Sequence record: MH051917
Origin: Enterobacteria phage vB_EcoM_IME341
Length of the DNA: 64,000 nt
Strand: one strand, 5' to 3'
How positions within the stretch are numbered: position 1 is the first letter of the stretch; every line of letters begins with the position of its first letter. The notes below the pieces were generated by a model. That model was not told the DNA's origin, did no database searches, and saw only the letters and a list, made by a program, of their open reading frames with translations. Below, piece after piece: positions 1-64,000 of the stretch. The position numbers were made by a program, and so were the translations under genes.

Positions 1-375
1 GGAATACGAATATTCTTTTCATTAAGGGCCTGAGTACACGTAAGCATTACGGTAGTTTTTGCCGCTGATTTAGAACTAGGAAGATATCCGTTATCCTGTG
101 CAGCCTGGACAACCGAAGAACGAAGGTTTGCAGTTCCTATAAAAGATTCGTATAAAGCTGTGTTAGCAAATTGTTGCATATAAAGGGTATTATAAGCAAG
201 CATATCAATAAGGATATTCATTCGAGAACCAACGAAATCATAATCCTTAAATTCGTCCTGGCTAGAAAGCCAGTCTATAATATTCTTTTTAATTTCTTCA
301 AACGTAGCTCCCACAAATACTTTTGGGATAGCGTTAACGGTTCTTGTTAATTGGTAATTCGTAGGAGTAGCCATT
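1..375 (-). CDS. 6: baseplate wedge subunit gp6, N-terminal part (CDS runs off the window start)
   Basis: Reverse-strand ATG at 375; translation MATPTNYQLTRTVNAIPKVFVG... resembles T4 gp6 N-terminus; follows gp5.4 as in T4. Confidence 0.8.
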
Positions 376-382
376 TTAATTC

Positions 383-676
383 CTATTTTATGAATACTTT
401 GGATGAGGCTTGTGCGACTGTATCTCCGCATGAAATAGGGTCCGCCATCTGGACAGCCTTTTTGCCTGTAACATATACCTTTGATGTTCTAGGTTGGGTT
501 ACCCCACCGTGGGTTTCATATGGTTTTTTAATTTCTGTGTGTTCTGTAATAGGGTCCCCTGCAACTAATACAGGAATACCACCCGTAAATACTTTACCTT
601 GGGTGGCATTTATTACTGTAGGAGGCCACGCTTCATGACCTGCCGTTACGCATTGGTTGTAACTTAAGCCTGACAT
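383..676 (-). CDS. 5.4: gp5.4 PAAR-repeat baseplate spike tip protein
   Basis: 97 aa, same size and position as T4 gp5.4, immediately downstream of gp5/gp5.1. Confidence 0.8.
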
Positions 677-1234
677 TTACGGCCTCGCATATACGTATTC
701 TCTTAATTGGTGAGCCCATTTGCTCCAATTACCCACTATAACCTTGGTATAAACCTTAGTAAGGGTTTTTCTTACTGGTGCTGGAGGAGGGTCTGTTTCG
801 TTACCAGCTCTAGAATTACTCCCTCCTGAGCTCCCTGTATCACCTCCTGACGTCTCTTCCTGAAAGTCATAGATTAATGTGACAGTATAAGAAAAAGTCT
901 TCTGGAGATTGCTAGGGGCTTTCCAGAGGTATAATTGAGTGCTCTCGTCCTCTGGTAAATCTTTCCATGAACCAGCAGTTTTAAATTCATCGTTTAATCG
1001 GTATTTTAATGCATCCTCGGAGAATCCAAATACTGATTCGTAGGTTCCATATAAACGGGCCCCATCGACAATAATGCCTTCTGTAGGCTCATATTCTGTT
1101 ATATTTATTTCAACTAATGTTTCGTTTGTTTCTAATTGAGCAGTAAACGTAACATCGATTGAGGCTCCTTCCATGGAGTCTCCTAAATCTGTGCTCATAG
1201 GTAAAATATTAGCCAATGTCAATCCTCGAACCAT
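677..1234 (-). CDS. 5.1: gp5.1-like protein (position-based)
   Basis: ORF between gp5 and gp5.4 as in T4; start ambiguous (TTG 1237 / ATG 1234), overlaps gp5 3' end. Confidence 0.5.
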   Translation of the reverse strand: MVRGLTLANILPMSTDLGDSMEGASIDVTFTAQLETNETLVEINITEYEPTEGIIVDGARLYGTYESVFGFSEDALKYRLNDEFKTAGSWKDLPEDESTQLYLWKAPSNLQKTFSYTVTLIYDFQEETSGGDTGSSGGSNSRAGNETDPPPAPVRKTLTKVYTKVIVGNWSKWAHQLREYVYARP

Positions 1235-2951
1235 CAATAGTGTATTGACCTGATGCTATAGAACTCATGGTCGACATAGTTTCAGACCAATTACCGGCAA
1301 CAGTCATATCAACGTTTCCGTTTACAGACCATTTAACGTTTCCATTTACTGTGTAATCATGGTTGCCTTCAACTAATGTTTTTGCATCACCTTTAACAGT
1401 TATATCGGCATTGCCTTCAACAATAACCGTAACGTTCCCTTTAACAATAAGGGTCCCATCACCTTCTACAGTTTTGGTTTCATTACCGCGAATATGGATG
1501 CTTTCGGACCCATCAGTTTGACGGCGCACGTTTGCCATATTATAATAGGTTTCATCACCACCTATATTGACTTTATTATTACCACCAACATAAGTATTTG
1601 AATCACCTTGGGTCATATAATACCCATCAGCTACAGTCTTAGAAGTTTTACGTCCGTCGGGAGCAACTTCTTCATAACTACCAGTTGGGTGGATTAAACG
1701 ATAACGTTCTTGCCCTGGGGTGTTATCGAATTCTTGAATATGTCCACCTTCAGTTTGCATGGTTTGGACATATGGGTATTCGCCTTTATAACTAGAATCA
1801 GGCTCTTTAAAAAGAATCCTTGTGTCTTCTGGAGTCCACGGATCGGCCGGGTCTGAATTTGTAGGAGCAGCAAAAGTTTGAATCATCCTATACGAACGCC
1901 CTTTAAATTCTCGTTCTTTAGGAGCCATTATGCCGTATGATTCCATATTACCGGTAAGGATAATCATTGATACCCTTGATGCACGCCCTTTAGTTTGGTT
2001 AAACCATACCGAATTTCTAGCTTCTTCAAATGCCTTTTTATAATCGCCTACTAACATTGCACCGAGCATACCACGGAATTTAGCCAACCCACCTAATCCC
2101 ATTTGGAAAGCCATGTTTTCAAGGGCCATTTGTCTTGAACGGTTTTCTTTATTGTAAACAGGACCTACAACACTGTGCCTACCTATATCATTTTGAACTT
2201 TTTTAAGGTCCTCTTGGAATAATTTAGAAGCCTCGTCCATTGATATTGCACCAGGGTTACCTTTAACTTCACGGCCTATTTGATTAGATAATATTTTGTT
2301 TATCTGATTCATATCTCTAATAGGTTGTGGTGTAATAAGGTGGCCTATACCTATAGTAGGATACCCTTCGGTGTCCCAATATACTTTAAGACGAAGACCC
2401 TCATCACGATGAAGCATGTTTTCTATTGTGAAATTAGGATTATCGTCAGGCTTGACTTGACTTAAATCTAAACCATCAGGATTAATACCTACATCAGTGT
2501 TTGCATCTTGTATTACGTTAGAAGTCGCATCATATCCAACTTCACCACCTCGGTTTAGTGCAGCAGCATCATTACCTAAATAAAGTGGGTATTGGCCTGT
2601 TGGGTCACTAAAACCTTCATTAGGGTTTGCTTTTTGTTTTGAAGCGGAACCGTATGTACCAAGGACAAGCCCGTTTAATTTCCACTTATCAAGAAAGTGG
2701 CCATAAACTTGTGTACCCGGGACCATACCTGTCATAGCGGTTTGGATACCAGAAACAGAGGCTGAAGATGTAGGCATTAATACTGACATCCATGGTAAAT
2801 CTTCTGTACGAAGGCCTTTTACAGGGCCCTGTACCTTTTCATAGGGATGCATACCCCATACGCGTACACGCACGCGACCTTGTTTGAGAGGGTCCATTCG
2901 GTCTTCAACCACACCGACGAACCAACTTACATTATCAGACATGTTAATCAT
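1209..2951 (-). CDS. 5: gp5 baseplate hub subunit and tail lysozyme
   Basis: 580 aa; N-terminal MINMSDNVSWFVGVVEDRMDPLKQGRVRVRV, lysozyme core YWDTEGYPTIGIGHLI, C-terminal VxGNxxV beta-helix repeats; T4 gp5 architecture. Confidence 0.95.
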   Translation of the reverse strand: MINMSDNVSWFVGVVEDRMDPLKQGRVRVRVWGMHPYEKVQGPVKGLRTEDLPWMSVLMPTSSASVSGIQTAMTGMVPGTQVYGHFLDKWKLNGLVLGTYGSASKQKANPNEGFSDPTGQYPLYLGNDAAALNRGGEVGYDATSNVIQDANTDVGINPDGLDLSQVKPDDNPNFTIENMLHRDEGLRLKVYWDTEGYPTIGIGHLITPQPIRDMNQINKILSNQIGREVKGNPGAISMDEASKLFQEDLKKVQNDIGRHSVVGPVYNKENRSRQMALENMAFQMGLGGLAKFRGMLGAMLVGDYKKAFEEARNSVWFNQTKGRASRVSMIILTGNMESYGIMAPKEREFKGRSYRMIQTFAAPTNSDPADPWTPEDTRILFKEPDSSYKGEYPYVQTMQTEGGHIQEFDNTPGQERYRLIHPTGSYEEVAPDGRKTSKTVADGYYMTQGDSNTYVGGNNKVNIGGDETYYNMANVRRQTDGSESIHIRGNETKTVEGDGTLIVKGNVTVIVEGNADITVKGDAKTLVEGNHDYTVNGNVKWSVNGNVDMTVAGNWSETMSTMSSIASGQYTIDGSRIDIG

Positions 2952-3553
2952 TAGAGGGCTTTCTCCATTTCGCGAATAAGGGCAGAAATAAAGGACTCAA
3001 TATCATTAGGGTCTACAATCTTTATTTCGCGCTTATATTCATTTTTACGAATAGCATCCTCGTAAATATCTACTGCGGCCAAAGGGCCCTCATATTGAGG
3101 ATAACGTTTTTCTGTATCGCCTTTATCATACCAAGTGTACGGGTTTTCTGGAGTGTTAACAAGATTCCAGAATTTCTCACCCTTTTCATTAACATGATAA
3201 AGAACTTGATTACCACCTGCAGTAGAATATCTTTGGATAGCTGCTTGATAGGCCGCTTCTTGACCTGTAATCCAGCCGTAATAGGGGTCGTATATATTAT
3301 TGCACATCAATAAAACCCAGTATAATTGAACATTGCCATAAAGTTGATGGGCCAATTCTTCCGGACGAGGAGCCCCATTGATATAATAAGTTTTTAGTGT
3401 ATAATTTTTAGCCACTTTATCAAAATATTCTTTATAATTTCTAAATATATCAGTCATCGGCACGCTCAATACATCGGCATTGGTTAATGAGCCCGAATCC
3501 GGCTTGACTGTTTTTGATTCGTAATCGATAGGATCGAAAAATGAGAAGAGCAT
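2951..3553 (-). CDS. 53: gp53 baseplate wedge subunit
   Basis: 200 aa ORF directly upstream of gp5 on the same strand, divergent from gene 4 as in T4; SD GGAGG upstream. Confidence 0.8.
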   Translation of the reverse strand: MLFSFFDPIDYESKTVKPDSGSLTNADVLSVPMTDIFRNYKEYFDKVAKNYTLKTYYINGAPRPEELAHQLYGNVQLYWVLLMCNNIYDPYYGWITGQEAAYQAAIQRYSTAGGNQVLYHVNEKGEKFWNLVNTPENPYTWYDKGDTEKRYPQYEGPLAAVDIYEDAIRKNEYKREIKIVDPNDIESFISALIREMEKAL

Positions 3554-3564
3554 AGGGCCTCCGA

Positions 3565-3572
3565 GTATAAAT
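3565..3572 (+). promoter_or_regulatory. T4-type late promoter TATAAATA for gene 4
   Basis: Exact TATAAATA about 27 nt upstream of gene 4 ATG, followed by SD AAGGAGG. Confidence 0.6.
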
Positions 3573-3579
3573 AATATTA

Positions 3580-3587
3580 ATATTTAT
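3580..3587 (-). promoter_or_regulatory. T4-type late promoter TATAAATA (minus strand) for gene 53
   Basis: Plus-strand TATTTATA = minus-strand TATAAATA about 27 nt upstream of gp53 start. Confidence 0.6.
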
Positions 3588-3599
3588 AAGGAGGCGACT

Positions 3600-4049
3600 A
3601 TGGCTTACTCAGGGAAATTTAAACCTACAAACTTACAAAAATATAAAGGTGACTGGAAGAAAATCCAATATCGTTCCTCTTGGGAAGCATGGTTTATGCG
3701 TTGGCTTGACAACCATCCTAATGTAGTCCAGTGGAATTCAGAAGAGGTGGTTATCCCATACTTTTGCAATGCTGAAGGAAAGAAAAGACGTTATTTTATG
3801 GACTTCTGGGTTAAATTTGATACAGGTCAACAATTCTTTTTTGAAGTCAAACCTTTTAAAGAAACCCATGCTCCTGCGGTGCCTGTTAAAATGACTACGG
3901 CCGCTAAAAAGAGATATATCAACGAACACTATACTTGGTCTGTTAATACCGATAAGTGGAAAGCAGCTAAAGCTACAGCAGATAAAATGGGTATCACCTT
4001 TAGATTGATTACCGAACATTCACTGAAAAAATTAGGATGGAAAGGATGA
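3600..4049 (+). CDS. 4: gp4 head completion protein
   Basis: 149 aa, [22 protein letters not shown]... matches T4 gp4 N-terminus; synteny 4-2-3-1. Confidence 0.9.
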
Positions 4050-4873
4050 GTATATTTTCCTACATCAATGAGGCTACTGAAACCACAAAAGGTTCTAAGC
4101 CTACCCGTTCAGAACAACAATGGATAGCTTTAGGTGTTGAATATGCCAAAGCTAAGGCTAAAGGTGTCTCGGCTAAGAAATTCGCTGAAGATAAAGGCAT
4201 TAAGTATTCTAGCTTTACATCTGCGATGTCTCGATACTCGAGTCGAATTAAAACCGCTGTACAGGTTGAAAAGCTTCAGAAGAAACCTGGCAATAAATTA
4301 ACCAAAGCCGAACGTCAATTAATTTTGGTAAACAGTTTTAGAAAGAGTATTCGTGATAAGATTGCTAACGAAGGCGCTGCTGTAAACAATAAATCCGCTA
4401 AATGGTTTACAGAAACATTAAAGAAAGGAATTCGTGGACACCAGGTATCTAAACCACAACCTGGAAAGCTTTATGCTTATATCTATGACGCTAAACACAA
4501 GGATACCCTACCGTACTGGGACAAATATCCTTTAATCATTTATCTTGGGTTAGGTAAGCATAATTTAATGTATGGTCTGAACTTACACTATATCCCACCT
4601 AAAGCACGCCAACAATTTCTAGAAGAATTGCTGAAGCAATACGCGAGTACGCCTACCATTACCAACTCGACTAAATTAAAAATCGATTGGAGTAAGGTAA
4701 AAGGATTCGCTGGTGCAGACGTTATGATTAAGGCTTATATCCCTGGAAATATTAAAGGACCTTTAGTAGAGATAAAACCATCTGATTGGGCTAATGTGGT
4801 CATGATGCCTCTCCAACAGTTCATGTCTAAAGGCAAGCGTTATTCAGCTCAGAAAGTATGGAAGAACTCATAA
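4037..4873 (+). CDS. 2: gp2 DNA end protector protein
   Basis: 278 aa (T4 gp2 about 274 aa), position between genes 4 and 3. Confidence 0.85.
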
Positions 4874-4958
4874 TAATCTATTATCCCAGCCAGTTATTGA
4901 ATGGAACAGACCTAGGACCATTATACACTGTCTGGGACTTAAGCAATATAGGAACCCT

Positions 4959-5549
4959 ATGAACGGTTTATTTAACCAAACTAACACCACCAACTTTATC
5001 TTAGAGGTTAGTGACTCAGGAATGACCCAGTCATTCAAATTGAACGTACAAGATGTAACACTACCTGGTATCCATATTCCGATCTCAGACGTCCCAGGAT
5101 CGACCCAGGGTATACATCGTGCTAAGCTGCCAGGTTCTACAGTAGAATTCGACCCATTGGTCGTGAACTTTCTTGTAGACCGTGAATTGAAATCATGGCT
5201 TGATGTTTATAAGTGGATGTTGTCATTAAACAACTACGTAACCCACGAATCCGAAGCTTGGCATCCTAAAGGCTTACCTGAAGCAATTACGCTCCATATT
5301 CTTGATAATAACAAACAGAAAATCGTAATGAGCATTCATTACTACGGTGGTTGGCCATCCGACCTATCCGAAATCCAGTACTCATATAAAGAGGATTCCG
5401 ACCCTGCGATAATCGCTACAGCAACATTCAACTTCAAATCGTTTGCTGTAGAAATAGATGGTACAATAGTTACAGGTCGTCCACAAATTGATTCGTATGC
5501 CGAACAACGTGTGGCTCGTATGTCTATGCATCCATCTATGAGAAAATAA
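4959..5549 (+). CDS. 3: gp3 tail completion / sheath stabilizer protein
   Basis: 196 aa ORF between gene 2 and gene 1 as in T4. Confidence 0.7.
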   Translation: MNGLFNQTNTTNFILEVSDSGMTQSFKLNVQDVTLPGIHIPISDVPGSTQGIHRAKLPGSTVEFDPLVVNFLVDRELKSWLDVYKWMLSLNNYVTHESEAWHPKGLPEAITLHILDNNKQKIVMSIHYYGGWPSDLSEIQYSYKEDSDPAIIATATFNFKSFAVEIDGTIVTGRPQIDSYAEQRVARMSMHPSMRK

Positions 5550-6302
5550 TGAAACTAATATCAATTGTAGGAATCAAACGTAGCGGTAAGGATACCGTTG
5601 CTAACTATGTAATCGAAAATATGGATTCGGTAAAATTTCAGCTCGCGGGTCCTATTAAAAAGTATCTGGCTGAAGCCTATGAATACATCTCTGATGACCC
5701 TGTATTCGACCGTAGTTATATGCCTAAACTCGATTTTAACTGTTTTGAAGGTATCGGTTACGACCGCGAAGAAATCCTTCCTTTAAAACCATATGATGTG
5801 ATTGATATCTTTGAAAATGCTATTGTCAAACTGAATAATATCCTTCCTATTCCGGGAATTGATGTTCTTACCGCATATCATTATGGTCTTACCCCAGTCC
5901 AGTATCTGTCTGAAGAAACAAAAGACCAACTGTTTGAAGTAATAAATAAAAATAACAATTGGTCAGTACGTCGTCTCATGCAGACCCTTGGGACCGATAT
6001 TATTGTTAACCAATTTGATAAGATGTATTGGGTTAAGTTGTTCGCTTTAGACTATTTTGATAAAATATACTCTGATGCGAAATACTATGTCGTACCTGAT
6101 GTTCGTCAAACACACGAAATTGATTCGCTCAGAGCGATGGGTGCTACGATTATTCATGTAGTTCGCGCTGAAACCGGTCAAGTACAAGACTCGCACATCA
6201 CTGAAGCGGGTCTACCAATTTTACCTGGTGACGTTGTTGTTGAAAATAACGGCACTCTTTCTGAACTATACACTACTATTGATAAATTATTAGGAAATAA
6301 AA

Positions 6303-6310
<8 letters not shown>
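5549..6310 (+). CDS. 1: gp1 deoxynucleoside monophosphate kinase
   Basis: 253 aa, P-loop IVGIKRSGKDT near N-terminus; T4 gene 1 position upstream of 57A. Confidence 0.85.
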
Positions 6311-7194
<884 letters not shown>

Positions 7195-7205
7195 TTTAAA
7201 AAAGG

Positions 7206-7234
7206 TGTTTACAAGGTCTATAGGCATGATACTA
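7206..7234 (+). promoter_or_regulatory. early promoter cassette (GTTTAC -35, 17-bp spacer, TACTAT -10)
   Basis: gtttacaaggtctataggcatgatactatagacctatcaa; spacer contains inverted repeat aggtctatag/ctatagacct. Confidence 0.6.
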
Positions 7235-7272
7235 TAGACCTATCAAAACAAACTAACCAAACGGAAATCAAA

Positions 7273-7497
7273 ATGAAAACTTATCAAGAATTTATTACCG
7301 AAGCTAAAAAACACGAAGACCAACTGCCGGTTGTTACAAAAACCTTTGACGGTTCATTGGCTGATTTTAAAAAAGTCCCTAGTGATAAGCTCGCTAAATT
7401 GACCGGGAGCATCGGCGAAAAAGACGGCAAGGTCACATTTTCTGCTCAAGGCACCGCTAATCTTAAAAAACTTTTGAAAGCCGCTGGCGCTGAATAA
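7273..7497 (+). CDS. internal protein (IP) with capsid-targeting sequence
   Basis: N-terminus MKTYQEFITEAKK; 74 aa. Confidence 0.7.
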   Translation: MKTYQEFITEAKKHEDQLPVVTKTFDGSLADFKKVPSDKLAKLTGSIGEKDGKVTFSAQGTANLKKLLKAAGAE

Positions 7498-7499
7498 AA

Positions 7500-7772
7500 A
7501 TGAAAACATATCAAGAATTTATCGCTGAATCTATTCTTAATGAAGAAGTAAAAATTAACAAATCTGTTAAGACTATGATTGATAATATAAATCATCTCTA
7601 TAACATCGATTTGACTAATCATGTAACTTTAGGCAATAAGCGAAACTTTTTTGTATTTGATACTTCAGAACTCGACCAGAATCAAATTAACAATATTGAA
7701 CGTTTTGCTAATGAAAAAGGGCTGCGTCACGAAACGGCTGGTTATAAAAAGTATGCAATTTATTTAAAATAA
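7500..7772 (+). CDS. internal protein (IP) with capsid-targeting sequence
   Basis: N-terminus MKTYQEFIAESIL; 90 aa; tandem to previous IP. Confidence 0.7.
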   Translation: MKTYQEFIAESILNEEVKINKSVKTMIDNINHLYNIDLTNHVTLGNKRNFFVFDTSELDQNQINNIERFANEKGLRHETAGYKKYAIYLK

Positions 7773-7774
7773 TT

Positions 7775-7804
7775 GTTTACAACGGGCTCTAGTGATGGTA
7801 CTAT
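7775..7804 (+). promoter_or_regulatory. early promoter cassette
   Basis: gtttacaacgggctctagtgatggtactatagccctatcaa. Confidence 0.55.
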
Positions 7805-7840
7805 AGCCCTATCAAAACAAATGAGTGATTGGAGAATAAA

Positions 7841-8026
7841 ATGAAACGTTGTGAATTAATTAGAAATGTTACTGCACTGGCAGCCGTTACTGCTTTTGGC
7901 TTTAGTATGTTTGCAGGATTCATGCTCGATATGCTTTCAACTTCCGAGAATATAATCTCTTTAGTAGTGGCATTTTTAATTGGTTCAATCTCTTTCGTAA
8001 TGGATAAAATCTCTAAAGGTGAATAA
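7841..8026 (+). CDS. small membrane protein
   Basis: 61 aa from ATG after SD GGAG in the cassette 3' end; hydrophobic; ORF-track start 7829 is a TTG inside the shared leader. Confidence 0.55.
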   Translation: MKRCELIRNVTALAAVTAFGFSMFAGFMLDMLSTSENIISLVVAFLIGSISFVMDKISKGE

Positions 8027-8427
8027 TGAACGTTGAATATTATGTATATGCGGATTATGAAAATAACCCGTCTAAAGATGAAGATAACCGTTTAGGTGTT
8101 GATGCTTTTGACTCTCCTGCTGCAGCTTGGCAATGGGTTGAAAGTACTGATATCCCTTATCGTTATATTGAAGTGGTAGACCATGCAGGAAACAAGTATC
8201 CTAAGGAAGCATATATTCCTTCTGGAAAGGTAAATTTCCTTTTGTTCGCCGGTGACAACTATTATCCACGTGGTGGATACACTGACTTAATCGCAAAAGC
8301 TGCTACTGAAGATGAACTACGTAATATCATTAAAGATAACGAGAATAAGCCTTGTTACGGTTCTAATCGTTTTGACTGGTGGCAGATTGTTAATGCCAAT
8401 ACCCACACAATTGTAGACGAGGGTTAA
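8026..8427 (+). CDS. hypothetical protein
   Basis: 133 aa ORF, ATGA overlap with upstream gene. Confidence 0.5.
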   Translation: MNVEYYVYADYENNPSKDEDNRLGVDAFDSPAAAWQWVESTDIPYRYIEVVDHAGNKYPKEAYIPSGKVNFLLFAGDNYYPRGGYTDLIAKAATEDELRNIIKDNENKPCYGSNRFDWWQIVNANTHTIVDEG

Positions 8428-8712
8428 ATGCTATACGTTAAGGTTACTAATCCAGAGAATGGCTATAAATCCGATCAGGTTGCAGCTGAGTTGTTGATTC
8501 GCAATTATGGCAAAGATGCTGTTCTTGATGTTCAACAGGTTAATATAGGACGTAGTTCAAGCGATGTTAAGCTCAAAGTTAACAGCCATCGTTATAATTC
8601 TGTTAACTTTACTTTTTATACCGCAACTGAAAATGGATTGGTCGAATACGACATCTTTAAAAATCCTTTGAAGATTGCTTCTATTAAACTTGATTACATT
8701 AATATGCTTTAA
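8428..8712 (+). CDS. hypothetical protein
   Basis: 94 aa ORF directly abutting previous stop. Confidence 0.5.
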   Translation: MLYVKVTNPENGYKSDQVAAELLIRNYGKDAVLDVQQVNIGRSSSDVKLKVNSHRYNSVNFTFYTATENGLVEYDIFKNPLKIASIKLDYINML

Positions 8713-8815
8713 GAATTATGTGATATTATTACTCTATCATTAATACCCTCTATTACCAAAGGTTCTTCCCTCAAAGAATCTTTCATAATAGAATTAATCA
8801 ACTAATGAGGAAAAT

Positions 8816-9235
8816 ATGATTACTCCAATTCTTATCGATTTTAACAGCGAAACCTGGGAAAATCCAGAAATCGCTACAGAAGTATTTTATAACTGCCAAC
8901 CATCTGAAATTAACTATAATTGTTTTGACGGGAATTTAATCCGTATTTGGTTAAAATCTAAAGAACACTCGGCCCATATTGTGGCTACAGTCTGTGATGA
9001 CGAGTTATATGAAATGTGTTCCGGCGTAACAGAATTTGATGCCGATTTAATTGCTGGATGGTTATTCACTGTTTTATTTGAAGATGTTTGGTCACCAGGC
9101 GGTGAACAATTCTGTTTCAGCGAGTTTGGTAAAAAGTTAGGTGTTTTTTCTTCGGATGACACCAATTTTAATATTTCGCCTGATATTTGTGTACACTATG
9201 ATGGCCCTTCCGAAGGTTGGAATTGGTCTAGTTAA
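8816..9235 (+). CDS. hypothetical protein
   Basis: 139 aa ORF with SD GAGGAA upstream. Confidence 0.5.
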   Translation: MITPILIDFNSETWENPEIATEVFYNCQPSEINYNCFDGNLIRIWLKSKEHSAHIVATVCDDELYEMCSGVTEFDADLIAGWLFTVLFEDVWSPGGEQFCFSEFGKKLGVFSSDDTNFNISPDICVHYDGPSEGWNWSS

Positions 9236-9242
9236 GAATTAA

Positions 9243-9319
9243 GGCCCTGTAGCTCAATGGTTAGCAGCAGTCCCCTCATAAGGGAAAGGTTACCAGTTCA
9301 AATCTGGTCTGGGTCACCA
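9243..9319 (+). tRNA. tRNA with CAU anticodon (Met, or Ile2 lysidine-type)
   Basis: GGCCCTG acceptor, D-arm GCTCAATGGTTAGC, anticodon loop CTCATAA, T-arm ACCAG-TTCAAAT-CTGGT, 3' CCA; one acceptor mismatch. Confidence 0.7.
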
Positions 9320-9387
9320 ACTTTGATTAGGTAGAGCAGTCAACTTCTCCATGAATAAATATCTATATAAAATTCATGGAGAAAATT

Positions 9388-10047
9388 ATGCTTTGCCAAT
9401 ATTGTTCTAAAGAATGTAAAAACTTAAATTCACTAAAGCAACATGAAAAACGGTGCAAATCTAACCCAAATGGATTAGATATGAGCGGCCCTAATAACCC
9501 TCGTTTCGGTCTTAAAGGTGTCAATCAATTTACAAAAGCCAAAGAACTAGGTAAAGAAATAAAGGTTTCTGATAAAACCAGAGAAAAACTTAGAAAAGCC
9601 AATACAGGATATGTATGGTCTAATGAACGCAAAGAAGCACATTCTAAAAGAATGCGGCAAGCTGTTCTTGATAATCCTGATTCATATTCTGCTTCTAATG
9701 TTTCTGGTCGAGTAAAAACATATGAGTTTGACGGATTTAAATTTAAAGGGACTTGGGAATTAAAAGTTGCTAAGTTTTTAAAAGAACACAATATCAAATA
9801 TACTAATGAAATAAAGCCAATTCCTTACGAATGGGAAGGTTCAGAACATCTCTATTTTCCTGATTTTTATTTACCCACTTATGATTTTTATATAGAAGTC
9901 AAAGGATATAAAAGAGATAGAGACCTTTGTAAATGGAAAGCTTTAGAAAATTTGATAGTTTTAGAAAAAGATGAGATTTCCGATTTGTCTTGTCTTTTAA
10001 ATAAATTACGTCCCGCTGGTGTAATGGATAGCATACGATCCTTCTAA
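9388..10047 (+). CDS. putative freestanding homing-endonuclease-like protein
   Basis: N-terminal Cys cluster CQYCSKEC...HEKRC, NUMOD-like basic repeats, C-terminal PD-(D/E)xK-like FPDF...YIEVKG; inserted between tRNAs like seg genes in T4; ORF-track start 9376 lies inside a hairpin. Confidence 0.5.
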   Translation: MLCQYCSKECKNLNSLKQHEKRCKSNPNGLDMSGPNNPRFGLKGVNQFTKAKELGKEIKVSDKTREKLRKANTGYVWSNERKEAHSKRMRQAVLDNPDSYSASNVSGRVKTYEFDGFKFKGTWELKVAKFLKEHNIKYTNEIKPIPYEWEGSEHLYFPDFYLPTYDFYIEVKGYKRDRDLCKWKALENLIVLEKDEISDLSCLLNKLRPAGVMDSIRSF

Positions 10048-10084
10048 GTTTGCGGTCCTGGTTCGATCCCAGGGCGGGATACCA
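10010..10084 (+). tRNA. tRNA-Arg (anticodon UCU)
   Basis: Acceptor GTCCCGC/GCGGGAT, T-arm CCTGG-TTCGATC-CCAGG, anticodon loop with TCT, 3' CCA; first ~38 nt overlap the endonuclease ORF 3' end. Confidence 0.75.
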
Positions 10085-10342
10085 AATGAAGACTATTATA
10101 TAGTCAAGCCGTCGTATGAAGACTGATTGCCAGCATTCACCGGCGCAACAAACAAGAAACCGGGTCGCTACCGGTAAGTCGTCGGACTGAAGTTCTCTGG
10201 AGTATAGTTCCTCCCACAGTTGTACTGTGTTCTGGTTCTTTACTATCACAGCTGAAACGGCGCACCGAACACTTGCCTAGCAGGTGGAACCCCGACAAGG
10301 TTGCCGCAAGGCATAGCCCCTTCCGAAAGGTTGGGGCTTTTT
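10085..10342 (+). ncRNA. candidate structured small RNA(s) downstream of tRNAs
   Basis: About 260 nt without ORF, GC-richer than surroundings, ends in strong terminator; T4 encodes stable RNAs C/D of unknown function in its tRNA cluster. Confidence 0.3.
10315..10342 (+). terminator. intrinsic terminator
   Basis: agcccc-ttccgaaaggtt-ggggct followed by TTTTT. Confidence 0.65.
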
Positions 10343-10383
10343 GGCATAATAAATAGATAAGTTAATTAACTTAGGAAATAATA

Positions 10384-10848
10384 ATGAAAACTTACAATGA
10401 ATTTTTGACTGAACAATCTAGTTCAGATGTAAAAGCCGCTGCGATTGCAGCAATTCAAGCAGGTAAATATTCTTACAAAGACGCCTCTGATGAAGAACGT
10501 TTCCGTTTTATTAAAGATTTTAAAGCCGAAGGTTTTACTAATGCTAATACTGTTAGCCGAGTTTTTAAAAGCCTAGCTGCATCAGGTGAATTGTTCCAGA
10601 AAGCTACAGGTAAAGCACCTGCGCCAAAAGCGGACCCTAAAGCCGCTCAAGAAAAAAATATCGCCAAAGGAATTATTTCTAAGTATGAAGCAATTCTTAA
10701 AGAGCTTTTAGTAATCAAAACAGAAGGCCAGAAACTGGCACGGGCACATAGCTTCAAAGATAATCCGCATGCTCACGACTTAGAGTATGTTGAAGATATT
10801 CAGAAAATCATCAAAGACCGTATCTGGTCTGCTAAACAAATCAAATAA
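10384..10848 (+). CDS. internal-protein-like protein with capsid-targeting sequence
   Basis: N-terminus [11 protein letters not shown]; 154 aa; flanked by two near-identical terminators. Confidence 0.65.
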   Translation: MKTYNEFLTEQSSSDVKAAAIAAIQAGKYSYKDASDEERFRFIKDFKAEGFTNANTVSRVFKSLAASGELFQKATGKAPAPKADPKAAQEKNIAKGIISKYEAILKELLVIKTEGQKLARAHSFKDNPHAHDLEYVEDIQKIIKDRIWSAKQIK

Positions 10849-10852
10849 CGAA

Positions 10853-10872
10853 AGCCCCGTCTGGGGTTTTTT
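10853..10872 (+). terminator. weak intrinsic terminator
   Basis: cccc-gtct-gggg followed by TTTTTT. Confidence 0.4.
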
Positions 10873-10962
10873 GGTTAACTTAGAGAAATATATGAAACTT
10901 TTAAAATAAAGCTATGTTAGCCTTCCACATAAACCCATTCCGGTTCTACAAGAACTGATTCT

Positions 10963-10991
10963 AGGCCCTTCCGAAAGGTTGGGCCTTTTTT
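10963..10991 (+). terminator. intrinsic terminator (duplicate of the 10315 module)
   Basis: aggccc-ttccgaaaggtt-gggcct + TTTTTT; loop identical to 10315 terminator. Confidence 0.65.
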
Positions 10992-11014
10992 GTTTCTAAA
11001 AGTTTAAAAAAGTT

Positions 11015-11043
11015 GTTTACACCTCCTTTAAACATGATACTAT
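11015..11043 (+). promoter_or_regulatory. early promoter cassette
   Basis: gtttacacctcctttaaacatgatactatagacctatcaaaacaa. Confidence 0.6.
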
Positions 11044-11078
11044 AGACCTATCAAAACAACAGAGTGAAGGAGAGTAAA

Positions 11079-11342
11079 ATGGATAATTATGGTGAATTGT
11101 TTAATTTCTTTATGAAATGCGTTCCTGAAGAATTTGGTGCTACTGTTAACGATATTAAGGTTATAGGTGACGACCATCCTATATTTGAAACGTATGCAGT
11201 AATGGGTAATGATGATGGCCAGTGGTATACCGTAAAGGTTGTGGTTAATATGTTTGCCGCCGAAGGTTATGTTAAATTGTCTACCAAAGTTTATCATGAT
11301 AACGATTTTGATGCGGAAGAGTATTTCAATAATATGAAATAA
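11079..11342 (+). CDS. hypothetical protein
   Basis: 87 aa from ATG after SD GGAG; ORF-track start 11064 is GTG in the leader. Confidence 0.5.
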   Translation: MDNYGELFNFFMKCVPEEFGATVNDIKVIGDDHPIFETYAVMGNDDGQWYTVKVVVNMFAAEGYVKLSTKVYHDNDFDAEEYFNNMK

Positions 11343-11344
11343 TT

Positions 11345-11374
11345 GTTTACATGGGCTCATGATTAAGATATTAT
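11345..11374 (+). promoter_or_regulatory. early promoter (GTTTAC / TATTAT) with flanking inverted repeat
   Basis: gtttacatgggctcatgattaagatattatgagcccat; arms atgggctcat / atgagcccat. Confidence 0.5.
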
Positions 11375-11399
11375 GAGCCCATAATTTGAGGAGAACATA

Positions 11400-11798
11400 A
11401 TGAATATCGAAGATAAAGAAATGCAAGAGTTGTACAATTCATTAACGCCTGAACAACAAAAAGCTGCCAAAGAATTAGAGAAAGCTCTTACTTTCAACTT
11501 GGCAAAAACTGATTGGGCTGCCATGTATGAAGAAAAAACTAGATTAGAACTTGAAGCGGTCGAGAGAAATGAATGGATTGTCGAAACCAAGATTTCTGAT
11601 GGTGGTTGCTCTGTTGAGGTGTCAGCTGTAGTTAAAGGTACCCATGGCGAAAAATCATGGGGCTGGCATAATGAGACAAACAAATATATTGTTCTCTCAA
11701 CGTCAAAAACTTATGGCCAAAGGGCTCCTGTATCCAAAGCTATTATTAAGCAAGCTCAATGGGAAGCCAATGAAATCTGCCTCGCAAAAATGAAATAA
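11400..11798 (+). CDS. hypothetical protein
   Basis: 132 aa, SD GAGGAG upstream. Confidence 0.5.
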   Translation: MNIEDKEMQELYNSLTPEQQKAAKELEKALTFNLAKTDWAAMYEEKTRLELEAVERNEWIVETKISDGGCSVEVSAVVKGTHGEKSWGWHNETNKYIVLSTSKTYGQRAPVSKAIIKQAQWEANEICLAKMK

Positions 11799-11801
11799 AA
11801 T

Positions 11802-11831
11802 GTTTACATCCCTCAGAGGACAGGGTATAAT
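11802..11831 (+). promoter_or_regulatory. early promoter (GTTTAC / TATAAT) with inverted repeat
   Basis: gtttacatccctcagaggacagggtataatgtcctc. Confidence 0.55.
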
Positions 11832-11873
11832 GTCCTCATGGATTATAAATCTTAACCAACTGAAGGAAATACT

Positions 11874-12467
11874 ATGAACACTTTAAAGAAAATCGTTGAA
11901 TTCATCCGTTCTAAACTGGGTACTGCAATGGCTCAGAACCTGTCAATCGAAGACCAGTATACTAAAGCTGCTTCTACCCTGATTGATAAAATCACTGAAC
12001 TCCAGACTGCTCATGTTAAGTCTGTGAATGAAGAAAAACGTATTCGGGCGTTGGCTAATGAAAAAGACCAGCTTGCTGCTTCTAAAGAACGTGAAATTCG
12101 TAAACTGATTGCCGAAGGCGCTGATGTCCAGGTACATGCTAAACTCGGCCTCCTTTATCGTCGTACGGCTACTCAGCTTCGTAAGAAAGCCGATGATTAT
12201 ATCGAAATGCGTAATGAAATTAAACTGAAGGTCAAGGAACTTGATGACTCTCGTCAGGAACTGGCTGTTAAGCTCGAGTACATCCGTGAAACTCGTAATA
12301 TGGCTGCCCTTGGTATTGCTACTGCCGATGATGTTGTTGAAATCGCTGCACTGACTAAGATTGATATTGAAGATACCCTGCTGCGTGTAGAAACGTTTAA
12401 AGGCCCACAGGTTGGAATGGATACGACTTCTGCTGATATCGACGACTACATTAATTCACTTAAGTAA
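11874..12467 (+). CDS. coiled-coil protein, tentatively PspA/IM30-like
   Basis: 197 aa, long predicted helices rich in E/K/R/A/L; family assignment not verified. Confidence 0.5.
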
Positions 12468-12478
12468 TGTTACCGGGA

Positions 12479-12500
12479 GACTTCGGTCTCCCTATTTGGA
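12479..12500 (+). terminator. stem-loop / weak terminator
   Basis: gggagac-ttcg-gtctccc followed by TATTT. Confidence 0.35.
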
Positions 12501-12515
12501 GGAGAGGAGAATATT

Positions 12516-13058
12516 ATGAGTTTATATGATGACCTGATATCAAATATTGATTGGTTTAAACATAGCGGTCTTTCCCATGAAACTAATGCAGTTCTTTATA
12601 GAATTCGCCAAGACCTAGGTTATTCCAATGATTTCTTAAGTCGAACAAGTAGCCATGGACACACTACCAAATTGCCCTTTATCTTCGCTTTAGCTGAAGA
12701 CCTTTCTTTTGCAGAAGCTTTAGAAATTATTGACGTAAATCTGGGTATTCAACGAGTGGAATTCGCTGGATTATGCTATTCAGTATACGCTTTAAATGAA
12801 CCAAGTGATTGTAAACAGCTTGTTGATGCTGACGATGATTACCATTTAGTATGCTATTTGATGTTAGAAAATGGTGACCACTTTGGTATGGTCGACCGCC
12901 GCCCGAGTTATTCGGATATTAAAAATTACGATAAAGATGAGCTTATTATTTTGGCTAATGAGTATACATCAGAGATTCGAAAACAACAACGGAAGCTTAA
13001 TCGTTTTATTGCTGAATGTCGCGAATACGCTAAAGAGGTTCAAAATGGAACGGCCTAG
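12516..13058 (+). CDS. hypothetical protein
   Basis: 180 aa, SD GGAGGAGAGG upstream. Confidence 0.5.
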   Translation: MSLYDDLISNIDWFKHSGLSHETNAVLYRIRQDLGYSNDFLSRTSSHGHTTKLPFIFALAEDLSFAEALEIIDVNLGIQRVEFAGLCYSVYALNEPSDCKQLVDADDDYHLVCYLMLENGDHFGMVDRRPSYSDIKNYDKDELIILANEYTSEIRKQQRKLNRFIAECREYAKEVQNGTA

Positions 13059-13398
13059 TCTTTCATCACATGTTTATCAATTGGCTGAATATGATATTGC
13101 TATTTCCTTATTTATGGGAATTGTCACCGGTATGCTAGGAGGTTTGGTTGGTCTGGTAATGACCACGGTTATGGCGGCAATCGAAGGAGTCACGCCTATT
13201 GAGATGGGTTTTTATATGATAATCGCTCCGGCTGTCGTGGCTTATTTTATCCCTGTTGTGTATGATATTTGCCATACAAACGCTTTGAATGCTCCCATCC
13301 GTAAGAGATATGCTTTAGAGATGGCTAATTATAATGAGCATGTAAAACAAACTAAACGTAATGACCTTGAAATCTTTATTAAGGAATGTAAATCATGA
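13045..13398 (+). CDS. small membrane protein
   Basis: 117 aa from ATG 13045 (ORF-track start 12871 is inside preceding gene); two hydrophobic helices; C-terminus FIKECKS. Confidence 0.5.
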   Translation: MERPSLSSHVYQLAEYDIAISLFMGIVTGMLGGLVGLVMTTVMAAIEGVTPIEMGFYMIIAPAVVAYFIPVVYDICHTNALNAPIRKRYALEMANYNEHVKQTKRNDLEIFIKECKS

Positions 13399-13685
13399 AT
13401 AAAATTGAAATCGAAATCCCAGAACACAACGATGAGAAATCTGCAGAAAAGGCTATCTATGCTCTTCTGAATAAAGTGAATACCATCGAACATGAATGTG
13501 AAGCTATTGCCGATAAGTATGGTATCCAATTCGGTACCGGTGATTATGGTTCAGGCCGTACATATTATCCTGTCGGTTATGAATGCTCCCAGTGGTTTAA
13601 AGATGAAATTGAAAACAACGGCGGTGAAGTTGAAAACGGCGTCGTTACAGTTGGTGCTTGGGTCTCCTCTTCAGCAATGTGCTAA
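13395..13685 (+). CDS. small acidic protein, WxSSSxxC-tail family member 1
   Basis: 96 aa, ends GAWVSSSAMC; first of five tandem paralogs. Confidence 0.55.
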   Translation: MNKIEIEIPEHNDEKSAEKAIYALLNKVNTIEHECEAIADKYGIQFGTGDYGSGRTYYPVGYECSQWFKDEIENNGGEVENGVVTVGAWVSSSAMC

Positions 13686-13694
13686 GGAAACGCT

Positions 13695-13976
13695 ATGATG
13701 AATGATAACCATAACAACCCGGAGCTTCTGGCCGCAGTAAAAGAAATCCATGAAGCTATTCGTCGTGCTGAGGAAATTGCAGACAAATATGAGACTCATT
13801 TTAATATATACCCTGCTCGCGGTATGGGCGGTGACTATTATTCTCCTGGCGCCCTGAAAGCTGACCTGGCCCACTGGGAAGAAGATGGTCATCCTGAATG
13901 GGCTATTGTTAATACTCATGACTATACAACTGACCTGGAAAATGGTGGTTGGGTGTCCTCTTCTTCTGAATGTTAA
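13695..13976 (+). CDS. small acidic protein, WxSSSxxC-tail family member 2
   Basis: 93 aa, ends GGWVSSSSEC. Confidence 0.55.
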   Translation: MMNDNHNNPELLAAVKEIHEAIRRAEEIADKYETHFNIYPARGMGGDYYSPGALKADLAHWEEDGHPEWAIVNTHDYTTDLENGGWVSSSSEC

Positions 13977-13985
13977 GGAATTATT

Positions 13986-14183
13986 ATGTCTCGTGAATTA
14001 GATTGTGCAATCCGTACTGCAGCCGCAGCTATTGAAAACGTTATCCAGATTTGTAAAGAAGAACGCGAAGAAGCCGATATCTATATCGATGGTGTTCGTG
14101 ACCTAGAACGACATATCACGCTTTATAACGGTTGTATTACTATTAGTGGTACCTCTTGGGTGTCCTCCTCTTACGAATGCTAA
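13986..14183 (+). CDS. small protein, WxSSSxxC-tail family member 3
   Basis: 65 aa, ends TSWVSSSYEC. Confidence 0.55.
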   Translation: MSRELDCAIRTAAAAIENVIQICKEEREEADIYIDGVRDLERHITLYNGCITISGTSWVSSSYEC

Positions 14184-14192
14184 GGAAATAAA

Positions 14193-14402
14193 ATGACTAT
14201 TGATGAAATTGAAAAACAAATCCGTGAATTAGTACGTAAAGGCCAGTCTGTGGCTGACGAAACAGGTCAGCACTTCCACGCTGGTGGCGAAGAATATATT
14301 CCAGCTTCTAGTCCGGAATATGATGATTACGAATGGGTCCGTGATGACTACGGTATTCCTGAAGGTGAAGGTTTCTGGTTTAGCTCCTCTATGTCTTGCT
14401 AA
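14193..14402 (+). CDS. small acidic protein, WxSSSxxC-tail family member 4
   Basis: 69 aa, ends GFWFSSSMSC. Confidence 0.55.
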   Translation: MTIDEIEKQIRELVRKGQSVADETGQHFHAGGEEYIPASSPEYDDYEWVRDDYGIPEGEGFWFSSSMSC

Positions 14403-14412
14403 GGTGATAAAA

Positions 14413-14637
14413 ATGACTGATATTAATGAATTAGAAAAAGCGGCACTTGAACTGGCTGCACTGTATAAGAAAGTAAAAGATATGGCTTCTGCTCAGGATT
14501 TTGGTGTTGAGCTCGATGATTATGACGGTGAAGTTCGTCTCGAAGATTGGCTGAATAGCTCTTGTTATGGTGAAGAAGCTGGTCGCACCTTCGTTGCTCG
14601 GTCCGATGGTAAAATCTGGTACCCAAGCTCATGCTAA
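14413..14637 (+). CDS. small acidic protein, WxSSSxxC-tail family member 5
   Basis: 74 aa from ATG 14413 (SD AAGGTGA), ends KIWYPSSC. Confidence 0.5.
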   Translation: MTDINELEKAALELAALYKKVKDMASAQDFGVELDDYDGEVRLEDWLNSSCYGEEAGRTFVARSDGKIWYPSSC

Positions 14638-14858
14638 AATTGAAAAAACGATACATTCGTAAAATAAACGGTCTTCGCGATTATGCCAAAGGTTGGCCAC
14701 TAAGTATTATTATGGCTGATAGACACCCACGTTATAATACCGAGATGACTTATTACAAAAAGTATGATTCGTATTGTCGGTCTAAAGCAGGCCGTTTAGA
14801 TGGTTCTTACGAAGACTATTTTGGTAAAAAACCTACTCGTGTTTCGTTAGGAAAATAA
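14631..14858 (+). CDS. hypothetical basic protein
   Basis: 75 aa ORF overlapping previous stop; no clear SD. Confidence 0.35.
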   Translation: MLKLKKRYIRKINGLRDYAKGWPLSIIMADRHPRYNTEMTYYKKYDSYCRSKAGRLDGSYEDYFGKKPTRVSLGK

Positions 14859-14888
14859 TTTAACCACATGGATGTGGTAGGAGGACTT

Positions 14889-15218
14889 ATGCATAAAGAT
14901 TCAGTATTCAAATATCTTTTGAAAACAGATAAAGAATTCTATATGAATGGGCAAGCCTTCTTGTTCGTTCGTGGTAAACGTGAGATGTTTTACAAATGCG
15001 ACCTCTCAATGCACCATCATATGTATCACACCCATGGCGAGCCTATACTGGGGTTCTCTGGTGACGAAACTAGACGTATAGCTATGTACTACGACCATTT
15101 TAAGCTCAATGATTGTGGTGACAACGCTCTGGTCTGGAATCCATCTTGGCGTCGTTGGGATACGGTAGACAACGATAAATTATTTTTAGAATATTGCAGA
15201 AGTGATGTACAACTCTAA
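14889..15218 (+). CDS. hypothetical His-rich protein
   Basis: 109 aa from ATG after SD AGGAGGA; alternative start 14868. Confidence 0.45.
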   Translation: MHKDSVFKYLLKTDKEFYMNGQAFLFVRGKREMFYKCDLSMHHHMYHTHGEPILGFSGDETRRIAMYYDHFKLNDCGDNALVWNPSWRRWDTVDNDKLFLEYCRSDVQL

Positions 15219-15261
15219 AAATACGTGTTACTATTACCCTACACAAACATGAGGAGAACAT

Positions 15262-15501
15262 ATGTGGTATTACGCTCCGATGTCCGATAAGTCTAATGAA
15301 CCGGTACGCATTACTCGTGCCAAGTTTAAAAAGATTTATGGCTTTGCTTATAAGAAGTCTGATTACGGTGTTCGTTTTGAAGATGCTCACTGTATCAATG
15401 ACCCTTATGCAGAAGAAATTTCTAATGAGATAATTCCTATCGTTGAGAGTAATTCCAATGATATGTGGGAATTGCATAACACTTACGTTGCCGAAATTTA
15501 A
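15262..15501 (+). CDS. hypothetical protein
   Basis: 79 aa, SD GAGGAG upstream. Confidence 0.5.
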   Translation: MWYYAPMSDKSNEPVRITRAKFKKIYGFAYKKSDYGVRFEDAHCINDPYAEEISNEIIPIVESNSNDMWELHNTYVAEI

Positions 15502-15520
15502 GTTTACTGAGGAAAATATT

Positions 15521-16480
15521 ATGATGCTAGTTATTGGTTCTCGCGCACTGCACCACGCTGGTCTGATTGAAAATAAGTATATCGAAAATTCTGATTGGGA
15601 TTTCATTGCCGACCAAGGCTCATGGAACCACTTTAAAGCTCGGATGTTCGGCGCCCATGTACACGTTGACAATCCTGATGTTCAGGCTTTCAAATGTATG
15701 CATAATGGTAAAGAAACCTATTTCGAAGCTTATATCGTCCGTGCTCTGACTAACGTACGTGAAATCACTGGTGAGCTCCAAGACGAAGATTTCACCTCAA
15801 GTTATCGTCTCCTGAAATATGCTGAAAATCGTATTAAAAAGGACCGTCTTACAGGTTTCTATTGGGCTACGCCTGATATCTGTCTGGCTATCAAAACCTC
15901 TCATCGTTTCCTGAAGAATAATCCTTTCTTCTTGAAAACTATGTCCCACATCAAATACCTTCGTAATAAAGGTATCACCCTGAATGAAGAACTCCAGGAA
16001 ATTATGCTGCAGCGTCAAAAAGAAACGTTGAGCTATTCCCACCCTAAATTGGATGTAAACAAATCATCGTTCTTTAACGATACCATTTATACGCTAGACC
16101 ACGACTCTATCCATGAAGCCGTGGCATTGGCAGGGCGCCCGGCATATACCTTTTATATGAAGGAAGGTTCTGAAGTCATGACCTCTCGTGAGAAGTTCGA
16201 GGCTTTGCCTGAAGCTATTAAACTGGCTGGTGTATATGAAGAAACTTGTGTCCTGGCACTAGAACGTTCACAGGTTCCTAATGACTTCAATATTTCACCA
16301 TCATTAAGTTTCTATATGGCTCTTGAGAAAGTGTGTACCTCAATCACTTCAGGTTGGTTCCGTGAGTACGCCTGGGAAAACTACCAAGCTGTGGTTAATA
16401 TGTACAAGACTTTAGGTGAAAACGACTACATCAAACGATTCCAAGATAACCATCATTTAATTCGTCCTTTCGAAAAATAA
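15521..16480 (+). CDS. hypothetical protein, possible nucleotidyltransferase-fold N-terminus
   Basis: 320 aa from ATG 15521 (SD GAGGAA); N-terminal GS...DWD resembles a loose Pol-beta NTase motif. Confidence 0.5.
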   Translation: MMLVIGSRALHHAGLIENKYIENSDWDFIADQGSWNHFKARMFGAHVHVDNPDVQAFKCMHNGKETYFEAYIVRALTNVREITGELQDEDFTSSYRLLKYAENRIKKDRLTGFYWATPDICLAIKTSHRFLKNNPFFLKTMSHIKYLRNKGITLNEELQEIMLQRQKETLSYSHPKLDVNKSSFFNDTIYTLDHDSIHEAVALAGRPAYTFYMKEGSEVMTSREKFEALPEAIKLAGVYEETCVLALERSQVPNDFNISPSLSFYMALEKVCTSITSGWFREYAWENYQAVVNMYKTLGENDYIKRFQDNHHLIRPFEK

Positions 16481-16492
16481 TTGCATAAAATT

Positions 16493-16521
16493 GTTTACAA
16501 GGTCTATAGGCATGATACTAT
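16493..16521 (+). promoter_or_regulatory. early promoter cassette
   Basis: gtttacaaggtctataggcatgatactatagacctatcaaaacaa, identical to the 7206 copy. Confidence 0.6.
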
Positions 16522-16558
16522 AGACCTATCAAAACAACAGAGTGAAATGGAGAATAAA

Positions 16559-16771
16559 ATGAAACTTTCTAACCAAGCAATCAACATGTTAAACGAAGTT
16601 CGTGCAGCTGGTGCTAAATGCCTGATGGTTAACACTCGTGACGGTGACCTTCGTCAAGCATTCGGTGAATTGAAATCTGCTGACCTGGTTAAATGTTCAG
16701 TTGGTATCGGTAACGCACTTCGTGTATCCTTATCCCCTAAAGGTAAAATGTACTTTTTCAACAAAAAGTAA
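16559..16771 (+). CDS. hypothetical protein
   Basis: 70 aa from ATG after cassette SD GGAG; ORF-track start 16481 is a TTG inside the promoter. Confidence 0.5.
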   Translation: MKLSNQAINMLNEVRAAGAKCLMVNTRDGDLRQAFGELKSADLVKCSVGIGNALRVSLSPKGKMYFFNKK

Positions 16772-16785
16772 GTGAGGAAAATATT

Positions 16786-17472
16786 ATGAACGGTCCAAAA
16801 ACTTTTAATTCTAAAGCTCGTGCAGTAGGTGGTTTCGCTGGTAAAATTTCTAATGATAAAATCAAAAACGAACCTATGTTCTTCAACAGCTCGTTGGCCT
16901 TCGCTTTTGATAATGGTGGCCCTATTACTCGCAGCTTCATCATGAACCTACCGGATGATTGGAACACTGACCGGGTTGTATTTGATTCTCGTGTTCATAT
17001 GCTGATGCCTGGCTGGTACCCTGCTATCCCAGGTTATCACCATGATGATGTACCACGTCCGGATATTCCGGTTGGCCAACACTTTATTACCGCAGGGCAG
17101 CCTGATTATGATAATCCTCGTTACCATTCTGAACATATTCTTGGTCTTGTTAACGCTGATGTGTGTCCTACCCATTTTGCAACCGGAACTGCGCAATTTA
17201 GCCAGATTCCTGAAGGCGAACTTATCTATCGCCAGTGGCATAAAGAAGTTCTGGAAAAAATTGAGTCCAATGAATTAACCAAGTGGGATGCTCCTGACCG
17301 CACGTTGCTCCAATTTGATTGGCAGACATGGCATACAGGTTCTCGTGCAGTAAGTAACGGTTGGCGCTGGTTTGGTCGTGTCTCTCGTAATACCGACCGT
17401 GTTAAAAAGATTACTAATGAAATCCGTGTTAATGCTCAAGTTTATCTGGAATTCCCTATGGAGGGCTGGTAA
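16786..17472 (+). CDS. hypothetical protein
   Basis: 228 aa, SD GAGGAA upstream. Confidence 0.55.
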   Translation: MNGPKTFNSKARAVGGFAGKISNDKIKNEPMFFNSSLAFAFDNGGPITRSFIMNLPDDWNTDRVVFDSRVHMLMPGWYPAIPGYHHDDVPRPDIPVGQHFITAGQPDYDNPRYHSEHILGLVNADVCPTHFATGTAQFSQIPEGELIYRQWHKEVLEKIESNELTKWDAPDRTLLQFDWQTWHTGSRAVSNGWRWFGRVSRNTDRVKKITNEIRVNAQVYLEFPMEGW

Positions 17473-18059
17473 TGGCCCTTTATGAACCCGGGTGTATGGG
17501 CATTGATGTAAACTTCATCCGTCGGTCGGAAAATGCCGGAATTATTATCCCAAGAGGTGAGAATATGATTATTAAAAAGTCCTGGCGAAATCTCGATGAC
17601 GGTGATGAAGGAATTTCAGCCAGTACAATAGATTGGTCAGGTTGTACTGCTGAAATGAAACAGCTTTTAATTGAGGAATATAAAATGGGTTATATCGTAA
17701 ACGGTTGGCAACCTGAACCACATAAAGAGCAGACTCCGGACCCGTTGATTTGTTATAGTAAAAAATACGGCTTTCGCGCATGGAGTGACGAATATGACAA
17801 ATTAGTGAGTTCTAGGTTCTATGTTTGGATGGGAATATTATTTTTTCCACTCCTTTGGTTTTTCCTGACAACAGATAATGACCTGCCTATTTGTGTATTC
17901 GCTTCAGCGATGTCTGCGGCTATCTCGGGTCTTATTGCGTCATTTTTATGGACCTCGGTTATCGAAGTACCTTTTCGTATTTCTAAAGTTAAAAAGGTAT
18001 ATGATGATATCTCCAAGAAAAATACATTAAACTCTTTTATTGAGGAATGCCGTAAATGA
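17472..18059 (+). CDS. membrane protein
   Basis: TAATG overlap with previous gene; alternative start about 17565 after SD AGAGGTGA; hydrophobic segments; C-terminus FIEECRK. Confidence 0.5.
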   Translation: MALYEPGCMGIDVNFIRRSENAGIIIPRGENMIIKKSWRNLDDGDEGISASTIDWSGCTAEMKQLLIEEYKMGYIVNGWQPEPHKEQTPDPLICYSKKYGFRAWSDEYDKLVSSRFYVWMGILFFPLLWFFLTTDNDLPICVFASAMSAAISGLIASFLWTSVIEVPFRISKVKKVYDDISKKNTLNSFIEECRK

Positions 18060-18292
18060 GTATTGCAATTTATATTAAATCTGAGTCATGTGATTCTTAT
18101 CTGTATTCCTATGATACCGGAACGTCAGAAGAAAAAATCAAAGAAGATTTAGAAAGCGACTTGGATATGTTCCGACCTATTTCTGATTATATGGTCCAAA
18201 TATCTGATAGTGAAAGTCCGTCAACAGAAACGTGTGTTGAAATTATTATACGAGATATCTTTAAACAATCATGGGACCGAGACAATGAGTAA
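18056..18292 (+). CDS. small acidic protein
   Basis: 78 aa, ATGA overlap with upstream gene. Confidence 0.45.
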   Translation: MSIAIYIKSESCDSYLYSYDTGTSEEKIKEDLESDLDMFRPISDYMVQISDSESPSTETCVEIIIRDIFKQSWDRDNE

Positions 18293-18734
18293 GAAAGCTA
18301 AGGAATTATCGGCAGGTATTTTGTTCATGACTGTTGATAAAGAACTGGTCATGGGGCGTGTAACAGGCTCTCGTAATCCAGAGAATATGCGTCATAAATG
18401 GGACATTCCTAAAGGTCATGTCGAACCAGGCGAAGAGCCTATTCAAGCGGCAATGCGTGAAACCGAAGAAGAGATTGGATTCACAGCATACGATCCTGCG
18501 TTCCTGAAAGACCTAGGTGAGTTCAAATATTCAAGCAATAAGAATCTACATCTGTTCTTATATACGGTGCCTGTGGAACACGAGCAGTTCAAGAATTGCA
18601 AATGTACGGCTTACCATACGTTCCCTGACGGTCGCACGATTCCTGAATTCGATGCGTTTGCCTTGATTAAACGTCCACAATGGGAATATGTCATGGGTAA
18701 GTCGATGTTTAAGGTTTTAGATTCGCTCTTTTGA
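18285..18734 (+). CDS. nudE: Nudix hydrolase (T4 NudE / e.1-like)
   Basis: Nudix box GHVEPGEEPIQAAMRETEEEIG; immediately upstream of lysozyme gene e as T4 e.1. Confidence 0.8.
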   Translation: MSKKAKELSAGILFMTVDKELVMGRVTGSRNPENMRHKWDIPKGHVEPGEEPIQAAMRETEEEIGFTAYDPAFLKDLGEFKYSSNKNLHLFLYTVPVEHEQFKNCKCTAYHTFPDGRTIPEFDAFALIKRPQWEYVMGKSMFKVLDSLF

Positions 18735-18742
18735 TATAAATA
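18735..18742 (+). promoter_or_regulatory. T4-type late promoter TATAAATA for gene e
   Basis: Exact TATAAATA 23 nt upstream of e start, overlapping the 5' arm of an RBS hairpin. Confidence 0.6.
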
Positions 18743-18764
18743 CCTCCTATACTCAGGAGGTATT

Positions 18765-19259
18765 ATGGATATTTTTGATATGTTACGTCAAGACGAAGGT
18801 CTTGATTTAAATCTTTATAAAGACACCGAAGGTTATTGGACTATTGGGATTGGCCAGTTGATTACCAAAAACCCTTCAAAAGATGTTGCTCGTGCCGAAC
18901 TTGATAAGCTTATGGGCCGGGTTTGCAACGGTCGTATTACTATGGCTGAAGCTGAACAACTCTTTAACCGATCGGTTGAAAATGCTCGTAGAGCTATTCT
19001 GCGTAATCCTAAATTGAAACCTGTTTATGATGTACTGGACGAAGTTCGTCGTTGTGCTTTAATTAACATGGTCTTCCAGATGGGTGAAGCAGGTGTAGCT
19101 GGGTTCACTAACTCTTTACGTATGCTCCAACAGAAACGTTGGGACGATGCGGCAGTTAACCTGGCTCAATCCCGTTGGTATAAACAAACTCCTAATCGTG
19201 CTAAGCGCGTGATTTCAACATTTAAAACAGGTACTTGGAAAGCATATGAAAACTTATAA
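18765..19259 (+). CDS. e: endolysin (T4 lysozyme, gene e)
   Basis: 164 aa; [54 protein letters not shown]; highly similar to T4 lysozyme. Confidence 0.95.
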
Positions 19260-19548
19260 TGAATTTATCACTGAAGCCCGCGTAACCGCAGGTAAATTAG
19301 AAGCCGCTGTAAATAAAAAGGCCCATTCATTTCATGATTTGCCAGATAAAGACCGTAAGAAACTTGTAAGCCTTTATATTGACAAAGAGCGTATTCTCGC
19401 TCTCCCGGGCGCTAATGAAGGTAAACAGGCCAAGCCTTTGAATTCTGTCGAAAAGAAAATTGATAACTTTGCTTCTAAGTTTGGTATGTCTATGGATGAC
19501 CTTCAGCAAGCGGCTACCGAAGCAGCTAAAGCAATTAAAGGTAAATAA
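19246..19548 (+). CDS. internal protein (ipII/ipIII-like) with capsid-targeting sequence
   Basis: N-terminus [13 protein letters not shown]; 100 aa; between e and denV where T4 has ipIII/ipII. Confidence 0.7.
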
Positions 19549-19551
19549 CAG

Positions 19552-19580
19552 TTTACTTTTACAATAGCTGTGATATAGTG
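19552..19580 (+). promoter_or_regulatory. early promoter (GTTTAC / TATAGT)
   Basis: gtttacttttacaatagctgtgatatagt; downstream inverted repeat gtgttctc/gagaacac covers the denV SD. Confidence 0.45.
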
Positions 19581-19608
19581 TTCTCACACAAACATGGAGA
19601 ACACTAAA

Positions 19609-20025
19609 ATGACTCGTATTAACCTTACCTTAGTATCTGAATTGGCCGACCAACACTTAATGGCTGAATATCGCGAATTACCACGTGTTTTCGGTGCAGT
19701 TCGTAAGCATGTTGCTAATGGTAAACGTGTTCGTGATTTTAAAATTAGCTCTACTTTTATCCTTGGTACCGGCCATGTTACTTTCTTTTATGATAAGCTT
19801 GAATTTTTACGTAAACGTCAAATCGAGCTTATAGCCGAATGTTTAAAACGTGGTTTTAATATCAAGGACACTACGGTCCAAGACATTAGTGATATTCCTC
19901 AGGAATTCCGTGGTGACTATACTCCACACGAAGCTTCTATTGCTATATCTCAGGCCCGTTTGGACGAAAAAATTGCACAGCGTCCTACCTGGTACAAACA
20001 TTATGGCAAGGCTATTTACGCTTAA
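19609..20025 (+). CDS. denV: endonuclease V, pyrimidine dimer DNA glycosylase
   Basis: [35 protein letters not shown]... nearly identical to T4 endo V; ORF-track start 19594 is an upstream in-frame ATG. Confidence 0.95.
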
Positions 20026-20067
20026 TTAAATCCGTGATAGAATACTTCTATCAACTTAAGGAATAAT

Positions 20068-20367
20068 ATGAAAACTTATCAAGAATTTATTACAGAAGCC
20101 AAAGCTCCTAAAGCATTTCAAATTGGAGTTCAAGGCAATTTAGACCAAGAATATGTTGATGCTATTGTAGCAAGCCTCGGTAAACAGGGTGTACAAGTGG
20201 ATTTTGTTGATTTTACCAAAGGTAATACTTTTAATATTGTTACATCTAAAGGTTCTTTAGCTAAAGTTAAAAAGGCCTTTGGCGTAGCACAAGCATATGA
20301 AATCGACCACTCCGAATTGGAAAATAAAGGTCGCCAGAACACAATTAAAGGTTCTGGTTCTTTCTAA
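20068..20367 (+). CDS. internal-protein-like protein with capsid-targeting sequence
   Basis: N-terminus MKTYQEFITEAKAP; 99 aa. Confidence 0.65.
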   Translation: MKTYQEFITEAKAPKAFQIGVQGNLDQEYVDAIVASLGKQGVQVDFVDFTKGNTFNIVTSKGSLAKVKKAFGVAQAYEIDHSELENKGRQNTIKGSGSF

Positions 20368-20463
20368 TAAAGGCAAGCCGGCCCTCTCCTCATGAACGTC
20401 GCGTCCTCTGAGTGATGGACCTTTCCCTACCTGTAATAAGGTCGAGCCCAAGTGCGGTAAAGG

Positions 20464-20492
20464 GTTTACATACGGATACATGGACGAATTAT
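20464..20492 (+). promoter_or_regulatory. possible early promoter (GTTTAC, weak -10)
   Basis: gtttacatacggatacatggacgaattat. Confidence 0.3.
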
Positions 20493-20527
20493 GTGCCAAG
20501 GAACGGCCCCACCACTAAGAGACTACT

Positions 20528-21055
20528 ATGAAATTTTTAACTCCCATTTATCTAACCTTAATGCACGCCTTCGCTGAACGCGCCATTGAACGTTTAGACT
20601 CAGACCAATATACCTGGTATGAACCTGCTTCAAGAATGCAAGAGTTTGGTACTCTTCGACTTGATGGCGGACGCCAAACAGGTAAAACAAGTGCCCTTGC
20701 TCAGTTCGCAGCTGATTGGGTTTCCAAGGGTAATGATGTGATTGTTATGTCAAGTTCTTCGCATCGCTCGCGGGAAATCTGTAATATAATAAAGCGGGTT
20801 TCTAAGGCACAACCGCATCTTAATGTTGACCAACCCGGTTTTATCGTCTACGATACTGTTCGTTCATTTTTAGATGAAGATCATTTCCATAAGTACCGTG
20901 GGCTATCTGTTACCCGATTATTGATTATTATTGAAGAGCCGATGCGCCTTCCGGCAATGGATAAGTTCTATGAAGCTTATCAGGTAATGATTAATAAATT
21001 TATGTGCCAAGGCGACAAACCTTTACCTCTGTTCTTTGTGATAGGAATGCAATGA
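20528..21055 (+). CDS. P-loop NTPase of unknown function
   Basis: Walker A GGRQTGKTS; 175 aa. Confidence 0.55.
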   Translation: MKFLTPIYLTLMHAFAERAIERLDSDQYTWYEPASRMQEFGTLRLDGGRQTGKTSALAQFAADWVSKGNDVIVMSSSSHRSREICNIIKRVSKAQPHLNVDQPGFIVYDTVRSFLDEDHFHKYRGLSVTRLLIIIEEPMRLPAMDKFYEAYQVMINKFMCQGDKPLPLFFVIGMQ

Positions 21056-21348
21056 TGACTGATGAAGAACTTTTTGAGTTCTGTTATTTCTCACGTAAGG
21101 TTCGAAGAGAGGACCTTACCGCGAATTTTGAATATGCTTATTTTTACCCACTAGAATACGTGTTCATGACAGGGCCCTTTAAGGGCTCTCGTTTTAGATG
21201 TCATGCCCCAAGCATCCGATTAATGAAACAGGTTCCTTACTTTACCCTCGAGTTCATCTCAGGGCCTTGTAAGGGTATTATTACTCGCAGTCTCTTAACT
21301 TATGACCAAGAGATTCATATGATTTCTGACTGGAAGAAATATGTCTAA
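21052..21348 (+). CDS. hypothetical protein
   Basis: 98 aa from ATG overlapping previous stop. Confidence 0.45.
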   Translation: MMTDEELFEFCYFSRKVRREDLTANFEYAYFYPLEYVFMTGPFKGSRFRCHAPSIRLMKQVPYFTLEFISGPCKGIITRSLLTYDQEIHMISDWKKYV

Positions 21349-21559
21349 ATTGACAATTGAAGGCTCTGATGAAGCTCTGAAGATGTTTGTTGACTGGTTC
21401 CACGGACAGGGCGAACAAGGCTTTTTGGAATGTTGGGATGGCGGACGCTGGAATGGTAAAGAAACCGTTTATCCTAGCACATATATCTCTGTTCGTGGTG
21501 GATATGACGGGATTCATTTAGTTGAATACGATATTGCATCTGATGAGGAAGTGAAATGA
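21341..21559 (+). CDS. hypothetical protein
   Basis: 72 aa, overlaps previous gene end. Confidence 0.45.
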   Translation: MSKLTIEGSDEALKMFVDWFHGQGEQGFLECWDGGRWNGKETVYPSTYISVRGGYDGIHLVEYDIASDEEVK

Positions 21560-21834
21560 TTGAAGATATTAAGGGTTACAAACCACATACCGACGACAAA
21601 ATCAGTAAAGTGAACGCGATTAAAGATGCTGAAGTTCGATTAGGGTTAATCTTTAAAGCCTTGGAAGAAGAATATGTTGAAGCCTTTACATGCTCGGGTG
21701 TTGACAAAATGAGTGATGAAGAATTCAACCTCACCCATGAACGCCTAGCCCAGATTCGTACGGCAATCGAACGCTTGAAAGAAGCAAGCATGTGGGCGTG
21801 TCGTTCCGTTTTCCAGCCCGAGGAAAAATACTGA
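21556..21834 (+). CDS. hypothetical protein
   Basis: 92 aa, ATGA overlap. Confidence 0.45.
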   Translation: MIEDIKGYKPHTDDKISKVNAIKDAEVRLGLIFKALEEEYVEAFTCSGVDKMSDEEFNLTHERLAQIRTAIERLKEASMWACRSVFQPEEKY

Positions 21835-22043
21835 TGAAAATTGAAAGTTTACAAGATTTCCAGCGTATCATTGGTGAAGCCTGTACCGGCTACCACAAAT
21901 ACTTGCTTGACGACCAAATGGCTTGTCTCGAAGAAGGTGAAGTACAGTATGCAGCCCAACGCCTTGAACAAGTGAAAGAGTTTTATCCTGTATTGGTAGA
22001 AATTTGTTCAGCTGCTGGAAAACTTACCCCATTCCAAGAATAA
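21834..22043 (+). CDS. hypothetical protein
   Basis: 69 aa from ATG overlapping previous TGA. Confidence 0.45.
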   Translation: MKIESLQDFQRIIGEACTGYHKYLLDDQMACLEEGEVQYAAQRLEQVKEFYPVLVEICSAAGKLTPFQE

Positions 22044-22047
22044 AGCA

Positions 22048-22076
22048 GTTTACATCTCCTGTAGACATGATACTAT
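22048..22076 (+). promoter_or_regulatory. early promoter cassette with RBS-sequestering inverted repeat
   Basis: gtttacatctcctgtagacatgatactataaacctatcaactacaggag; arms ctcctgtag / ctacaggag (SD in 3' arm). Confidence 0.6.
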
Positions 22077-22104
22077 AAACCTATCAACTACAGGAGATTA
22101 CAAA

Positions 22105-22563
22105 ATGTCAGAAATTAATTCAGAAGTATTCATCCGCCGCAACAAATTACGTCGTCAGTTCGAAACCGAATTCCGTGAACTGAATGCGTCCATCAAAAAA
22201 GCCGCCATTAAGAGCGGTGTCCCAGCCTTCTTTATTAAGTACTCTAATCACTTGTTGGACCGTGCTATCCAACGTGAAATCGACGAAAAATACGTTTTTG
22301 CTTTATTCAAGCAACTCCATAACCATGTTAAAGAAATCCACGAATTCTTAATCCAGGAACCTCTGCCTGATGTAGAATCCGAAATTGTCCCTGGTAAAGT
22401 GTATCGTCCATTGCGTCTCGAAATTACCGATAAAACCTTATGGCTAGGTATGACAGTAGACCGTAAACATCCTGATAAAGGATATTCCCTTAAATGTCGT
22501 ATGGCATTTGTTAACTCTAAACGTTTAGAAGGTAAAACCAGCACTAAAGTAATCTATCTTTAA
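22105..22563 (+). CDS. hypothetical protein
   Basis: 152 aa after cassette. Confidence 0.5.
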   Translation: MSEINSEVFIRRNKLRRQFETEFRELNASIKKAAIKSGVPAFFIKYSNHLLDRAIQREIDEKYVFALFKQLHNHVKEIHEFLIQEPLPDVESEIVPGKVYRPLRLEITDKTLWLGMTVDRKHPDKGYSLKCRMAFVNSKRLEGKTSTKVIYL

Positions 22564-22575
22564 TAATGAGGTCTC

Positions 22576-23115
22576 ATGAAAAAAGTATTAGCCACTTTAC
22601 TATTGACAGTTAGTATGTCTGCCCATAGCGTAGAGCCTACTTTCAGTAATGAACAACTCGATAATTTACATTACGCGTATGCTTTCGGTGAACAATACCA
22701 AAAGTCGGGAAAGTTCAAAGAAAACCCTAATCAAAAAGGATTAGGATATATCATGGCCGGATTACTATGGCAGGAATCATCCGCCGGAATTAATCAAGGT
22801 TTAAATAAAGATAAGCACCATGCTTATGGCATGTTCCAAAATTACTTGCCTACGTTAAGAAGTCGTGTTCAACAGGTAGGTTGGAAGATGTCAGACAAAG
22901 AAATAATTCGTATGGTCCAAAAACGACAGAACAGTGCCTCTTGGGCCTACATTGAGCTGTCTTATTGGATTGATGTTCACAAAGGTGACCTGAGAAAAGC
23001 GATTGCTTCTTATAATGCGGGCTGGAACGTCAAAGCAGGCAGTAAGTATGCTTCTGAAGTTCTAGAAAAGGCCAATTACCTAAAATCTAAAAAGATGTTT
23101 GAGGCGGTATATTAA
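22576..23115 (+). CDS. secreted lytic transglycosylase-like protein (SLT domain)
   Basis: Signal peptide MKKVLATLLLTVSMSAHS; SLT motifs ES (WQESSAG), YGMFQ, ASYNAG. Confidence 0.65.
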   Translation: MKKVLATLLLTVSMSAHSVEPTFSNEQLDNLHYAYAFGEQYQKSGKFKENPNQKGLGYIMAGLLWQESSAGINQGLNKDKHHAYGMFQNYLPTLRSRVQQVGWKMSDKEIIRMVQKRQNSASWAYIELSYWIDVHKGDLRKAIASYNAGWNVKAGSKYASEVLEKANYLKSKKMFEAVY

Positions 23116-23472
23116 ATGATTAAGCAGATGACTATAGCGCTTATGTTGATCGCTCCGGGAGTATTAGCGTCACAAGTTGATGATAGCAATAATTCAATTG
23201 TTGAGTATGCTACCCGCACAGCAAAAGATTATTGTCATCCAAGTAATACTGAATGCGTTATCGAATTCAGTTCAAAAATCACAGCGGCTTTTAAAGATGG
23301 ACAGAACGACGTAGAGCATCGCAGAATGAAAGAGAAAACTCTTTCTAAAAGGTACGAGCAACGTCTAAACGTTACTGAATGTGTTCCATCTGATAAAAAG
23401 TACAAAGAAATGTGTGCGTCTATGGTAGACAGACTCGTTGACTCATACAACCGAGGATTAAACTCTAAATGA
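23116..23472 (+). CDS. secreted protein of unknown function
   Basis: 118 aa with N-terminal signal peptide MIKQMTIALMLIAPGVLAS, four Cys. Confidence 0.5.
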   Translation: MIKQMTIALMLIAPGVLASQVDDSNNSIVEYATRTAKDYCHPSNTECVIEFSSKITAAFKDGQNDVEHRRMKEKTLSKRYEQRLNVTECVPSDKKYKEMCASMVDRLVDSYNRGLNSK

Positions 23473-23936
23473 TTATTGATTATATTAAGGGCGATATAGT
23501 CGCCCTGTTTCTTCAAGGTAATAATGTTGCACACGGGTGCAATTGTTTCCATACAATGGGTTCAGGTGTAGCCGGACAATTGGCTAAGGCTTATCCGCCT
23601 ATTCTCGCTATCGATAAAACCACTTATTTAGGTGGGGTAGAAAAACTTGGCACGTTTACCCAAGCCACAGGTAATAATGGCCAAATTTGCTATAATCTTT
23701 ATACGCAATACGAACCTGGCCCTAATCTTGATTATGGTGCTTTAGTAAACTGTATGATAGAATTAAACCGTACCGCAAAGGGTCTTTTGTTTAAACCCAG
23801 AATTTATATTCCTCGCATCGGTTGTGGTATTGCTGGTGGTGATTGGGACAAGGTTTATCAATTGATTAATTTGTTTACTCCTGATATTAATTTAGTGGTG
23901 GTAGATTATGAAAGCCCATTACCCACATCCGTTTGA
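23469..23936 (+). CDS. macro domain (ADP-ribose-binding/processing) protein
   Basis: 155 aa; N-terminal glycine-rich loop NVAHGCNC...MGSGVAGQ and C-terminal GCGIAGGDW as in macro domains. Confidence 0.55.
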   Translation: MIIDYIKGDIVALFLQGNNVAHGCNCFHTMGSGVAGQLAKAYPPILAIDKTTYLGGVEKLGTFTQATGNNGQICYNLYTQYEPGPNLDYGALVNCMIELNRTAKGLLFKPRIYIPRIGCGIAGGDWDKVYQLINLFTPDINLVVVDYESPLPTSV

Positions 23937-24120
23937 CCCTAAAAACAAAGCGGAAATTATTCGACGCTGGACCGAAACCCGAGTAACCAAATGTCCTATA
24001 AAAAGTCAACACAACACCGATAAATGGTATATCGGTGAATACGTTGAATATACTTTTATAGATAAAAATAAACGTAAACATCATGTAGAAGAATATTGCT
24101 TAAAGGTGCAATGGCTATGA
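23908..24120 (+). CDS. hypothetical basic protein
   Basis: 70 aa ORF overlapping previous gene 3' end. Confidence 0.35.
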   Translation: MKAHYPHPFDPKNKAEIIRRWTETRVTKCPIKSQHNTDKWYIGEYVEYTFIDKNKRKHHVEEYCLKVQWL

Positions 24121-24302
24121 GTCTGAGTAAAGAACAGAAAGATAAATTGTTTGAGCTTATCCATGAGCTTTTGGATGAGCATACAGAAGCAAACGCCTTT
24201 TATGATGAATACGGTCCAATAGATGCCGAACATCAGGAAGAATTTGCCAATCGATTTGATGAGAAAGAAAATGAATTAATAGCTTATGTAAATAGTCTTT
24301 AA
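24117..24302 (+). CDS. small acidic protein
   Basis: 61 aa from ATG overlapping previous TGA. Confidence 0.4.
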   Translation: MSLSKEQKDKLFELIHELLDEHTEANAFYDEYGPIDAEHQEEFANRFDEKENELIAYVNSL

Positions 24303-24311
24303 GAAGGTAAT

Positions 24312-24884
24312 ATGGCCCAACTTTATTTTCACTACGCAGCAATGAATTCCGGGAAGACCGCTTCATTGCTAACAGCCGCTCATAACTACAAAGAACGTGG
24401 TATGGGCGTACTTCTTTTAAAGCCTGCGATAGACAATAGAGAATCAAGCCATAGCATTTCGTCTCGTATAGGGATTAGCCAAGAGGCTAATGCAGTGACT
24501 CCAGATATGGACCTATACGAGTTCTATCGTTGGGCTGAATCTCAAAAAGATATCCACTGCGTGTTTGTGGATGAAGCACAGTTCTTAGAACCAATACAGA
24601 TAAAACAACTGGCAAAGATAGTAGACAATTATAATGTTCCAGTTATGTGCTATGGGCTAAGAACTGATTTTCAGGGTAAACTGTTTCCTGGTTCTGCTGA
24701 ATTACTCGCTACAGCAGATAAACTCGTTGAGTACAAAGGTGTGTGCCATTGTGGACGTAAAGCTACTATGACGGCTCGTATCCAAGATGGTATCGCAATT
24801 AAGGACGGTGACCAAGTTTCTATAGGTGGCAACGATTCTTACGTGTCATTGTGCAGGAAGCACTGGATAGAAATAACGAGTTGA
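24312..24884 (+). CDS. tk: thymidine kinase
   Basis: 190 aa; P-loop MNSGKT, VDEAQF, C-terminal Zn ribbon CHCGRKA...CRKH; resembles E. coli Tdk and T4 tk. Confidence 0.9.
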   Translation: MAQLYFHYAAMNSGKTASLLTAAHNYKERGMGVLLLKPAIDNRESSHSISSRIGISQEANAVTPDMDLYEFYRWAESQKDIHCVFVDEAQFLEPIQIKQLAKIVDNYNVPVMCYGLRTDFQGKLFPGSAELLATADKLVEYKGVCHCGRKATMTARIQDGIAIKDGDQVSIGGNDSYVSLCRKHWIEITS

Positions 24885-24891
24885 GGGTACT

Positions 24892-25170
24892 ATGGACCTA
24901 AATTCAAAGATTTTAATTCTAGCGTTCGCTGTGGCTATTTCTTATATTGTTCTTTCGCCTATCATGGATGATGTGGCTTACAAAAGAGAGATAGAGGTTG
25001 TAGCAGCGACGTATAATGCTAATAATAAAGAATGCCCTAATAAAAATGGGATGGATTTAATTAAAGCGCATTATATGCTTTCCATTACCTCGCCTATACA
25101 GAGGAATTGGGTTGAATATAATTTTAACGACGTGTTCTATTCTTATTGTCGTAAGCTTAAAAAGCTATAA
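24892..25170 (+). CDS. small membrane protein
   Basis: 92 aa, N-terminal hydrophobic helix. Confidence 0.45.
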   Translation: MDLNSKILILAFAVAISYIVLSPIMDDVAYKREIEVVAATYNANNKECPNKNGMDLIKAHYMLSITSPIQRNWVEYNFNDVFYSYCRKLKKL

Positions 25171-25262
25171 ATAATAATACTAACCGTAGAGCTTTAGCTT
25201 TTGGTAATCGCTATCGGTTAAGGCCGAAAGGCAAATAGTATAAAACAACAAAGGACATTTGT

Positions 25263-25556
25263 ATGGATATTTTCCGTACAGCGGCTTGTATCCTTATGGC
25301 GGGATGTTTAGGCCCTTCAGTTTCACTAGCAAATGATACCAATGATAAATTGATGGACGCGTTTGCTAGTAGTGCGATGCCTGTTTATGCGCAAATGAGT
25401 AGACCCAGCGTAAAAGCCTCCGAAGATTATTGGGCCTATGTTACGGCTTCCTGGAAGAATTCAAGTTGTCGGACTATAGAAGCGTGCTCAATTGAAGGTC
25501 GTGCCATCGGAGAGCGTTATGCAAAACTAATGAAGGTAGAAGATGAAATTCAATGA
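25263..25556 (+). CDS. predicted lipoprotein
   Basis: Signal peptide with lipobox LMAGC. Confidence 0.5.
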   Translation: MDIFRTAACILMAGCLGPSVSLANDTNDKLMDAFASSAMPVYAQMSRPSVKASEDYWAYVTASWKNSSCRTIEACSIEGRAIGERYAKLMKVEDEIQ

Positions 25557-25926
25557 TTTCGTACCCGGTCGAGGGTCTGAAGTGGATTCTTATATTGGTT
25601 GGCTACTGGTTTCTTTAGCCTATTTTAAGTCAGCCCATTTAGAAACCAAAAGCTATGCAAGACACAAAGCGTATGACTTCTATTATGTAGAAGTTCAAGG
25701 ACCTCTGGACCAATTTAGTGAGCAATATCTTGGATTCAGTGGCAAAGAATATAAAGCATCATTACCGTCTGCTTCAGACTTGCCTAAGGACCCTGTAGAT
25801 TTCCTTGATGAGCTTCTTAAAGCAACTGATAAAATCTATGGCACTCTTCCTAAGGCCATCCAGTCGACTTTGGACGATATCACTGGCGTCTTTTACCAGA
25901 CTAAGTATTTGCTGACGTTAGAATAA
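25543..25926 (+). CDS. hypothetical protein
   Basis: 127 aa, followed by strong terminator. Confidence 0.5.
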   Translation: MKFNDFVPGRGSEVDSYIGWLLVSLAYFKSAHLETKSYARHKAYDFYYVEVQGPLDQFSEQYLGFSGKEYKASLPSASDLPKDPVDFLDELLKATDKIYGTLPKAIQSTLDDITGVFYQTKYLLTLE

Positions 25927-25930
25927 TCAA

Positions 25931-25957
25931 AGGTCTCACTTCGGTGGGACCTTTTTT
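25931..25957 (+). terminator. intrinsic terminator
   Basis: aggtctcac-ttcg-gtgggacct + TTTTTT. Confidence 0.7.
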
Positions 25958-25966
25958 CGTTTAGGT

Positions 25967-25995
25967 GTTTACATCCTCTAGGAACATGATACTAT
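25967..25995 (+). promoter_or_regulatory. early promoter cassette
   Basis: gtttacatcctctaggaacatgatactatagacctatcaactaatgagg. Confidence 0.6.
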
Positions 25996-26023
25996 AGACC
26001 TATCAACTAATGAGGAAAACAGT

Positions 26024-26260
26024 ATGAAACTTACAAGTACTACGGTTTCATTAGAATATGAAATCAACGGTCGTATCCTTGAGATTAAGATATTCGACGA
26101 CCGAAGTATCTTTGCCGATTATCGAGGATACAGAATTCGTCTGGAAAAGGACGAGCTCAAGGAACCGTGGCTCCTTAAAGACACATTAAAGGGTTGTGGG
26201 TGTAAACTGAAAACCACCCAAGCCCAAGAATTAATTTCTACTATCAACAAATACTGGTGA
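26024..26260 (+). CDS. hypothetical protein
   Basis: 78 aa. Confidence 0.5.
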   Translation: MKLTSTTVSLEYEINGRILEIKIFDDRSIFADYRGYRIRLEKDELKEPWLLKDTLKGCGCKLKTTQAQELISTINKYW

Positions 26261-26264
26261 TATT

Positions 26265-26447
26265 ATGTTAACTACTGAACAGTGTGCAAAAATTCTTAAA
26301 TTGGCTATTGAAATTGAAAGAGATTCTAACGACCTTGCGGTTGAGATGTGTGAAGGTTATTCATATTCCGGAATAGAACGGTGTAAACGAGATTTGGCTA
26401 AATCAAAACAGGCTTTGGTTGATTATTTAGAAGAATTGAAAGCATAA
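26265..26447 (+). CDS. hypothetical protein
   Basis: 60 aa. Confidence 0.45.
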   Translation: MLTTEQCAKILKLAIEIERDSNDLAVEMCEGYSYSGIERCKRDLAKSKQALVDYLEELKA

Positions 26448-26471
26448 TGGCTGGTGGCATAGGAGCATGAT

Positions 26472-26567
26472 ATGATTTACTATCTTGAACCTTGGGCTTG
26501 GCTAACAATGGCTGTAGGGCCTGTTTTAATTGGTTTATTCTTTTCATGGTTAGCGAGGAAACTGTAA
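26472..26567 (+). CDS. possible 31-aa hydrophobic peptide
   Basis: MIYYLEPWAWLTMAVGPVLIGLFFSWLARKL after SD AGGAG; TAATG overlap with next ORF; below ORF-track size cutoff. Confidence 0.3.
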   Translation: MIYYLEPWAWLTMAVGPVLIGLFFSWLARKL

Positions 26568-26764
26568 TGTTATACGATCCGAGTGGTTGTTCTGAAGATG
26601 GTATTATTGTTCTTTTGGCAGATGTTGAAGAATCTGACGATGATATCTTTGTTAAAGATTGGGAAGAAAAAGGTGGAATTACGCTCCAACAAGAAAATGA
26701 TATGATTTGTCTGAACGCAAGCCAAGTCGAAGAGCTTTATAGTATTTTAAAACACAACCGGTGA
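26567..26764 (+). CDS. small acidic protein
   Basis: 65 aa from ATG after SD GAGGAA (ORF-track start 26492 is TTG). Confidence 0.45.
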   Translation: MLYDPSGCSEDGIIVLLADVEESDDDIFVKDWEEKGGITLQQENDMICLNASQVEELYSILKHNR

Positions 26765-26767
26765 TTT

Positions 26768-26950
26768 ATGAAAACCGAAGAAAAGCACTTAAAGCTTGAA
26801 GAGCTTATCGAGATATATTCTGGAGCAGTGGCCAGATTTGAAACTGCGTTTTGCAACGATTACCCAGCTAGTGAATGCAGCAGGCTTTCTAAAGAAGAAG
26901 ATGAAGCTCTTAAAGAGTTGTTAAATTTTATTAAACAAAATGTGAAATGA
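26768..26950 (+). CDS. hypothetical protein
   Basis: 60 aa. Confidence 0.45.
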   Translation: MKTEEKHLKLEELIEIYSGAVARFETAFCNDYPASECSRLSKEEDEALKELLNFIKQNVK

Positions 26951-26960
26951 GGAACGGAAA

Positions 26961-27521
26961 ATGATTATTGAAACATCTGGGTTGTTTGGTGACCTGACCG
27001 CTGAAGTAGTTGATAATGCAATTGTGCTTTCACAAGAAGACGATAAAATCGTACTGACTATCCAAGATATCAAACCACTTTACGATTTAAAGGTTTTGGA
27101 CAAACACCAATATCTTAATGGTAGTTTTAGAGGTGTATTTAATATTAACGATGATATGTGGGCCCAGATTTATAACCATGACAACGGGTTTAATTTGGAA
27201 ACGGATAGGGAATGTCTAAGCATTAGTGATTCTGCTAATTTCTTTAAATGTATTTTTAAACTGTTCCAGGAAGAATGTAAGCCAGAAGTCGAATGGAAAG
27301 TCCCTGGCCAAGATGCGGTGATTCGTTCTAGTGAAACCTTTGAGGGTGACGAAGAAGAACTGGATTATGACACCGAATTGTCCGTGTATCAACACCAGGG
27401 TCGTGATTTGCTATCCTTGACCCAAAGACATGACGGTGAAAATGAAGTGGTATTTACTAAGGACGAGCTCAAGGCTTTAGTCTCTTATCTGAACTCTGTT
27501 ATCCCAACTATGAACTCTTAA
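26961..27521 (+). CDS. hypothetical acidic protein
   Basis: 186 aa, SD GAGGAA. Confidence 0.5.
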   Translation: MIIETSGLFGDLTAEVVDNAIVLSQEDDKIVLTIQDIKPLYDLKVLDKHQYLNGSFRGVFNINDDMWAQIYNHDNGFNLETDRECLSISDSANFFKCIFKLFQEECKPEVEWKVPGQDAVIRSSETFEGDEEELDYDTELSVYQHQGRDLLSLTQRHDGENEVVFTKDELKALVSYLNSVIPTMNS

Positions 27522-27530
27522 GGAAATATT

Positions 27531-27983
27531 ATGATTATCAATACAAACTCTTGGCACGTTAAATTACACGACCGTTTTTATGACCGTCATTCTCGACCGC
27601 ACTCTTTATGTGCTTACTTCTGGAAAATGGTTTGGGCCTGTTTTGCTTGTGCTGTTGTTGCAGGTAGTACGCTTTTTGGATTAACTGTTGCAGGCGCTGG
27701 TGTATTAGAGCATTTCTTTGTATTAAGTACCCCTGTTCTGTTGAGTCTAGGGTTTGTTTTAGGGTTGATTACGATAGCTCTTATTATTGCGCTATCCATT
27801 GGTTTGGCATTCGGTGCGATGAATTTACACGCATGGTATGATGCCCGTAGAGAAGAAAAGGAATGGCAACGTATTCAAGCTGAGCGTGAAGGCCGAGAAA
27901 CTAAAGAAAACGTTGTCATCCAATATATTAAAGCTCGTAAATCTAAGGTCTGCCCTGTAATCCACTTCGAGAACAAAGAATGA
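27531..27983 (+). CDS. membrane protein
   Basis: 150 aa, two long hydrophobic segments. Confidence 0.5.
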   Translation: MIINTNSWHVKLHDRFYDRHSRPHSLCAYFWKMVWACFACAVVAGSTLFGLTVAGAGVLEHFFVLSTPVLLSLGFVLGLITIALIIALSIGLAFGAMNLHAWYDARREEKEWQRIQAEREGRETKENVVIQYIKARKSKVCPVIHFENKE

Positions 27984-28990
27984 GAACAGTTATGAAAGGC
28001 TACTTCGGTAGCCACCTTTATGGAACAAGTACTCCGGAATCTGATGTCGATTTTAAAGAAATCTTTGTTCCACATCCGCGTGATATTCTGTTAGGTACGG
28101 CTATGAACCATACCAACCTGAATACGAATAACACCGCTTCCAAAAACACTAAAGATGATGTTGACCACGAGCTTTATAGCCTGAAATATTTCTTTAAACT
28201 AGCGGCTGAAGGCGAAACCGTTGCTCTGGACATGATTCATACTCCACCTGAACTGGTGGTTAAATCTGATTTACCTGATGTATGGAAATTTATCCAGGAT
28301 AACCGTTCACGGTTCTATACAACCAACATGAAAGCCTATTTAGGGTACGTCCGTAAGCAAGCTTCTAAATATGGTGTTAAAGGTTCTCGTCTGGCTGCTC
28401 TGCGTGGTGTACTGGCTATTGTTAACCAGATTCCTGAACAGTGGGTCGATTATCAAGAAGATGGTTCGACTAAGCAACGTCGCTCTAAGGTGGAAGATAT
28501 CAAACATCGGCTCCCTGAAAACGAATTCTGTGAATGGGTATTCCATAACCATGAGAAAACAGGTCCTCAAACGTTTTATACTGTTCTCGGACGTAAATAC
28601 CAAACCACTCTGTCATTAATCGAGCTCAAGCAATCTCTGAATAAGCTCGATGCGGAATATGGTGAACGTGCTCGTAAGGCTGAAGCCAATGAAGGTATTG
28701 ACTGGAAAGCTCTGAGCCATGCTTATCGTGCTGGTTATCAGTTGAAGGAAATCTATCAAACAGGTGACCTGGTTTATCCGCTTAAAAATGCTTCTATTAT
28801 TAAAGCAATAAAAGCAGGTGATATGCCTTTTAAAGTGGTCCAAGGGCTGTTGGAAAATATTGTTGATGAAGTCGAAGTCCTGGCTATCCAGGCTCATAAG
28901 AACGGTATGCCTGAGAAGGTAGATATGAAGTTCTGGGACAAGTTCGTTGAAGAGGTGTACCTTGACAACCACAACGCTTATTACCGCTAA
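27980..28990 (+). CDS. Pol-beta superfamily nucleotidyltransferase, unknown substrate
   Basis: N-terminal GSHLYGTSTPESDVDF (hG[GS]x9-13DxD) plus downstream ALDMIH acidic motif; 336 aa. Confidence 0.55.
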   Translation: MRTVMKGYFGSHLYGTSTPESDVDFKEIFVPHPRDILLGTAMNHTNLNTNNTASKNTKDDVDHELYSLKYFFKLAAEGETVALDMIHTPPELVVKSDLPDVWKFIQDNRSRFYTTNMKAYLGYVRKQASKYGVKGSRLAALRGVLAIVNQIPEQWVDYQEDGSTKQRRSKVEDIKHRLPENEFCEWVFHNHEKTGPQTFYTVLGRKYQTTLSLIELKQSLNKLDAEYGERARKAEANEGIDWKALSHAYRAGYQLKEIYQTGDLVYPLKNASIIKAIKAGDMPFKVVQGLLENIVDEVEVLAIQAHKNGMPEKVDMKFWDKFVEEVYLDNHNAYYR

Positions 28991-29186
28991 AGAAGAAATT
29001 AACGTCTTTCTATCGTATGGAAGACCTCATAAAACTCGACGTTGGTATCTTGAAGCCGTCTGTAAAGAAACCGGACGTCGAGTCAATATCAAGTACGCAT
29101 GCAAACCTACGCCTAAACAGACAAGACGATTTGTTAACTGGGCTATAAATGATATCCGCTTCTATAATTTTTGGAGCGCAATTTAG
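28947..29186 (+). CDS. possible small basic protein
   Basis: ORF-track ORF with TTG start overlapping NTase 3' end; ends at terminator. Confidence 0.25.
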   Translation: MKRCTLTTTTLITAKEEINVFLSYGRPHKTRRWYLEAVCKETGRRVNIKYACKPTPKQTRRFVNWAINDIRFYNFWSAI

Positions 29187-29207
29187 GAACCTTCGGGTTC
29201 CTTTTTT
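29185..29207 (+). terminator. intrinsic terminator
   Basis: aggaacc-ttcg-ggttcct + TTTTTT. Confidence 0.7.
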
Positions 29208-29226
29208 GGGTTTAGTGCAAAAAGGT

Positions 29227-29255
29227 GTTTACAACCTCGTAGAGCATGATACTAT
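29227..29255 (+). promoter_or_regulatory. early promoter cassette
   Basis: gtttacaacctcgtagagcatgatactatagacctatcaaataa. Confidence 0.6.
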
Positions 29256-29303
29256 AGACCTATCAAATAAATGAACTGAAACAACTTAAAACGGAGATAC
29301 AAA

Positions 29304-29558
29304 ATGAATATTAAAGCACCTTTCGCCGGTAATGTTATTCGTGAAGATTCAATCGAAATCAACGGTGTGGTAGTTAAAGCGGTTTTAACTGATATCAAAA
29401 CCCTGGTTAAAGTTGATTACTTAACCTTTAATTTCGAAAACATTGAAGGTTATATTAATTTCCCACCAAGCATTAAAATGCATGTACGCCATGAAACTTG
29501 GTCTAAAGCAGATCAGCAAAAAGCAGTAGATTTTATTATTGAGTTCTTCTCAAAATAA
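29304..29558 (+). CDS. hypothetical protein
   Basis: 84 aa. Confidence 0.5.
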   Translation: MNIKAPFAGNVIREDSIEINGVVVKAVLTDIKTLVKVDYLTFNFENIEGYINFPPSIKMHVRHETWSKADQQKAVDFIIEFFSK

Positions 29559-29560
29559 GT

Positions 29561-29589
29561 GTGTACATATGCTTTAAACGTGTTATTAT
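29561..29589 (+). promoter_or_regulatory. degenerate early promoter cassette (GTGTAC / TATTAT)
   Basis: gtgtacatatgctttaaacgtgttattatagacctatcaa. Confidence 0.4.
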
Positions 29590-29626
29590 AGACCTATCAA
29601 ATCTACTGAGTGAAATGGAGAATATA

Positions 29627-30607
29627 ATGTTAACTATCAAAATCAACAAAGGTATCTATCGCGGTAATGAAATCTCTGGTACGTTCATGAGTTCAGGTAA
29701 AACCTGGTTCCCTAATAAAATTCATGAATCCGAAGCTCACCTCGGTGATGGCAAGGTATTCGTACAGATTGATGGTGTTGAACGTGGTGTATGGGTGTTC
29801 AAATGTGACGTTGAAATGGAAGGTGCTGAAGCTCCTGTAGTGGTTACTGAATCCGCTGAAGAAATGAAACATCGCATCAACAAACGTTTTAAAGTAATGA
29901 ACATGATGACTAACGGAATCATCGATGGTAAAATTCGTTCCCTTATCATCTCTGGTGCCGCAGGTATTGGTAAAACGTATTCTTTGGATAAAGCATTACA
30001 GAATGCCCATGAAAATGAAACTATCGAATATAAATCAATCAACGGAAAGATTAGTGGAATCGGTCTTTACGAGCAGCTTTGGAATAACCGCGGCCCTAAT
30101 AGTGTTCTTCTTATCGATGATGTTGATGTATTCTCTGATATGGATATCCTGAACCTGTTAAAAGCAGCATTGGATACCGGTGAAAAACGTAAGGTGTGCT
30201 GGAGCACTTCAAGTTCTTACCTCGATGATAAAAATATCGATAAAGAATTCGAATACGAAGGCACCATCGTGTTCATCACCAACGTTGATATTGACCGTGA
30301 ATTAGAACGTGGAACTAAACTTGCTCCACACCTCCAGGCTTTAGTATCTCGTTCAGTTTACTTAGACCTCGGAGTTCACTCTAACGAAGAGATTATGGTT
30401 CGTGTTGAAGACGTTATCCTGTCCACTGATATGATGCAAAACCGAGGTCTGTCTGATGCTGAGACCTATCAAGCTTTAGCATGGATGAAGGCTAATGTAT
30501 CTCGTCTTCGTAACGTATCATTACGTACAGCTCTTTATCTAGCGGACTTCATTGCCACCGATAAAAATGACTGGAACGAAATCGCTGAAGTTACCCTTCT
30601 GAAATAA
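29627..30607 (+). CDS. P-loop AAA-type ATPase of unknown function
   Basis: Walker A SGAAGIGKT, Walker B VLLIDDVD; 327 aa from ATG after cassette SD. Confidence 0.55.
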   Translation: MLTIKINKGIYRGNEISGTFMSSGKTWFPNKIHESEAHLGDGKVFVQIDGVERGVWVFKCDVEMEGAEAPVVVTESAEEMKHRINKRFKVMNMMTNGIIDGKIRSLIISGAAGIGKTYSLDKALQNAHENETIEYKSINGKISGIGLYEQLWNNRGPNSVLLIDDVDVFSDMDILNLLKAALDTGEKRKVCWSTSSSYLDDKNIDKEFEYEGTIVFITNVDIDRELERGTKLAPHLQALVSRSVYLDLGVHSNEEIMVRVEDVILSTDMMQNRGLSDAETYQALAWMKANVSRLRNVSLRTALYLADFIATDKNDWNEIAEVTLLK

Positions 30608-30617
30608 AGGTGAAATT

Positions 30618-30959
30618 ATGTTCGAACAATTTAGTTACGACCTTATAAAAGCAGAGTTGAAGTACTCTAATGCCATGAAACAGTCCGTCGAGGACTACGA
30701 TAATGAATTTAAATACAAATTCGCCGAAAAGGTTTATAAAACCGATTGTGAAGAAGGAGACTACAAGAGACTGGCCTTGGCCGCTAAGACTCAGGCCTTA
30801 ATAAATCTAGACCGTAAGCAGGTAAAGTTGGCAGGCGACTTCCGAGGTGAACTCTGCGCCATCAGGAATGAATACCTTATTCGTATTAAACACCAACGGA
30901 AAGAGAACAACCAATCCGCTTGGTTTAGTGGTCAATCAGGTGAAAAAAGTTTCTATTAG
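30618..30959 (+). CDS. hypothetical protein
   Basis: 113 aa. Confidence 0.5.
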   Translation: MFEQFSYDLIKAELKYSNAMKQSVEDYDNEFKYKFAEKVYKTDCEEGDYKRLALAAKTQALINLDRKQVKLAGDFRGELCAIRNEYLIRIKHQRKENNQSAWFSGQSGEKSFY

Positions 30960-30961
30960 TT

Positions 30962-30990
30962 GTTTACATCTCCAGTAGAAATGATACTAT
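30962..30990 (+). promoter_or_regulatory. early promoter cassette with RBS-sequestering inverted repeat
   Basis: gtttacatctccagtagaaatgatactatagacctatcaactactggag; arms ctccagtag / ctactggag. Confidence 0.6.
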
Positions 30991-31016
30991 AGACCTATCA
31001 ACTACTGGAGGTTATC

Positions 31017-31541
31017 ATGAACGCTAAAGATATTTTTTCACTGATTAATTTCAACAACGGTAATTTCAAATCTGAAAAACAAAGCAAGTTCTTTAACGAC
31101 GTTGCTTGTGGTAATGAGATTACCGTATCTGGAGGAGAGATTTACAAAAGCCGTTGGAACTGGATTGCTATCATCGATTCAGTTGGTATTGTAGAGCTCT
31201 ATAAAAACACTAACAAAAAACGTATTCTTTACTGGAGTCGTGAAAACAATCAAGCTTATCAAGCTGAACGTAACAAACGTTTAATGCCTACTGAATCTGA
31301 CCTGGCAAACGTTAAATCTGATATCGCTTATTTCGATAATCTGATTGCCGAACAACAAGCAGTTATTGATAAGTTTGACGAAATCAAAGCTTGTAAAGAG
31401 ATTCCTGAATTCATGCGGGAATCAGTAAACGAACAGTACGCCCTCACTTCAGGTCGTATCGAGCAGTACAAATCACAACGAGCTGAACGCCAAGCTCTGC
31501 TTCAGAAATTTGAAGAGCGTTTAAAGACGGTTCTCGCATAA
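31017..31541 (+). CDS. hypothetical protein with C-terminal coiled coil
   Basis: 174 aa. Confidence 0.5.
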   Translation: MNAKDIFSLINFNNGNFKSEKQSKFFNDVACGNEITVSGGEIYKSRWNWIAIIDSVGIVELYKNTNKKRILYWSRENNQAYQAERNKRLMPTESDLANVKSDIAYFDNLIAEQQAVIDKFDEIKACKEIPEFMRESVNEQYALTSGRIEQYKSQRAERQALLQKFEERLKTVLA

Positions 31542-31542
31542 A

Positions 31543-31567
31543 CGCTTTATACCAAGGATGGTATAAT
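31543..31567 (+). promoter_or_regulatory. possible T4-type middle promoter (MotA box + -10)
   Basis: cGCTTTA, 12 bp, TATAAT; palindrome tacca/tggta across the -10. Confidence 0.35.
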
Positions 31568-31604
31568 GGTTCTAGGTTCTTAATTACTTACTGAGGAAAT
31601 TATT

Positions 31605-32447
31605 ATGTCACAGGCAATTAATCAAATTCGTTCTGAAGTTAAAAAAGTTATTAAATTTGGTCGTATTCCACTGAATAAAGAAGTGGTTGAAAAGGTTTTG
31701 GCCATGATGTGGGAAAAGTTTGAAGTTTGTATTTCTGTAGATGAATTCACTAAAATCTTTGACAAGACTAAAGGTTTGTTTACGTTAGAAGACAGAGTCA
31801 TGAAATCTCTTCACAGGGCCGGTATGTTGACTCGTGCTAACGCCAGAATTATTCTTAGAAATTATAACAAAGGCTACGACCTCTATGGTCGTTTAATCCC
31901 GGCGATGTCATTTGATGAAGTTGTTAAAGATCTTCGTACTAACCAACGTCGTTTACTAGCACTGGGTGCTCGTCTGGCTTTAGGTAAAGATAAGCAAATG
32001 CCATTTAAGACTAATGGTTCGGGCGATTGGATTATCTTTAATATTGTCAACCAACCAGGTAACGAAAACGAGTATCTTACTTCAACTTTTAGTGGTTGTC
32101 AATATGACAATTGGAAATTCCATCTTCGATTAGCTTTGTCCGAACTCGAACGTAGCGGTATTCTTACCTTCGATAATGTTAATACCAGTACAGGCTGGCG
32201 TATTAAACTTGTTAAGCCCGGTAATGAAGTTAAAAGTCATTCAGAAGCTCCTAAACCAGAACCTGTGCCAGTGCGCAGCAATGAGAAGCATCAAGCCCAG
32301 ATTGAGTATTTTAGCAATTTGCTTACTTGCTTGAATGTTACAATCCAACAACAAGATGATGAGATTTTCCGACTCTCTGGTCTGAATGCTAAAGCTAAGG
32401 CTGAACGTCAAAAATATATCGATATCCTAAATCTTCTTAAGGATTAA
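31605..32447 (+). CDS. hypothetical protein with C-terminal coiled coil
   Basis: 280 aa. Confidence 0.5.
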   Translation: MSQAINQIRSEVKKVIKFGRIPLNKEVVEKVLAMMWEKFEVCISVDEFTKIFDKTKGLFTLEDRVMKSLHRAGMLTRANARIILRNYNKGYDLYGRLIPAMSFDEVVKDLRTNQRRLLALGARLALGKDKQMPFKTNGSGDWIIFNIVNQPGNENEYLTSTFSGCQYDNWKFHLRLALSELERSGILTFDNVNTSTGWRIKLVKPGNEVKSHSEAPKPEPVPVRSNEKHQAQIEYFSNLLTCLNVTIQQQDDEIFRLSGLNAKAKAERQKYIDILNLLKD

Positions 32448-32448
32448 T

Positions 32449-32652
32449 ATGGCTATAATTATCAGTTTTATTTTTGGATACCTTGTGATAGGATTCATTA
32501 CTGTCCTTATTGGTCGTAATCATATGGAAATTAACTCAGGTGGTGAAGCAGTATTCGCTACCTTTATTTGGCCTGTGCTTGTTTTATTTGGAATAGTTTC
32601 TATTGTGACTTGGCCTTTAGCTAAACTCTATGAAAAATTATTTGGACTTTAA
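32449..32652 (+). CDS. small membrane protein
   Basis: 67 aa, two hydrophobic helices. Confidence 0.45.
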   Translation: MAIIISFIFGYLVIGFITVLIGRNHMEINSGGEAVFATFIWPVLVLFGIVSIVTWPLAKLYEKLFGL

Positions 32653-32653
32653 T

Positions 32654-33523
32654 ATGAACATTAAAACACGTAAAGAATATTCCCGATATGATTTTGATAC
32701 CACACGTCGTATCGCTATCGATCGGCTGGCCGACTTCGGCCATATTTGTAATGGTAATTATACTTATGGTGTAGGACGTAAAGGGACTTATATTAGTTCT
32801 TTGAACGATTATTGCCGTTGCCCAGCCCATCTGTTTGGAGCAACATTGCGAGCTAATATCAAAGACCTCTTGGCTACTGCAGGACGTATTTCTACGGTTC
32901 CTGTCAATATCAAGAATATTAATTTTACGGCTCGTAACCTAGTCATTAATATTCTGTCTGACGGTATCCAAGTTCGTTTCCGTCCTACCTCAAAAGGTAA
33001 TAAGGCCCTTCGTGAAGCATTCGAAACCTTATTCAGAGAAGCAATGACTCGTATTAAGGCAGTAGAATCATATAAAGTTACAACCGATGAATATGCTGAT
33101 TGTTCCGGACGGCCTGATGCAGTGTATTTTAATGTTAAACTAACTCGTGAATATCTTTTGTCTTATGCCCCTTATCAATCCCAACAAAAGGACCCACAAA
33201 TGGAACGTCGTATCTCTGCAGTATCATGTGACAGTGTAGGCCAGTATGCAGCCTATGACAAATTCAAAACCACAGCCGTGCCTAGTCCATTCAATTCTGA
33301 ACCGTATCATTGGAAAATTAAACCCGAGAATTCTTTGGTTGTTACTAACCCTACGATGAAACCTATCGAGAAGTATCATGAGGACCACCTCCAGGAATCA
33401 ATCCACCGTTTAAACGGTCAGATCGAAGATGAGAAAAAGAGTATTCAAGACGTACTGATTCGCATCAAGAACATGGAACTCCAGCGTGACAAGCTCCGCT
33501 CGGCAGTATTAGCTCTAAAATAA
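32654..33523 (+). CDS. hypothetical protein with C-terminal coiled coil
   Basis: About 290 aa; start ambiguous (32630 or 32654). Confidence 0.45.
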   Translation: MNIKTRKEYSRYDFDTTRRIAIDRLADFGHICNGNYTYGVGRKGTYISSLNDYCRCPAHLFGATLRANIKDLLATAGRISTVPVNIKNINFTARNLVINILSDGIQVRFRPTSKGNKALREAFETLFREAMTRIKAVESYKVTTDEYADCSGRPDAVYFNVKLTREYLLSYAPYQSQQKDPQMERRISAVSCDSVGQYAAYDKFKTTAVPSPFNSEPYHWKIKPENSLVVTNPTMKPIEKYHEDHLQESIHRLNGQIEDEKKSIQDVLIRIKNMELQRDKLRSAVLALK

Positions 33524-33524
33524 T

Positions 33525-33554
33525 GTTTACATCCAAGGACGGATGGAGTATAAT
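33525..33554 (+). promoter_or_regulatory. early promoter (GTTTAC / TATAAT)
   Basis: gtttacatccaaggacggatggagtataat. Confidence 0.55.
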
Positions 33555-33580
33555 CTTTCTATCAACTTGAGGAGAATATC

Positions 33581-34591
33581 ATGACTCGTACTGAATACAT
33601 TAATGCCTTTACTACTTATATCACTGCCAATACCCCTCCATTAACCCCATATGTGGTAATAGTTTCTAATATCAATAAATGGGTCGACCAAATTGATGAT
33701 GCATTATCGCGCTGTTTCAAAGCTGAAATCGAAAAGATTGCAGGCCGTTTGTGCATTCATGATATCATTAAAACATTTAAAGGTTCTCGACTGCTTTCGC
33801 GACTGGTCAATAAGGACATCCTTTCAGAGTTTGGCAAAGAGAAACATCCGGGTTCTAGCCATGCTGTTAGCTACAAATGGTTTGGTGATACCATAAAAAG
33901 TTATATCAAAATTAAAGGTATGGACCCTAGTAGTTTATTTCCGCAACGTTGGGTTACCGAATTCAAGGCTAACTCTGCATTAATTCTCAAAGCGGCCTCT
34001 AAAACTATAGTTTCCGGTGATTGTCGTACTATTCACCCGATGGCTAATTGCATGATTAAAACAAATAGTTATAAAGGAAAAGCTATTATTTCTGTTATTT
34101 GGTCACCTAATAGGAAACCTAAAGATGATGCGGAAGTTGTAAAGTATCAAGATATTGCTTACGATACCTTGAATACTATCGAACAAGCTTTAGCTCTGAT
34201 GGATACCGTAGAGAAATATGAGACCCAAGAAGTTAAACACCACTTAGGCTGGAAAGGATATGAAGTCTTAGTAACAGTTCGCGAAATCAAATGTACTGTT
34301 CCAAAAACTGATGCTGAAATTTACCAAGAAAAATGTGAGGAAATTGTGAATACTGATAAAGAGCCTGCAACATTAGAAGACTTGATTAACGACTTGAACA
34401 GCCCTATCATGGCCCCTACACCAATTACTAAATCCAAGTTACCAGAAATCGTTGCCTTAGAAAAAGCGTATAAAGATGCCCTGGCTATCAACAAAAAACT
34501 GACCGGACAATATACTGCTGCCAAGAAACTTTGGGAAGAGTCTACCAATCGTTTAGACCGTCTTGAACAGGCTCTGGAGCTGCTGAAATGA
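33581..34591 (+). CDS. hypothetical protein with C-terminal coiled coil
   Basis: 336 aa. Confidence 0.5.
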   Translation: MTRTEYINAFTTYITANTPPLTPYVVIVSNINKWVDQIDDALSRCFKAEIEKIAGRLCIHDIIKTFKGSRLLSRLVNKDILSEFGKEKHPGSSHAVSYKWFGDTIKSYIKIKGMDPSSLFPQRWVTEFKANSALILKAASKTIVSGDCRTIHPMANCMIKTNSYKGKAIISVIWSPNRKPKDDAEVVKYQDIAYDTLNTIEQALALMDTVEKYETQEVKHHLGWKGYEVLVTVREIKCTVPKTDAEIYQEKCEEIVNTDKEPATLEDLINDLNSPIMAPTPITKSKLPEIVALEKAYKDALAINKKLTGQYTAAKKLWEESTNRLDRLEQALELLK

Positions 34592-34899
34592 AACAACGTT
34601 TAGCTGAAGATATTGCTTCAACAACCAATACCGGTTTATTGAAATTTATTAAAGCCGAGGATGTTGAAGTTGAATTGGTTGGTAAAATTCATGGCTGTGA
34701 TGAATATAGTGATGCTGTTAATTGGGATGCTGTAATGGCTATGGTCGCACGCCGCGAGCAAGCTTCTAAGAATGTACCAAACTGTCCTGAGTGTGGTACA
34801 GAACAGGTCCAATTGGTCCATTGGCAGACTAGTAATCTTCGTTACAAATGCCGTCATTGTAAACACAAATTTGAGCGAGACGAAAATGGCAAAGCGTAA
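34588..34899 (+). CDS. zinc-ribbon protein
   Basis: 103 aa; CPEC...CRHC four-Cys motif. Confidence 0.5.
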
Positions 34900-35122
34900 A
34901 GAATATGTAGAGGCTGCCGATAAGGCAGTCCGCGAACTTACTCTAGCTTATTATAAAGAGCATGGTAAATTCCCAGACAGTTATTCAGTATTGAAATCTG
35001 CTTTAACTCGCTCGTATAATAATATACTATCTGATGTATATGATTTAAAATATGAGCACATGGAAAAATATGGAACAGAACTCGACCGTTCTGAAGCATT
35101 CAAACAAATATTAGGAATTTAA
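34886..35122 (+). CDS. hypothetical protein
   Basis: 78 aa from ATG overlapping previous gene end. Confidence 0.45.
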
Positions 35123-35124
35123 AA

Positions 35125-35388
35125 ATGTTTAAAGTTTATGGTTACGATTCAAATATTCACCGCTGTGTTTTCTGTGATAATGCCAAACGTCTGCTTGATG
35201 TTAAGAAACAACCTTACGAATTCATTAACGTGATGCCTGAAAAAGGCGTATTTGATGATGAGAAGATTGCTGAACTCTTGACTGCTCTTGGTCGCGAATC
35301 TCAGGTAGGTTTGACTATGCCTCAGGTATTTGCTCCGGACGGAACTTCTATTGGTGGCTTTGACCAACTGCGAGCTTATTTCAAATGA
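35125..35388 (+). CDS. nrdC: glutaredoxin/thioredoxin NrdC
   Basis: MFKVYGYDSNIHRCVFCDNAKRLL...; CxxC active site; highly similar to T4 NrdC. Confidence 0.9.
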   Translation: MFKVYGYDSNIHRCVFCDNAKRLLDVKKQPYEFINVMPEKGVFDDEKIAELLTALGRESQVGLTMPQVFAPDGTSIGGFDQLRAYFK

Positions 35389-35546
35389 TTGAATTAATGT
35401 TGGTTGTTTTATATCTTATCATCGGTATTGGTTATGCTAAGACCCTAGCTAAATTAGATGATTCCGGTGATTTTTGTTGGTGGCTGACGTCTATGATTTG
35501 TTGGCCTTTATTTCTGGTTGGTGCTTCATTCTGGAACTTCAAATGA
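35385..35546 (+). CDS. possible 53-aa membrane peptide
   Basis: MIELMLVVLYLIIGIGYAK...; ATGA overlaps on both sides; below ORF-track cutoff. Confidence 0.35.
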   Translation: MIELMLVVLYLIIGIGYAKTLAKLDDSGDFCWWLTSMICWPLFLVGASFWNFK

Positions 35547-35719
35547 CTGAATTTGATATAGCTTATGAAACCTGCGCAAGTGAGTTTGATACTCCTGCGC
35601 CTAGTAAAGAAACCGTATTGGCAAATCTCCCGGATTGGTTAAAAGAAGAAGCCAACGAATGGGGTTGGACTGATACCTGTGTACGTGACCAGCTATTTGA
35701 ATTTATGGTGGAGTTATGA
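35543..35719 (+). CDS. small acidic protein
   Basis: 58 aa from ATG 35543. Confidence 0.4.
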   Translation: MTEFDIAYETCASEFDTPAPSKETVLANLPDWLKEEANEWGWTDTCVRDQLFEFMVEL

Positions 35720-36024
35720 TTGAATTAAACGAACAAACCATTTTTCTAGGTGATGGCACCGAAGATGACCTGGAATATAAACTATACGAATATATGGTTT
35801 GGTTGGCTAAAGCAGAAGGTATAGACTTTGCTGTAGCTCACCCATATGGCGAGAACACTGTTGTAATCGGTGGCACTGCTTATGAAGTCCAATGGCAATA
35901 CGTTGGGCTTGAATCTGAAGAATTTGAAGAAGATGAACATGGCGATTGGCATCCAGTCGGCCCTTGGTACTGGGAACACGGTGAACCTGATTTTGAAGTA
36001 AGTAGTTGGTGGTGGGACCGTTAA
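35716..36024 (+). CDS. hypothetical acidic Trp-rich protein
   Basis: 102 aa. Confidence 0.45.
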   Translation: MIELNEQTIFLGDGTEDDLEYKLYEYMVWLAKAEGIDFAVAHPYGENTVVIGGTAYEVQWQYVGLESEEFEEDEHGDWHPVGPWYWEHGEPDFEVSSWWWDR

Positions 36025-36070
36025 GCCATGGTATACCGCTCGATGGGAAACTGTCGAGCCAGAGGAACCT

Positions 36071-36100
36071 GTTTACAACGATTCCGAAATAGAGTATAAT
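36071..36100 (+). promoter_or_regulatory. early promoter (GTTTAC / TATAAT)
   Basis: gtttacaacgattccgaaatagagtataat. Confidence 0.5.
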
Positions 36101-36140
36101 GAACCTTCAAACAATGATTTAATCGATATGGAGTTTGGAT

Positions 36141-36314
36141 ATGAGTACCAAAATTGAAGTTGGCCGTCATAAAGGCCGTCTGATTGAACATTCGCTTTAC
36201 GAGTTGTCGGATTCAGGTTCTTTACCTGACCTAGAATCCGATTTGATTAAAGCTGCGGCCGATTATATTCATTGGCTTGAAGCTCAACTTCGCTTTTCCG
36301 ATGAGGCCTTCTGA
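36141..36314 (+). CDS. small protein
   Basis: 57 aa after SD GGAG; not in ORF track (below cutoff). Confidence 0.4.
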   Translation: MSTKIEVGRHKGRLIEHSLYELSDSGSLPDLESDLIKAAADYIHWLEAQLRFSDEAF

Positions 36315-36616
36315 TGAATTTATTTGAATTTGAAGGTAAAACTGTTCGTATTACTGAAGAAGATGTCGACCATTATGTTGACTGGCCTGAATTAAATGGT
36401 AATCGTGGTTTTGAGTCAGGTGAGCTCTGTGAAGGCGCCGAAGTTAAAATCCTTAAGGTGGAAATGTCTCCATGGGGCGACCCTGAAATCATCGGCGTAA
36501 CTGCTATCGAATTCAATGGTAAGGTATACGAATACACTAAAGAAATGTTTGAAGATACTAAAGCTTCATTCTGGTGTTTTTGGACCAACGATGATAATGA
36601 ATTTGAGGTCGCATGA
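36314..36616 (+). CDS. hypothetical acidic protein
   Basis: 100 aa. Confidence 0.5.
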   Translation: MNLFEFEGKTVRITEEDVDHYVDWPELNGNRGFESGELCEGAEVKILKVEMSPWGDPEIIGVTAIEFNGKVYEYTKEMFEDTKASFWCFWTNDDNEFEVA

Positions 36617-36789
36617 AAACTGTATTAGTCTATACCGAAAAGTTGAATGGTGGTAAGGTCTGGAAACTTCTTATCAAAGGAAGCCCTACCGACCAGTTTA
36701 TGGCCACCTGTATAGGATTATATACCCGTCCTACTAAAAAGATGATTCGACAATTTAAACGTTTGCATCGTTCGTTCTATGGGGTCTGA
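36613..36789 (+). CDS. small basic protein
   Basis: 58 aa, ATGA overlap. Confidence 0.4.
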   Translation: MKTVLVYTEKLNGGKVWKLLIKGSPTDQFMATCIGLYTRPTKKMIRQFKRLHRSFYGV

Positions 36790-36790
36790 T

Positions 36791-36883
36791 ATGGATGCTC
36801 TTATTACGGTATTTTGGGTAGGAGTTGTTTTATTCGGATTGTTGTTAGTGCTAAGTTGCACTGCTAAACTATTAGGATATTAA
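36791..36883 (+). CDS. possible 30-aa hydrophobic peptide
   Basis: MDALITVFWVGVVLFGLLLVLSCTAKLLGY. Confidence 0.25.
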   Translation: MDALITVFWVGVVLFGLLLVLSCTAKLLGY

Positions 36884-36888
36884 TAAAT

Positions 36889-36913
36889 ACCCTTATCTAA
36901 TAATGGTAAGGGT
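36889..36913 (+). promoter_or_regulatory. stem-loop upstream of gene 49
   Basis: accctta - 11-nt loop - taagggt ending 5 nt before the gene 49 ATG. Confidence 0.45.
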
Positions 36914-36918
36914 TTATT

Positions 36919-37392
36919 ATGTTGTTGACCGGCAAATTATACAAAGAAGAAAAACAAAAACTTTATGATGCACAATGTGGTAAGTGTTTGATTTGTAAAC
37001 GTGAATTAAACCCTGATGTTCAAAGTAACCACCTTGACCACGACCACGAGTTAAACGGGCCAAAAGCCGGTAAGGTTCGTGGTTTACTATGTAACCTGTG
37101 CAATGCTGCAGAAGGACAAATGAAGCATAAGTTCAACCGTTCTGGTCTTAAAGGTCAAAACGTTGACTACCTCGAATGGTTAGAGAATTTGCTGGTCTAT
37201 CTGAAAGCTGATTATACTGAAAACAATATTCATCCTAATTTCGTTCCTGATAAAACCAAAGAGTTCAGCAGGTTGGGTAAGGAAGAAATGATTGCTGAAA
37301 TGCTTTCACATGGAATGACTTATAATGAATCTGCTACTAAGAAACAAATGGTCGATTCGTTTAAAAAACAACTGAGGAAATCGCTTAAATGA
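36919..37392 (+). CDS. 49: endonuclease VII (Holliday junction resolvase)
   Basis: MLLTGKLYKEEKQKLYDAQCGKCLICKRELNPDVQSNHLDHDHELNGPKAGKVRGLLCNLCNAAEG; highly similar to T4 gp49. Confidence 0.95.
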   Translation: MLLTGKLYKEEKQKLYDAQCGKCLICKRELNPDVQSNHLDHDHELNGPKAGKVRGLLCNLCNAAEGQMKHKFNRSGLKGQNVDYLEWLENLLVYLKADYTENNIHPNFVPDKTKEFSRLGKEEMIAEMLSHGMTYNESATKKQMVDSFKKQLRKSLK

Positions 37393-37513
37393 TTAATTTT
37401 TATGGCTACACATTTTATGCTTTAGCCGAATCTCTGAACGATGCAGTGCGTATTATGGGTGTTGAGTATCCTGCTCAATGGTTATTTGTTGTAACTAACA
37501 TGTGGGTTCTTTA

Positions 37514-37729
37514 ATGAACAAATTTCGTAATGCTGTTTCCGATATCCTGGCCAATATTACATTTGCCCTGTTTATCGTGTGCCTTTTAATCCTGGTCATC
37601 CCGTTTGGATTACTGTTTGTTATTATCGGTGCCCTGAGTACTGAAAAAGGTCTTGAAGGGTCTGAGTTCGAAAAACGAATCCAGTCTGTTCATGGTGTTA
37701 TTTCTAAAATGATGAAGGTGAAAGAATGA
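37514..37729 (+). CDS. small membrane protein
   Basis: 71 aa from ATG 37514; one TM helix. Confidence 0.45.
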   Translation: MNKFRNAVSDILANITFALFIVCLLILVIPFGLLFVIIGALSTEKGLEGSEFEKRIQSVHGVISKMMKVKE

Positions 37730-38022
37730 AACGTTTTGAAGAATATGTAGCTACTAATTGGACCGCATGGGACAAGTTCGGTGATGATTGGTACTTCCAT
37801 GACTGTGACCTGAACCCGGAATTCTTTGTCGGTAAGGAAGAAGACCTCAAGGACATCTATACTCTTTCAGAGATTCATGGTATCAAACCTACTGTCTACT
37901 TCTCTTTTGATGATACCGGGTTCCTTATCAAGATTTACGTCCCGTATGGAACTAATGAGGACGAAGTTCTAAAAACCTGGGACTACCAAGGAGTTATTTC
38001 CTGTGGACCAAAAGTTAACTAA
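37726..38022 (+). CDS. hypothetical protein
   Basis: 98 aa. Confidence 0.5.
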   Translation: MKRFEEYVATNWTAWDKFGDDWYFHDCDLNPEFFVGKEEDLKDIYTLSEIHGIKPTVYFSFDDTGFLIKIYVPYGTNEDEVLKTWDYQGVISCGPKVN

Positions 38023-38320
38023 AATCGAAATCTACGGCATTCCTGAGACAGTTATGCGCTGTCCAGGGTGCATTGCAGTTCTATCGCTCCTAAATTCCCT
38101 TTCTATCCCACATACTTTCTATCCTGTGATTAACCAGACGCCGTCAGGCGCGGTATATGACAAGCCTCTTATAGTATCATTGGCTAAACGCGCCGGCTTC
38201 AAGAGCTTAGCGATACGCTATCCTGTCATCTTTGTCGATAATAAGAAAATAGAAAATATTCCTGCCTTCAAATCACTTTTGATTGAACTTGGTTATGACC
38301 AAGATTTAATTGAAGATTAG
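38003..38320 (+). CDS. glutaredoxin/thioredoxin-like protein (CPGC)
   Basis: KIEIYG...CPGC resembles NrdC/NrdH N-terminus; GTG start after SD AGGAG. Confidence 0.45.
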   Translation: MDQKLTKIEIYGIPETVMRCPGCIAVLSLLNSLSIPHTFYPVINQTPSGAVYDKPLIVSLAKRAGFKSLAIRYPVIFVDNKKIENIPAFKSLLIELGYDQDLIED

Positions 38321-38321
38321 T

Positions 38322-38350
38322 GTTTACTTCCTCTCCTCACGTGTTATAGT
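38322..38350 (+). promoter_or_regulatory. early promoter with RBS-sequestering inverted repeat
   Basis: gtttacttcctctcctcacgtgttatagt...aacacatgaggag; arms ctcctcacgtgtt / aacacatgaggag. Confidence 0.5.
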
Positions 38351-38379
38351 CTATCCTATCAACACATGAGGAGAACATT

Positions 38380-38562
38380 ATGACTATCCAAGATAAAGAA
38401 ATTAAAGCCGACCAGTATTATTTGGTAAATGGGCGTGCGGTTCGTGTAATTGCTGCTAGCGATTCAGACGTATGGTATCGTGTACTGGACCATAGAAATA
38501 TTCCATTGATGGTATGTGACCGTAGTTTGTTTTGTTCGATAGCTAAGGAAATTAAATTATGA
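38380..38562 (+). CDS. hypothetical protein
   Basis: 60 aa. Confidence 0.45.
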   Translation: MTIQDKEIKADQYYLVNGRAVRVIAASDSDVWYRVLDHRNIPLMVCDRSLFCSIAKEIKL

Positions 38563-38813
38563 GCCTGAAATTACACTCAATGGAAAATATCATTACCCTT
38601 AATCTGGATGATGAGCGCCTGATTTTTCTCACCATCACTGATAAAAATATTGAAATCGCTAACGGCCCGAAAACTTATTGCTGTCCTGTTAAGAATTGGA
38701 AACGCGTAACATTTCTTACTCTGGCCGAACGCCTGAAAGATATTAAGTTAGATTTGGATGTCAAAGATGTCCAATACATTAAAAATCTTATTGGATACAA
38801 ACTGCTGAGGTAA
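38559..38813 (+). CDS. hypothetical protein
   Basis: 84 aa. Confidence 0.45.
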   Translation: MSLKLHSMENIITLNLDDERLIFLTITDKNIEIANGPKTYCCPVKNWKRVTFLTLAERLKDIKLDLDVKDVQYIKNLIGYKLLR

Positions 38814-38815
38814 CT

Positions 38816-39109
38816 ATGGGTAAAACTATCCGTCGTAAAGAATTGTCTGTAAAAGATTTTTATTATTCCGGACGCCGTAAAGCACCGGACGGCGTAAGTC
38901 AGGATTTGGTTGAAGAAAATATCTTCCGTTCTGACAAGTGGAAACGTATGCGCGGTGTTGATTCCGAAGTTAAGAATGAAATGAATCGCCAGCTTCGTAA
39001 AGAAGTGAGAAAGCTGAAAAAAGATGTTTACAACGATGATGAACCTGATTACAATACTTCTCATCAAGTTGCAAAACGTAAATCAAACGAATGTTATCGT
39101 TACAGCTGA
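38816..39109 (+). CDS. hypothetical basic protein
   Basis: 97 aa, K/R-rich. Confidence 0.45.
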   Translation: MGKTIRRKELSVKDFYYSGRRKAPDGVSQDLVEENIFRSDKWKRMRGVDSEVKNEMNRQLRKEVRKLKKDVYNDDEPDYNTSHQVAKRKSNECYRYS

Positions 39110-39248
39110 GGAAAATATGAATATCAAACGAATGCTTTTTAAGCAAGGGTTATATACCTTAAATGTTGCTCCAAAAGGCGATACAACCAAGTGGTCAGTA
39201 AATGACTGGGTTAAATTCATTGATGAAAATGGCAATTGGAAAATTTAA

Positions 39249-39449
39249 ATGAATCCTGAATCTAAATTATCACAGCAAATTTCTGAAGCCCGTCGTCAGT
39301 TCTTTGAAAATATGATAGCCCAAGGTATTGATGACGAAGTTTTTCTGAACTGGTTTTGGAACCACAAATATTCAGCTTGTTCAGGCGCTTTGTTAATTTC
39401 CGCAGCAATGATGTTCGAAGGTTGGAAAGGCGCTAAAGCACAAAAATAG
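39249..39449 (+). CDS. hypothetical protein
   Basis: 66 aa. Confidence 0.45.
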   Translation: MNPESKLSQQISEARRQFFENMIAQGIDDEVFLNWFWNHKYSACSGALLISAAMMFEGWKGAKAQK

Positions 39450-39478
39450 TTTACAAACTCTTGGGACCAGAGTATAAT
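39449..39478 (+). promoter_or_regulatory. early promoter (GTTTAC / TATAAT) with inverted repeat
   Basis: gtttacaaactcttgggaccagagtataatggtcc. Confidence 0.5.
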
Positions 39479-39517
39479 GGTCCTACGGATTATAACTTTA
39501 AAACTGAGGAAATTATT

Positions 39518-39847
39518 ATGTCACAAGCTATTAAAAACGTACTGAACTCTTTCGCTTTCGATAAAGTAAACGAACTGATGAAAACAGGTTTTGTAACTCC
39601 TCAGGTTCTTGACCAATGGGTTGCCGAACTGTTACCAATCATGCACTCCAAAGACCAGAAAATTGGTAAGAATGGTATTCGTGAAATCCTGGTCCAATAT
39701 ATCCTCGATGAATTCGATGTCGCTGCCTTTGGTGTTGAATCTAAAGCTTGGGCCCCTGGTGAAATCTCGGATAAAACTATCCGTCGTATGAAAAACCAAC
39801 GTAAGAAAAAATTCGTTGACCTTAAAATTGTTAAGGCGGCGAAATGA
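39518..39847 (+). CDS. hypothetical protein
   Basis: 109 aa from ATG after SD GAGGAA. Confidence 0.5.
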   Translation: MSQAIKNVLNSFAFDKVNELMKTGFVTPQVLDQWVAELLPIMHSKDQKIGKNGIREILVQYILDEFDVAAFGVESKAWAPGEISDKTIRRMKNQRKKKFVDLKIVKAAK

Positions 39848-40092
39848 GTAATTTGCCTGAAGATGTATCGGTTATAATAGTTCTTAAAGCTTTAGCCGGT
39901 TTCCAACGTACACCCATGATGGATAATATTGAAACTATTATAAAAGCGGTTAAGAGGCTAAGTGTAATCCATCGTGATTTCAGGATATTTCCTATAAGCT
40001 CTGAGACCACTTATATGAAAATGCCTAATCCTAAAACAGCTTGGGATGAAGGCATGACATTAAATGAATTTGAGGATTATTTAAATGATTAA
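39844..40092 (+). CDS. hypothetical protein
   Basis: 82 aa. Confidence 0.45.
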   Translation: MSNLPEDVSVIIVLKALAGFQRTPMMDNIETIIKAVKRLSVIHRDFRIFPISSETTYMKMPNPKTAWDEGMTLNEFEDYLND

Positions 40093-40351
40093 AATAAAAC
40101 TCTCTAATTACGATAAAAACTTGGAAATGATTACTATGAAAGAAGAACTCCTGAATGATGTCCGCTTTACCGGTTATGCAGTTCAATTTAATGGCGATGG
40201 GACTCTTCAAATTGAAGGCGACCACTTTATTATTGAATATGAATTCCACCAGTATTGGTTGTATGCGAAGGACGAAGTTGGCGGTGTTGATTACGTCGAT
40301 GAGTTTGATAATCTTGATGACGCACTAGAAGGAGCTCGATTCCTACAATGA
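40085..40351 (+). CDS. hypothetical acidic protein
   Basis: 88 aa. Confidence 0.45.
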   Translation: MIKIKLSNYDKNLEMITMKEELLNDVRFTGYAVQFNGDGTLQIEGDHFIIEYEFHQYWLYAKDEVGGVDYVDEFDNLDDALEGARFLQ

Positions 40352-40611
40352 CCCCTGTATCCACTACCCTCGCCTACGAAGGACTAGGGATTTTCTTAAT
40401 AGATAGTTATATGAATGTTGAGTTTATTTGTGGAGAGACTTCTGAAGTGTGGAAGTCTCATATTTCCAAATATAACCAATCAGAATATTTGGTCCTTTAC
40501 CAACAATTCTGTCTTTACATTCAAAGCCAAGGGTTTGAAGGAGCTCCTTCCTTTGAAGAGTTCAAAAAAATCCTTGAAACAGTATTTCAGGCTTATTGCT
40601 TACTCCGTTGA
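40348..40611 (+). CDS. hypothetical protein
   Basis: 87 aa. Confidence 0.45.
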   Translation: MTPVSTTLAYEGLGIFLIDSYMNVEFICGETSEVWKSHISKYNQSEYLVLYQQFCLYIQSQGFEGAPSFEEFKKILETVFQAYCLLR

Positions 40612-40677
40612 TGCTTTAAACGGGTCTTCAAATACTATGATATAATAGACCTATGATTTGAGTTATCTGAGGTAACA

Positions 40678-41235
40678 ATGACCGAAATTAAACTGACTAA
40701 AAATAACTATGTAAATAATAAGGAGCTTCTGAAAGCTATTACCCAATGGAAAACAGAGCTCAGAGAAAATACCGATCCTAATAAAATAGTTCGTCAGAAC
40801 GACGTTATCGGCTTGGCTATTATGCTCATTGCTGAAGGACTAAGTAAACGTTTCAACTTCTCAGGATATACCCAATCTTGGAAGCAAGAAATGATTGCTG
40901 ATGGAATCGAAGCTTCGATTAAAGGTCTTCACAACTTCGACGAAACAAAATACGACAACCCACATGCATATATCACTATGGCTTGTTTTAATGCCTTCGT
41001 TCAGCGTATCAAAAAAGAACGTAAAGAAATGGCAAAGAAATATAGCTACTTCGTCCATAACGTCTATGACAGTAATGATGACGACATGGTAGGTATTGCA
41101 GATGAAACCTTTATCCAAGATATCTACGACAAAATGACTCAGTATGAAACCTCTTTAACTAAAGCACCAGGGTCTGATAAGAGTGCCGAACCTAAAGTTG
41201 GTGAACTGGATTTTTTATATGGAACATCAGATTAA
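40678..41235 (+). CDS. 55: gp55 late-transcription sigma factor
   Basis: 185 aa; [71 protein letters not shown]; highly similar to T4 gp55. Confidence 0.9.
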
Positions 41236-41449
41236 TATCACTCCACTTTTGGATGGAATGGAAGACTTTGAAGCACTCCCTTATTTTATTAAATTGATAT
41301 TACGGGATGTTAAAGGCCTTCCTATTGATATTGACCCACTTAACGTCAGGAATATTGAATTCACTTCTCCTGACAATAACGTAGATTATCGTTATCATGT
41401 TGAGAACGCTAATTTCTACTTCACTATTGAATTGACTCCAAAGGATTAA
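41219..41449 (+). CDS. hypothetical protein
   Basis: 76 aa from ATG overlapping gp55 end. Confidence 0.4.
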
Positions 41450-41450
41450 T

Positions 41451-41762
41451 ATGCAAAGCCATGACATTTCTCAATTGACTGATGAGCAAATTGAAGAAGC
41501 CCAGCAACGTTTAGAAGAGCACAATATTAAAGAAGCTAATTCTCAAGCGGCTAAGATTCTTAAGAAGAATGCTCGTGAAATCCGTCGTTTAAATCTCCAT
41601 GCCCAAGGCGCTGTACTTGAAAACAACTTTGAAGCATATAAGTACGCTTTAATTAAATTACGTGGTATTTACCGTCAACCTGTTACTGATGAACTTGTTC
41701 AATTGATGTGGGAATCTACTCGCAAACAAATTTGGGAAATCGTCAATGGCTCTAGTAAATAA
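41451..41762 (+). CDS. hypothetical protein
   Basis: 103 aa. Confidence 0.5.
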   Translation: MQSHDISQLTDEQIEEAQQRLEEHNIKEANSQAAKILKKNAREIRRLNLHAQGAVLENNFEAYKYALIKLRGIYRQPVTDELVQLMWESTRKQIWEIVNGSSK

Positions 41763-41946
41763 ACCCTTTAAACGGCTTCTTATTGGAGCCGCCTTTAGAC
41801 TTCGCTCATACGGTAATATCTGTATTAAGCAGTCCGAAACCGAATATAAAATGATGGGCCAATATTCTGATGGTATTTTTCAGATTGAGCCCGTAGCCAA
41901 GGTTTGGGTAGATTCTCATCAACTTAAGAAGTGGTGGCAGAGATGA
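41746..41946 (+). CDS. hypothetical protein
   Basis: 66 aa. Confidence 0.4.
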   Translation: MALVNKPFKRLLIGAAFRLRSYGNICIKQSETEYKMMGQYSDGIFQIEPVAKVWVDSHQLKKWWQR

Positions 41947-42168
41947 TAACATGGACTGCAGGCTAATGAAAGACGAATACGAAAAAGTTTAAGAGGCTGT
42001 ATGAATGACGAATTCGATGGATTTTGATAAGATTAAATCTGACAAAAATGAGATGTTGCTTCAATTTGAAGCCGCTCGTATTAAAGCAGAAAATGAAGGT
42101 ACTATTACCTATAAGCCTATCAAGTTCAGGTCTAATCACGAACCTCTGTACGGTGTATTAGTTGGTAA

Positions 42169-42189
42169 AGGAGCTTAGGCTCCTTTTTT
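42169..42189 (+). terminator. intrinsic terminator
   Basis: aggagc-ttag-gctcct + TTTTT. Confidence 0.6.
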
Positions 42190-42213
42190 GCTTTATGCAT
42201 ATCGGAGTACAAT
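42188..42213 (+). promoter_or_regulatory. possible T4-type middle promoter (MotA box TGCTTTA + TACAAT)
   Basis: tTGCTTtA, 12 bp, TACAAT upstream of small ORF and gene 47. Confidence 0.35.
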
Positions 42214-42374
42214 AGTCTAAACTGAGGAGAACATATGGAATTATTTTTAGGATATGTCGTGCTATTAATGGCATTCTATACATTCACACGAGCTTGTTGG
42301 ATAGGATTCTTTTCCACTCCTGACGGGTTCATTTCAATAATTTTATTTTGCACTGCGATAACGGCGCTTGGCTT

Positions 42375-43397
42375 ATGAAAATACTAAACACAGGTGACTG
42401 GCACCTTGGAGTTAAGAACGATGATGTGTGGGTACAGAATATCCAACGTCAAGGTATCCAAGACGCTATTGATTATTCTAAAGCAAATGGTATTACTGTC
42501 TGGATTCAGTACGGTGATATCTTTGACGTTCGTAAAGCAATTACCCACAAGTGCATGGAATTCGCTCGCGAAATTTCCGATTTGCTTAAAGCCAACGGCA
42601 TTACCATGTATACTATCGTTGGCAACCATGATATGCACTACAAAAATACCTTGACTCCGAACGCAGCTTCAGAAGTTCTGGGTAAATATGACCATATCAA
42701 GGTTATTGAGAAACCTACTACGGTTAACTTTGATGGCACCGAAATTGATTTGATTCCATGGATGTGTGAAGAAAACACGACCGATATCATGGACCATATC
42801 AAAAATACCACAGCAGATTTCTGTATAGGTCACTGGGAATTAAATGGTTTCTATTTCTATAAAGGAATGAAATCTCATGGTTTAGAACCTGATTTCCTTA
42901 AGAAGTATAAGCAAGTTTGGTCAGGCCATTTCCACACTATTTCTGATGCAGCAAACGTTAAGTATATTGGTACGCCATGGACCCTGACTGCTGGAGATGA
43001 GAACGACCCTCGCGGCTTTTGGATTTTCGATACAGAAACCCATAAGATGGATTTCATCATTAATGAAACCTGTTGGCACCGTAAGATTCATTATCCAAAT
43101 GCGACTATCGATTACAAAGATTTTACAAATATCGCAGTTCGTGTTATAGTCGATAAAATTGATGACGGTCTTACTAAGTTCGAATCAGAGCTTGAAAAGG
43201 TTGTCCATTCTTTACGTATCGTGTCTAAGGTAGATAACAGTGTTGATATCGATGATTCTGAAGAGGAAGATGAAGTTAAGTCCCTCTTGGATATGATGTA
43301 TGATTATATCGATGCCCTTCCTGATGGCCACACTGAAGACGATGTTAAAGCCCTTAAGACTATGGCTGCACAACTTTATAATGAGGTTACACGATGA
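42375..43397 (+). CDS. 47: gp47 recombination endonuclease subunit (Mre11-like)
   Basis: MKILNTGDWHLGVK..., phosphoesterase motifs GDIFD, GNHD; ORF-track start 42348 is upstream non-ATG. Confidence 0.9.
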   Translation: MKILNTGDWHLGVKNDDVWVQNIQRQGIQDAIDYSKANGITVWIQYGDIFDVRKAITHKCMEFAREISDLLKANGITMYTIVGNHDMHYKNTLTPNAASEVLGKYDHIKVIEKPTTVNFDGTEIDLIPWMCEENTTDIMDHIKNTTADFCIGHWELNGFYFYKGMKSHGLEPDFLKKYKQVWSGHFHTISDAANVKYIGTPWTLTAGDENDPRGFWIFDTETHKMDFIINETCWHRKIHYPNATIDYKDFTNIAVRVIVDKIDDGLTKFESELEKVVHSLRIVSKVDNSVDIDDSEEEDEVKSLLDMMYDYIDALPDGHTEDDVKALKTMAAQLYNEVTR

Positions 43398-43657
43398 CTT
43401 TAGATGAATTCAAAAAATCAGGCCTTGAACTAGAACACGACTGTATCGTTATTGATGACGATAACCAAACGAGCATCATTAAGTTCTGGTTTGAAGCCGT
43501 GAGCACTCGTGATACCAACGAGCTTATTAAAGTTTATGTTGCTACTGATTGGGCTGTGGAATTTAGCTTTAATGTAATGGTAGATGATACTCCAGAAACA
43601 TTAATTCATATGGCTGAATCATGCATCAAGGATGCTTATAACGATGAAGACTTTTAA
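43394..43657 (+). CDS. hypothetical protein between genes 47 and 46
   Basis: 87 aa. Confidence 0.45.
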   Translation: MTLDEFKKSGLELEHDCIVIDDDNQTSIIKFWFEAVSTRDTNELIKVYVATDWAVEFSFNVMVDDTPETLIHMAESCIKDAYNDEDF

Positions 43658-45326
43658 GTTAAAGAAAGTAACGTATAAAAATATTATGTCGGTAGGCCAG
43701 CAACCTATTACAATCCAACTTGACAAGGTCCAAAAGACCTTAGTCACCGGTAAAAATGGCGCTGGTAAATCTACGTTCCTTGAAGCCGTTACATTTGCTC
43801 TGTTCGGTAAGCCTTTTCGTGATGTTAAGAAAGGGCAGTTGATTAACTCAAGTAATAAGAAAGACCTTTTGGTCGAACTGTGGATGGAATATGATGGCAA
43901 AGAATACTATATCAAGCGCGGGCAAAAACCCAATATTTTTGAAATCTCTTGTGGCGGTGAACGTCTTGATGAATCTGCCAGCAGTAAAGACTTCCAAGCA
44001 GAATTTGAACAGCTTATCGGAATGTCATATGCCAGTTTCAAACAGATTGTCGTACTTGGTACAGCAGGGTATACCCCTTTCATGGGTTTGTCGACCCCTG
44101 CGCGCCGAAAGCTTGTGGAAGACCTCTTAGAGGTTTCTGTATTGGCGGATATGGACAAGTTGAACAAATCTTTGATTCGTGAGACTAATAGCCAAATCCA
44201 GGTAATCGACGTTAAACAGGATTCTATTACCCAGCAAATTAAAATTTATAATGACAACGAAGAACGTCAGCGTAAATTATCCGGCGAGAATGCAGCACGT
44301 CTACAAACAATGTACGATGAGCTCGTGAAGGAAGCCAGGACTGCGAAGGGCAATATAGAAAAACTGACTGATGAATTACTCAATGTCATCGTCGATGATG
44401 ACCCTAGCAACTCTATGAGTGACCTGAGCAATAAAGGATTTGCAATCAAGAATGATATGGCAACCTTTACTAAGGTTGTGAAATTATACGAAACCGGTGG
44501 TAGTTGTCCTACATGTATGCAAGGATTGGAAGAGCATGGAAATATCCTTACTAAAATTAAGGATAAGAACTTTGAGCTTCAAAAATCTTTGGATAAGATT
44601 AATGAGCAGTACCAAGAACTCAAGCTCATTAAGGACCAAGTAACCGAACAACGTAATAAAGCACTGGCTATTAAATCTCAGATAGCTACTCATAAGCAAC
44701 AAGCCATTACTGCTGTAGAGAAAGCTAAAAAGGTTAAAGTATTAATTGACCAAGCTGCGGCAGAGTTCGTAAGTAATGCCGAAGAGATTGCCACGCTTCA
44801 AGCAGAGCTTGATAAAATCGTCTCTACCAAATCGTCCTTAGTAATGGAAAAATATCATCGTGGAATTCTGACAGAAATGTTGAAGGATACCGGTATTAAA
44901 GGTTCCATTATTAAGAAATACATTCCTATCTTTAATAAGCAGATAAATTCTTATTTGAAGATTATGGAAGCCGACTACGTCTTTACACTGGACGAAGAGT
45001 TCAATGAGACGATTAAATCACGTGGACGTGAAGACTTTAGCTATGCTTCATTTTCACAGGGTGAGAAAGCACGTATTGATATCGCACTACTTTTTACATG
45101 GCGCGATATTGCTTCTAAGGTATCAGGTGTTAATATCAGCACGTTAATTCTTGATGAGGTATTTGACAGTGCTACTGACGCTGAAGGCGTTAAGACCATT
45201 GCAACCATCTTGAATAGCCTTGAGGATACGAACGTGTTCATTATCTCTCACCGAGACCATGACCCACAAGCTTATGGCCAACATCTTCAAATGAAGAAAG
45301 TTGGACGATTTACGGTGATGGAATGA
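43644..45326 (+). CDS. 46: gp46 recombination endonuclease subunit (Rad50/SbcC-like)
   Basis: Walker A GKNGAGKST, long coiled coil, CPTC zinc hook, signature/Walker B LILDEVFD. Confidence 0.9.
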   Translation: MKTFKLKKVTYKNIMSVGQQPITIQLDKVQKTLVTGKNGAGKSTFLEAVTFALFGKPFRDVKKGQLINSSNKKDLLVELWMEYDGKEYYIKRGQKPNIFEISCGGERLDESASSKDFQAEFEQLIGMSYASFKQIVVLGTAGYTPFMGLSTPARRKLVEDLLEVSVLADMDKLNKSLIRETNSQIQVIDVKQDSITQQIKIYNDNEERQRKLSGENAARLQTMYDELVKEARTAKGNIEKLTDELLNVIVDDDPSNSMSDLSNKGFAIKNDMATFTKVVKLYETGGSCPTCMQGLEEHGNILTKIKDKNFELQKSLDKINEQYQELKLIKDQVTEQRNKALAIKSQIATHKQQAITAVEKAKKVKVLIDQAAAEFVSNAEEIATLQAELDKIVSTKSSLVMEKYHRGILTEMLKDTGIKGSIIKKYIPIFNKQINSYLKIMEADYVFTLDEEFNETIKSRGREDFSYASFSQGEKARIDIALLFTWRDIASKVSGVNISTLILDEVFDSATDAEGVKTIATILNSLEDTNVFIISHRDHDPQAYGQHLQMKKVGRFTVME

Positions 45327-45514
45327 GTGATTTTATAACAGGCCAGCATTTGTTGGCCGTTCCTGAACTAAAGCGATACGTTTTAGTTAACAACTTCTCT
45401 GGTGACGAACACCTTGTTACTGAAGATTATCTCCGAAATGCTTTTAAGTCAGAGTATGATAGAATCATGTCGAACAGGAACCCTGCCTGGTTCGTTTATG
45501 AATACTTTGATTAA
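45323..45514 (+). CDS. hypothetical protein (45.2 position)
   Basis: 63 aa. Confidence 0.45.
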   Translation: MSDFITGQHLLAVPELKRYVLVNNFSGDEHLVTEDYLRNAFKSEYDRIMSNRNPAWFVYEYFD

Positions 45515-45574
45515 ATTAAGTGCTTTAAAATATTGATTTATAATACATCTACCAACCAAATGAGAGAAAATATT

Positions 45575-45988
45575 ATGTTTGCTAACGCTATTACTGTTAA
45601 AGATATCCAAGTTAAAACCATTCGTACTGACTCTAACCCACACAATCAAAACCGTATTCGTAAATCATGGGTACTGAATATTGATACCAACTCTGCACGT
45701 CGTCTGCAGTCTCTTCCACAAGAAACTAAGTTCATGCTCTATGGTATCATTGATAACGACGTATCCGATAAGTGGGTAGAAATTATGCGTCGTCATTATA
45801 ATGATTCTCTGGCCGCAGGTGCTAAACTGGTTATCGACCGTGATGGTTCTGAACGTCTCGAAGATGATTATTGCGTAGATTTTGACGAACAACTGCTTGA
45901 AGCCGGTGCTATTGTTGCTTCCCAGATTCCAGAGTATATTGAATCTCTGCCTGAATCCATTCGTAAACAAATGATCGTTATTGCTTAA
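45575..45988 (+). CDS. putative RNA polymerase-binding protein RpbA (position-based)
   Basis: 137 aa between 45.2 and gene 45 as T4 rpbA. Confidence 0.45.
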   Translation: MFANAITVKDIQVKTIRTDSNPHNQNRIRKSWVLNIDTNSARRLQSLPQETKFMLYGIIDNDVSDKWVEIMRRHYNDSLAAGAKLVIDRDGSERLEDDYCVDFDEQLLEAGAIVASQIPEYIESLPESIRKQMIVIA

Positions 45989-46016
45989 TTAATTTTTGAC
46001 TTGATAAGGAAACATT

Positions 46017-46715
46017 ATGAAATTCTCTAAAGAAACTCTGAACATTCTGAAAAACTTCTCCGGTATTAACCCAGGTATCATGCTTAAACCTGGTAACACT
46101 ATTCTAACTCGTTCAGTAACGGGTGCCAGTTATGGTGAAGCTACTGTAAATGACACCTTTGATATCGAAGCCGCAATTTATGATTTGAATGGCTTCTTAA
46201 GTATTCTGTCATTGGTATCCGATAGTGCTGAAGTTTCGGTAAGTGAAGACCAAACCACCTTAATTATTAAAGACCAACGTTCAACTATTAAGTGGCCTAT
46301 TGCCGACCCAAGTACAATTGCATTCCCAAGCAAAGCTATTCCGTTCCCGGTGGCTGAAGTTATTTTTGACCTTAAAGCCGAAGATTACCAACAGTTGATG
46401 CGTGTGTCCTCTGGACTGAGTATTGATACATTTGCTATCACTGTAGACAATGGTAAAATTGTAATCAACGGTTACAAACAAGTTGATGATAAGGACCTGG
46501 CACGTCCATTGTATTCCTTAGTGGTTGCGGACCATGATGGCCCTGAATTCAAATTCATTATTAACAAAACTAATATGAAAATGATGCCGGCTGATTACCA
46601 TGTATTGCTATGGGCTCGTGGTGAAGGTCAAGACGCTCGTTTCGCAGCCAAGTTTGAAGGTTCACAAGCTTCTTACGTATTAGCTATGGAAGCAGGCTCA
46701 AGCCACTCGTTCTAA
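46017..46715 (+). CDS. 45: gp45 sliding clamp
   Basis: 232 aa; NPGIMLKPGNTILTRSV, DPSTIAFPSKAIPFPVAEV; resembles T4 gp45. Confidence 0.9.
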   Translation: MKFSKETLNILKNFSGINPGIMLKPGNTILTRSVTGASYGEATVNDTFDIEAAIYDLNGFLSILSLVSDSAEVSVSEDQTTLIIKDQRSTIKWPIADPSTIAFPSKAIPFPVAEVIFDLKAEDYQQLMRVSSGLSIDTFAITVDNGKIVINGYKQVDDKDLARPLYSLVVADHDGPEFKFIINKTNMKMMPADYHVLLWARGEGQDARFAAKFEGSQASYVLAMEAGSSHSF

Positions 46716-46740
46716 AGCATGGGGAGGAGATTCCTCCCTT
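46712..46740 (+). promoter_or_regulatory. stem-loop followed by TTGGAGTATAATG upstream of gene 44
   Basis: gggagga-gat-tcctccc then ttggagtataatg. Confidence 0.35.
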
Positions 46741-46776
46741 GGAGTATAATGTAAAAACAAACCTGAGGAAATTAAT

Positions 46777-47736
46777 ATGCTTACAGTAAATAATAATGAA
46801 TTCATGTGGGAACAGAAATATCGTCCGGGTACTTTATCTGAATGTATTCTGCCTGCACATGATAAAGAAACTCTCCAAGCCATTGTTAATAAGGGCCTAA
46901 TCCCTAACATTATCCTAGTCTCTGCTTCACCAGGCACAGGCAAAACTACCGTAGCTAAAGCATTGTGTGCTGATACAAATTCAGATATGCTGTTTGTTAA
47001 CGGTTCTGACTGTCGTATTGATTTCGTTCGTAATGAACTTACTCGTTTTGCATCTTCCAAATCTATCGAAGGTAAGCGTAAGGTAATTGTTATCGACGAA
47101 TTCGACCGTGCTGGTGTTGCTGAAGCTCAACGTCACCTTCGTTCGTTCTTAGAAGCCTATTCCTCAAACTGTTCTGTAATTATTACAGCAAACAATATTG
47201 ATGGTATTATTGGCCCACTTCAATCCCGTTGTCGCGTTATTAAATTTGGTGAAGCCACTCCGGCTGACCAAACATCCATGATGAAAGAAATGATTCATCG
47301 TGCTGTAGCAATCTGTAAAAACGAAAATATCGAAGTCGAAGACCTTAAAGTTATTGCTGCTTTAGTTAAGCAAAACTTTCCTGACTTCCGAAAAACAGTT
47401 AACCAACTAGACCGTTACTCATCCAGTGGTAAAATCGATACAGGCATTTTGAGTATTGTAATGAATACCAATTCGCCTATAGATGAAGTAGTGGCTGCAC
47501 TGAAAGATAAAAACTTTAAAGAACTCCGTGCATTAGCTCCACGCCACGTCAATGACTATTCCAACTTTATTATGACACTGGCTAACGAACTCTATGGTAA
47601 ATTGCCTGGGCCAAGCATTGTTAGAATGTACGAAATTGTCGGTGAAAATAACCAATACCACGGTATTGCGGCTAACCCAGAAATTCACATGACTTATCTG
47701 TTCATCCAACTTGCTCTGGAGCTCCAATGGCTATAA
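46777..47736 (+). CDS. 44: gp44 clamp loader large subunit
   Basis: AAA+ Walker A SPGTGKTT, Walker B VIVIDEFD. Confidence 0.9.
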   Translation: MLTVNNNEFMWEQKYRPGTLSECILPAHDKETLQAIVNKGLIPNIILVSASPGTGKTTVAKALCADTNSDMLFVNGSDCRIDFVRNELTRFASSKSIEGKRKVIVIDEFDRAGVAEAQRHLRSFLEAYSSNCSVIITANNIDGIIGPLQSRCRVIKFGEATPADQTSMMKEMIHRAVAICKNENIEVEDLKVIAALVKQNFPDFRKTVNQLDRYSSSGKIDTGILSIVMNTNSPIDEVVAALKDKNFKELRALAPRHVNDYSNFIMTLANELYGKLPGPSIVRMYEIVGENNQYHGIAANPEIHMTYLFIQLALELQWL

Positions 47737-48299
47737 GTCTTTTTGATGATGACGTTGAACTGAACGAACATGAAGTTGCTTGGAAACAACGTAACGATGC
47801 TGCTATTCAAGCCTTGGCCGATTCATTTAAAGAAAAGGCTGAAAACGAACTGTTCGCTATTATGAACGATATCACATATGGTAAGAACCAACGTAACCTA
47901 GCTCAATCGGAAAACTATAATCAATTTTGGCTCGATAATAGTTTGAGCCAACATGTGGATTGCATTATGCAAGCTGCAATGGTTAACTGTTTGAAACTTG
48001 ATGACCAAAGTCATTTTAACTATCTTTTACACGCCGTTCCTAAGGGTAAGAGATTTGGTAAATGGGCTAAGGCCCATGATGATGAAGTTAGTGTAGTTTT
48101 TATTACTCGTTTATTGATGAAATACCATTCAATTAATAATGATGACGCTTATCGTTATCTCGAGACTTATAAAATTAAAGGCCATCTTCCGGCAGTGCTT
48201 AAGAAGATGAAAGGGTTGGTTACGGACGAATTCCTGAAATCCGTAACTAAAAATGTTAAAGAACAAAAAGACTTGAAAAAGAAAGCATTGGAATGGTAA
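47727..48299 (+). CDS. 62: gp62 clamp loader small subunit
   Basis: 190 aa immediately after gp44. Confidence 0.8.
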   Translation: MAISLFDDDVELNEHEVAWKQRNDAAIQALADSFKEKAENELFAIMNDITYGKNQRNLAQSENYNQFWLDNSLSQHVDCIMQAAMVNCLKLDDQSHFNYLLHAVPKGKRFGKWAKAHDDEVSVVFITRLLMKYHSINNDDAYRYLETYKIKGHLPAVLKKMKGLVTDEFLKSVTKNVKEQKDLKKKALEW

Positions 48300-48305
48300 A
48301 TTAAA

Positions 48306-48668
48306 ATGATTGAAATTACTCTGAAACAACCTGAAGACTTCTTGAAAGTGAAAGAGACCCTAACTCGTATGGGTATTGCTAATAATAAAGAAAAGAAACT
48401 ATATCAATCCTGCCACATTCTGCAAAAGCAAGGGCTATATTATATCGTCCACTTTAAAGAGATGTTGCGTATGGATGGCCGCCAAGTTGATATTGATGGT
48501 GAAGACTACCAACGTCGGGATTCTATTGCCCAGCTTCTTAAGGAGTGGGGACTGATTGATATTGTAGATGAATCTGAACTGTTTGAAATCACCAATAACT
48601 TCCGTGTCATTTCCTTTAAGCAGAAAAATGACTGGGAACTATTGTCCAAATACACAATCGGTAATTAA
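48306..48668 (+). CDS. regA: RegA translational repressor
   Basis: MIEITLKQPEDFLKVKETLTRMGIANNKEK...; highly similar to T4 RegA. Confidence 0.9.
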   Translation: MIEITLKQPEDFLKVKETLTRMGIANNKEKKLYQSCHILQKQGLYYIVHFKEMLRMDGRQVDIDGEDYQRRDSIAQLLKEWGLIDIVDESELFEITNNFRVISFKQKNDWELLSKYTIGN

Positions 48669-48669
48669 T

Positions 48670-48885
48670 ATGATTCATGAAATTGAAACGTGTGAACGAC
48701 TTAAAGAGGTGTACGGGCTTTCCACAACTCAAACTGTTTTTGACCTTTCCGAAGAGCTCCAAATAGAATTTCAAAAGGACCTCCAAAAGTTACTACATCC
48801 TGGCCAGCAAGTCTTCCAGGCTATGATTAAAACTAAAGACGAAGATGGTAATTCAACTATTAAACGTCAGACAATAGAAATTTAA
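48670..48885 (+). CDS. hypothetical protein
   Basis: 71 aa between regA and gene 43. Confidence 0.45.
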   Translation: MIHEIETCERLKEVYGLSTTQTVFDLSEELQIEFQKDLQKLLHPGQQVFQAMIKTKDEDGNSTIKRQTIEI

Positions 48886-48888
48886 GCA

Positions 48889-48908
48889 AAGGGACTTCGG
48901 TCCCTTTT
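48889..48908 (+). terminator. stem-loop / terminator followed by TTGGAGTATAATG
   Basis: aagggac-ttcg-gtccctt + TTTT. Confidence 0.45.
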
Positions 48909-48966
48909 GGAGTATAATGATTCATCAACAAACAAAAGACAATCACTCGTCTATAAAGGAAATGAA

Positions 48967-51678
48967 ATGCAAGAATTCTATTTGACAGTCGAACAAATCG
49001 GTGATAATATTCTCGAACGTTACATCGATAAAAATGGTAACGAACGTAGTCGTGAAGTTCCTTACAAGCCCACAATGTTTATGCATGCCAATCCAGAGCA
49101 AGCCGTAAAATACATTGATATCTATGGTAAGGGTTGTGTTAAGAAAGAATTCGACTCTATGCGCGATGCATCCCAATGGATGAAACGTATGGACGATATG
49201 GGTCTCGAAGCCCTGGGTATGGACGACTATAAATTAGCCTATTTGTCTGATACCTATCGTAAAGAAATCAGGTATGATTCTTCTAAGATTCGTATTGCTA
49301 ACTTCGACATCGAGGTAACATCTCCTGATGGATTCCCTGAACCAGCTCAGGCTAAACATCCTATCGATGCCATTACCCACTACGACTCGATTGACGATAA
49401 ATTCTATGTATTCGACCTTTTAGTTTCGCCTTATGGTACCGTCGAAGAGTGGTCGATTAAAATCGCTGAGAAACTCCAAGAAGAAGGTGGTGACGAAGTT
49501 CCACAAGAAATCATTGACAAAATCGTTTATCTTCCGTTTAATTCCGAAGAAGAAATGATGCTTGAGTATCTGAATTTCTGGCAACAGAAAACTCCTGTGA
49601 TTTTGACTGGATGGAACGTTGAGTCGTTTGACGTACCATACGTTTATAACCGTCTGAAAAATCTGTTTGGTGAGAACACTGCTAAGCGATTAAGCCCGCA
49701 TCGTAAGACTCGTGTTAAAGTTATCGAGAACATGTACGGTGCTCGTGAAATTATTACATTGTTCGGTATCTCTGTTCTAGATTATATCGACCTGTATAAA
49801 AAATTCAGCTTTACCAACCAGCCTTCTTATTCTCTGGATTATGTTTCTGAATATGAATTGAAAGTAGGTAAGTTGAAATATGATGGTCCAATCTCCAAGT
49901 TACGTGAGACTAACCACCAACGATATATTTCCTATAACATTATCGACGTATATCGTGTAGTGCAGATTGATATGAAACGCCAGTTCATTCTTTTGAGTTT
50001 GGACATGGGTTATTATGCTAAGATGCAGATTCAGTCGGTGTTCAGTCCAATTAAGACTTGGGATGCTATTATCTTTAATAGCCTTAAAGAACAAGGCAAG
50101 GTCATTCCGCAGGGTCGTTCACACGTGGTCCAACCTTATCCTGGTGCTTTCGTTAAGGAACCTATTCCTAACGCTTACAAATATGTAATGAGTTTCGACC
50201 TTACATCTCTGTACCCGAGTATCATTCGACAAGTGAATATAAGCCCAGAGACCATCGCAGGGACATTCGCTAACGCACCTATACATGAATATATTGCCGG
50301 AACAGCTCCGCGTCCTAGCGACACCTACAGTTGCTCTCCTAACGGCATGATGTACTATAAAGACCGTGAAGGTGTGATTCCGACAGAAATCACTAAGGTG
50401 TTCTTACAACGTAAAGAACATAAAGGTTATATGCTTGCAGCCCAACGTAATGGTGAGTTAATTAAAGAAGCATTAGAAAATCCTAATCTCTCGGTTGATA
50501 GTCCACTGGATATCGATTATCGTTTTGACTTCTCTGACGAAATCAAAGCCCAGATTAAAGCACTGTCAGCGCCTTCTTTAAGAGAAATGTTGAAGAAAGC
50601 CGAGCTCACTGAAGTTGCAGGTAATACGGCTCAGATTAACCGTAAGTTGCTTATCAACTCCCTTTATGGTGCACTTGGTAACGTATGGTTCCGTTACTAC
50701 GACCTCAGGAACGCAACTGCAATCACACTGTTTGGTCAAATGGCCCTCCAATGGATTGAACGTAAGGTTAACGAATATCTGAATAGCGTGTGTAAGACTG
50801 AAAACCAGAAGTTCGTGCTCTATGGTGATACTGACTCCATTTATGTTAAGGCAGATGCAATCATCAATAAAGTAGGTGAAGATAAATTCCGTGACACTAA
50901 CCACTGGGTCGACTTCTTAGATAAATTTGCACGTGAACGTATGGAACCGGCTATTGATGCAGGCTTCCGTGAGATGTGCGAGTACATGAACAACAAACAA
51001 CACTTGATGTTCATGGACCGAGAAGCTATCGCAGGTCCTCCACTTGGTTCTAAAGGTCTTGGTGGATTCTGGACAGGCAAGAAACGTTATGCACTGAACG
51101 TTTGGGACATGGAAGGTACTCGTTATGCCGAACCACACTTGAAAATCATGGGCCTTGAAACTCAGAAATCAAGTACGCCTAAAGCGGTTCAGAAAGCTCT
51201 GAAAGAATGTATCCGTCGTATGCTTCAGGAAGGCGAGGCCTCTTTGCAAGAATATTTCAAACAGTTTAATAAGGAATTTAACGAACTAAACTATGTAAGC
51301 ATTGCAGCAGTATCCAGTGCTAACAACATTGAGAAATATAACGAAGGCGGATTCCCTGGTTCTAAATGCCCGTACCATATCAAAGGTTGCTTAGCTTACA
51401 TGCGTGCTTCTGCAGGTGATTTGACTATGCCTCGTATCGTTGATGGTGAAAAGGTATATGTACTGCCACTTAAAGAAGGCAACCCGTTTGGTGAAGCCTG
51501 TATGGCATGGCCGTCAGGTATTGAACTTCCAGTTCAGATTCGTGACCAAGTCCTCCGTTGGATGGACTACAACGTACTGTTCCAAAAGACCTTTATCAAG
51601 CCTCTGACTGGTTTTACTGAGTCCGCTAAAATCGACTACGAGAAAAAAGCAACATTATTTGATATGTTCGACTTTTAA
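48967..51678 (+). CDS. 43: gp43 DNA polymerase (family B)
   Basis: 903 aa; MQEFYLTVEQIGDNILERYID..., exo and pol motifs (FDIE, YGDTDS); ORF-track start 48907 is upstream. Confidence 0.95.
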   Translation: MQEFYLTVEQIGDNILERYIDKNGNERSREVPYKPTMFMHANPEQAVKYIDIYGKGCVKKEFDSMRDASQWMKRMDDMGLEALGMDDYKLAYLSDTYRKEIRYDSSKIRIANFDIEVTSPDGFPEPAQAKHPIDAITHYDSIDDKFYVFDLLVSPYGTVEEWSIKIAEKLQEEGGDEVPQEIIDKIVYLPFNSEEEMMLEYLNFWQQKTPVILTGWNVESFDVPYVYNRLKNLFGENTAKRLSPHRKTRVKVIENMYGAREIITLFGISVLDYIDLYKKFSFTNQPSYSLDYVSEYELKVGKLKYDGPISKLRETNHQRYISYNIIDVYRVVQIDMKRQFILLSLDMGYYAKMQIQSVFSPIKTWDAIIFNSLKEQGKVIPQGRSHVVQPYPGAFVKEPIPNAYKYVMSFDLTSLYPSIIRQVNISPETIAGTFANAPIHEYIAGTAPRPSDTYSCSPNGMMYYKDREGVIPTEITKVFLQRKEHKGYMLAAQRNGELIKEALENPNLSVDSPLDIDYRFDFSDEIKAQIKALSAPSLREMLKKAELTEVAGNTAQINRKLLINSLYGALGNVWFRYYDLRNATAITLFGQMALQWIERKVNEYLNSVCKTENQKFVLYGDTDSIYVKADAIINKVGEDKFRDTNHWVDFLDKFARERMEPAIDAGFREMCEYMNNKQHLMFMDREAIAGPPLGSKGLGGFWTGKKRYALNVWDMEGTRYAEPHLKIMGLETQKSSTPKAVQKALKECIRRMLQEGEASLQEYFKQFNKEFNELNYVSIAAVSSANNIEKYNEGGFPGSKCPYHIKGCLAYMRASAGDLTMPRIVDGEKVYVLPLKEGNPFGEACMAWPSGIELPVQIRDQVLRWMDYNVLFQKTFIKPLTGFTESAKIDYEKKATLFDMFDF

Positions 51679-51680
51679 GT

Positions 51681-51710
51681 GTTTACATACCACAAGGAAC
51701 GTGGTAGTAT
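51681..51710 (+). promoter_or_regulatory. early promoter (GTTTAC / TAGTAT) with inverted repeat
   Basis: gtttacataccacaaggaacgtggtagtat. Confidence 0.5.
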
Positions 51711-51741
51711 CCTTCCTATCAACTACTTAGAGGAAATTACA

Positions 51742-51978
51742 ATGGAAGCTTTAATCGTTAGTGCTGGTGTTTTAGGATTTGGTTCTCTGGTTATTATGTT
51801 CATCGGTTACTTTTTACCATGGATTTTAGCTCTTCTGCGAGGCACTCGTAGTAATGTAGGAATTTTCTTCCTTAATCTCCTGTTGGGTTGGACGATGATT
51901 GGTTGGGTAGTGGCTTTAATCTGGGCTATCGTCGCTGAACGTAAATCAAACGCACAAATCATTATCGTTAAGCAATGA
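51742..51978 (+). CDS. superinfection immunity (Imm)-like membrane protein
   Basis: 78 aa, two TM helices; directly after gene 43 where T4 has imm. Confidence 0.55.
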   Translation: MEALIVSAGVLGFGSLVIMFIGYFLPWILALLRGTRSNVGIFFLNLLLGWTMIGWVVALIWAIVAERKSNAQIIIVKQ

Positions 51979-52112
51979 AAATAATTATTTTATTTCTTAT
52001 AATGGCTGCCTTTACCGTTTATTGGGCAGTGGCAATTCCGCCAATGATTCCGACACTAATCATCGGATGGATTATTCTTATAGCACAAATTAAGTATAAC
52101 TGTTTTAATTGA
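51975..52112 (+). CDS. possible 45-aa membrane peptide
   Basis: MKIIILFLIMAAFTVYWAVAIPPMIP... Confidence 0.35.
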   Translation: MKIIILFLIMAAFTVYWAVAIPPMIPTLIIGWIILIAQIKYNCFN

Positions 52113-52119
52113 GGATATT

Positions 52120-52620
52120 ATGAAAAAGTTAATTATCGCAATGAGTATACTCCTATCAGGTTGCGCGGCCCAATATGGTGATGCAGTTTCAGCCGATGAA
52201 GTTGGTAAAGCTCGTATCGCAGCTGAACAGAAACAATTCGATGGCGAAATGAAATTCCGTGCAGGTTCTGGACTTGTGTATACCCGAGCTAATAATCAAT
52301 GCGGTAATAACTGTGCAAAATATGCTCAAAGGGAAATCGAATTCCAACGTGAACAAGAGTCTAAGCGTGAAGCGGTACTAGCCAAACACCAGGCAGAAAT
52401 GAAGCGCCAAGATGATTTGTACAAAAAGCAGAAACTGTATGCGATGTGCGTAAACCATATCAATCTACAGATTTCTATCCATGAGGCTCGTTATTACGAA
52501 ATGCTCGAAACCGAGAGCTTCGATAAAGCCCGTGATTATAAGAAACAAATCAATAAGCTCAAGACCAAAGTACCGGCGGCAATAGAACAGTGTATTGAAA
52601 TCGGTAAAGATAAGATTTAA
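52120..52620 (+). CDS. predicted lipoprotein
   Basis: Signal peptide with lipobox LLSGC; coiled-coil rest. Confidence 0.55.
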   Translation: MKKLIIAMSILLSGCAAQYGDAVSADEVGKARIAAEQKQFDGEMKFRAGSGLVYTRANNQCGNNCAKYAQREIEFQREQESKREAVLAKHQAEMKRQDDLYKKQKLYAMCVNHINLQISIHEARYYEMLETESFDKARDYKKQINKLKTKVPAAIEQCIEIGKDKI

Positions 52621-52680
52621 GCAATACCAATTTATTAAAAATAGTGTATAATGTACCTACATTCACTTGAGGAACAGATA

Positions 52681-54354
52681 ATGAAAAAGGTTGTTATTTT
52701 AGGCGCAGGTCTTGGCTCACGGTTGTATCCAATTACTAACGAAATCCCGAAGGTATTGGTTAACTACAAACAACATACTGTATTAAAACATTTGTATGAT
52801 TTGTATAGTAACCAATCGGATGAAATTATTCTGGTTATTCACAGCAAATTTAACGACCTCGTTAAAGGCTATATTAAATCCATTAACATGATTAATAGTG
52901 ATAAGCCTAAATTCACTATTCGTAACGTAGATGTGGCTAATGGTTCAGCTCATGCTATTGATTGCATTGCCGAAGATATCATCGGGCACAATGTCTTGTT
53001 TAACTGGTGTGATATTATTCCTGAAGGTTATAAAGTTGAGTGGGATAACGACTATTGCTATACCTACGGGACTGACTGTCGTTTTACATTTGAAGAACCG
53101 TACTTGCGTGAAATTGGTACCGGTGGTGGCGTAGTTGGCTTGTATCAGGTGGCTAATTGGACAGGTTTTAACGGTCTGTATTATGGCGAAGACCTGGCCG
53201 ACAACCTGGATTCAATGGTCCATTTGACCGAACGTAAGCTAGACTTTGTAGTTGATGTCGGTGACAAACTGAAACTGGCTAAGGCCCATGAAGAATCTGA
53301 AATTAACCGTGAATTTAATAAATTAGAGTTCACTGAGAATCTGGCTATTAAAGTACCTACCAACGAATTAGGTAAAGAAATCCAATCTAAAGAAATCAAT
53401 TGGTATAATTCTATTGATTCTGAATTTGTTCCGAGCATTGTAGACTTTGCTCCAGGTGAATTCATTAAAATGGAACGTATCTTTGGTCGTACTATGGCAG
53501 ATGCCTATCGGTTTATGTCTAAAGAAACTAAAGTCCTCATGGTTTATAAGGTCATTAGTGCATTACGTTCATTCGGTGGAACTATCGATAATCCATCCGA
53601 TGAGCAATGGTATTCCGATGTTAAGAAAGAAGTATTGGACAAGGTCCTTATTCGTAATGCTTCTATTGCCGGATTGATTGAAGGCTTTGCTCCACAGGGC
53701 ATTACCCATGTCAATGACTTTAAGGTAGGCGACCCTGAAAAACTTCTTCGCCATGCACTAGAAATTCTGTCTGAACATAAAGAACCGTACCAACTTATTC
53801 ATGGCGACCCGCACTACAGTAATATTATGTTGTCGGACGAAGGTGATATTAAAATCATCGACCCACGTGGTTATTTTGGTAATAGTTCTAAAGGCCCTGC
53901 GATTTATGACGAAGCTAAAGTGCTTTATTCTATCGATGGTTATGACAAATTTAACTCTGACCCTCTATGGGGCGGCTTAACTCGTAACGGAACTCGTGTA
54001 TTCGTTGATATTGAAAAGGTTATGCCTTTAGACGATATTCCGATGTGTACATTTAAGCACAAGCTCTGGATTGCTGTTATCTGGATGGCATTGGCAGGTT
54101 ACTTTAAAAATAACCCTCTGAAAGCTCTGGGTGCTTATTACAACGGGTTGTACCAACTGAGTGTGCTGCTTAAGCGGCATCCTCGTAAGCGTAAGCTTAT
54201 CACAGGTGAATTTGTCGATGAAGTTCGTGACCCTATCACGGCTCAAATTATCACTCGTTGTCCTGATAAGTGGGTTTTGCTTGACCAAGAAACTGGTGTA
54301 AAATATAAACCTACAGGTTCTACTGAACTCCACAAACAATGGAAGAAAATTTAA
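52681..54354 (+). CDS. bifunctional sugar-1-phosphate nucleotidyltransferase / APH-fold kinase
   Basis: N-terminal NTP-transferase motif ILGAGLGSRLYP; C-terminal kinase motifs LIHGDPHYSNIML and IDPRGYFG (Brenner / DFG-like); 557 aa. Confidence 0.65.
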   Translation: MKKVVILGAGLGSRLYPITNEIPKVLVNYKQHTVLKHLYDLYSNQSDEIILVIHSKFNDLVKGYIKSINMINSDKPKFTIRNVDVANGSAHAIDCIAEDIIGHNVLFNWCDIIPEGYKVEWDNDYCYTYGTDCRFTFEEPYLREIGTGGGVVGLYQVANWTGFNGLYYGEDLADNLDSMVHLTERKLDFVVDVGDKLKLAKAHEESEINREFNKLEFTENLAIKVPTNELGKEIQSKEINWYNSIDSEFVPSIVDFAPGEFIKMERIFGRTMADAYRFMSKETKVLMVYKVISALRSFGGTIDNPSDEQWYSDVKKEVLDKVLIRNASIAGLIEGFAPQGITHVNDFKVGDPEKLLRHALEILSEHKEPYQLIHGDPHYSNIMLSDEGDIKIIDPRGYFGNSSKGPAIYDEAKVLYSIDGYDKFNSDPLWGGLTRNGTRVFVDIEKVMPLDDIPMCTFKHKLWIAVIWMALAGYFKNNPLKALGAYYNGLYQLSVLLKRHPRKRKLITGEFVDEVRDPITAQIITRCPDKWVLLDQETGVKYKPTGSTELHKQWKKI

Positions 54355-54713
54355 TGCATCTGTGTTTTGATATCGATAACACAATCACGGTTTGGAACCA
54401 CGACCGTGATTATGAAAACTTTAAACCGGACACCGAAATGGTGTCCATGATTAATAAGCTTTATGACGAAGGTTATGAGATTACACTGTTCACTGCTCGT
54501 GGCATGACTTCATGTGGACCCGGTCGAATCTTGGTTGAAGTAGTTCCTGCATTGGTTAAGAACCTTGAAAAGATTGGATTGAAATATCATAATCTGCTTA
54601 CACACAAGCCGAGTTATACTTTTATCATCGATGACCGAGCAATCCGTCCTGACCACTTTAAAGAAATGGTTCGTGAAGGAACTCTTGAAACCTATAAGGC
54701 ATATCATCCGTGA
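54354..54713 (+). CDS. HAD-superfamily phosphatase
   Basis: Motif I FDIDNTIT (DxDxT), motif II TLFTARG, motif III K...IIDD; 119 aa. Confidence 0.65.
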   Translation: MHLCFDIDNTITVWNHDRDYENFKPDTEMVSMINKLYDEGYEITLFTARGMTSCGPGRILVEVVPALVKNLEKIGLKYHNLLTHKPSYTFIIDDRAIRPDHFKEMVREGTLETYKAYHP

Positions 54714-55246
54714 AACCAAAAATCATTGTTATCGACGGCCCGGATAATTCCGGGAAGTCTACTTTAATTGAATCACTTTTATCTGATAAGAAATATCGTC
54801 TTATTGATTTTCCTAAAAAGATTAATGGCAAATGCATTTCATTAGGGACTGATAATGACAAGGCTTTAGTCGAGACGTTGTATAAGTTTTTAGACCCTAA
54901 TTTCGTTTACATCCTCGACCGTGGTTATCCAAGTAATATAGTTTACTCAGGATTCCTTCGTGGTGAAATGGACCCTTATGTGGAACTAGCAGATTGGATT
55001 GATTTCAAAAAAGAATTCAATATCATTGAGATTATTTTAACCCGTAATCCGTTGGATAAAGACTTTGAAGATGACCTCATTAAACTGACTAAAGATGAGT
55101 TCAACTTAACTATTCAGAAATATGAAGACTGTTTTAAAAATGTTTTTAAAGTTTTAAACCATGACGGACATAATAACTTGCTTAACGTCGATATGGTAGA
55201 ATTAAAACGTCTGAATGAATATATTGAAAATAAGGTGAATAAATGA
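54710..55246 (+). CDS. P-loop nucleoside/nucleotide kinase-like protein
   Basis: Walker A IDGPDNSGKST in a 178-aa protein (dNK/TMK-like size). Confidence 0.55.
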   Translation: MKPKIIVIDGPDNSGKSTLIESLLSDKKYRLIDFPKKINGKCISLGTDNDKALVETLYKFLDPNFVYILDRGYPSNIVYSGFLRGEMDPYVELADWIDFKKEFNIIEIILTRNPLDKDFEDDLIKLTKDEFNLTIQKYEDCFKNVFKVLNHDGHNNLLNVDMVELKRLNEYIENKVNK

Positions 55247-55941
55247 AACACATTACCGCTGTTAGTTTTGAAAACGCGTTTAAGCAAATGAACGAAGAAA
55301 TCCTGGAAGCTCCACAGTTTGCAGTTGATTCTCGTATCGGCCGTTGTTATGAAATTGGTTCTGCTTCGGTAGAAGTACTGGATGCAAGCACTTACAAATT
55401 CACCGATCCCCGCATTAATCGTATCAACTATGATTATGCCGAATCTTTCTGGAAATTTATGATTTCTGGTGGTACTGATGCCGCCGAAGCATTTAAGGAA
55501 TATCCTAATGTTGCTAAGTTCATTGATAAGCCGAAAAGTGACGTATTGCCTGCAAACTTCAACACTTTCTATGGACCTCGAATTGTGGCCCAACTCCCAG
55601 CCCTACTTAAAGAGCTTAAAGAAAAGCCTAACTCGCGAAGAGTTGTGTTCCAGATTCTCCAAGAACAAGACCAAGCCCTCCTTGATTCTGACGAATCCTT
55701 AGAATATCCGTGTACCGATTCGGTAACATATTATATTCGTGATGGACGTCTGTATGCACACACTCATATGCGTTCACAGAACTGTGCTATCGTTATGCAG
55801 CTGGATTTCTATCTGCAGGGTAAACTGATGGCCTTTATTGCTGAACAGTGTGGTGTTGGTCTGGGTACGTATTCCCATACTATGGTTAGTGCACATGTAT
55901 TTGAACGTGATTTTGACTACGTTCGAGGATTCCTGAAATGA
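55243..55941 (+). CDS. thymidylate-synthase-superfamily pyrimidine hydroxymethylase (divergent gp42-like)
   Basis: Recalled TS/dCH motifs: NSRR, catalytic PC (EYPCTDSVTYYIRDG), HMRSQN, Asp at specificity position, HVFERDF. Confidence 0.6.
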   Translation: MKHITAVSFENAFKQMNEEILEAPQFAVDSRIGRCYEIGSASVEVLDASTYKFTDPRINRINYDYAESFWKFMISGGTDAAEAFKEYPNVAKFIDKPKSDVLPANFNTFYGPRIVAQLPALLKELKEKPNSRRVVFQILQEQDQALLDSDESLEYPCTDSVTYYIRDGRLYAHTHMRSQNCAIVMQLDFYLQGKLMAFIAEQCGVGLGTYSHTMVSAHVFERDFDYVRGFLK

Positions 55942-56831
55942 GTCTGTTTATCGTTCCTATTTTCAGTATGCGTAGTTACGAAACAGGTGAATATGCCGTC
56001 CTTAAGGACGGTAATTTTCAACTCCATTTAAACCGTGCTTGCCCAGGTGATTATCTGGCTTATCCTAGAAATTCGAGCGATATCAAAGAATGTATTGAAT
56101 TGTTTCCTGAACTGAATTTTGTACCGCTTTGGTATAAAGAAAATGCTTATGAAACCCGTAAACATTTTTGGTCTGAAAATGAGTTCGTTGTTGATTCGCT
56201 AATCGAATACTATGACTGCTCAGGATTAGTAACCGATATCACAGGTTATGATGGTGCTCAGACAGTACAATTCAACTTTAACATTACAATGGACCCTGAA
56301 GTTCCTCGTTATTATATTGATGAGTTCATTGATATCGATGTGTCTTCGGTTGAACGTTCGATTTATACTACAGTCCTTAACCAATGCCAGAAAGACGTCC
56401 TGGTGTCACGAGGTGCGTCCTCTGATAAGATTTTTGTAGACCAAAAGGTAATTAATCCTGCAATAATTGAGCGTTACTCTGAAGGTCTAGCGCCTATTAA
56501 AATTGATGGTATTTTCCATCCATTCCGTATCTCTGATAAATGCTATCAATTCGAAAGAGTTGTAGACCAAGCTGCGGCTGAAGGTTCTCGTCTTTACATC
56601 ACCGATCCGAATGATTCATTTAAGCGTGAAGACTATCGTCCTGATGTAGAGATTATTAAATTCAAACCGAGTAAGGTTGAATATTATCAGATTCTGAAAT
56701 CAAGACCTCATATCATTTATCATGAGAATCCTGGTTTAGTATTCCATCCTGGTCTAGCTGAATTCATTTATTTCGGTGCCCATATCCATTCTGAGTACGA
56801 AATGCCGAGTTATGAGGACGTAGTATGCTAG
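55938..56831 (+). CDS. hypothetical protein in the position of T4 beta-glucosyltransferase
   Basis: 297 aa; no motif recognised by eye. Confidence 0.5.
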   Translation: MSLFIVPIFSMRSYETGEYAVLKDGNFQLHLNRACPGDYLAYPRNSSDIKECIELFPELNFVPLWYKENAYETRKHFWSENEFVVDSLIEYYDCSGLVTDITGYDGAQTVQFNFNITMDPEVPRYYIDEFIDIDVSSVERSIYTTVLNQCQKDVLVSRGASSDKIFVDQKVINPAIIERYSEGLAPIKIDGIFHPFRISDKCYQFERVVDQAAAEGSRLYITDPNDSFKREDYRPDVEIIKFKPSKVEYYQILKSRPHIIYHENPGLVFHPGLAEFIYFGAHIHSEYEMPSYEDVVC

Positions 56832-56956
56832 GTCCTTTATTGCTTTTTATAGGTTTGTTATTATTCTCTTTCGGAGCCTTGTTATTATTATGCTGGCTCG
56901 AGAAACGAGAAGTCCGGAAGATAGTCGATAAGGCTATCAACCGAGGAATAAAATAA
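56825..56956 (+). CDS. possible 43-aa membrane peptide
   Basis: MLGPLLLFIGLLLFSFGALLLLCW... Confidence 0.3.
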   Translation: MLGPLLLFIGLLLFSFGALLLLCWLEKREVRKIVDKAINRGIK

Positions 56957-57033
56957 CGCTGTAAATGTGAAGTGATATAATTACCCTATCTTAAAACGTG
57001 AGTAAAATATAATGGTGCCTATGGAAAAATATA

Positions 57034-58215
57034 ATGTCCGATTTAAAATCCCGTTTGATTAAAGCTTCTACTTCTAAAATGACTGCCGACCTGACCAAAT
57101 CTAAATTGTTTAATGGTCGTGACGAAGTTCCTACTCGTATCCCTATGCTTAATATTGCATTAGGCGGTGCATTGAATGCAGGCTTACAATCAGGTTTGAC
57201 AATCTTTGCTGCTCCATCTAAACACTTTAAAACGTTGTTTGGACTTACCATGGTTGCGGCATATATGAAGAAATATCCAGACGCAATTTGTTTGTTCTAT
57301 GACTCTGAGTTTGGTGCTTCAGAATCTTATTTCCGTTCGATGGGTGTTGACCTGGAACGTGTGGTTCATACACCAATCCAGTCAGTCGAACAGCTTAAAG
57401 TTGATATGACCAACCAGTTAGAAGAAATTACTCGCGGCGAAAAGGTTATTATCTTTATCGACTCCATTGGTAACACTGCTTCTAAGAAAGAAACCGAAGA
57501 TGCTTTGAACGAGAAAGTTGTAGGTGATATGACTCGTGCTAAGTCACTGAAATCTCTGTTCCGTATCGTAACACCTTATCTGACCATCAAAGATATCCCT
57601 TGTGTAGCAATTAACCACACGGCTATGGAAATTGGTGGAATGTATCCTAAAGAGATTATGGGTGGTGGTACTGGTATTCTGTACTCTGCTTCTACCGTGT
57701 TCTTTATCTCTAAACGTCAGGTTAAAGATGGTACTGAGCTCACTGGTTATGACTTCACACTGAAGGCTGAGAAATCTCGTACGGTTAAAGAGAAGTCAAC
57801 GTTCCCTATCACCGTTAACTTTGAAGGCGGTATCGACCCGTTCAGTGGATTGCTTGAAATGGCTACTGATATCGGCTTTGTCGTGAAACCTAAAGCTGGT
57901 TGGTATAATCGTGCATTCCTTGACGAAACCACGGGTGAAATGGTTCAAGAAGAAAAAGCATGGCGTGCCAAAGCTACCGATTGTGTTGAGTTCTGGGGAC
58001 CTCTGTTTAAACATGCCCCGTTCCGTGAAGCAATCGAGAATAAGTATAAGCTTGGTGCAATTAATTCTATTAAAGAAGTTGACGATGCAGTGAACGACCT
58101 TATTAACTCTCGTGTCTCTAAGAACGTTGCTGTTAAATTAGGCGGAAATACCCAAAGCGCCGCTGACATCGAAAGCGATTTAGAAAACATGAATTTTGTG
58201 AGCGACCATGACTGA
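57034..58215 (+). CDS. uvsX: UvsX recombinase (RecA-like)
   Basis: 393 aa; RecA fold motifs incl. Walker A-like region FAAPSKHFKT and loop regions; position before gp40/gp41. Confidence 0.9.
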   Translation: MSDLKSRLIKASTSKMTADLTKSKLFNGRDEVPTRIPMLNIALGGALNAGLQSGLTIFAAPSKHFKTLFGLTMVAAYMKKYPDAICLFYDSEFGASESYFRSMGVDLERVVHTPIQSVEQLKVDMTNQLEEITRGEKVIIFIDSIGNTASKKETEDALNEKVVGDMTRAKSLKSLFRIVTPYLTIKDIPCVAINHTAMEIGGMYPKEIMGGGTGILYSASTVFFISKRQVKDGTELTGYDFTLKAEKSRTVKEKSTFPITVNFEGGIDPFSGLLEMATDIGFVVKPKAGWYNRAFLDETTGEMVQEEKAWRAKATDCVEFWGPLFKHAPFREAIENKYKLGAINSIKEVDDAVNDLINSRVSKNVAVKLGGNTQSAADIESDLENMNFVSDHD

Positions 58216-58537
58216 TTTATCTGATTTAGATAATTTTGTTAAAGATACCGAAGAGGGTCCTAGTGACCCTCGTTATTATGAGAAATCATTAGATATAATC
58301 CGTAAGTCAATGGGTTCTGTTAAGCAGGAAATTATGCTTACTTTACCCGATGGCACTGCTCACATCGTTTATGTGATGAATATTGTTATTGAGAAAGATG
58401 GAAAAGTGTCGGTTGATTTCGGAACACCTTCCGAAGACCGAAAAGAAGAGCTAGCGCTTCATGTAGAAAAATGTGTTACAATGCAAATACAAGAAGAACT
58501 GGATAAAATTAAATCTAAGAGGTGGTGGAAGTGGTAG
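58208..58537 (+). CDS. 40: gp40 head vertex assembly chaperone (position-based)
   Basis: 109 aa between uvsX and gene 41. Confidence 0.55.
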   Translation: MTDLSDLDNFVKDTEEGPSDPRYYEKSLDIIRKSMGSVKQEIMLTLPDGTAHIVYVMNIVIEKDGKVSVDFGTPSEDRKEELALHVEKCVTMQIQEELDKIKSKRWWKW

Positions 58538-59961
58538 AAACTATTTTGGCTCAACTGCTAGGCAATAGTGATTATTTCACTAAGGTCTGGCCTTATATGA
58601 ATGATTCATATTTTGACCAGGGTCCTGCAAAGACCCTTTTCAAAGAAATTAAAAAACACGTCAATGAATATAATGCAGTGCCTTCTAAGAACGCATTGAG
58701 CATTGCATTAGATAACAGTACGCTTTCAGAAGTTGAACATCAAGGCGCTAAAGAGCTTTTAAGCTCACTGAATGCTGGACCTGAAGACCAAGAATGGTTG
58801 GTTAAAGAGACGGAGAAATACGTTCAGAAAGCAGCGATGTATAATGCAACTTCAAAAATCATTGAAATCCAAACTAATGCCGACCTTCCGGTTGAGCAAC
58901 AAAATAGAAAACTTCCAGGTATTGGTGCTATTCCAGATATCATGCGTGATGCATTATCGATTTGTTTCGATTCTGAATTAGGTCATGACTGGATGGATGA
59001 CTATGAAGAACGATTCAAAAGTTATTCCGATAAAGCACGTAAGGTTCCATTCCGTCTTAATATTCTGAATAAGATTACCAAGGGCGGTGCTGAGTTTGGT
59101 ACTGAAAACGTATTGTTGGCAGGAACAAACGTAGGTAAGTCTCTTGGGCTGTGTTCATTGGCTGCTGATTACCTTCAATCCGGATACGATGTTCTTTATA
59201 TCTCCATGGAGATGGCAGAGGAAGTATGTGCTAAGCGTATCGATGCCAACCTTCTGGATGTATCACTGGATGATATCGATGATGGTCACGTCTCTTGGCC
59301 TGAATATAAAGCTAAGATGGATAAATGGCGTTCAACTGCTACTTTAGGTCGTTTAAAGATTAAACAGTATCCTACCGGTGGTGCTAATGCCGATACATTC
59401 CGAGCATTATTAAACGAATACAAGCTCAAACAAAACTTTGTCCCACAGGTCGTTATCGTCGACTACTTGGCCATCTGTGCATCATCTCGTACGAAAGTTT
59501 TCTCTGAAAACAGTTATGGATTGATTAAGATGGTAGCCGAAGAACTACGTGGACTTGCAGTAGAGAAGAAATTATTGTTGTGGACTGCAGCCCAGACTAC
59601 TCGTGGTGCGAACGTTGCCGCCGAAATCGATATGGCTGATATTGCTGAATCCTTTGGTATTGCACATACTGCCGACTTCATGTTGGGTGTGGTCGAGACA
59701 GAAGAGTTTGCCCAGATGGGTATGCAGATGGTTAAGCAGCTTAAATCTCGTTATGGCGATAAGAGCTACTACAACAAATTTAAGATTGGTGTTAAGAAAG
59801 GAAATCAACGTTGGTACGAAGTTGAAGATGATTCCAATCCGGGTCCAGTGAACACTGTTCGTGAGGCTACAGGTGAGATGAATCGTCAAGCCGAGGTCAA
59901 TCGACAGACGCGTGTTAATAGAAGTGATTTGGATGATTTAGCAGCATCTATCAAATTTTAA
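58531..59961 (+). CDS. 41: gp41 replicative DNA helicase
   Basis: DnaB-like Walker A GTNVGKSLG; likely GTG start (MVETILAQLL) after SD GAGGTGG. Confidence 0.9.
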   Translation: MVETILAQLLGNSDYFTKVWPYMNDSYFDQGPAKTLFKEIKKHVNEYNAVPSKNALSIALDNSTLSEVEHQGAKELLSSLNAGPEDQEWLVKETEKYVQKAAMYNATSKIIEIQTNADLPVEQQNRKLPGIGAIPDIMRDALSICFDSELGHDWMDDYEERFKSYSDKARKVPFRLNILNKITKGGAEFGTENVLLAGTNVGKSLGLCSLAADYLQSGYDVLYISMEMAEEVCAKRIDANLLDVSLDDIDDGHVSWPEYKAKMDKWRSTATLGRLKIKQYPTGGANADTFRALLNEYKLKQNFVPQVVIVDYLAICASSRTKVFSENSYGLIKMVAEELRGLAVEKKLLLWTAAQTTRGANVAAEIDMADIAESFGIAHTADFMLGVVETEEFAQMGMQMVKQLKSRYGDKSYYNKFKIGVKKGNQRWYEVEDDSNPGPVNTVREATGEMNRQAEVNRQTRVNRSDLDDLAASIKF

Positions 59962-59982
59962 GGAGCTTCGGCTCCTTTTTTG
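59960..59982 (+). terminator. intrinsic terminator after gene 41
   Basis: aggagc-ttcg-gctcct + TTTTTT. Confidence 0.7.
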
Positions 59983-59990
59983 TTTTAAGG

Positions 59991-60019
59991 GTTTACATCT
60001 CCTGTAGGCGTGATACTAT
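59991..60019 (+). promoter_or_regulatory. early promoter cassette
   Basis: gtttacatctcctgtaggcgtgatactatagacctatcaacttggag. Confidence 0.6.
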
Positions 60020-60043
60020 AGACCTATCAACTTGGAGAACAAA

Positions 60044-60361
60044 ATGAAAACCATCGACTGTAAAGCAGAATATAAAGTGTATTACCACGGAAGTTGTAGT
60101 GTTGCTAATATCGGTAATATGCTTTGTCCTCCTGAGGAAACAGGAGTTCTGTCTGAAACTGGTCGTAAGAAAAACCTGAATCGTGTGTTCTTTACTGAAG
60201 ATATCGGTTTGGCTAAGATTTATGCTGGACGTGCAGCTCGTTCAGTGGGAGGAGAACCTCGTCTTTATCGTGTAATTGCTCCGGTAGATGTGGTTTGTTT
60301 AAATGATACTAAAGGCGCTACGGTTTATCATGCTGAATGGGCCTTCTGTGAGGAAATCTAA
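60044..60361 (+). CDS. hypothetical protein
   Basis: 105 aa from ATG after cassette SD. Confidence 0.5.
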   Translation: MKTIDCKAEYKVYYHGSCSVANIGNMLCPPEETGVLSETGRKKNLNRVFFTEDIGLAKIYAGRAARSVGGEPRLYRVIAPVDVVCLNDTKGATVYHAEWAFCEEI

Positions 60362-60556
60362 ATGTCTGAATCAATTAAAGTAAAATTTGTCGGCCATTTC
60401 ACCAACGGCGATACCGCTACCAAAGAAGCTTCAGTGCGTGAAAACGATATCGTGTGGGTGACTACCCAATTCGCTGAAGTCAATAATATTTTGGTTAAGG
60501 CGTATGTCGACGATGTAGAAGTTTATGAACATGATGCCCGTATTGAGGAAATCTAA
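60362..60556 (+). CDS. dmd: Dmd, antitoxin against RnlA/LsoA
   Basis: 64 aa; VWVTTQFAEVNNILVKAYVDD resembles T4 Dmd (61.5); position between genes 41 and 61. Confidence 0.65.
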   Translation: MSESIKVKFVGHFTNGDTATKEASVRENDIVWVTTQFAEVNNILVKAYVDDVEVYEHDARIEEI

Positions 60557-60697
60557 ATGGAAGAATTTGAATGTGTAGTATGTGGTTGTTCGGTCTGTGA
60601 AGACCAGGCAGTATTTGATGCTTGGGACAACGCAACCTGTTTAGACTGTGACAGCGAATTCGAAGAAATTGCTCATAAACATGAAGGCGAGGAATAA
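60557..60697 (+). CDS. possible small zinc-ribbon protein
   Basis: 46 aa, CVVCGC...CLDC. Confidence 0.4.
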   Translation: MEEFECVVCGCSVCEDQAVFDAWDNATCLDCDSEFEEIAHKHEGEE

Positions 60698-60937
60698 ATG
60701 AATATCGTACTAATGAAACCAACTCCTAGCTCTTTTTGGAATAAATCTTTCGGTAAGCATAATATGTTTATCCACCGCACTGTAAGCAACTGGGAACTGG
60801 TTCTTTCAGTGGGCCACAACGATTATGAACAAGAATACGTAGAGTTCTTCGAATTTCCTGTGAAGCCTACTAAGCGTCAGATTCGTCAGACAAAACGTAA
60901 ATTCCGTAAGATTTATTTGGAAGATTCGTTAAAATAA
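60698..60937 (+). CDS. hypothetical protein
   Basis: 79 aa. Confidence 0.45.
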   Translation: MNIVLMKPTPSSFWNKSFGKHNMFIHRTVSNWELVLSVGHNDYEQEYVEFFEFPVKPTKRQIRQTKRKFRKIYLEDSLK

Positions 60938-60938
60938 A

Positions 60939-60968
60939 GTTTACAACGGTCTATGGTAGTGATACTAT
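60939..60968 (+). promoter_or_regulatory. early promoter cassette
   Basis: gtttacaacggtctatggtagtgatactatagacctatcaactaacgagg. Confidence 0.6.
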
Positions 60969-60996
60969 AGACCTATCAACTAACGAGGAGTTAAAA

Positions 60997-61290
60997 ATGA
61001 AAAAGTTATTAATCGCAGCAATCCTTACAGTAGCATCATGTGGCACGGCTCCAGTTACGGCTGGATTGGATAAAGACCTTTGTGAATGGTCTATGACTGC
61101 AGACCAAGAATCGGTTGAACATCAGATTTATGCTGATATCATGAACATCACTAAACGCGACCGCCCTGATATGGCTAAAGAAGTGTCAGACCAATTAGCT
61201 TCAGGTGGCGTTATGCAATATAACTATGTTTTGTATTGCGATGCCAATTTCGATAACAAAAATATCGTTAAAGAGGTGACAGGTGAATAA
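60997..61290 (+). CDS. sp: Spackle (Sp) periplasmic protein
   Basis: 97 aa; signal peptide/lipobox LTVASC; DKDLCEWSMTADQ and GGVMQYNYVLYCD resemble T4 Sp (61.3). Confidence 0.75.
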   Translation: MKKLLIAAILTVASCGTAPVTAGLDKDLCEWSMTADQESVEHQIYADIMNITKRDRPDMAKEVSDQLASGGVMQYNYVLYCDANFDNKNIVKEVTGE

Positions 61291-61723
61291 GATTAACAGA
61301 AATTTAGTTATCAAAAAACTTTGTTGTAAAAATCCAAATGCACAAGCATACAGGATGTTTTGGAGCGACGACCACCAATACCTAGGTTATTTTCTTGTTG
61401 ATAGTGATGATCGAATCACAATGGCTCATAAACTTCTTAACAGAGAATTAAACCATTGGCAAGAACTTATTGCGGTGAGGTCTAAATTATTTTCGTGCAA
61501 TACAATGCACCAATTGGTTTATTTTTTCGCTGAAGGTATTCCTGACAAGGTCGAGTTTGATGGATTCGAATTTAAAGATATCCTCCCGGACAACGAATTG
61601 AATGACGGCGTTAATATGGATATCCCTAGCAAGTATATCAAAAACAGTCTGTTGAAAATTCTGGAAGCTCCGGTTTATTCAATAGATGACCAAATTTTTA
61701 ATGCTTTTATGAATCGAGGTTAA
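61283..61723 (+). CDS. hypothetical protein
   Basis: 146 aa. Confidence 0.5.
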   Translation: MNKINRNLVIKKLCCKNPNAQAYRMFWSDDHQYLGYFLVDSDDRITMAHKLLNRELNHWQELIAVRSKLFSCNTMHQLVYFFAEGIPDKVEFDGFEFKDILPDNELNDGVNMDIPSKYIKNSLLKILEAPVYSIDDQIFNAFMNRG

Positions 61724-61724
61724 T

Positions 61725-61946
61725 ATGTTTGTCTTAACTCAATTCTCTAAAGCAGTGTATAGTTACTCTTGTCAGTGGGAAGTCTTTATCGATTCTCCTT
61801 CACCTAAGTACGGTGTTTTTGGACGAGTAACTACCCAATCTTATGTTGCGCGGCCAACTAAGCGCCAGCTTCGTAAACTTAAAAAGGCTCATCGCCAACT
61901 GATTAAAAGAAGGGAACAATATGAGTGCAATGTGTACGGGCTCTAA
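61725..61946 (+). CDS. hypothetical protein
   Basis: 73 aa. Confidence 0.45.
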   Translation: MFVLTQFSKAVYSYSCQWEVFIDSPSPKYGVFGRVTTQSYVARPTKRQLRKLKKAHRQLIKRREQYECNVYGL

Positions 61947-62112
61947 GATTTCTGTATTCGAATTATTCGAAGAATATGAAATAGTATCAAAAGACCAAGA
62001 AGCTATCCATATTATTGCTGGTGATGGCGTAACTTGGATTATTCCACTTTACCACGAAGATACCTATGAAGTCACTGATGCAAATGGTGATAAAGCTATT
62101 TTCGTAATATAA
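61921..62112 (+). CDS. hypothetical protein
   Basis: 63 aa. Confidence 0.4.
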   Translation: MSAMCTGSKISVFELFEEYEIVSKDQEAIHIIAGDGVTWIIPLYHEDTYEVTDANGDKAIFVI

Positions 62113-62328
62113 ATAAGGCCAGGAGCCTATGAAATCTTTTAAAGAAGTTATGAACGAAGATATGGTCGCAGGTGATGCAGGCGGAAATCCTACTGCTATT
62201 GCCTCCGGAACTACCTCAGGCGCTGTCGTCAACAAAGGGCCTGAACAAATCCCATCTAAAAAGCGTAAAGAAAAATCTGAAAACGAATGATATAATGGCT
62301 CTATTAATTTAGAGCCCAAGGAAAAATA

Positions 62329-63357
62329 ATGTCATATGTCGATAGAGAATTTGCTGTACGTGCCTTGAATTACCAACCTAAATTCAGACAAGTAACTGGT
62401 AGTGATTTTAAATTAAACTGTCGTTGCCGTGTATGTGGCGACTCCCTAAAAGATGAGAACAAAGCGCGTTTTTGGGCCTATCCGGCTAATGACGGCTCTG
62501 TAATGCTGCACTGTTTTAACTGTGATTATTCAGCAGGAATTAAGAAGTATCTATACGAATATGAGCCTGATTTATATCGCGAATATATTCTTGAGAAACA
62601 TAAAGAGCAATCGTTCGGGAGACAAGCTGCACCTAAGGTGGAGATATCTGAAAAAATTAAAGCTAAGATGCCTGTCATCGAAAAGCTTAATTTCTGTGAA
62701 CGATTAGATAGAATGCCAAAGGACCATCCTATTATCAAATATGTGACACTACGTTGCATTCCTGAAAACAAATGGAATCGGCTGTGGTTTACTAAAGAAT
62801 GGCCTGCATTAGTTAACTCTGTGAATCCAGGGACCTATTCTAAAGAAATGCCTGAGCCTCGTTTGGTTATTCCAATTTTCAATAAGAATAAACAAATTGA
62901 AAGTTTTCAGGGTCGAGCCTTACGTAAAGATGCTCCACAAAAATATATTACAATAAAAGCTCATGACCAAGCTACAAAAATATATGGAATGGATACAGTT
63001 GATGAACGTCAATTGGTGTGGGTAATGGAAGGTCCTATCGATTCATTATTCGTACCGAATGCAATAGCAATTACTGGCGGATCGTTGGACTTGGCTATGG
63101 TTCCGTGTAAAGAAACACGTGCCTGGGTAATGGACAATGAACCCCGCCATCCTGACACAATTAAGCGTATGCAACGATTAGTTGATGCCGGCGAAAGGGT
63201 TCTATTCTGGGACAAGGCTCCGTGGCCTTCTAAAGATATAAATGATATGGTTATGAAAGATAAAGCCGATATAAATGATGTACTGGCATATATGAAAGCT
63301 AATATCGCACAAGGTCTAATGGCAAAAATGAGACTTTCAAAATATTCCAAGATTTAG
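62329..63357 (+). CDS. 61: gp61 DNA primase
   Basis: 342 aa; N-terminal zinc ribbon CRCRVCGD...HCFNCD; TOPRIM-like core; same size as T4 gp61. Confidence 0.9.
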   Translation: MSYVDREFAVRALNYQPKFRQVTGSDFKLNCRCRVCGDSLKDENKARFWAYPANDGSVMLHCFNCDYSAGIKKYLYEYEPDLYREYILEKHKEQSFGRQAAPKVEISEKIKAKMPVIEKLNFCERLDRMPKDHPIIKYVTLRCIPENKWNRLWFTKEWPALVNSVNPGTYSKEMPEPRLVIPIFNKNKQIESFQGRALRKDAPQKYITIKAHDQATKIYGMDTVDERQLVWVMEGPIDSLFVPNAIAITGGSLDLAMVPCKETRAWVMDNEPRHPDTIKRMQRLVDAGERVLFWDKAPWPSKDINDMVMKDKADINDVLAYMKANIAQGLMAKMRLSKYSKI

Positions 63358-63554
63358 GCAGGAATTCCGCTAAAGAATCCAACTATGCTTAACACATGCT
63401 CCATTGTAACCGCTGGTAAAATTACACCCTGACTAGCGGCTACAGGGACTACCAGAAGATTCCAAAGGAATACGTCTAGCGCAAGAAAACCTAACATCAT
63501 TTTCTTGTCTTTCTTTTCGGCCAATTTCCAGATTTGGTAAAAAATACTACCCAT
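63354..63554 (-). CDS. small membrane protein (minus strand)
   Basis: 66 aa; strong RBS AGGAGG 5 nt upstream of ATG on minus strand; convergent with gene 61. Confidence 0.5.
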   Translation of the reverse strand: MGSIFYQIWKLAEKKDKKMMLGFLALDVFLWNLLVVPVAASQGVILPAVTMEHVLSIVGFFSGIPA

Positions 63555-63635
63555 GTTATCCTCCTGTTAAATTATTATTTATTCGCTTTAATTTAACAGT
63601 TTATAATTATCTAACTTATTAATGAATTGAAAAAG

Positions 63636-64000
63636 GAAAAATATAATGGCACACTTTAATGAATGTTCACAACTTATTGCTGGTGTTGATAAAGCTGAGA
63701 AAGCTTATTTTAATGCTCTGATTCACGAAGATAAAGACCCTCTGCAGGTTATGCTTGATATGCAGAAATCATTACAGGTCCGTTTGGCTAAAGATAAACC
63801 TGAATATAACCGTCATCCTGATGACTTGGCTACTGCAGGTGAAGTTGTTGATTGGTTGCGCAATCAGAAAGATTATATTGATGATGAATTCCGCGAACTT
63901 CTGACTTCTCTTGGTGGCATGAGCAATGGCGAAAAAGATGCGAGCGCTGTATGGAAGCCTTGGAAAGCTCAACATGCTGAACGTCGTGAAACCCTGATTA
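63636..64000 (+). CDS. 56: gp56 dCTP pyrophosphatase (MazG-like), N-terminal part; continues past window end
   Basis: MAHFNECSQLIAGVDKAEKAYF...DPLQVMLDMQ...DDEFRELLTSLG highly similar to T4 gp56. Confidence 0.85.

Follow-up and report, generated by a model that had tools for sequence, protein, structure and literature searches.

PeSL-type early-promoter cassettes of a Dhakavirus and a possible role of their RNA stems on read-through transcripts

T4-type phages are known to carry promoter-early stem-loop (PeSL) elements (Arbiol et al. 2010, PMC2839356; Comeau et al. 2014, PMC4122927), and mini-circles formed by recombination between PeSL copies have been documented in RB49 and phi1 (PMC2839356). 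For the JS98/Dhakavirus group the literature offers a single remark on such elements, concerning the gene 43 region. A second described arrangement is the RBS-sequestering leader of the T4 genes e, soc, 49 and I-TevI (Uzan and Miller 2010, PMC3014915). A third relevant system is the RegB nuclease, whose target consensus in T4 early mRNAs is GG*AGRAYARAA (PMC3014915, PMC1702504) and whose sites are protected by secondary structure (PMC3014915).

The DNA analyzed here (the window, a whole stretch of 64,000 nucleotides from Enterobacteria phage vB_EcoM_IME341, MH051917) is that of a Dhakavirus, a JS98/IME08-like T4-type coliphage, and its + strand carries 21-22 early-promoter cassettes, promoter-plus-leader modules of 55-60 bp. 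In motif counts, GTTTAC-N16-19-TAYWAT was matched 16 times versus 0.23 expected, and AGACCTATCAA with no more than one mismatch 12 times versus 1.27 expected, all on the + strand. Searching with a profile of 10 copies identified 11 strong ones, at E values from 1e-8 to 1e-17; their -35 elements lie at 7207, 7775, 11015, 16493, 22048, 25967, 29227, 29561, 30962, 59991 and 60939. Roughly ten weaker, promoter-like and diverged copies are found at 11345, 11802, 19551, 20014, 33525, 36071, 38322, 39026, 39449 and 51681, and one more weak copy, absent from the first-pass annotation, at 15205. The latter had described about 20 near-identical copies; the number stands, but near-identity fits only 11 of them, the other ten or so being diverged. 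The location is intergenic for 19-20 cassettes and intragenic for two (36071 and 39026). Their 3' end is formed by the SD and start codon of the downstream gene, they are situated in variable early regions, and the genes that follow are unrelated to each other (internal proteins, regB, denV, nrdC.x, 55.x, imm, sp).

Each module runs from an AT-rich UP-like stretch through the -35, an extended -10 (TGnTACTAT) and a conserved discriminator/start region AGACCT-ATCAAC to the leader, SD and ATG. The AT fraction of the 25 nt upstream of the cassettes is 0.70-0.73 versus 0.61 window-wide, with an A-run consensus at -40 to -44; this AT-rich part is missing in 36071 and 39026. The putative promoter reads, at the sequence level, (G)TTTACA, a 16-17 nt spacer, TGn and TACTAT/TATAAT; the -35/-10 pair reported earlier is present, but the spacing given for it has to be replaced by the sigma-70 register TTTACA, 16 nt, TGn, TACTAT. 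The start site predicted by geometry lies 7 nt after the -10, and the leader is short and unstructured, with an SD of the GGAG type. The 11 near-identical copies are alike over some 55 nt and share the invariant block TGATACTATAGACCTATCAA, 20 consecutive positions each conserved in at least 80% of them; their mean pairwise identity is 0.95 over the 10 nt from the -10 onward versus 0.25-0.4 in the flanks. The multiple alignment that had been proposed as a check thus extends the similarity well past the hexamers. Also as suspected, the shared N-termini MENKMK and MHKIVYKV are artifacts of ORF extension through the SD or the UP element (e.g. ATGGAGAATAAAATGAAA at 16544 and a TTG start at 16481).

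A stem of -10 kcal/mol or lower between the promoter spacer and downstream sequence is present in 14 of 21 cassettes. In class A, the 3' arm comprises the -10 and discriminator and terminates at the predicted start site; in class B, to which roughly a third of the copies belong, it is the SD that forms the 3' arm. All inverted repeats quoted in the first-pass annotation were recovered where it had placed them, and the 5' arm lies, by geometry, in the promoter spacer, so that RNA from the cassette's own promoter would be devoid of it, as had been claimed. The individual cassettes are as follows.

7182..7275, + strand: cassette upstream of an internal virion protein gene (PHROG); -35 at 7207, -10 at 7230, predicted start at ~7242, ATG at 7273; class A stem 7213-7224 / 7231-7242, AGGTCTATAG/CTATAGACCT, read-through fold -17.9 kcal/mol, z -4.2
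7750..7843, + strand: cassette upstream of trna.4; class A stem 7783-7795 / 7799-7810, GGGCTCTAG/CTATAGCCC; SD GGAGAATAAAA, a perfect RegB-consensus match
10990..11081, + strand: cassette upstream of e.8 (11015); class B stem 11020-11037 / 11059-11076, CCTCCTT/AAGGAGAG; terminator-like hairpin and T run just before
11320..11402, + strand: diverged cassette with a TATTAT -10; class A stem 11350-11364 / 11369-11383, ATGGGCTCATGAT/ATTATGAGCCCAT, -20.5 kcal/mol, z -4.1
11777..11876, + strand: diverged cassette upstream of e.6, TATAAT; class A stem 11807-11823 / 11830-11844, GAGGACA/TGTCCTC, with the compensated pair GAGGGCA/TGCCCTC in ESCO10
15205..15264, + strand: weak extra cassette; ATGTAC -35, TACTAT -10, ATG at 15262
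16468..16561, + strand: cassette upstream of an orf115-like gene; class A stem 16499-16510 / 16517-16528; SD a perfect RegB-consensus match
19526..19611, + strand: cassette upstream of denV; class B2 stem, 5' arm 19575-19585 (overlapping the -10 end and discriminator), 3' arm 19596-19607 (containing the SD), GTGTTCTC/GAGAACAC
20014..20070, + strand: weak promoter-like copy (ATTTAC, TAGAAT) overlapping the denV end and preceding the gene for an internal head protein; spacer-to-downstream duplex search without a significant stem
22023..22107, + strand: cassette upstream of regB; class B stem 22053-22070 / 22083-22099, ATCTCCTGTAG/CTACAGGAGAT, SD sequestered
25929..26026, + strand: cassette with -35 at 25967; intrinsic terminator 25929-25954 and T run ahead; class B stem weak and interrupted
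29185..29306, + strand: cassette with -35 at 29227, upstream of an 84-aa ORFan (29304-29558); intrinsic terminator 29185-29202 ahead; no stem in the spacer-to-downstream duplex search
29536..29629, + strand: variant cassette (GTGTAC, TATTAT) upstream of nrdC.10; -35 at 29561
30937..31019, + strand: cassette upstream of nrdC.8; class B stem 30967-30984 / 30997-31013, TCTCCAGTAG/CTACTGGAGG
33500..33583, + strand: diverged cassette upstream of nrdC.4; TATAAT, CTATCAAC retained; the stem extends to the SD but is interrupted
36071..36143, + strand: promoter-like match within the 49.1 coding sequence, upstream of a pin-like gene; no strong stem, doubtful member
38297..38382, + strand: diverged cassette upstream of 55.6; class B stem 38331-38344 / 38361-38375, CTCCTCACGTGTT/AACACATGAGGAG, z -3.9; pairing kept in VR5 and ESCO10 via two G.U pairs
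39026..39119, + strand: promoter-like match within the 55.5 coding sequence, upstream of 55.4; doubtful member
39424..39520, + strand: diverged cassette upstream of 55.2, TATAAT; class A stem 39458-39470 / 39477-39490, GGGACCA/TGGTCCT, with the compensated pair GGGAGCA/TGCTCCT in a relative
51656..51744, + strand: diverged cassette directly following gene 43 and preceding an imm-like (superinfection immunity) gene; stem weak
59950..60046, + strand: cassette with -35 at 59991; terminator-like hairpin GGAGCTTCGGCTCC and T run ahead; truncated class B stem TCTCC/GGAGA; SD a perfect RegB-consensus match
60914..60999, + strand: cassette upstream of spackle (sp); class A stem 60947-60959 / 60963-60974, GGTCTATGGTAG/TACTATAGACC

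The mean spacer-to-downstream duplex energy, -11.6 kcal/mol, compares with -7.8 kcal/mol for cross-paired cassettes (p=1e-3) and -6.0 kcal/mol with shuffled spacers (p=7e-6), p-values that are inflated because the copies compared are kin (orthologues and paralogues of one another). In a larger set of about 150 unique cassette copies from related phages, stems were present in 92/150 versus ~22/150 with shuffled spacers, with 38 distinct arm pairs in class A and 31 in class B. Eight variable pairs flanking the CTCC/GGAG core are paired in 74% of cases versus 59% in shuffled sets (0 of 500 shuffles as high), and the covariation score at these flanks reaches 0.324, versus 0.103 in shuffled sets and 0.04-0.12 in slid controls. 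In 10.7% of cases the cassette's own spacer contains an exact reverse complement of its discriminator hexamer, involving 12 different hexamers, versus 0.65% upon cross-pairing. The class B design is conserved upstream of regB in Dhakavirus, CC31-like and three other groups. It also precedes denV in several T4-like genera, where it comes in two architectures and more than 10 different arm sequences. T4 itself has the same SD-pairing design at regB (-24.1 kcal/mol) and at denV; the sequence preceding T4 denV shares 96-100% identity with the class B cassette. Overall, the controls, the covariation, which is strong in both classes, and the conservation across genera establish that the stems are real and under selection; in each cassette, compensating mutations maintain the pairing that the spacer forms with the -10 region or the RBS.

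These data bear on the possibility that the cassettes are independent strong sigma-70 early promoters held at a selected optimum, with their identity and stems arising as side effects of promoter and SD. Such a view could appeal to the consensus of T4 early promoters, known beyond the -35, TGn and -10 elements (PMC2988021), and the anti-SD-like CTCC of the spacer and the GGAG of the SD might each plausibly be constrained separately. Yet the variable positions beside CTCC/GGAG covary, and the discriminator hexamers differ between copies, each being matched in its own spacer. Moreover, whole cassettes of 44-60 nt are common to unrelated genes (regB and denV; the first 44 nt of cassette 16493 are identical to cassette 7207), and hybrid cassettes (see below) reflect actual exchange, all of which makes this explanation highly improbable.

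The reading we favor, and hold to be somewhat better than even, is that the cassettes are self-contained immediate-early expression modules with a superimposed sense-strand RNA stem acting on read-through RNA; the genes are probably handled differently on read-through RNA and on RNA from their own promoter. The stem overlies the putative promoter, and its 5' arm is always upstream of the predicted start, so that it would form in read-through RNA only. Read-through folds have z of -3.9 to -4.6 and own-start leaders z of ~0: the regB cassette gives -19.8 kcal/mol (z -4.6) versus -1.4 (z 0.2) for its own leader, and the nrdC.8 cassette -22.5 kcal/mol (z -4.2) versus -2.2 (z 0.4). The probability that the SD is unpaired is 0.21 in read-through RNA versus 0.85 in the own transcript for e.8 (11015), 0.02 versus 0.54 for denV (19551), 0.01 versus 0.47 for regB (22048), 0.31 versus 0.68 for nrdC.4 (33525) and 0.01 versus 0.83 for 55.6 (38322). 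A clear SD switch is predicted for 11015, 19551, 22048, 38322 and 59991, and a partial one for 30962 and 33525. The first-pass proposal that the RBS is hidden in read-through RNA is therefore borne out by folding for the SD-pairing class, about 6-7 of 21 cassettes, but not for class A; no RBS pairing in read-through RNA is predicted for the other 14 of 21, and over all 21 SD accessibility in this RNA does not differ from shuffled-spacer controls (0.34 versus 0.36).

For class B, read-through RNA would be translationally silent at the downstream gene and shielded from RegB at GGAG, whereas on own-promoter RNA the SD would be free and accessible to ribosomes and RegB alike; expression of the gene would therefore be tied to its own, short-lived early promoter. 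GGAG is present in 15 of 22 cassette SDs, and when sites in the window are ranked by their match to the RegB consensus (GGAGRAYARAA), cassette SDs take the first six places. Taken further, this suggests a promoter-gated switch of Tevenvirinae in which the spacer encodes an anti-SD arm, read-through RNA is untranslatable and RegB-resistant, and own-promoter RNA is translated and then killed by RegB, with regB, denV, nrdC.8, 55.6, e.8 and others as its gene set; we put the chances of this version, gene set included, a little short of even. If true, it would restrict these proteins to the opening minutes of an infection despite continued transcription, explain the escape of some intergenic GGAG sites from RegB, and represent an arrangement overlooked even in T4, at regB and denV. 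Class A needs an explanation other than RBS hiding, because a stem overlapping the -10 leaves the RBS free. Most likely it would serve as an intercistronic hairpin on read-through RNA, a 3' stabilizer of the upstream cistron or an attenuator, the last being what was proposed for PeSLs.

Strong stems occur in 1 of 25 cassettes with a preceding intrinsic terminator versus 57% of the others (p=7e-5, inflated likewise by the kinship of the copies); in the window, separate true intrinsic terminators stand upstream of 25967 and 29227. From their near-absence behind intrinsic terminators, the stems appear to act on read-through RNA, although this complementary distribution suits an attenuator role just as well. 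As canonical Rho-independent terminators the in-promoter stems were rejected: a GC hairpin followed by a U run is not found among them, none has a trailing U/T run, and the sequence after them is ATCAAAAC, ATCAAC or GGAGAUUAC. A broader version, in which the stems are terminators or attenuators of upstream transcription, each gene is driven mainly by its own promoter and the RBS pairing of class B is incidental, has in its favor that one RB49 stem-loop cuts downstream lacZ as strongly as the rrnB T1 terminator (Arbiol 2010, PMC2839356), that stems and canonical terminators are almost mutually exclusive, as interchangeable devices would be, and that class A stems lie ~20 nt past the upstream stop codon, clear of the SD. 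We nevertheless regard it as unlikely: besides the missing U runs, class B loops differ from those of intrinsic terminators in being ~25-30 nt long and taking in the -10 and start region entirely; where termination is evidently called for, the phage has textbook GC hairpins with T runs; and the class B 3' arm is precisely the SD across many lineages despite differing arm sequences.

Comparison with related phages, which had been suggested as a synteny check, revealed hybrid cassettes and swaps. Three clean cassette-by-cassette deletions left hybrid cassettes (29227 x 29561, 11015 x 11345 and 11015 x 11802); for example, the cassettes at 29227 and 29561 flank the ORFan, and IME08 and VR5 have a hybrid of the two in its place. 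Cassettes were swapped at denV and e.6, and several were replaced as a whole. On the other hand, 27 of 164 indel breakpoints fall within cassettes (overall range 16-22%), no excess over the gene-boundary expectation, since cassettes make up an estimated 18% or so of gene boundaries. Thus, of the mobile shuffling cassette proposed earlier, the exchange events are found but a preference over other gene boundaries is not. The three deletions are consistent with the published PeSL shuffling model, and with ~55 nt in common the modules could serve as homologous exchange sites at which gene cassettes are deleted, inserted or swapped.

The inverted repeats might instead act as DNA, namely as recombination-prone cruciforms or hairpins (e.g. 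endonuclease VII substrates), as operators for dimeric proteins, or be mutational by-products of template switching devoid of any function in RNA. Template switching can yield matched arm changes without selection, as in T4 quasi-palindrome mutagenesis, which favors this interpretation. Several indel and replacement junctions are marked by cassettes, hybrid cassettes exist, and the RB49 and phi1 mini-circles (PMC2839356) point the same way. However, the arm sequences vary freely with pairing kept, contrary to a sequence-specific protein site, and G.U outnumbers A.C on the sense strand (45 versus 16 in all stems; 26 versus 5 in class A alone, with no significant excess in class B, 11 versus 8), as would not be expected of a symmetric duplex-DNA structure. 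Class B loops of 25-30 nt would make poor cruciforms, cassette breakpoints are no commoner than expected, and the loss of stems specifically where a terminator blocks upstream RNA is a dependence on transcription that a DNA-level role does not predict. We consider such a role improbable and retain the stem acting on read-through RNA.

With respect to RegB, the presence of regB itself under a class B cassette fits the known autoregulation of RegB at its own SD, although the known sites depend on the SD alone; by analogy with the published protection by structure, the spacer-SD pairing may protect against RegB.

Like the e, soc, 49 and I-TevI leaders, in which a helix conceals the SD and/or AUG in RNA from upstream, the cassettes at 11015, 19551, 22048, 30962, 38322 and 59991, and partly 33525, are predicted to pair SD/AUG in such RNA. 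In both cases the promoter lies in or before the 5' arm, and own transcripts, lacking that arm, are translated in T4 and would be translatable here; for the cassettes, a start within or after the 5' arm holds by geometry at the predicted site. The promoter embedded in the T4 leaders is, however, a late one (TATAAATA, gp55), giving translation that is off early and on late, whereas the cassettes embed early sigma-70 promoters and only gene e in the window has the classic late-promoter sequestering form (18735-18768). The cassette effect would be to limit translation to promoter-proximal early RNA, a benefit less obvious than for late genes because early read-through and own-promoter RNAs coexist.

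The resemblance to PeSLs noted at first pass holds for promoter, stem, SD/ATG and location. Both are intergenic repeated composites of an AT-rich region, a strong sigma-70-type early promoter (putative in the cassettes), stem-loop, SD and ATG, located in variable early regions and adjoining small ORFs of unknown function. The cassette promoters agree with the T4/PST consensus TTTACW-N17-TAYWAT. As in class A, the PeSL stem either overlaps the -10 or is placed between it and the -35, and G.T pairs occur within stems. Recombination between copies, which deletes or swaps genes in PeSL-bearing phages, may do so here as well. The published subclasses differ in placing the whole stem-loop around the promoter, without long-range spacer-SD pairing, the PST/T4 stems being drawn upstream of the promoter; their published role is termination or attenuation, with translation nowhere mentioned, while canonical terminators are separate elements in this phage. 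Overall, the cassettes belong to the known PeSL family, and their SD-pairing subclass, of which we found no earlier description, would by analogy carry the e/soc/49/I-TevI logic over to early promoters.

By its sequence, the stretch belongs to a T4-type coliphage in the genus Dhakavirus (JS98/IME08 group), a kind of phage used for therapy. Among public records it matches IME08 best (∼98% identity across 80% of a query of 24.5 kb); none identical to it was found with this query. Early transcription runs along the + strand, where comparison with the annotations of IME08 and JS98 gives the gene order 4, 2, 3, 1, 57A/B, internal proteins and tRNAs, followed by e.x, e, denV, vs.x, regB, tk, rI and nrdC.x, and then by 49, nrdH, 55.x, 55, a-gt, 47 and 46. 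Judging from the T4 gene order and ORF sizes, the genes downstream of 46 would be 45, 44, 62, regA, 43, an imm-like gene, uvsX, 41 and sp. An Rfam scan of the whole window revealed no known RNA family at the repeated promoter cassettes analyzed here and only two tRNAs:

9243-9319, tRNA-Met
10010-10084, tRNA-Arg

Between them lies an ORF of 223 aa (9376-10047), at a place occupied by tRNA-Asn in IME08 and JS98; it shows a weak, sub-threshold Pfam match to phage endonuclease I and may represent an inserted nuclease gene.

The first-pass annotation proposed that some 20 near-identical copies of an early-promoter cassette (-35, spacer, -10, SD and ATG) precede unrelated genes. The repetition itself is beyond chance: the pattern GTTTAC-N16-19-TAYWAT has 16 matches in the window (0.23 expected) and AGACCTATCAA, with at most one mismatch, has 12 (1.27 expected), both sets being confined to the + strand. 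Ten copies served to build a profile, which recovered 11 strong copies (E 1e-8 to 1e-17), to which the claim of near-identity applies; the other ∼10 are weaker. Two of the weaker ones (36071 and 39026; cassettes are named here by the window coordinate of the -35 element) are treated as doubtful, being located within coding sequence and having no AT-rich UP stretch in front of the -35. Nor is the similarity limited to the promoter hexamers, as the consensus of the strong copies, caTGATACTATAGACCTATCAA, includes an unbroken run of 20 positions, each conserved in at least 80% of them. Their mean pairwise identity rises from ∼0.25 at distances of at least 50 nt upstream through 0.4 in the AT-rich stretch and 0.6 over the -35 and spacer to 0.95 in the -10 and the following 4 nt, and then falls to 0.83 over the next 10 nt and 0.3-0.4 beyond, a stepwise profile that defines a module of ∼55-60 nt with sharp edges. 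Its sigma-70 register (TTTACA, 16 nt, TGn, TACTAT) agrees with the T4/PST early consensus given by Comeau et al. 2014 (PMC4122927), and the predicted start is the A of CTATCAAC, 6-8 nt 3′ of TACTAT. Overall, the cassettes are very probably early promoter modules. Two of them (7207-7250 and 16493-16536) have the same 44 nt, which comprise both spacer and stem, and precede unrelated genes, one for an internal virion protein and the other orf115-like. A further weak cassette-like promoter was observed outside the copies matched by the GTTTAC pattern:

15205-15264, + strand, promoter with ATGTAC as -35, TACTAT as -10 and GAGGAG as SD

The cassettes also account for spurious N-terminal extensions in public Dhakavirus records. 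As suspected in the first-pass annotation, the shared N-termini of mechanically called ORFs are artefacts, the ATG-GAG-AAT-AAA-ATG of the SD region extending the reading frames, and TTG or ATG codons of the UP element lengthen them likewise. The same extensions appear in public annotation, where regB measures 552 nt in IME08 (NC_014260) vs. 459 nt in JS98. The annotated start of IME08_gp115 falls within the UP element; both this start and that of IME08 regB are probably mis-called.

The inverted repeats noted in many copies were assessed by pairing each spacer with the segment from -10 to ATG of the same cassette. For the 21 cassettes the mean energy of this own pairing was -11.6 kcal/mol, compared with -7.8 kcal/mol when spacers were combined with the downstream segments of other cassettes (p=1e-3) and -6.0 kcal/mol with shuffled spacers (p=7e-6). 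The repeats are therefore real, with a stem of -10 kcal/mol or better in 14 of the 21. They fall into two classes by the position of the 3′ arm (all on the + strand):

Class A, 3′ arm formed by the -10 and discriminator and ending at the predicted start: 7207, 7775, 11345, 11802, 16493, 39449, 60939 and, weakly, 51681
Class B, 3′ arm formed by the SD: 22048, 30962, 38322, 11015 and, weaker, 25967, 59991, 33525
Listed with class B: 19551 (denV), with a 5′ arm made up of the discriminator and the last bases of the -10

Read-through RNA, which originates upstream and retains the 5′ arm, folds with z-scores of -3.9 to -4.6, whereas leaders beginning at the predicted own start are unstructured (z∼0).

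Evidence that this pairing is under selection came from 150-168 unique cassettes collected from five annotated Dhakavirus loci and IMG/VR stretches. A stem is present in 92 of 150 unique cassettes (∼22 of 150 with shuffled spacers), and the arms vary widely yet stay complementary, the distinct arm pairs numbering 38 in class A and 31 in class B. Compensatory changes are seen between orthologues of e.6 (GAGGACA/TGTCCTC to GAGGGCA/TGCCCTC) and 55.2 (GGGACCA/TGGTCCT to GGGAGCA/TGCTCCT), and wobble-preserving changes between those of 55.6 (CTCCTCACGTGTT to CTCCTTGTGTGTT) and nrdC.8 (an A-to-G change yielding G.U). Since arm lengths and registers in the regB leaders differ too much across genera for an RNAalifold-type alignment, class B was aligned by its CTCC and GGAG cores only, leaving the flanks unselected (40 distinct rows). 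At the eight variable pairs 74% of cells are paired vs. 59% after shuffling (0 of 500 shuffles as high), and the covariation score reaches 0.324 (0.103 after shuffling, 0.04-0.12 when the partners are slid). Class A was assessed through its discriminator hexamer, whose exact reverse complement is found in the cassette's own spacer in 10.7% of cases, compared with 0.65% for hexamers of other cassettes; 12 different hexamers are involved. As the copies are related, the p-values are optimistic. Stronger arguments are the slid-partner control, which preserves this relatedness, and how many independent arm sequences there are.

The palindromes could in principle be read as protein operators in duplex DNA. 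Their arms, however, vary with compensation, and the interior non-Watson-Crick positions are dominated by G.U (45, with 16 A.C; 28 and 33, respectively, after shuffling), in class A alone by 26 to 5. This asymmetry points to a structure of the sense strand, that is, RNA or sense single-stranded DNA, and argues against a duplex palindrome, so that the operator reading was rejected. An interpretation of the stems as intrinsic terminators was likewise discarded for want of U runs. Genuine intrinsic terminators do exist in the window, two being confirmed by a terminator scan:

25929-25954, intrinsic terminator
29185-29202, intrinsic terminator

Of 25 cassettes with a canonical intrinsic terminator within ∼40 nt upstream, only one has a strong stem, vs. 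57% of 154 others (p=7e-5), suggesting that the stems are relevant to RNA coming from upstream. At the strongest class B stems (regB, nrdC.8, 55.6, denV) the upstream stop codon adjoins the -35, without a terminator. Taken together, we consider it likely that the stems have been selected as structures of the sense strand and act on read-through RNA. The near-exclusion between terminators and stems, by itself, fits silencing and attenuation of read-through RNA alike. For class A stems, any specific role, be it as stabiliser or as attenuator, can be proposed only with low confidence.

The first-pass annotation suggested that the hairpin hides the ribosome-binding site in read-through RNA and that RNA from the cassette's own promoter is translatable. 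The accessibility of the SD core was computed by partition function for both RNAs.

Cassettes with a clear switch in SD accessibility (read-through RNA, then RNA from the predicted own start)
11015: 0.21, 0.85
19551: 0.02, 0.54
22048: 0.01, 0.47
38322: 0.01, 0.83
59991: 0.14, 0.79

A partial switch was found for 30962 and 33525, and none in the remaining 14 cassettes. Over all 21, accessibility in read-through RNA (0.34) does not differ from that with shuffled spacers (0.36), which eliminates the notion that cassettes in general hide their RBS. Sequestration is thus predicted for about one third of the copies but is not a family-wide property. Class B may well work by translational silencing, with or without shielding from the RegB nuclease. 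Such a recurrent SD-pairing subclass would tie the translation of a gene to the origin of its transcript, offering a mechanism for the tight and brief expression of regulators such as RegB.

The link to RegB derives from its specificity: it cleaves GG*AG within SDs of early mRNAs, with GGAGRAYARAA as the strong-site consensus, and secondary structure shields from cleavage (Uzan and Miller 2010, PMC3014915). According to the same review, the early promoter of regB is off after 2-3 min and regB is autoregulated at its own SD. On the + strand of the window this consensus has three perfect and three one-mismatch matches, and all six are cassette SDs:

GGAGRAYARAA sites with 0-1 mismatch, + strand: cassettes 7775, 16493, 59991, 11015, 11345, 29561

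GGAG itself is present in 15 of 22 cassette SDs. The module thus resembles a full immediate-early unit, with a strong promoter, an unstructured leader and a RegB-cleavable SD. Class B pairing would shield this SD from RegB in read-through RNA, a possible explanation for the long-noted RegB resistance of some GGAG sites.

To assess conservation beyond Dhakavirus, we compared the regions upstream of regB in 17 viral contigs (Dhakavirus, a group like Enterobacter phage CC31, and three more with 59-69% RegB identity). Each group shows spacer-to-SD and/or spacer-to-(-10) pairing by different sequences, in some cases with the -10 stem enclosed by an outer SD stem. Upstream of denV, the SD is paired in nearly all of ∼38 T4-like contigs, by more than 10 different arm sequences and in two architectures, with the 5′ arm either directly after the -35 or composed of the last bases of the -10 together with the discriminator. 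In T4 itself (promoters of regB, denV and ipII read from NC_000866, 62.7-65.8 kb), the regB spacer TTTTCCTCTTGACTG pairs with CAGTTAAGAGGAGAA (MFE -24.1 kcal/mol), sequestering GAGGAG; the denV cassette is that of Dhakavirus regB and denV (ATCTCCTGTAG...CTACAGGAGA); and ipII carries a 14-bp stem that resembles class A and follows the -10. An IMG/VR scan had suggested that the exact cassette is genus-specific, which is refuted by its presence upstream of denV in T4 and relatives. Overall, the SD-pairing subclass is conserved by covariation across T4-like genera, T4 included.

The cassettes were also thought to be mobile and to mediate gene shuffling. Synteny comparison of the window with IME08, JS10, JS98, VR5 and ESCO10 revealed three clean cassette-by-cassette events, each leaving a hybrid cassette. 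(In the ESCO10 record, OM386655, product names look displaced relative to genes, e.g. the gp3 homologue is labelled 'terminase large subunit' and a 46.2-like ORF 'MotA'.) An 84-aa ORFan (29304-29558), for which neither PHROG nor Pfam gave a match, lies between cassettes 29227 and 29561 and is missing from IME08 and VR5, where the 5′ half of one cassette is joined to the 3′ half of the other; it is a typical gene gained or lost through such recombination. In JS10, e.8 is absent and the junction falls between the 11015 and 11345 leaders; in VR5, the gene after e.8 is missing too, and the junction is between 11015 and 11802. Whole modules are swapped as well, with three cassette versions for denV and two for e.6 among Dhakaviruses, and the T4-JS98 homology around denV (92% in the CDS) stops at the left edge of the cassette. 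Hybrid cassettes thus mark gene gain and loss in Dhakavirus genome evolution. Cassette footprints, 3.9% of the sequence, contain 27 of 164 indel breakpoints, events shared between genomes entering this count more than once. Compared with random sequence this is a 4-fold excess, but there is none over the gene-boundary expectation, with cassettes at ∼18% of gene boundaries by a rough estimate. Cassettes appear to be used for exchange, but a preference for them over other gene junctions is not upheld.

With respect to known systems, the suggested resemblance to the promoter-early stem-loop (PeSL) elements of T4-type phages is supported: the published description (PMC2839356, PMC4122927) shares the AT-rich region, early promoter, SD and ATG, a stem-loop that either covers the -10 or lies between it and the -35, and a location in variable early regions. 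Recombination between copies also belongs to that description and is suggested here by the hybrid cassettes. As a family the cassettes belong to PeSL, and the feature is genuine and well supported. On the other hand, the five published subclasses lack SD pairing, both papers regard the stem as a terminator or attenuator, the 2010 paper by Arbiol (PMC2839356) makes no mention of translation or ribosomes, and JS98 appears solely in connection with PeSL-like sequences close to gene 43. The literature searched contains no description of RBS sequestration at early promoters or of JS98 early promoters, a mention in subscription literature being possible. The SD-pairing subclass thus appears to be a variant, not spelled out before, of a known regulatory principle, and the PeSL modules of T4-type phages would be more than a promoter and a terminator, with stems selected at the RNA level. 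Class B follows the logic known from the T4 genes e, soc, 49 and I-TevI, whose 5′ arm harbours a late promoter (PMC3014915), the embedded promoter being early here and late there. The window itself carries this classic T4 form at gene e (lysozyme, 18765-19259), where, in the arrangement at 18735-18768, the late promoter TATAAATA (18735-18742) overlaps the 5′ arm ACCTCC and the 3′ arm is the SD GGAGGT, the design principle of class B with a late promoter.

Follow-up and report, generated by a model that had tools for sequence, protein, structure and literature searches.

A putative free-standing homing endonuclease gene in the tRNA cluster of a T-even phage and its family's association with phage tRNA genes

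We interpret the open reading frame (ORF) that lies between two tRNA genes of phage vB_EcoM_IME341 as encoding a putative site-specific DNA endonuclease that behaves as a free-standing homing endonuclease, belongs to a tRNA-linked family and is restrained by an RNA hairpin, a reading to which we assign a probability of roughly 0.7. Direct support comes from the anatomy of the gene, its catalytic residues, its presence/absence polymorphism, purifying selection and its association with tRNA genes. All features lie on the plus strand of the window, the 64,000-nt stretch of DNA that was analysed, and are given in its coordinates. As judged from sequence comparison, what appears to be new here is the family's association with tRNA genes, the split or replaced tRNAs and a 26-nt tRNA fossil.

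A preliminary annotation made from the letters of the window (hereafter the sequence-only reading) had placed the ORF between a CAU-anticodon tRNA and tRNA-Arg(UCU), and ARAGORN called both tRNAs, in agreement with Rfam. The intact tRNA-Met(CAU) gene at 9243-9319 (Rfam tRNA, 53.9 bits) borders the insertion on the left and is the same as the T6 allele in an allele comparison, and the intact tRNA-Arg(UCU) gene at 10010-10084 (ARAGORN; Rfam tRNA) forms the right flank, with a sequence that matched 100% between relatives with and without the homing endonuclease gene (HEG; blastn and allele comparison). The ORF has the 219 aa noted earlier, runs from ATG 9388 to its stop (9388-10047, stop included) and was classed as a putative homing endonuclease gene on the basis of the ORF listing, PHROG, homologues and dN/dS. 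A longer version (9376-10047) begins at an in-frame ATG further upstream, which lies within the hairpin and has no Shine-Dalgarno (SD) sequence; because homologues begin M-x-C, ATG 9388 was taken as the start. The last ~38 nt of the ORF had been described as the 5' part of tRNA-Arg, and the overlap was measured as 38 nt, the stop TAA (10045-10047) coinciding with T36-A37-A38 of the tRNA, that is, the last anticodon base and two loop bases. The read-through tail encoded by the tRNA-Arg 5' half, RPAGVMDSIRSF plus stop (10009-10047; alignment and pLDDT), is not conserved, the family alignment being variable beyond residue ~200, and is predicted to be disordered (pLDDT ~51 for the last block of the AF2 model). 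In L062, a relative of 85% identity, the ORF ends at a stop of its own 18 nt ahead of an identical tRNA-Arg. We ruled out the overlap as a designed feature on the strength of this relative, which stops on its own, although side effects are possible; on these alignments the overlap is a lineage-specific indel of ~27 nt, an accident and not design, so that any regulatory role of the overlap would be secondary.

The ORF protein matched PHROG 15137, 'endonuclease', at E 5e-39, while an NCBIfam search of it gave nothing useful. The N-terminal Cys cluster that had been pointed out corresponds to a CCHC zinc finger (C3, C6, H19, C23; 9394-9456) in alignment A2, with weak C2H2-type Pfam matches; C3, C6 and H19 are invariant in the family, C23 is nearly so, and the finger has a pLDDT of 95-97 in the AF2 model. 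It is followed by a basic helical linker (residues ~40-110; 9505-9717), which was delimited from the AF2 model and the domains of relatives and contains modelled helices at residues 47-53, 62-72 and 79-95. The NUMOD-like repeats proposed earlier could be sustained through relatives only, 12 of 68 family members having NUMOD3 (and 33 of 68 matching DUF7487), as the ORF protein itself gave no such match; judging by the model, the linker is probably DNA-binding and NUMOD3-like. The C-terminal part is a PD-(D/E)xK nuclease domain of the T7 endonuclease I type (9739-9987). Its motif FPDF...EVKG, rightly singled out as PD-(D/E)xK-like, aligns with the catalytic residues D55, E65 and K67 of T7 endonuclease I, with E124 opposite E20 of that enzyme, so that all four catalytic residues are kept, at codons 9757-9759 (E124), 9862-9864 (D159), 9895-9897 (E170) and 9901-9903 (K172). 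Within the nuclease domain, E124, D159, E170, K172, D179 and K182 are invariant in alignment A2, and there is no invariant His. The ORF protein scored 24.4 against Pfam Phage_endo_I (PF05367), below the gathering threshold (cut-off 29.1), and 50 of the 68 relatives matched PF05367 at E<0.01. A Foldseek search against the PDB gave a best E of 0.03 and did not return T7 endonuclease I as a fold neighbour. Pfam found no GIY-YIG match for the ORF protein, in keeping with the earlier view that it is not a GIY-YIG enzyme; in phage LHE83, the same site is occupied by a GIY-YIG ORF. Endonuclease activity of the protein and its target are both inferences.

T7 endonuclease I (gp3), whose ~150-aa chains form a domain-swapped dimer, resolves junctions and is selective for four-way junctions. 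It shares the E/D/E/K catalytic tetrad with the ORF protein, no other solved relative could be detected by sequence, and several GenBank records carry the annotations 'endonuclease I' and 'Holliday junction resolvase'; nevertheless, it is extremely unlikely that the protein is a Holliday-junction resolvase or debranching enzyme that works in recombination or packaging with no sequence-specific or mobile role. T7 endonuclease I is without added DNA-binding modules, whereas the ORF protein has a homing-endonuclease-like N-terminal recognition region of 115 aa (zinc finger plus NUMOD-type extension), and the sporadic distribution of the gene at a fixed tRNA site likewise speaks against such a role. 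An essential enzyme would not be absent from 99% of relatives, and T4-like phages already resolve junctions by endonuclease VII (gp49). A nuclease domain fused to modular recognition domains, as found here, is instead what is expected of a homing endonuclease. The EDxHD family (I-Bth0305I, phage U5 Hef) resembles the ORF protein in having an N-terminal NUMOD-type region and a C-terminal restriction-fold nuclease (PMC3239194), and its members are also free-standing in T4-like phages; the combination of an N-terminal NUMOD region and a C-terminal Vsr-like fold that marks this family was found in the ORF protein as well. The EDxHD enzymes differ in their E-D-x-H-D signature (His, second Asp, no catalytic Lys) from the canonical D...ExK with Lys seen here, and a comparison with the EDxHD structure 3r3p yielded no sequence match, profile search included.

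Values of dN/dS ranged from 0.05 to 0.12, also between copies sharing the indel, and by this measure of selection the gene is therefore functional. We consider it hardly tenable that the ORF is a decaying relic of an old invasion, inactive and neither expressed nor mobile. The indel did alter the C-terminus, which now runs into tRNA-Arg, the ribosome binding site (RBS) is sequestered almost completely, and the copy in Aeromonas PX29 is broken in two pieces; against this, the frame is intact, the catalytic residues and zinc ligands are all kept, purifying selection extends to the indel-sharing copies, two phage genera have near-identical copies, and the conserved domain does not include the altered tail.

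The insertion was defined from alignment A1 (window, EcWhh-1, F25, the empty UGJNEcP3 and LHE83) and annotated regions as a cassette of ~685 nt (9323-10009) relative to HEG-less relatives, because relatives lacking the ORF keep only 5 nt between the tRNAs. Their empty site reads ACCA-ACTAT-GTCCCGC, with UGJNEcP3 having tRNA-Met, ACTAT and tRNA-Arg in succession, so the comparison with ORF-less relatives that had been suggested bore out an insertion between two tRNA genes. Only 3 of ~726 flank-matching T4-like records carry the ORF (EcWhh-1, F25 and HEMP5). Tequatrovirus F25, which belongs to a different genus, has the same gene (97.7% aa) at the same junction, and its outer flanks are unalignable. 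Unrelated nuclease genes fill the same slot in other phages, namely GIY-YIG genes in LHE83 and T6 and a T5orf172 gene in VR7. Presence/absence polymorphism with conserved flanks, the pattern expected of a homing endonuclease, was found in T-even phages, in Lazarusvirus and in Kuttervirus. In a test for resistant alleles, the tRNA-Met and tRNA-Arg genes of T-even phages were the same or 1-2 nt apart with no correlation to the HEG, and no target could be inferred from them.

At the left end of the cassette lies a fossil of a tRNA(CAU)-type 5' half, D-loop to anticodon loop, TTGATTAGGTAGAGCAGTCAACTTCT (9323-9348), whose 26 nt align with positions ~14-36 of intact tRNA-Met genes from HEG-less phages; neither ARAGORN nor Rfam called a tRNA gene at 9323-9348. 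Most family members have the same element ahead of the ORF, and it moves together with the cassette. The element upstream of a distant homologue (L013) is near-identical to the fossil, which aligns with tRNA(CAU) 5' halves, and complete tRNA 5' halves are found 5' of the ORF at six loci (L005, L006, L007, L023, L059 and L063). Two other origins were rejected: the local tRNA-Arg as source of the 5' half (the fossil contains CTTCT), because the fossil neither pairs nor aligns with tRNA-Arg, the CTCC that follows being the anti-SD and the likeness a coincidence; and a truncated T6-type tRNA-Tyr, which has ATTAGG and GTAGAG alone in common with the fossil. The sequence-only reading did not mention the fossil.

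A total of 468 homologues of the ORF protein were found, and at E<=1e-30 the family comprises 339 clusters (50% identity). All annotated relatives of >40% identity lie in tRNA clusters, as do 19 of 20 full-length IMG/VR matches, and the ORF ends within, or <=12 nt from, a same-strand tRNA at 18 of 28 loci. On this distribution the family appears to be specialised on phage tRNA genes, mainly tRNA(CAU), and almost exclusive to phage tRNA clusters; no description of it was found in the literature searched. The family-wide tie to tRNA genes was also absent from the earlier annotation. In Lazarusvirus, ~9 of >35 records are HEG-positive, with flanks 97-99.7% identical to those of HEG-negative records, and in Kuttervirus 6 of 271 records carry the gene. 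Comparison of the Kuttervirus phages PhaxI and BSP101 showed that nt 28-70 of a resident tRNA have been replaced by the HEG and a new tRNA-Met, which is a different allele with a changed anticodon stem. In Acinetobacter phage AM101, a tRNA-Met(CAT) gene is split after CTCAT by 664-666 nt, and both halves match the intact gene of AB-Navy1 at 100%. The insertion point in AM101, L063 and L059 is in the anticodon loop, directly after the anticodon.

Some of these arrangements would also suit a domesticated nuclease that is useful to the phage, its breaks in the tRNA cluster driving recombination, amplification and tRNA allele exchange, for example against host anticodon nucleases. SegB, at the same locus in T6, amplifies tRNA-Tyr and other anti-defence genes (PMC13096335); in addition, purifying selection on the gene is strong, the Kuttervirus cassette brings in a different tRNA-Met allele, and in the Kuja cluster duplicated tRNA-Arg genes surround another nuclease gene. 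We nevertheless regard domestication as unlikely: because the gene is so rare in close relatives, in T-even phages, Kuttervirus and Lazarusvirus, its distribution is the pattern of a selfish invader and not of a selected function, and the insertion in Acinetobacter phages destroys a tRNA gene. Domestication and a homing endonuclease are compatible readings.

The position of the AM101, L063 and L059 insertions is the classical one for tRNA introns, which bears on whether the cassette is, or was, a self-splicing intron in a tRNA anticodon loop with an intron-encoded endonuclease, the split tRNAs still being matured. Group I introns are found in bacterial tRNA genes, and the gene of I-Ssp6803I resides in one of them, in the anticodon loop of Synechocystis tRNA-fMet. 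Like the ORF protein, I-Ssp6803I is a PD-(D/E)xK enzyme tied to a CAU tRNA anticodon loop (PMC3424549); unlike it, I-Ssp6803I is a small single-domain protein in a self-splicing intron. Neither sequence or fold membership of the I-Ssp6803I type (PF11645) nor residence in a group I intron was found for the ORF. Rfam at E<=1 returned only tRNAs, and no group I or II intron or other ribozyme, in window positions 9000-10500 and in L005, L006 and L008. Only ~40 nt of the 664-666-nt insert of AM101 are non-coding, no choice of splice sites yields a U before the 5' splice site together with a terminal G as group I splicing rules demand, the window has two complete flanking tRNAs, and it contains no 3' partner of the fossil. 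A group I or II intron was rejected on these grounds, and an intron origin of the cassette is very unlikely. An equally improbable variant is that the cassette is a ribozyme-free tRNA intervening sequence and that an AM101-type split tRNA(CAU) still gives a working tRNA. Protein enzymes would then excise the HEG insert, polynucleotide kinase/phosphatase and RNA ligase would rejoin the halves, and the 5'-half fossil of the window would be left over from an arrangement of this kind; the 100% intact halves of AM101 are compatible with this. These two enzymes form the T4-type RNA repair pair that mends anticodon-loop breaks in these phages. The arrangement also recalls the 'fractured genes' of Dassa et al. 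(2009), in which free-standing HEGs reportedly lie within host genes between split-intein halves: in both, a HEG within a host gene splits it physically, but split inteins restore the protein there, whereas here it is a tRNA that is split, with no restoring mechanism detectable.

The SD sequence GGAG (9378-9381) is located 6 nt ahead of ATG 9388 in the 3' arm of a hairpin (sequence and structure), and RNA folding predicted a two-tier structure over both SD and start codon (9330-9397). The inverted repeat ctccatgaat/attcatggag reported earlier is present at 9347-9356/9372-9381, but the helix, put at 10 bp, is predicted to have 12 bp (9345-9356/9372-9383, 15-nt loop). This inner helix contains the SD, and an outer helix of 9 bp (9330-9338/9389-9397) is predicted to cover the U and G of the AUG. 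The two-tier structure has an MFE of -29.2 kcal/mol (z = -5.9), and none of 200 shuffles folded equally well. Burial of the SD, as had been claimed, is supported by a pairing probability of 0.98, compared with a median of 0.52 over the starts of 60 other ORFs in the window that have an SD. Across the family, SD sequestration was modestly higher than in controls (p = 0.02), and phage CkP1 retains an equivalent hairpin whose stem differs in sequence through compensating changes. In an RNA initiated upstream, SD and AUG are thus predicted to be sequestered as in T4-type late-only translation.

A late-promoter-like box was found in this region, though not the one chosen in the sequence-only reading, TATATAAA (9364-9371): the box common to relatives is AATAAATA (9354-9361), which lies across the 5' arm and loop and matches 7/8 of the T4 late consensus TATAAATA; in 64 kb of AT-rich sequence, an 8-mer of this kind is expected to turn up by chance. 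The plus strand of the window has only 4 perfect copies of TATAAATA. Ten of 19 family members have a late-type box 13-34 nt 5' of the start, against 10% of control ORF starts, and the box type enriched upstream of family starts is ATAAATA. If AATAAATA is active as a promoter, a transcript begun ~6 nt past it would lack the 5' arm of each helix. In the long precursor transcript of the tRNAs, SD and AUG would be locked in the two-tier hairpin; a late transcript with its 5' end in the hairpin loop could be translated. Cutting by RNase P at the 5' end of tRNA-Arg would strip the last 12 codons and the stop and may lower the yield.

The T4-style translational restraint suggested earlier fits the hairpin data, and control by an RBS hairpin has been documented or proposed for T4 segB, I-TevI/II/III and Aeh1 mobE (PMC2988022, PMC2330249). 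For T4 segB, at the same tRNA-Arg, both restraints (RBS hairpin and ORF end at the tRNA processing site) have been proposed (PMC2330249), and the two are reviewed in PMC2988022. SegB of T4 and T6 resembles our ORF in occupying the same slot directly upstream of the same tRNA-Arg(UCU), in being free-standing and sporadic, in having RBS and start codon in a hairpin and in an ORF end that abuts the tRNA-Arg processing site (PMC2330249); it recognises conserved sequence within tRNA genes, with which it also shows a statistical association (PMC13096335). The catalytic domains of the two proteins are unrelated: SegB joins an N-terminal GIY-YIG domain to a C-terminal NUMOD, whereas the ORF protein has an N-terminal zinc finger/NUMOD region and a C-terminal PD-(D/E)xK domain, and SegB targets the T-psi-C motif, whereas the insertion points of the ORF family are in the anticodon loop.

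As a homing endonuclease, the protein would read its sequence through the N-terminal CCHC finger and NUMOD-like helices and cut through the Mg-dependent C-terminal PD-(D/E)xK domain of the T7 endonuclease I type. In mixed infections, the protein would cut a HEG-less genome in or beside the tRNA region, and repair would then copy the cassette, the nearly identical tRNA genes serving as homology arms. The cassette of certain phages lies exactly at the anticodon loop and splits the gene, that of others stands in place of the middle of a resident tRNA and supplies a substitute tRNA, and that of the window, which represents a Dhakavirus-like T4 relative, occupies the 5-nt spacer between tRNA-Met and tRNA-Arg and keeps the 26-nt fossil of an invaded tRNA 5' half.

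Taken alone, the window is more ordinary: it adds another selfish nuclease gene to the T-even tRNA hotspot, with the kind of regulation that is expected from T4. Homing endonucleases fall into only a few catalytic families, and in the literature searched we found no T7-endonuclease-I-type restriction fold with a zinc finger/NUMOD-like reader characterised as a homing endonuclease family; the family is nevertheless common, with its 339 clusters. Phage tRNAs are counter-measures to host anticodon nucleases, and the tRNA(CAU) habit of the family would be a second route, independent of SegB, for shuffling phage tRNA clusters. For practical purposes, the family may offer nucleases that recognise long sites within a conserved and predictable class of targets. 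Its split tRNAs suggest that a HEG can fracture a dispensable gene directly, with neither intron nor intein as a refuge.

ARAGORN detected only two tRNA genes in the whole 64 kb, tRNA-Met(CAT) at 9243-9319 and tRNA-Arg(TCT) at 10010-10084, both of which were also matched by Rfam, and the 219-aa ORF lies between them, as the sequence-only reading had placed it. The window is that of a T4-like coliphage, its top DNA match being Escherichia phage EcWhh-1 (Dhakavirus; 96.3% over 8800-10400). The mechanical ORF listing gave 9376-10047; the true start is most likely the ATG at 9388, because GGAG lies 6 nt upstream of it and homologues open with M-x-C-x-x-C. The overlap with tRNA-Arg also held, with 38 nt of the tRNA being read by the ORF, and the TAA stop (10045-10047) consists of the last anticodon base and the following two loop bases. 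The original observation was confirmed, and its interpretation, a homing endonuclease gene inserted between tRNAs under T4-style restraint, was supported: the locus is a free-standing putative homing endonuclease gene (HEG) of an ordinary kind, in a T-even tRNA hotspot.

The ORF product matched Pfam Phage_endo_I below threshold (24.4 vs. 29.1 bits) and C2H2 fingers weakly, and was assigned to PHROGs phrog_15137 ("endonuclease", 5e-39). In sequence searches of solved structures, T7 endonuclease I entries were the sole matches (E = 1e-5 for the sequence alone, 2e-6 for a 68-sequence profile). Residues E124, D159, E170 and K172 align with catalytic E20, D55, E65 and K67 of T7 endonuclease I and, like C3, C6 and H19, were invariant in the family alignment, with C23 nearly so; the N-terminal Cys cluster and C-terminal PD-(D/E)xK-like motif noted earlier correspond to zinc ligands and catalytic residues conserved family-wide. 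The NUMOD-like repeats fared less well, since NUMOD3 was found in 12 of the 68 relatives but not in the window protein. An AlphaFold model built on the family alignment was confident (mean pLDDT 88.7); in it a small finger at the N-terminus is followed by a helical region and then by a nuclease core of alpha/beta type, and the final 12 residues are disordered. Foldseek matches to the PDB were weak, and those to viral models were phage proteins named endonuclease I, NUMOD3, C2H2 finger or homing endonuclease. The order of DNA-binding modules first and nuclease last resembles that of the EDxHD family (I-Bth0305I, Hef; PMC3239194), although the active site here, D...ExK, is of the classical type and not EDxHD. 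The catalytic and zinc ligands of the nuclease were shown to be intact; its family, of which we found no description in the searchable literature, appears to be an uncharacterised one with a T7-endonuclease-I-type active site.

Among approximately 726 flank-matching phage records, only EcWhh-1, F25 and HEMP5 carried the ORF. Such a sporadic distribution, together with the presence of reader domains, makes it unlikely that the protein is a junction resolvase. By analogy with SegB (PMC13096335), a domesticated, useful role in tRNA-cluster plasticity is plausible and would be compatible with selfish mobility, yet the rarity of the gene argues for selfish spread as the main force. Comparison with relatives lacking the ORF placed the insertion site at the Met|Arg junction: the empty allele of Dhakavirus UGJNEcP3 consists of tRNA-Met, the five bases ACTAT and tRNA-Arg, so that the insertion amounts to about 685 nt. 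Tequatrovirus F25 carries the ORF at the same junction (97.7% amino acid identity) with unalignable DNA beyond both tRNAs, which points to transfer between genera. Genes unrelated to the window ORF occupy the Met/Arg slot in LHE83 (GIY-YIG SegB-like; L004:2629-3294), T6 (segB, GIY-YIG type; L066:522-1187) and VR7 (T5orf172/MUG113-domain; L065:819-1373), and the slot is a hotspot. Across the window, EcWhh-1, F25 and a metagenomic relative with 85% protein identity (L062), dN/dS was 0.05-0.12, a range indicative of purifying selection; selection on the protein is established, and these values and the intact motifs contradict the view that the gene is a dead relic.

Two features flank the tRNA pair. 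Upstream of tRNA-Met, a 139-aa VR7 gp149-like ORF (8816-9235) is shared with EcWhh-1, VR7 and L062 and gives way to another small ORF in the Dhakavirus UGJNEcP3, so that a mosaic boundary coincides with the tRNA-Met gene. Directly 3' of tRNA-Arg, a structured non-coding stretch (10085-10345; fold z-score -2.45) is kept in most T-even matches, closes with a terminator-like hairpin (about 10314-10341, GCCCCUUCCGAAAGGUUGGGGCUUUUU) and matched no Rfam family; in T4 the stable species I/II RNAs are encoded at this position.

The family, which numbers 339 clusters (50% identity) at E <= 1e-30 and 2,680 at 1e-10, is tied to tRNA genes, an association that formed no part of the sequence-only reading. 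All annotated phage relatives above 40% identity (Karamvirus CkP1, Acinetobacter AM101, Kuttervirus PhaxI, Aeromonas PX29, Vibrio Kuja and Stenotrophomonas IME13) lie in tRNA clusters, and 19 of 20 full-length IMG/VR matches carry tRNAs at the locus in the orientation of the ORF, the one immediately downstream often being tRNA-Met(CAT). The ORF terminates within the next tRNA or no more than 12 nt from it at 18 of 28 loci, its stop being formed by tRNA T8-A9-G10 or T36-A37-A38, and most members have upstream a tRNA 5' half ending in the anticodon loop. The 77-nt tRNA-Met(CAT) that is intact in HEG-less Acinetobacter phage AB-Navy1 (Lazarusvirus) is split in AM101 after CTCAT by 664-666 nt comprising hairpin and ORF; the junction position is ambiguous by 2 nt (AT), and each half matches the intact gene at 100% identity. 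Similarly split tRNA(CAU) genes occur in CkP1 and two metagenomic relatives. Compared with HEG-less Kuttervirus BSP101, whose tRNA-Met is intact, PhaxI (L007:3124-3263) has lost nt 28-70 of the resident tRNA-Met and carries instead the hairpin, the ORF, a complete different tRNA-Met (other D-arm and anticodon stem) and ~60 more bases; the nuclease gene therefore appears to swap tRNA alleles. Insertion polymorphism is established in three phage lineages, as is the placement of insertions within tRNA(CAU) genes. The idea of an intron-encoded enzyme is not supported, since Rfam detected no group I/II intron or other ribozyme in the window locus or in the family-member loci searched, and all but about 40 nt of the Acinetobacter insert is coding.

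Several of these loci have further peculiarities. Beside its split tRNA, AM101 carries a tRNA with anticodon CTA (L006:2333-2407), annotated tRNA-Pyl and effectively amber-reading, near a small RF-1-domain/peptidyl-tRNA-hydrolase-like gene (L006:3762-3998), an unusual combination in a lytic phage. In Kuja (L009:282-1860), an HNH endonuclease gene lies between two tRNA-Arg copies just upstream of the family member, reminiscent of tRNA duplication driven by a nuclease, as reported for SegB. In phage CBA120 (NC_016570.1), the Kuttervirus tRNA-Met site that holds the endo-I-like gene in PhaxI is annotated with a putative HNH homing endonuclease, a further case of different nuclease families at one tRNA site. 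The PX29 member (L008:2501-3129) matches in two pieces, with the gene annotation covering the 3' part only, and looks like a decaying copy within a predicted split tRNA.

In the window, 9323-9348 (TTGATTAGGTAGAGCAGTCAACTTCT) aligns to positions ~14-36 of intact tRNA(CAU) genes and is nearly identical to an element upstream of a distant homologue (L013). A third tRNA is absent from this place in HEG-less T-even phages, which identifies the element as a fossil tRNA 5' half that travelled with the cassette; part of it now lies in the outer helix covering the start codon. L062 has the same fossil and hairpin followed by its own TAA stop, 18 more bases and an identical tRNA-Arg, relative to which the window lacks about 27 nt before tRNA-Arg. 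Because L062 stops before the tRNA, the overlap in the window is secondary, and the 12-residue tail arising from it is unconserved and predicted to be disordered.

The inverted repeat at the Shine-Dalgarno (SD) sequence proved real and more extensive than first described, with a 12-bp inner helix holding the SD (9345-9356/9372-9383) and a 9-bp outer helix extending into the start codon (9330-9338/9389-9397). Its MFE was -29.2 kcal/mol (z = -5.9, with no shuffle folding equally well), and the SD pairs with a probability of 0.98 (median across 60 further SD-bearing starts of the window, 0.52), establishing a strong RBS-sequestering structure. The late-promoter-like box AATAAATA (9354-9361) is a 7/8 match, which on its own is also the chance expectation in the AT-rich DNA of the window; perfect TATAAATA counterparts lie at equal distance in AM101 and several metagenomic members, and upstream regions of family members are enriched in the motif (10/19 vs. 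10% of controls). In a long precursor transcript of the tRNA cluster, translation would be blocked by the hairpin, and the box could launch a late RNA at ~9367, without the 5' arms. RNase P maturation of tRNA-Arg would, moreover, cut the message ahead of the ORF stop codon. Both restraints have been proposed for segB at the same tRNA-Arg (PMC2330249), and the hairpin/late-promoter scheme has been reviewed for I-TevI-III, segB and mobE (PMC2988022).

Once made, the enzyme would cleave genomes that lack the gene, within the tRNA region or next to it, and the cassette would then be copied by recombinational repair. The flanking tRNA-Met and tRNA-Arg do not differ between T-even phages with and without the gene, and so single out no T-even target; it may be the Met|Arg junction, disrupted by the insertion, or else the anticodon region of a tRNA(CAU), the site seen in the relatives. 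Judged from the loci compared, the family invades tRNA(CAU) genes at the anticodon loop with no detectable intron, and sometimes brings a replacement tRNA.

Follow-up and report, generated by a model that had tools for sequence, protein, structure and literature searches.

A two-cassette array with one deleted gene in a variable slot between the small-RNA unit and e.8 of a Dhakavirus-type phage

The DNA between the small-RNA unit and e.8 in the window, the whole 64,000-nt (64-kb) stretch of Enterobacteria phage vB_EcoM_IME341 that was analysed, is best read as an array of two cassettes in a hyperplastic slot at which copies of a junction block recombine, a reading that we give a probability of about 0.85. 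The first cassette carries an intact gene of the internal-protein (IP) type, IP154, presumably transcribed from a near-consensus late promoter, and the second is a former DUF7338 membrane-protein gene, destroyed by a single illegitimate deletion of 488 nt. The predicted terminators designated T1, T1′ and the shorter T2, together with the look-alike leaders, would all belong to a single family of repeated junction blocks, each consisting of a hairpin terminator, a promoter and a ribosome-binding leader, to which IP genes add capsid-targeting codons. Throughout Tequatrovirus, Mosigvirus and Dhakavirus, the cassettes present in the slot appear to be divided by such blocks, and homologous recombination among the block copies would then result in the gain, loss or swapping of a cassette. 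The features of the slot in the window are listed in Table 1.

The phage is a T4-like phage of the Dhakavirus type, with top matches to fDHCT2, UGJNEcP3, WG01, QL01 and PSD2002, and the plus strand of the window has the gene order of the T4 minus strand, namely IP genes, trna.4, trna.3, trna.2, tRNAs, small RNAs, e.8 and e.6. A homologue of rnaD is present in the small stable RNA region whereas rnaC is absent, ~146 nt having been lost at positions 10268-10269, and none of the listed phage records has this junction as a single contiguous piece. A search of Rfam at a permissive E-value over positions 8500-11500 identified two tRNAs and nothing else. As neither rnaD nor rnaC has a match to any Rfam family, their assignment as small RNAs leans on the alignment with T4 and on the annotation of RB68. 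This region is most likely an upstream transcription unit ended by the predicted terminator T1. On the other side of the slot, e.8 is preceded by a predicted early promoter, and the promoter/5′-UTR repeat, GATACTATAGACCTATCAAAACAA, is present in five copies in the 64-kb window. The corresponding T4 DNA (NC_000866, 70624-70907), from the rnaC terminator to the e.8 early promoter, is ~285 nt long and gene-free. The terminator, TAGCCCCGACCGAAAGGTTGGGGCTTTTTGG, the sequence upstream of it and the e.8 early promoter are all the same in T4 and in the window, but the T4 site is empty whereas in the window cassette DNA of ~620 nt separates the terminator copy from the promoter, and rnaC, present in T4, is missing.

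Table 1. Features of the slot and its flanks in the window, with their positions and the evidence for each
Feature	Position	Strand	Evidence
Small stable RNA region, 3′ of tRNA-Arg	10085-10314	+	Alignment to T4 rnaD/rnaC and fDHCT2/UGJNEcP3
Terminator T1 (predicted), AGCCCC-UU-CC-GAAA-GG-UU-GGGGCU then U5	10315-10342	+	Fold -18.2 kcal/mol, z -2.67
Late-promoter-like box, AATAAATA	10348-10355	+	7/8 match to T4 late consensus TATAAATA; putative function
Leader/ribosome-binding block copy 1, TTAACTTAGGAAATAATA, 5′ of IP154	10366-10383	+	Homologous to T4 ipI and JS98, IME08 and WG01 leaders
IP154, 154-aa internal-protein-type gene; capsid targeting sequence is codons 1-10 (10384-10413)	10384-10848	+	ORF, alignment, phrog matches
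Terminator T2 (predicted), AAAGCCCC-GUCU-GGGGUUU within U6 run	10851-10872	+	Fold -13.4 kcal/mol
Leader/ribosome-binding block copy 2, TTAACTTAGAGAAATAT, DUF7338 leader	10875-10891	+	Alignment to relatives
Stump ORF (mini-ORF), ATG AAA CTT TTA AAA TAA (MKLLK*), DUF7338 codons 1-5	10892-10909	+	Alignment to intact relatives
Deletion junction, TA microhomology at both breakpoints	10907-10908		BLAST segments overlap at 10907-10908; alignment
DUF7338 3′ remnant, last 16 codons KAMLAFHINPFRFYKN plus TGA at 10956-10958; now untranslated	10909-10958	+	Alignment
Terminator T1′ (predicted), AGGCCC...GGGCCU then U6	10963-10991	+	Fold -16.0 kcal/mol, z -3.34
e.8 early promoter (predicted), TTTACA, 16-nt spacer, TACTAT, with TG	11016-11043	+	Promoter scan; T4 homologue
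e.8 homologue, 87 aa, conserved right flank of slot	11079-11342	+	phrog_2678; T4 annotation; 82% nt identity to T4 e.8

The occupancy of the slot was surveyed in relatives by inspecting in detail a sample of ~15 loci out of ~700 matching records, together with BLAST counts. The arrangement is highly variable, so the invariant organization with an intact small ORF that would have spoken against the cassette exchange suggested in an earlier note on this DNA was not seen. In RB68, rnaC is followed by T1, TATAAATA, IP157, a further T1 and a T4-like downstream flank, and so by one cassette. The T4 slot has one T1 and is otherwise empty; as there is exactly one T1 within the same outer flanks as in RB68, T4 is an empty site, equivalent to RB68 without its cassette, with the junction located within a T1 repeat of ~38 nt. 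Among the Dhakavirus genomes, ABTNLS3 provides an empty site, the DNA from rnaC to the e.8 promoter having just one T1′. There is one cassette in IME08 (T1′, TATAAATA, IP205) and there are two in JS98 (T1′, TATAAATA, DUF7338, T1′, TATAAATA, IP205), two in WG01 and two in PhAPEC2 (T1, IP154, T1, IP187 and a terminator). In RPN187, T1 and IP154 are followed by a T1 with a variant loop and an unrelated gene of 167 aa. IME08 corresponds to JS98 without the DUF7338 cassette, and here the junction is within a ~36-nt repeat, GGCCCTTCCGAAAGGTTGGGCCTTTTT(T)GTATAAATA, that comprises T1′ and TATAAATA. Repeats that flank an insertion, deletion or replacement and have the breakpoint inside them are therefore documented by T4 and RB68, by ABTNLS3, IME08 and JS98, and by WG01 and JS98. 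As read from these alignments, the slot is a cassette array, and the breakpoints examined between empty and occupied sites are inside the repeated blocks of terminator, late promoter and leader. Others may lie outside such blocks, as the breakpoint of the 488-nt deletion does.

T1 is the homologue of the T4 terminator located 3′ of rnaC and is the left boundary block of the array. T1′ is the JS98, IME08 and ABTNLS3 allele of T1, with 31 nt at 100% identity to the JS98 and IME08 copies, and is both the end of the DUF7338 cassette and the right boundary of the array. The two constitute a 29-nt direct repeat, identical at 27 of the 29 positions (93%), and the exact 16-mer core, CCTTCCGAAAGGTTGG, is present at these two sites only in the 64 kb, where 0.04 are expected. 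Both fold into a stem, a UU-UU internal loop and CC-GAAA-GG, and where they differ (GCCCC/GGGGC versus GGCCC/GGGCC) the change is a compensatory pair in the outer stem. T2 is positioned directly 3′ of the IP154 stop codon, has short-loop arms that are T1-like and forms the right end of the IP154 unit; in fDHCT2, PSD2002, WG01 and UGJNEcP3, the stem of T2 is kept and the loop is variable. A simple promoter/terminator scan listed none of T1, T2 and T1′, and they were folded directly instead. All three have the stable GC-rich hairpin and U-run of an intrinsic terminator (z of -2.7 to -3.3, 5-6 T each), consistent with the predicted termination, and the homologous hairpin in PhAPEC2 carries an ARNold terminator annotation. 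The stems of T1 and T1′ are interrupted by an internal loop, and T2 has part of its tail taken up in its own stem. Across 13 genomes, 23 T1-type copies were catalogued; the inner sequence, CCGAAAGGTTGG, is invariant in all save one, and the copies fall into two outer-stem alleles linked by a compensatory change. The earlier note had placed the IP gene between duplicated terminators. The duplication stands, T1 and T1′ being a real repeat, but with T2 intervening directly after IP154 the gene is not simply bracketed by the look-alike pair, and T1′ belongs to the neighbouring deleted gene, DUF7338.

The second component of the blocks is the late-promoter box and leader. Relatives have a perfect TATAAATA at the position aligned to AATAAATA in the window, and that the IP154 box here is AATAAATA, not the canonical TATAAATA, counts against the main reading. 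The leader and start of IP154 have 83% identity to T4 ipI over 42 nt, and the JS98 version of the DUF7338 leader, CTAACTTAGGAAATAAT, is even nearer than that of the window to the IP leader. In the window, the terminator tail and ribosome-binding leader are repeated, with the copies 509 nt apart. As the copies differ by indels, this repeat was missed by a repeat search and a gapped pattern was used. By itself, TTAACTTAG is not significant in the window (2 matches versus 0.93 expected, with 23% of shuffles reaching 2); the composite TTTTTGG-N(0-25)-TTAACTTAG, a pattern picked post hoc, is present only at the two leader sites, with 0 expected. The evidence that the leaders are homologous comes from the sequences of relatives.

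The 154-aa gene recognized as IP-like in the earlier note is present as an ORF, and both its targeting sequence and its profile matches (phrog_2280, E 8e-54; phrog_7857, 'internal virion protein', E 7e-4) are those of an IP. A search of Pfam found nothing significant and a search of the PDB by sequence found no relative. IP154 begins MKTYN, resembling T4 IPII and IPIII, which start MKTYQEFIAE, and six ORFs in the window, IP154 and five others, start MKTY[NQ]EF[IL][TA]E. In an alignment of 12 IPs that includes T4 IPI, IPII and IPIII, there is no variation at M1, K2, E6 and F7 and next to none at T3, Y4 and E10. Positions 4 and 7 are critical for capsid targeting, and positions 8 and 10, in the motif L/I-X-E, for processing (PMC9026906). 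Y4 and F7 are conserved in IP154 and residues 8-10 are L-T-E, with cleavage by the prohead protease (gp21) predicted. The protein is small and basic, with 22 K and 5 R, its mature part having a pI of 9.5. Its identity to other IPs, 17-31%, is confined to the N-terminus and the proteins are otherwise unrelated; IP154 and IP205 both begin with ATGAAAACTTACAATGAATTTTTGA, 25 identical nt of capsid-targeting codons. Judged by these features, IP154 is a genuine IP-type gene. Its product would enter the prohead by means of the 10-residue targeting sequence, be cut after L-T-E by the prohead protease and be injected alongside the DNA, probably as a counter-defence factor. IP154 homologues are present in 509 phage records, all annotated as hypothetical, with ~70 at ≥90% identity (Dhakavirus, Mosigvirus) and ~400 at 60-80% (Tequatrovirus, for example RB68). 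IP154 was not identifiable among the tested ip4-10 genes in the supplements of PMC12373910.

As also pointed out in the earlier note, TTAACTTAG recurs downstream of IP154. It begins 27 nt past the stop codon, and the next sequence, ATGAAACTTTTAAAATAA, consists of 5 sense codons and a stop. The correct coordinates of the mini-ORF are those in Table 1. In UGJNEcP3, WG01, ABTNLsp5 and JS98, the same leader, first 16 nt, 3′ 50 nt and terminator belong to an intact gene of 555 nt encoding 184 aa. The UGJNEcP3 homologue is a full-length DUF7338 (PF24027; E 6e-63, profile positions 1-179 of 180; phrog_2143), and the DUF7338 protein, a membrane protein to which some annotations give the name holin, has a hydrophobic N-terminus. 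Relative to these genes, the window has an internal deletion of 488 nt with a 2-nt TA microhomology, the junction reading AAAA[TA]AAGC, and 16 5′-terminal nt and ~50 3′-terminal nt of the gene survive together with its terminator. There is no match in the window to the full-length DUF7338 profile, as nothing but codons 1-5 and the final 16 codons is left, out of frame, and the stump ends in TAA because the deletion, 488 not being a multiple of three, shifted the frame. Slipped mispairing between the TAAAAT repeats near both breakpoints was considered and rejected, as it predicts AAAATCCCTAAGG and the sequence observed is AAAATAAAGC. Since the intact DUF7338 of relatives spans the stump through to the 3′ remnant, the mini-ORF is, on this alignment, a pseudogene fragment of DUF7338, which is not an IP gene, rather than a copy of the 5′-end of IP154. 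In the phage collection, the junction exists as a single contiguous piece in fDHCT2 and PSD2002 only, and it is absent from the IMG/VR viral contigs searched. The alignments indicate a single illegitimate deletion event, afterwards inherited or spread. The DUF7338 gene is intact at the slot in 38 phage records, and the family is represented in 593 phage records, 564 of them full length, from Felixounaviruses, Slopek-like and other unrelated groups. No mention of DUF7338 was found in the literature.

The earlier note had interpreted the mini-ORF differently, as a shortened second copy of the leader and 5′-end of IP154 itself, left by recombination through conserved IP 5′-ends. The similarity of the leaders is real and IP genes do share ~25 nt of identical capsid-targeting codons, but the stump encodes MKLLK, not MKTYN, and the coding parts of IP154 and of the stump are similar in ATGAAA only. 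The stump is instead colinear with the first 16 nt of DUF7338 in all 38 records with the intact gene, the next 50 nt are the DUF7338 3′-end, and the 12-IP alignment and the Pfam match do not suggest that the DUF7338 N-terminus came from a capsid-targeting sequence, all of which makes a duplicate of IP154 extremely improbable. With its ribosome-binding leader and ATG intact, and the same structure in three genomes, the short ORF might have been kept by selection after the loss of DUF7338, as a leader peptide or as a translational-coupling or regulatory mini-ORF. The three genomes are, however, close relatives with one shared deletion, so this conservation is uninformative; there is nothing to regulate between the mini-ORF and T1′ and the stop codon was made by the deletion frameshift, and we consider a retained function highly improbable. 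It is also formally conceivable, although with nothing else in its favour, that the window represents the ancestral state and that the 184-aa gene of relatives arose via an insertion into a small ORF. Given that DUF7338 is a family so widespread in full-length form and that both DUF7338 termini are kept in the window, in the right order and in their original frames, this order of events is vanishingly improbable.

A separate question is whether T1 and T1′ could be convergent intrinsic terminators with no role or history in recombination. GC-rich hairpins followed by a T-run are common, and the compensatory change points to selection on structure. Convergence is nevertheless very unlikely, as the exact core shared by the two, so rare in the window, includes the unpaired UU/UU and the GAAA loop, T1-type copies are present at every cassette boundary in the 13 genomes, and the junctions of the empty/occupied pairs fall inside the terminators. 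The two-cassette array, with IP154 and a deleted DUF7338 gene, is therefore the reading that we prefer. The footprint of cassette exchange described in the earlier note is retained in that this is a cassette site with exchange in terminator and leader blocks, but the mini-ORF offered as its trace was made by the separate microhomology deletion.

There is also evidence for exchange within the lineage of this phage. The window is 99.6% identical to IME08 over positions 8329-8797 and 98.8% over 11003-12100, but positions 10149-10875 (rnaD, T1 and IP154, to T2) have only 79-83% identity to IME08 and JS98, where alignable, versus 93-97% to the Mosigvirus genomes RPN187 and PhAPEC2. This Mosigvirus-like similarity stops at T2. 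The IP154 5′ block is of the T-even/Mosigvirus type in the window, fDHCT2, UGJNEcP3 and ABTNLsp5, and of the JS98 DUF7338 type (T1′, TATAAATA and AGTAAACTAACTTAGGAAATAAT) in WG01 and PSD2002. As DUF7338 in JS98 and IP154 in WG01 and PSD2002 have one and the same 5′ block in front of them, crossovers in the leader/5′-end do occur. The 509-nt IP154 unit has a copy of the leader on each side both in the window and in genomes of the WG01 type, an arrangement that would be generated by a leader-bearing cassette crossing once into the leader of a resident DUF7338. The joint between T2 and the leader may have originated by short-homology joining, not by homologous recombination.

Cassette variation of this type has precedents. 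At the T-even ipI and ipII/ipIII loci, as presented in later summaries of Repoila et al. 1994 (PMC2839356, PMC3012670, PMC12373910), unrelated small proteins have a shared N-terminal leader of ~10 residues, the number, order and identity of the ORFs vary among close relatives, and the conserved 5′ and 3′ blocks carry transcription and translation signals, with the variation attributed to recombination in these blocks. The rnaC-e.8 slot has the same targeting leader, conserved blocks and variable ORF content. It is, however, a third position, empty in T4 and separated by ~2.6 kb from the ipI locus, which has three IP genes at 6985-7772 in the window. Its block combines a late promoter and the shared leader with a strong, GC-rich terminator, and its array also includes a non-IP gene, DUF7338. 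PeSL (promoter-early stem-loop) repeats flank indels and replacements of small accessory ORFs, the proposed mechanism being homologous recombination between the repeats (PMC2839356, PMC4122927), and this explanation of indels in T4-type hyperplastic regions is established (Arbiol et al. 2010, PMC2839356; Comeau et al. 2014, PMC4122927). T1′ and the e.8 early promoter together are PeSL-like, a stem-loop next to an early promoter, with the promoter repeated five times in the window, but in the blocks that precede cassettes here the hairpin is accompanied by a late-type TATAAATA/AATAAATA box and the shared leader, and the hairpin is slot-specific, present twice in 64 kb. No paper was found on the rnaC-e.8 slot or on the IP154 family; the 1994 study of IP loci is known through later summaries only, so an earlier description is possible.

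In one respect, this case is a further example of the known plasticity of IP loci and of PeSL-type shuffling, clear but expected, and, with the general mechanism already known, it adds little conceptually. It does correct a tempting misreading, the mini-ORF being a pseudogene stump and not an IP recombination footprint, and it shows with unusual clarity one accessory slot in its empty, singly occupied and doubly occupied states, in three genera and with junctions at the nucleotide level. A more far-reaching possibility, to which we give slightly less than an even chance, is that the slot is a third, so far undescribed IP locus, at which a late-promoter analogue of PeSL (T1 hairpin, TATAAATA and shared leader) mobilizes cassettes, and that the IP154 family, which ~470 phage genomes have and T4 lacks, acts as an injected counter-defence protein. 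IP154 and IP157 belong to a widespread family of the capsid-targeted type that has no T4 counterpart and, the T4 model lacking both, has remained unnamed. T4 Ip2 and Ip3 were recently found to inhibit specific GmrSD type IV restriction enzymes (PMC12373910), which makes it reasonable to consider the IP154/IP157 family as a further candidate factor that is injected to act against host defence.

As judged by alignment, the window backbone (8329-8797, 10149-10875 and 11003-12100) is a mosaic. The flanks, 8329-8797 and 11003-12100, are about 99% identical to the related Dhakavirus-type phage IME08 whereas the content of the slot between rnaC and e.8 (10149-10875) resembles Mosigvirus/WG01. fDHCT2, although the top match for the slot, has just 81% identity over 7800-8792. 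The IME08 alignment ends at 8797, at the site of a 139-aa ORF that appears to be a further variable insertion. In fDHCT2, UGJNEcP3 and ABTNLS3, just 5 nt lie between tRNA-Met and tRNA-Arg; in the window, these genes are separated by a 223-aa endonuclease-like ORF, with a weak Phage_endo_I match, whose final 38 nt overlap tRNA-Arg (10010-10084). The position of this ORF is that of T4 segB, a GIY-YIG homing endonuclease, but the two belong to different families.

Immediately upstream of the slot, the window lacks a homologue of rnaC (species 1 RNA). With 10085-10314 as context, ~146 nt, present in T4, RB68, fDHCT2, UGJNEcP3 and ABTNLS3, have been lost at 10268-10269, a junction with a 2-nt AA microhomology. 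This junction was not found as a single contiguous piece among the phage records listed, and the loss may therefore be specific to vB_EcoM_IME341. Divergence is also seen in the middle of the rnaD homologue (about 10204-10240).

The look-alike terminator T1′ is not strictly limited to the slot, as several Dhakaviruses, including other JS98-like genomes, carry exact 32-nt copies beside uvsW/DNA helicase, in a region beyond the 64-kb window. In the record of phage 04086 (OR842557), the segment containing T1, the leader and the 5′-part of IP154, the internal protein (IP) gene of the slot, is present twice (1971-2240). The first copy contains ambiguous bases. The apparent tandem duplication is probably not real but an artefact of assembly.

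Five more ORFs in the window have a capsid-targeting leader, a tandem trio and a pair, one of which closely matches T4 IPII in an alignment of 12 IPs. Together with IP154, these therefore bring the total to six IP genes in three loci.

Locations of terminator copies, ORFs and repeats
Feature	Coordinates	Genome or strand	Remarks
T1′ copy	115605-115636	IME08 HM071924	by uvsW
T1′ copy	124146-124177	Bp7 HQ829472	by uvsW
IP-type trio	6985-7194, 7273-7497, 7500-7772		ipI position, upstream of trna.4
IP-type pair	19246-19548 (IPII match), 20068-20367		ipII/ipIII position
139-aa ORF	8816-9235		between trna.2 and tRNA-Met
223-aa endonuclease-like ORF	9376-10047		between tRNA-Met and tRNA-Arg; phrog_15137, E 6e-40
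GATACTATAGACCTATCAAAACAA repeat	7228-7251, 7797-7820, 11036-11059, 16514-16537, 29248-29271	+	

The early-promoter/5′-UTR repeat GATACTATAGACCTATCAAAACAA is present in five copies, all on the + strand of the window and with 0-2 mismatches, where none is expected by chance. These resemble PeSLs, the promoter-early stem-loop repeats of T4-type phages, and could mediate larger rearrangements.
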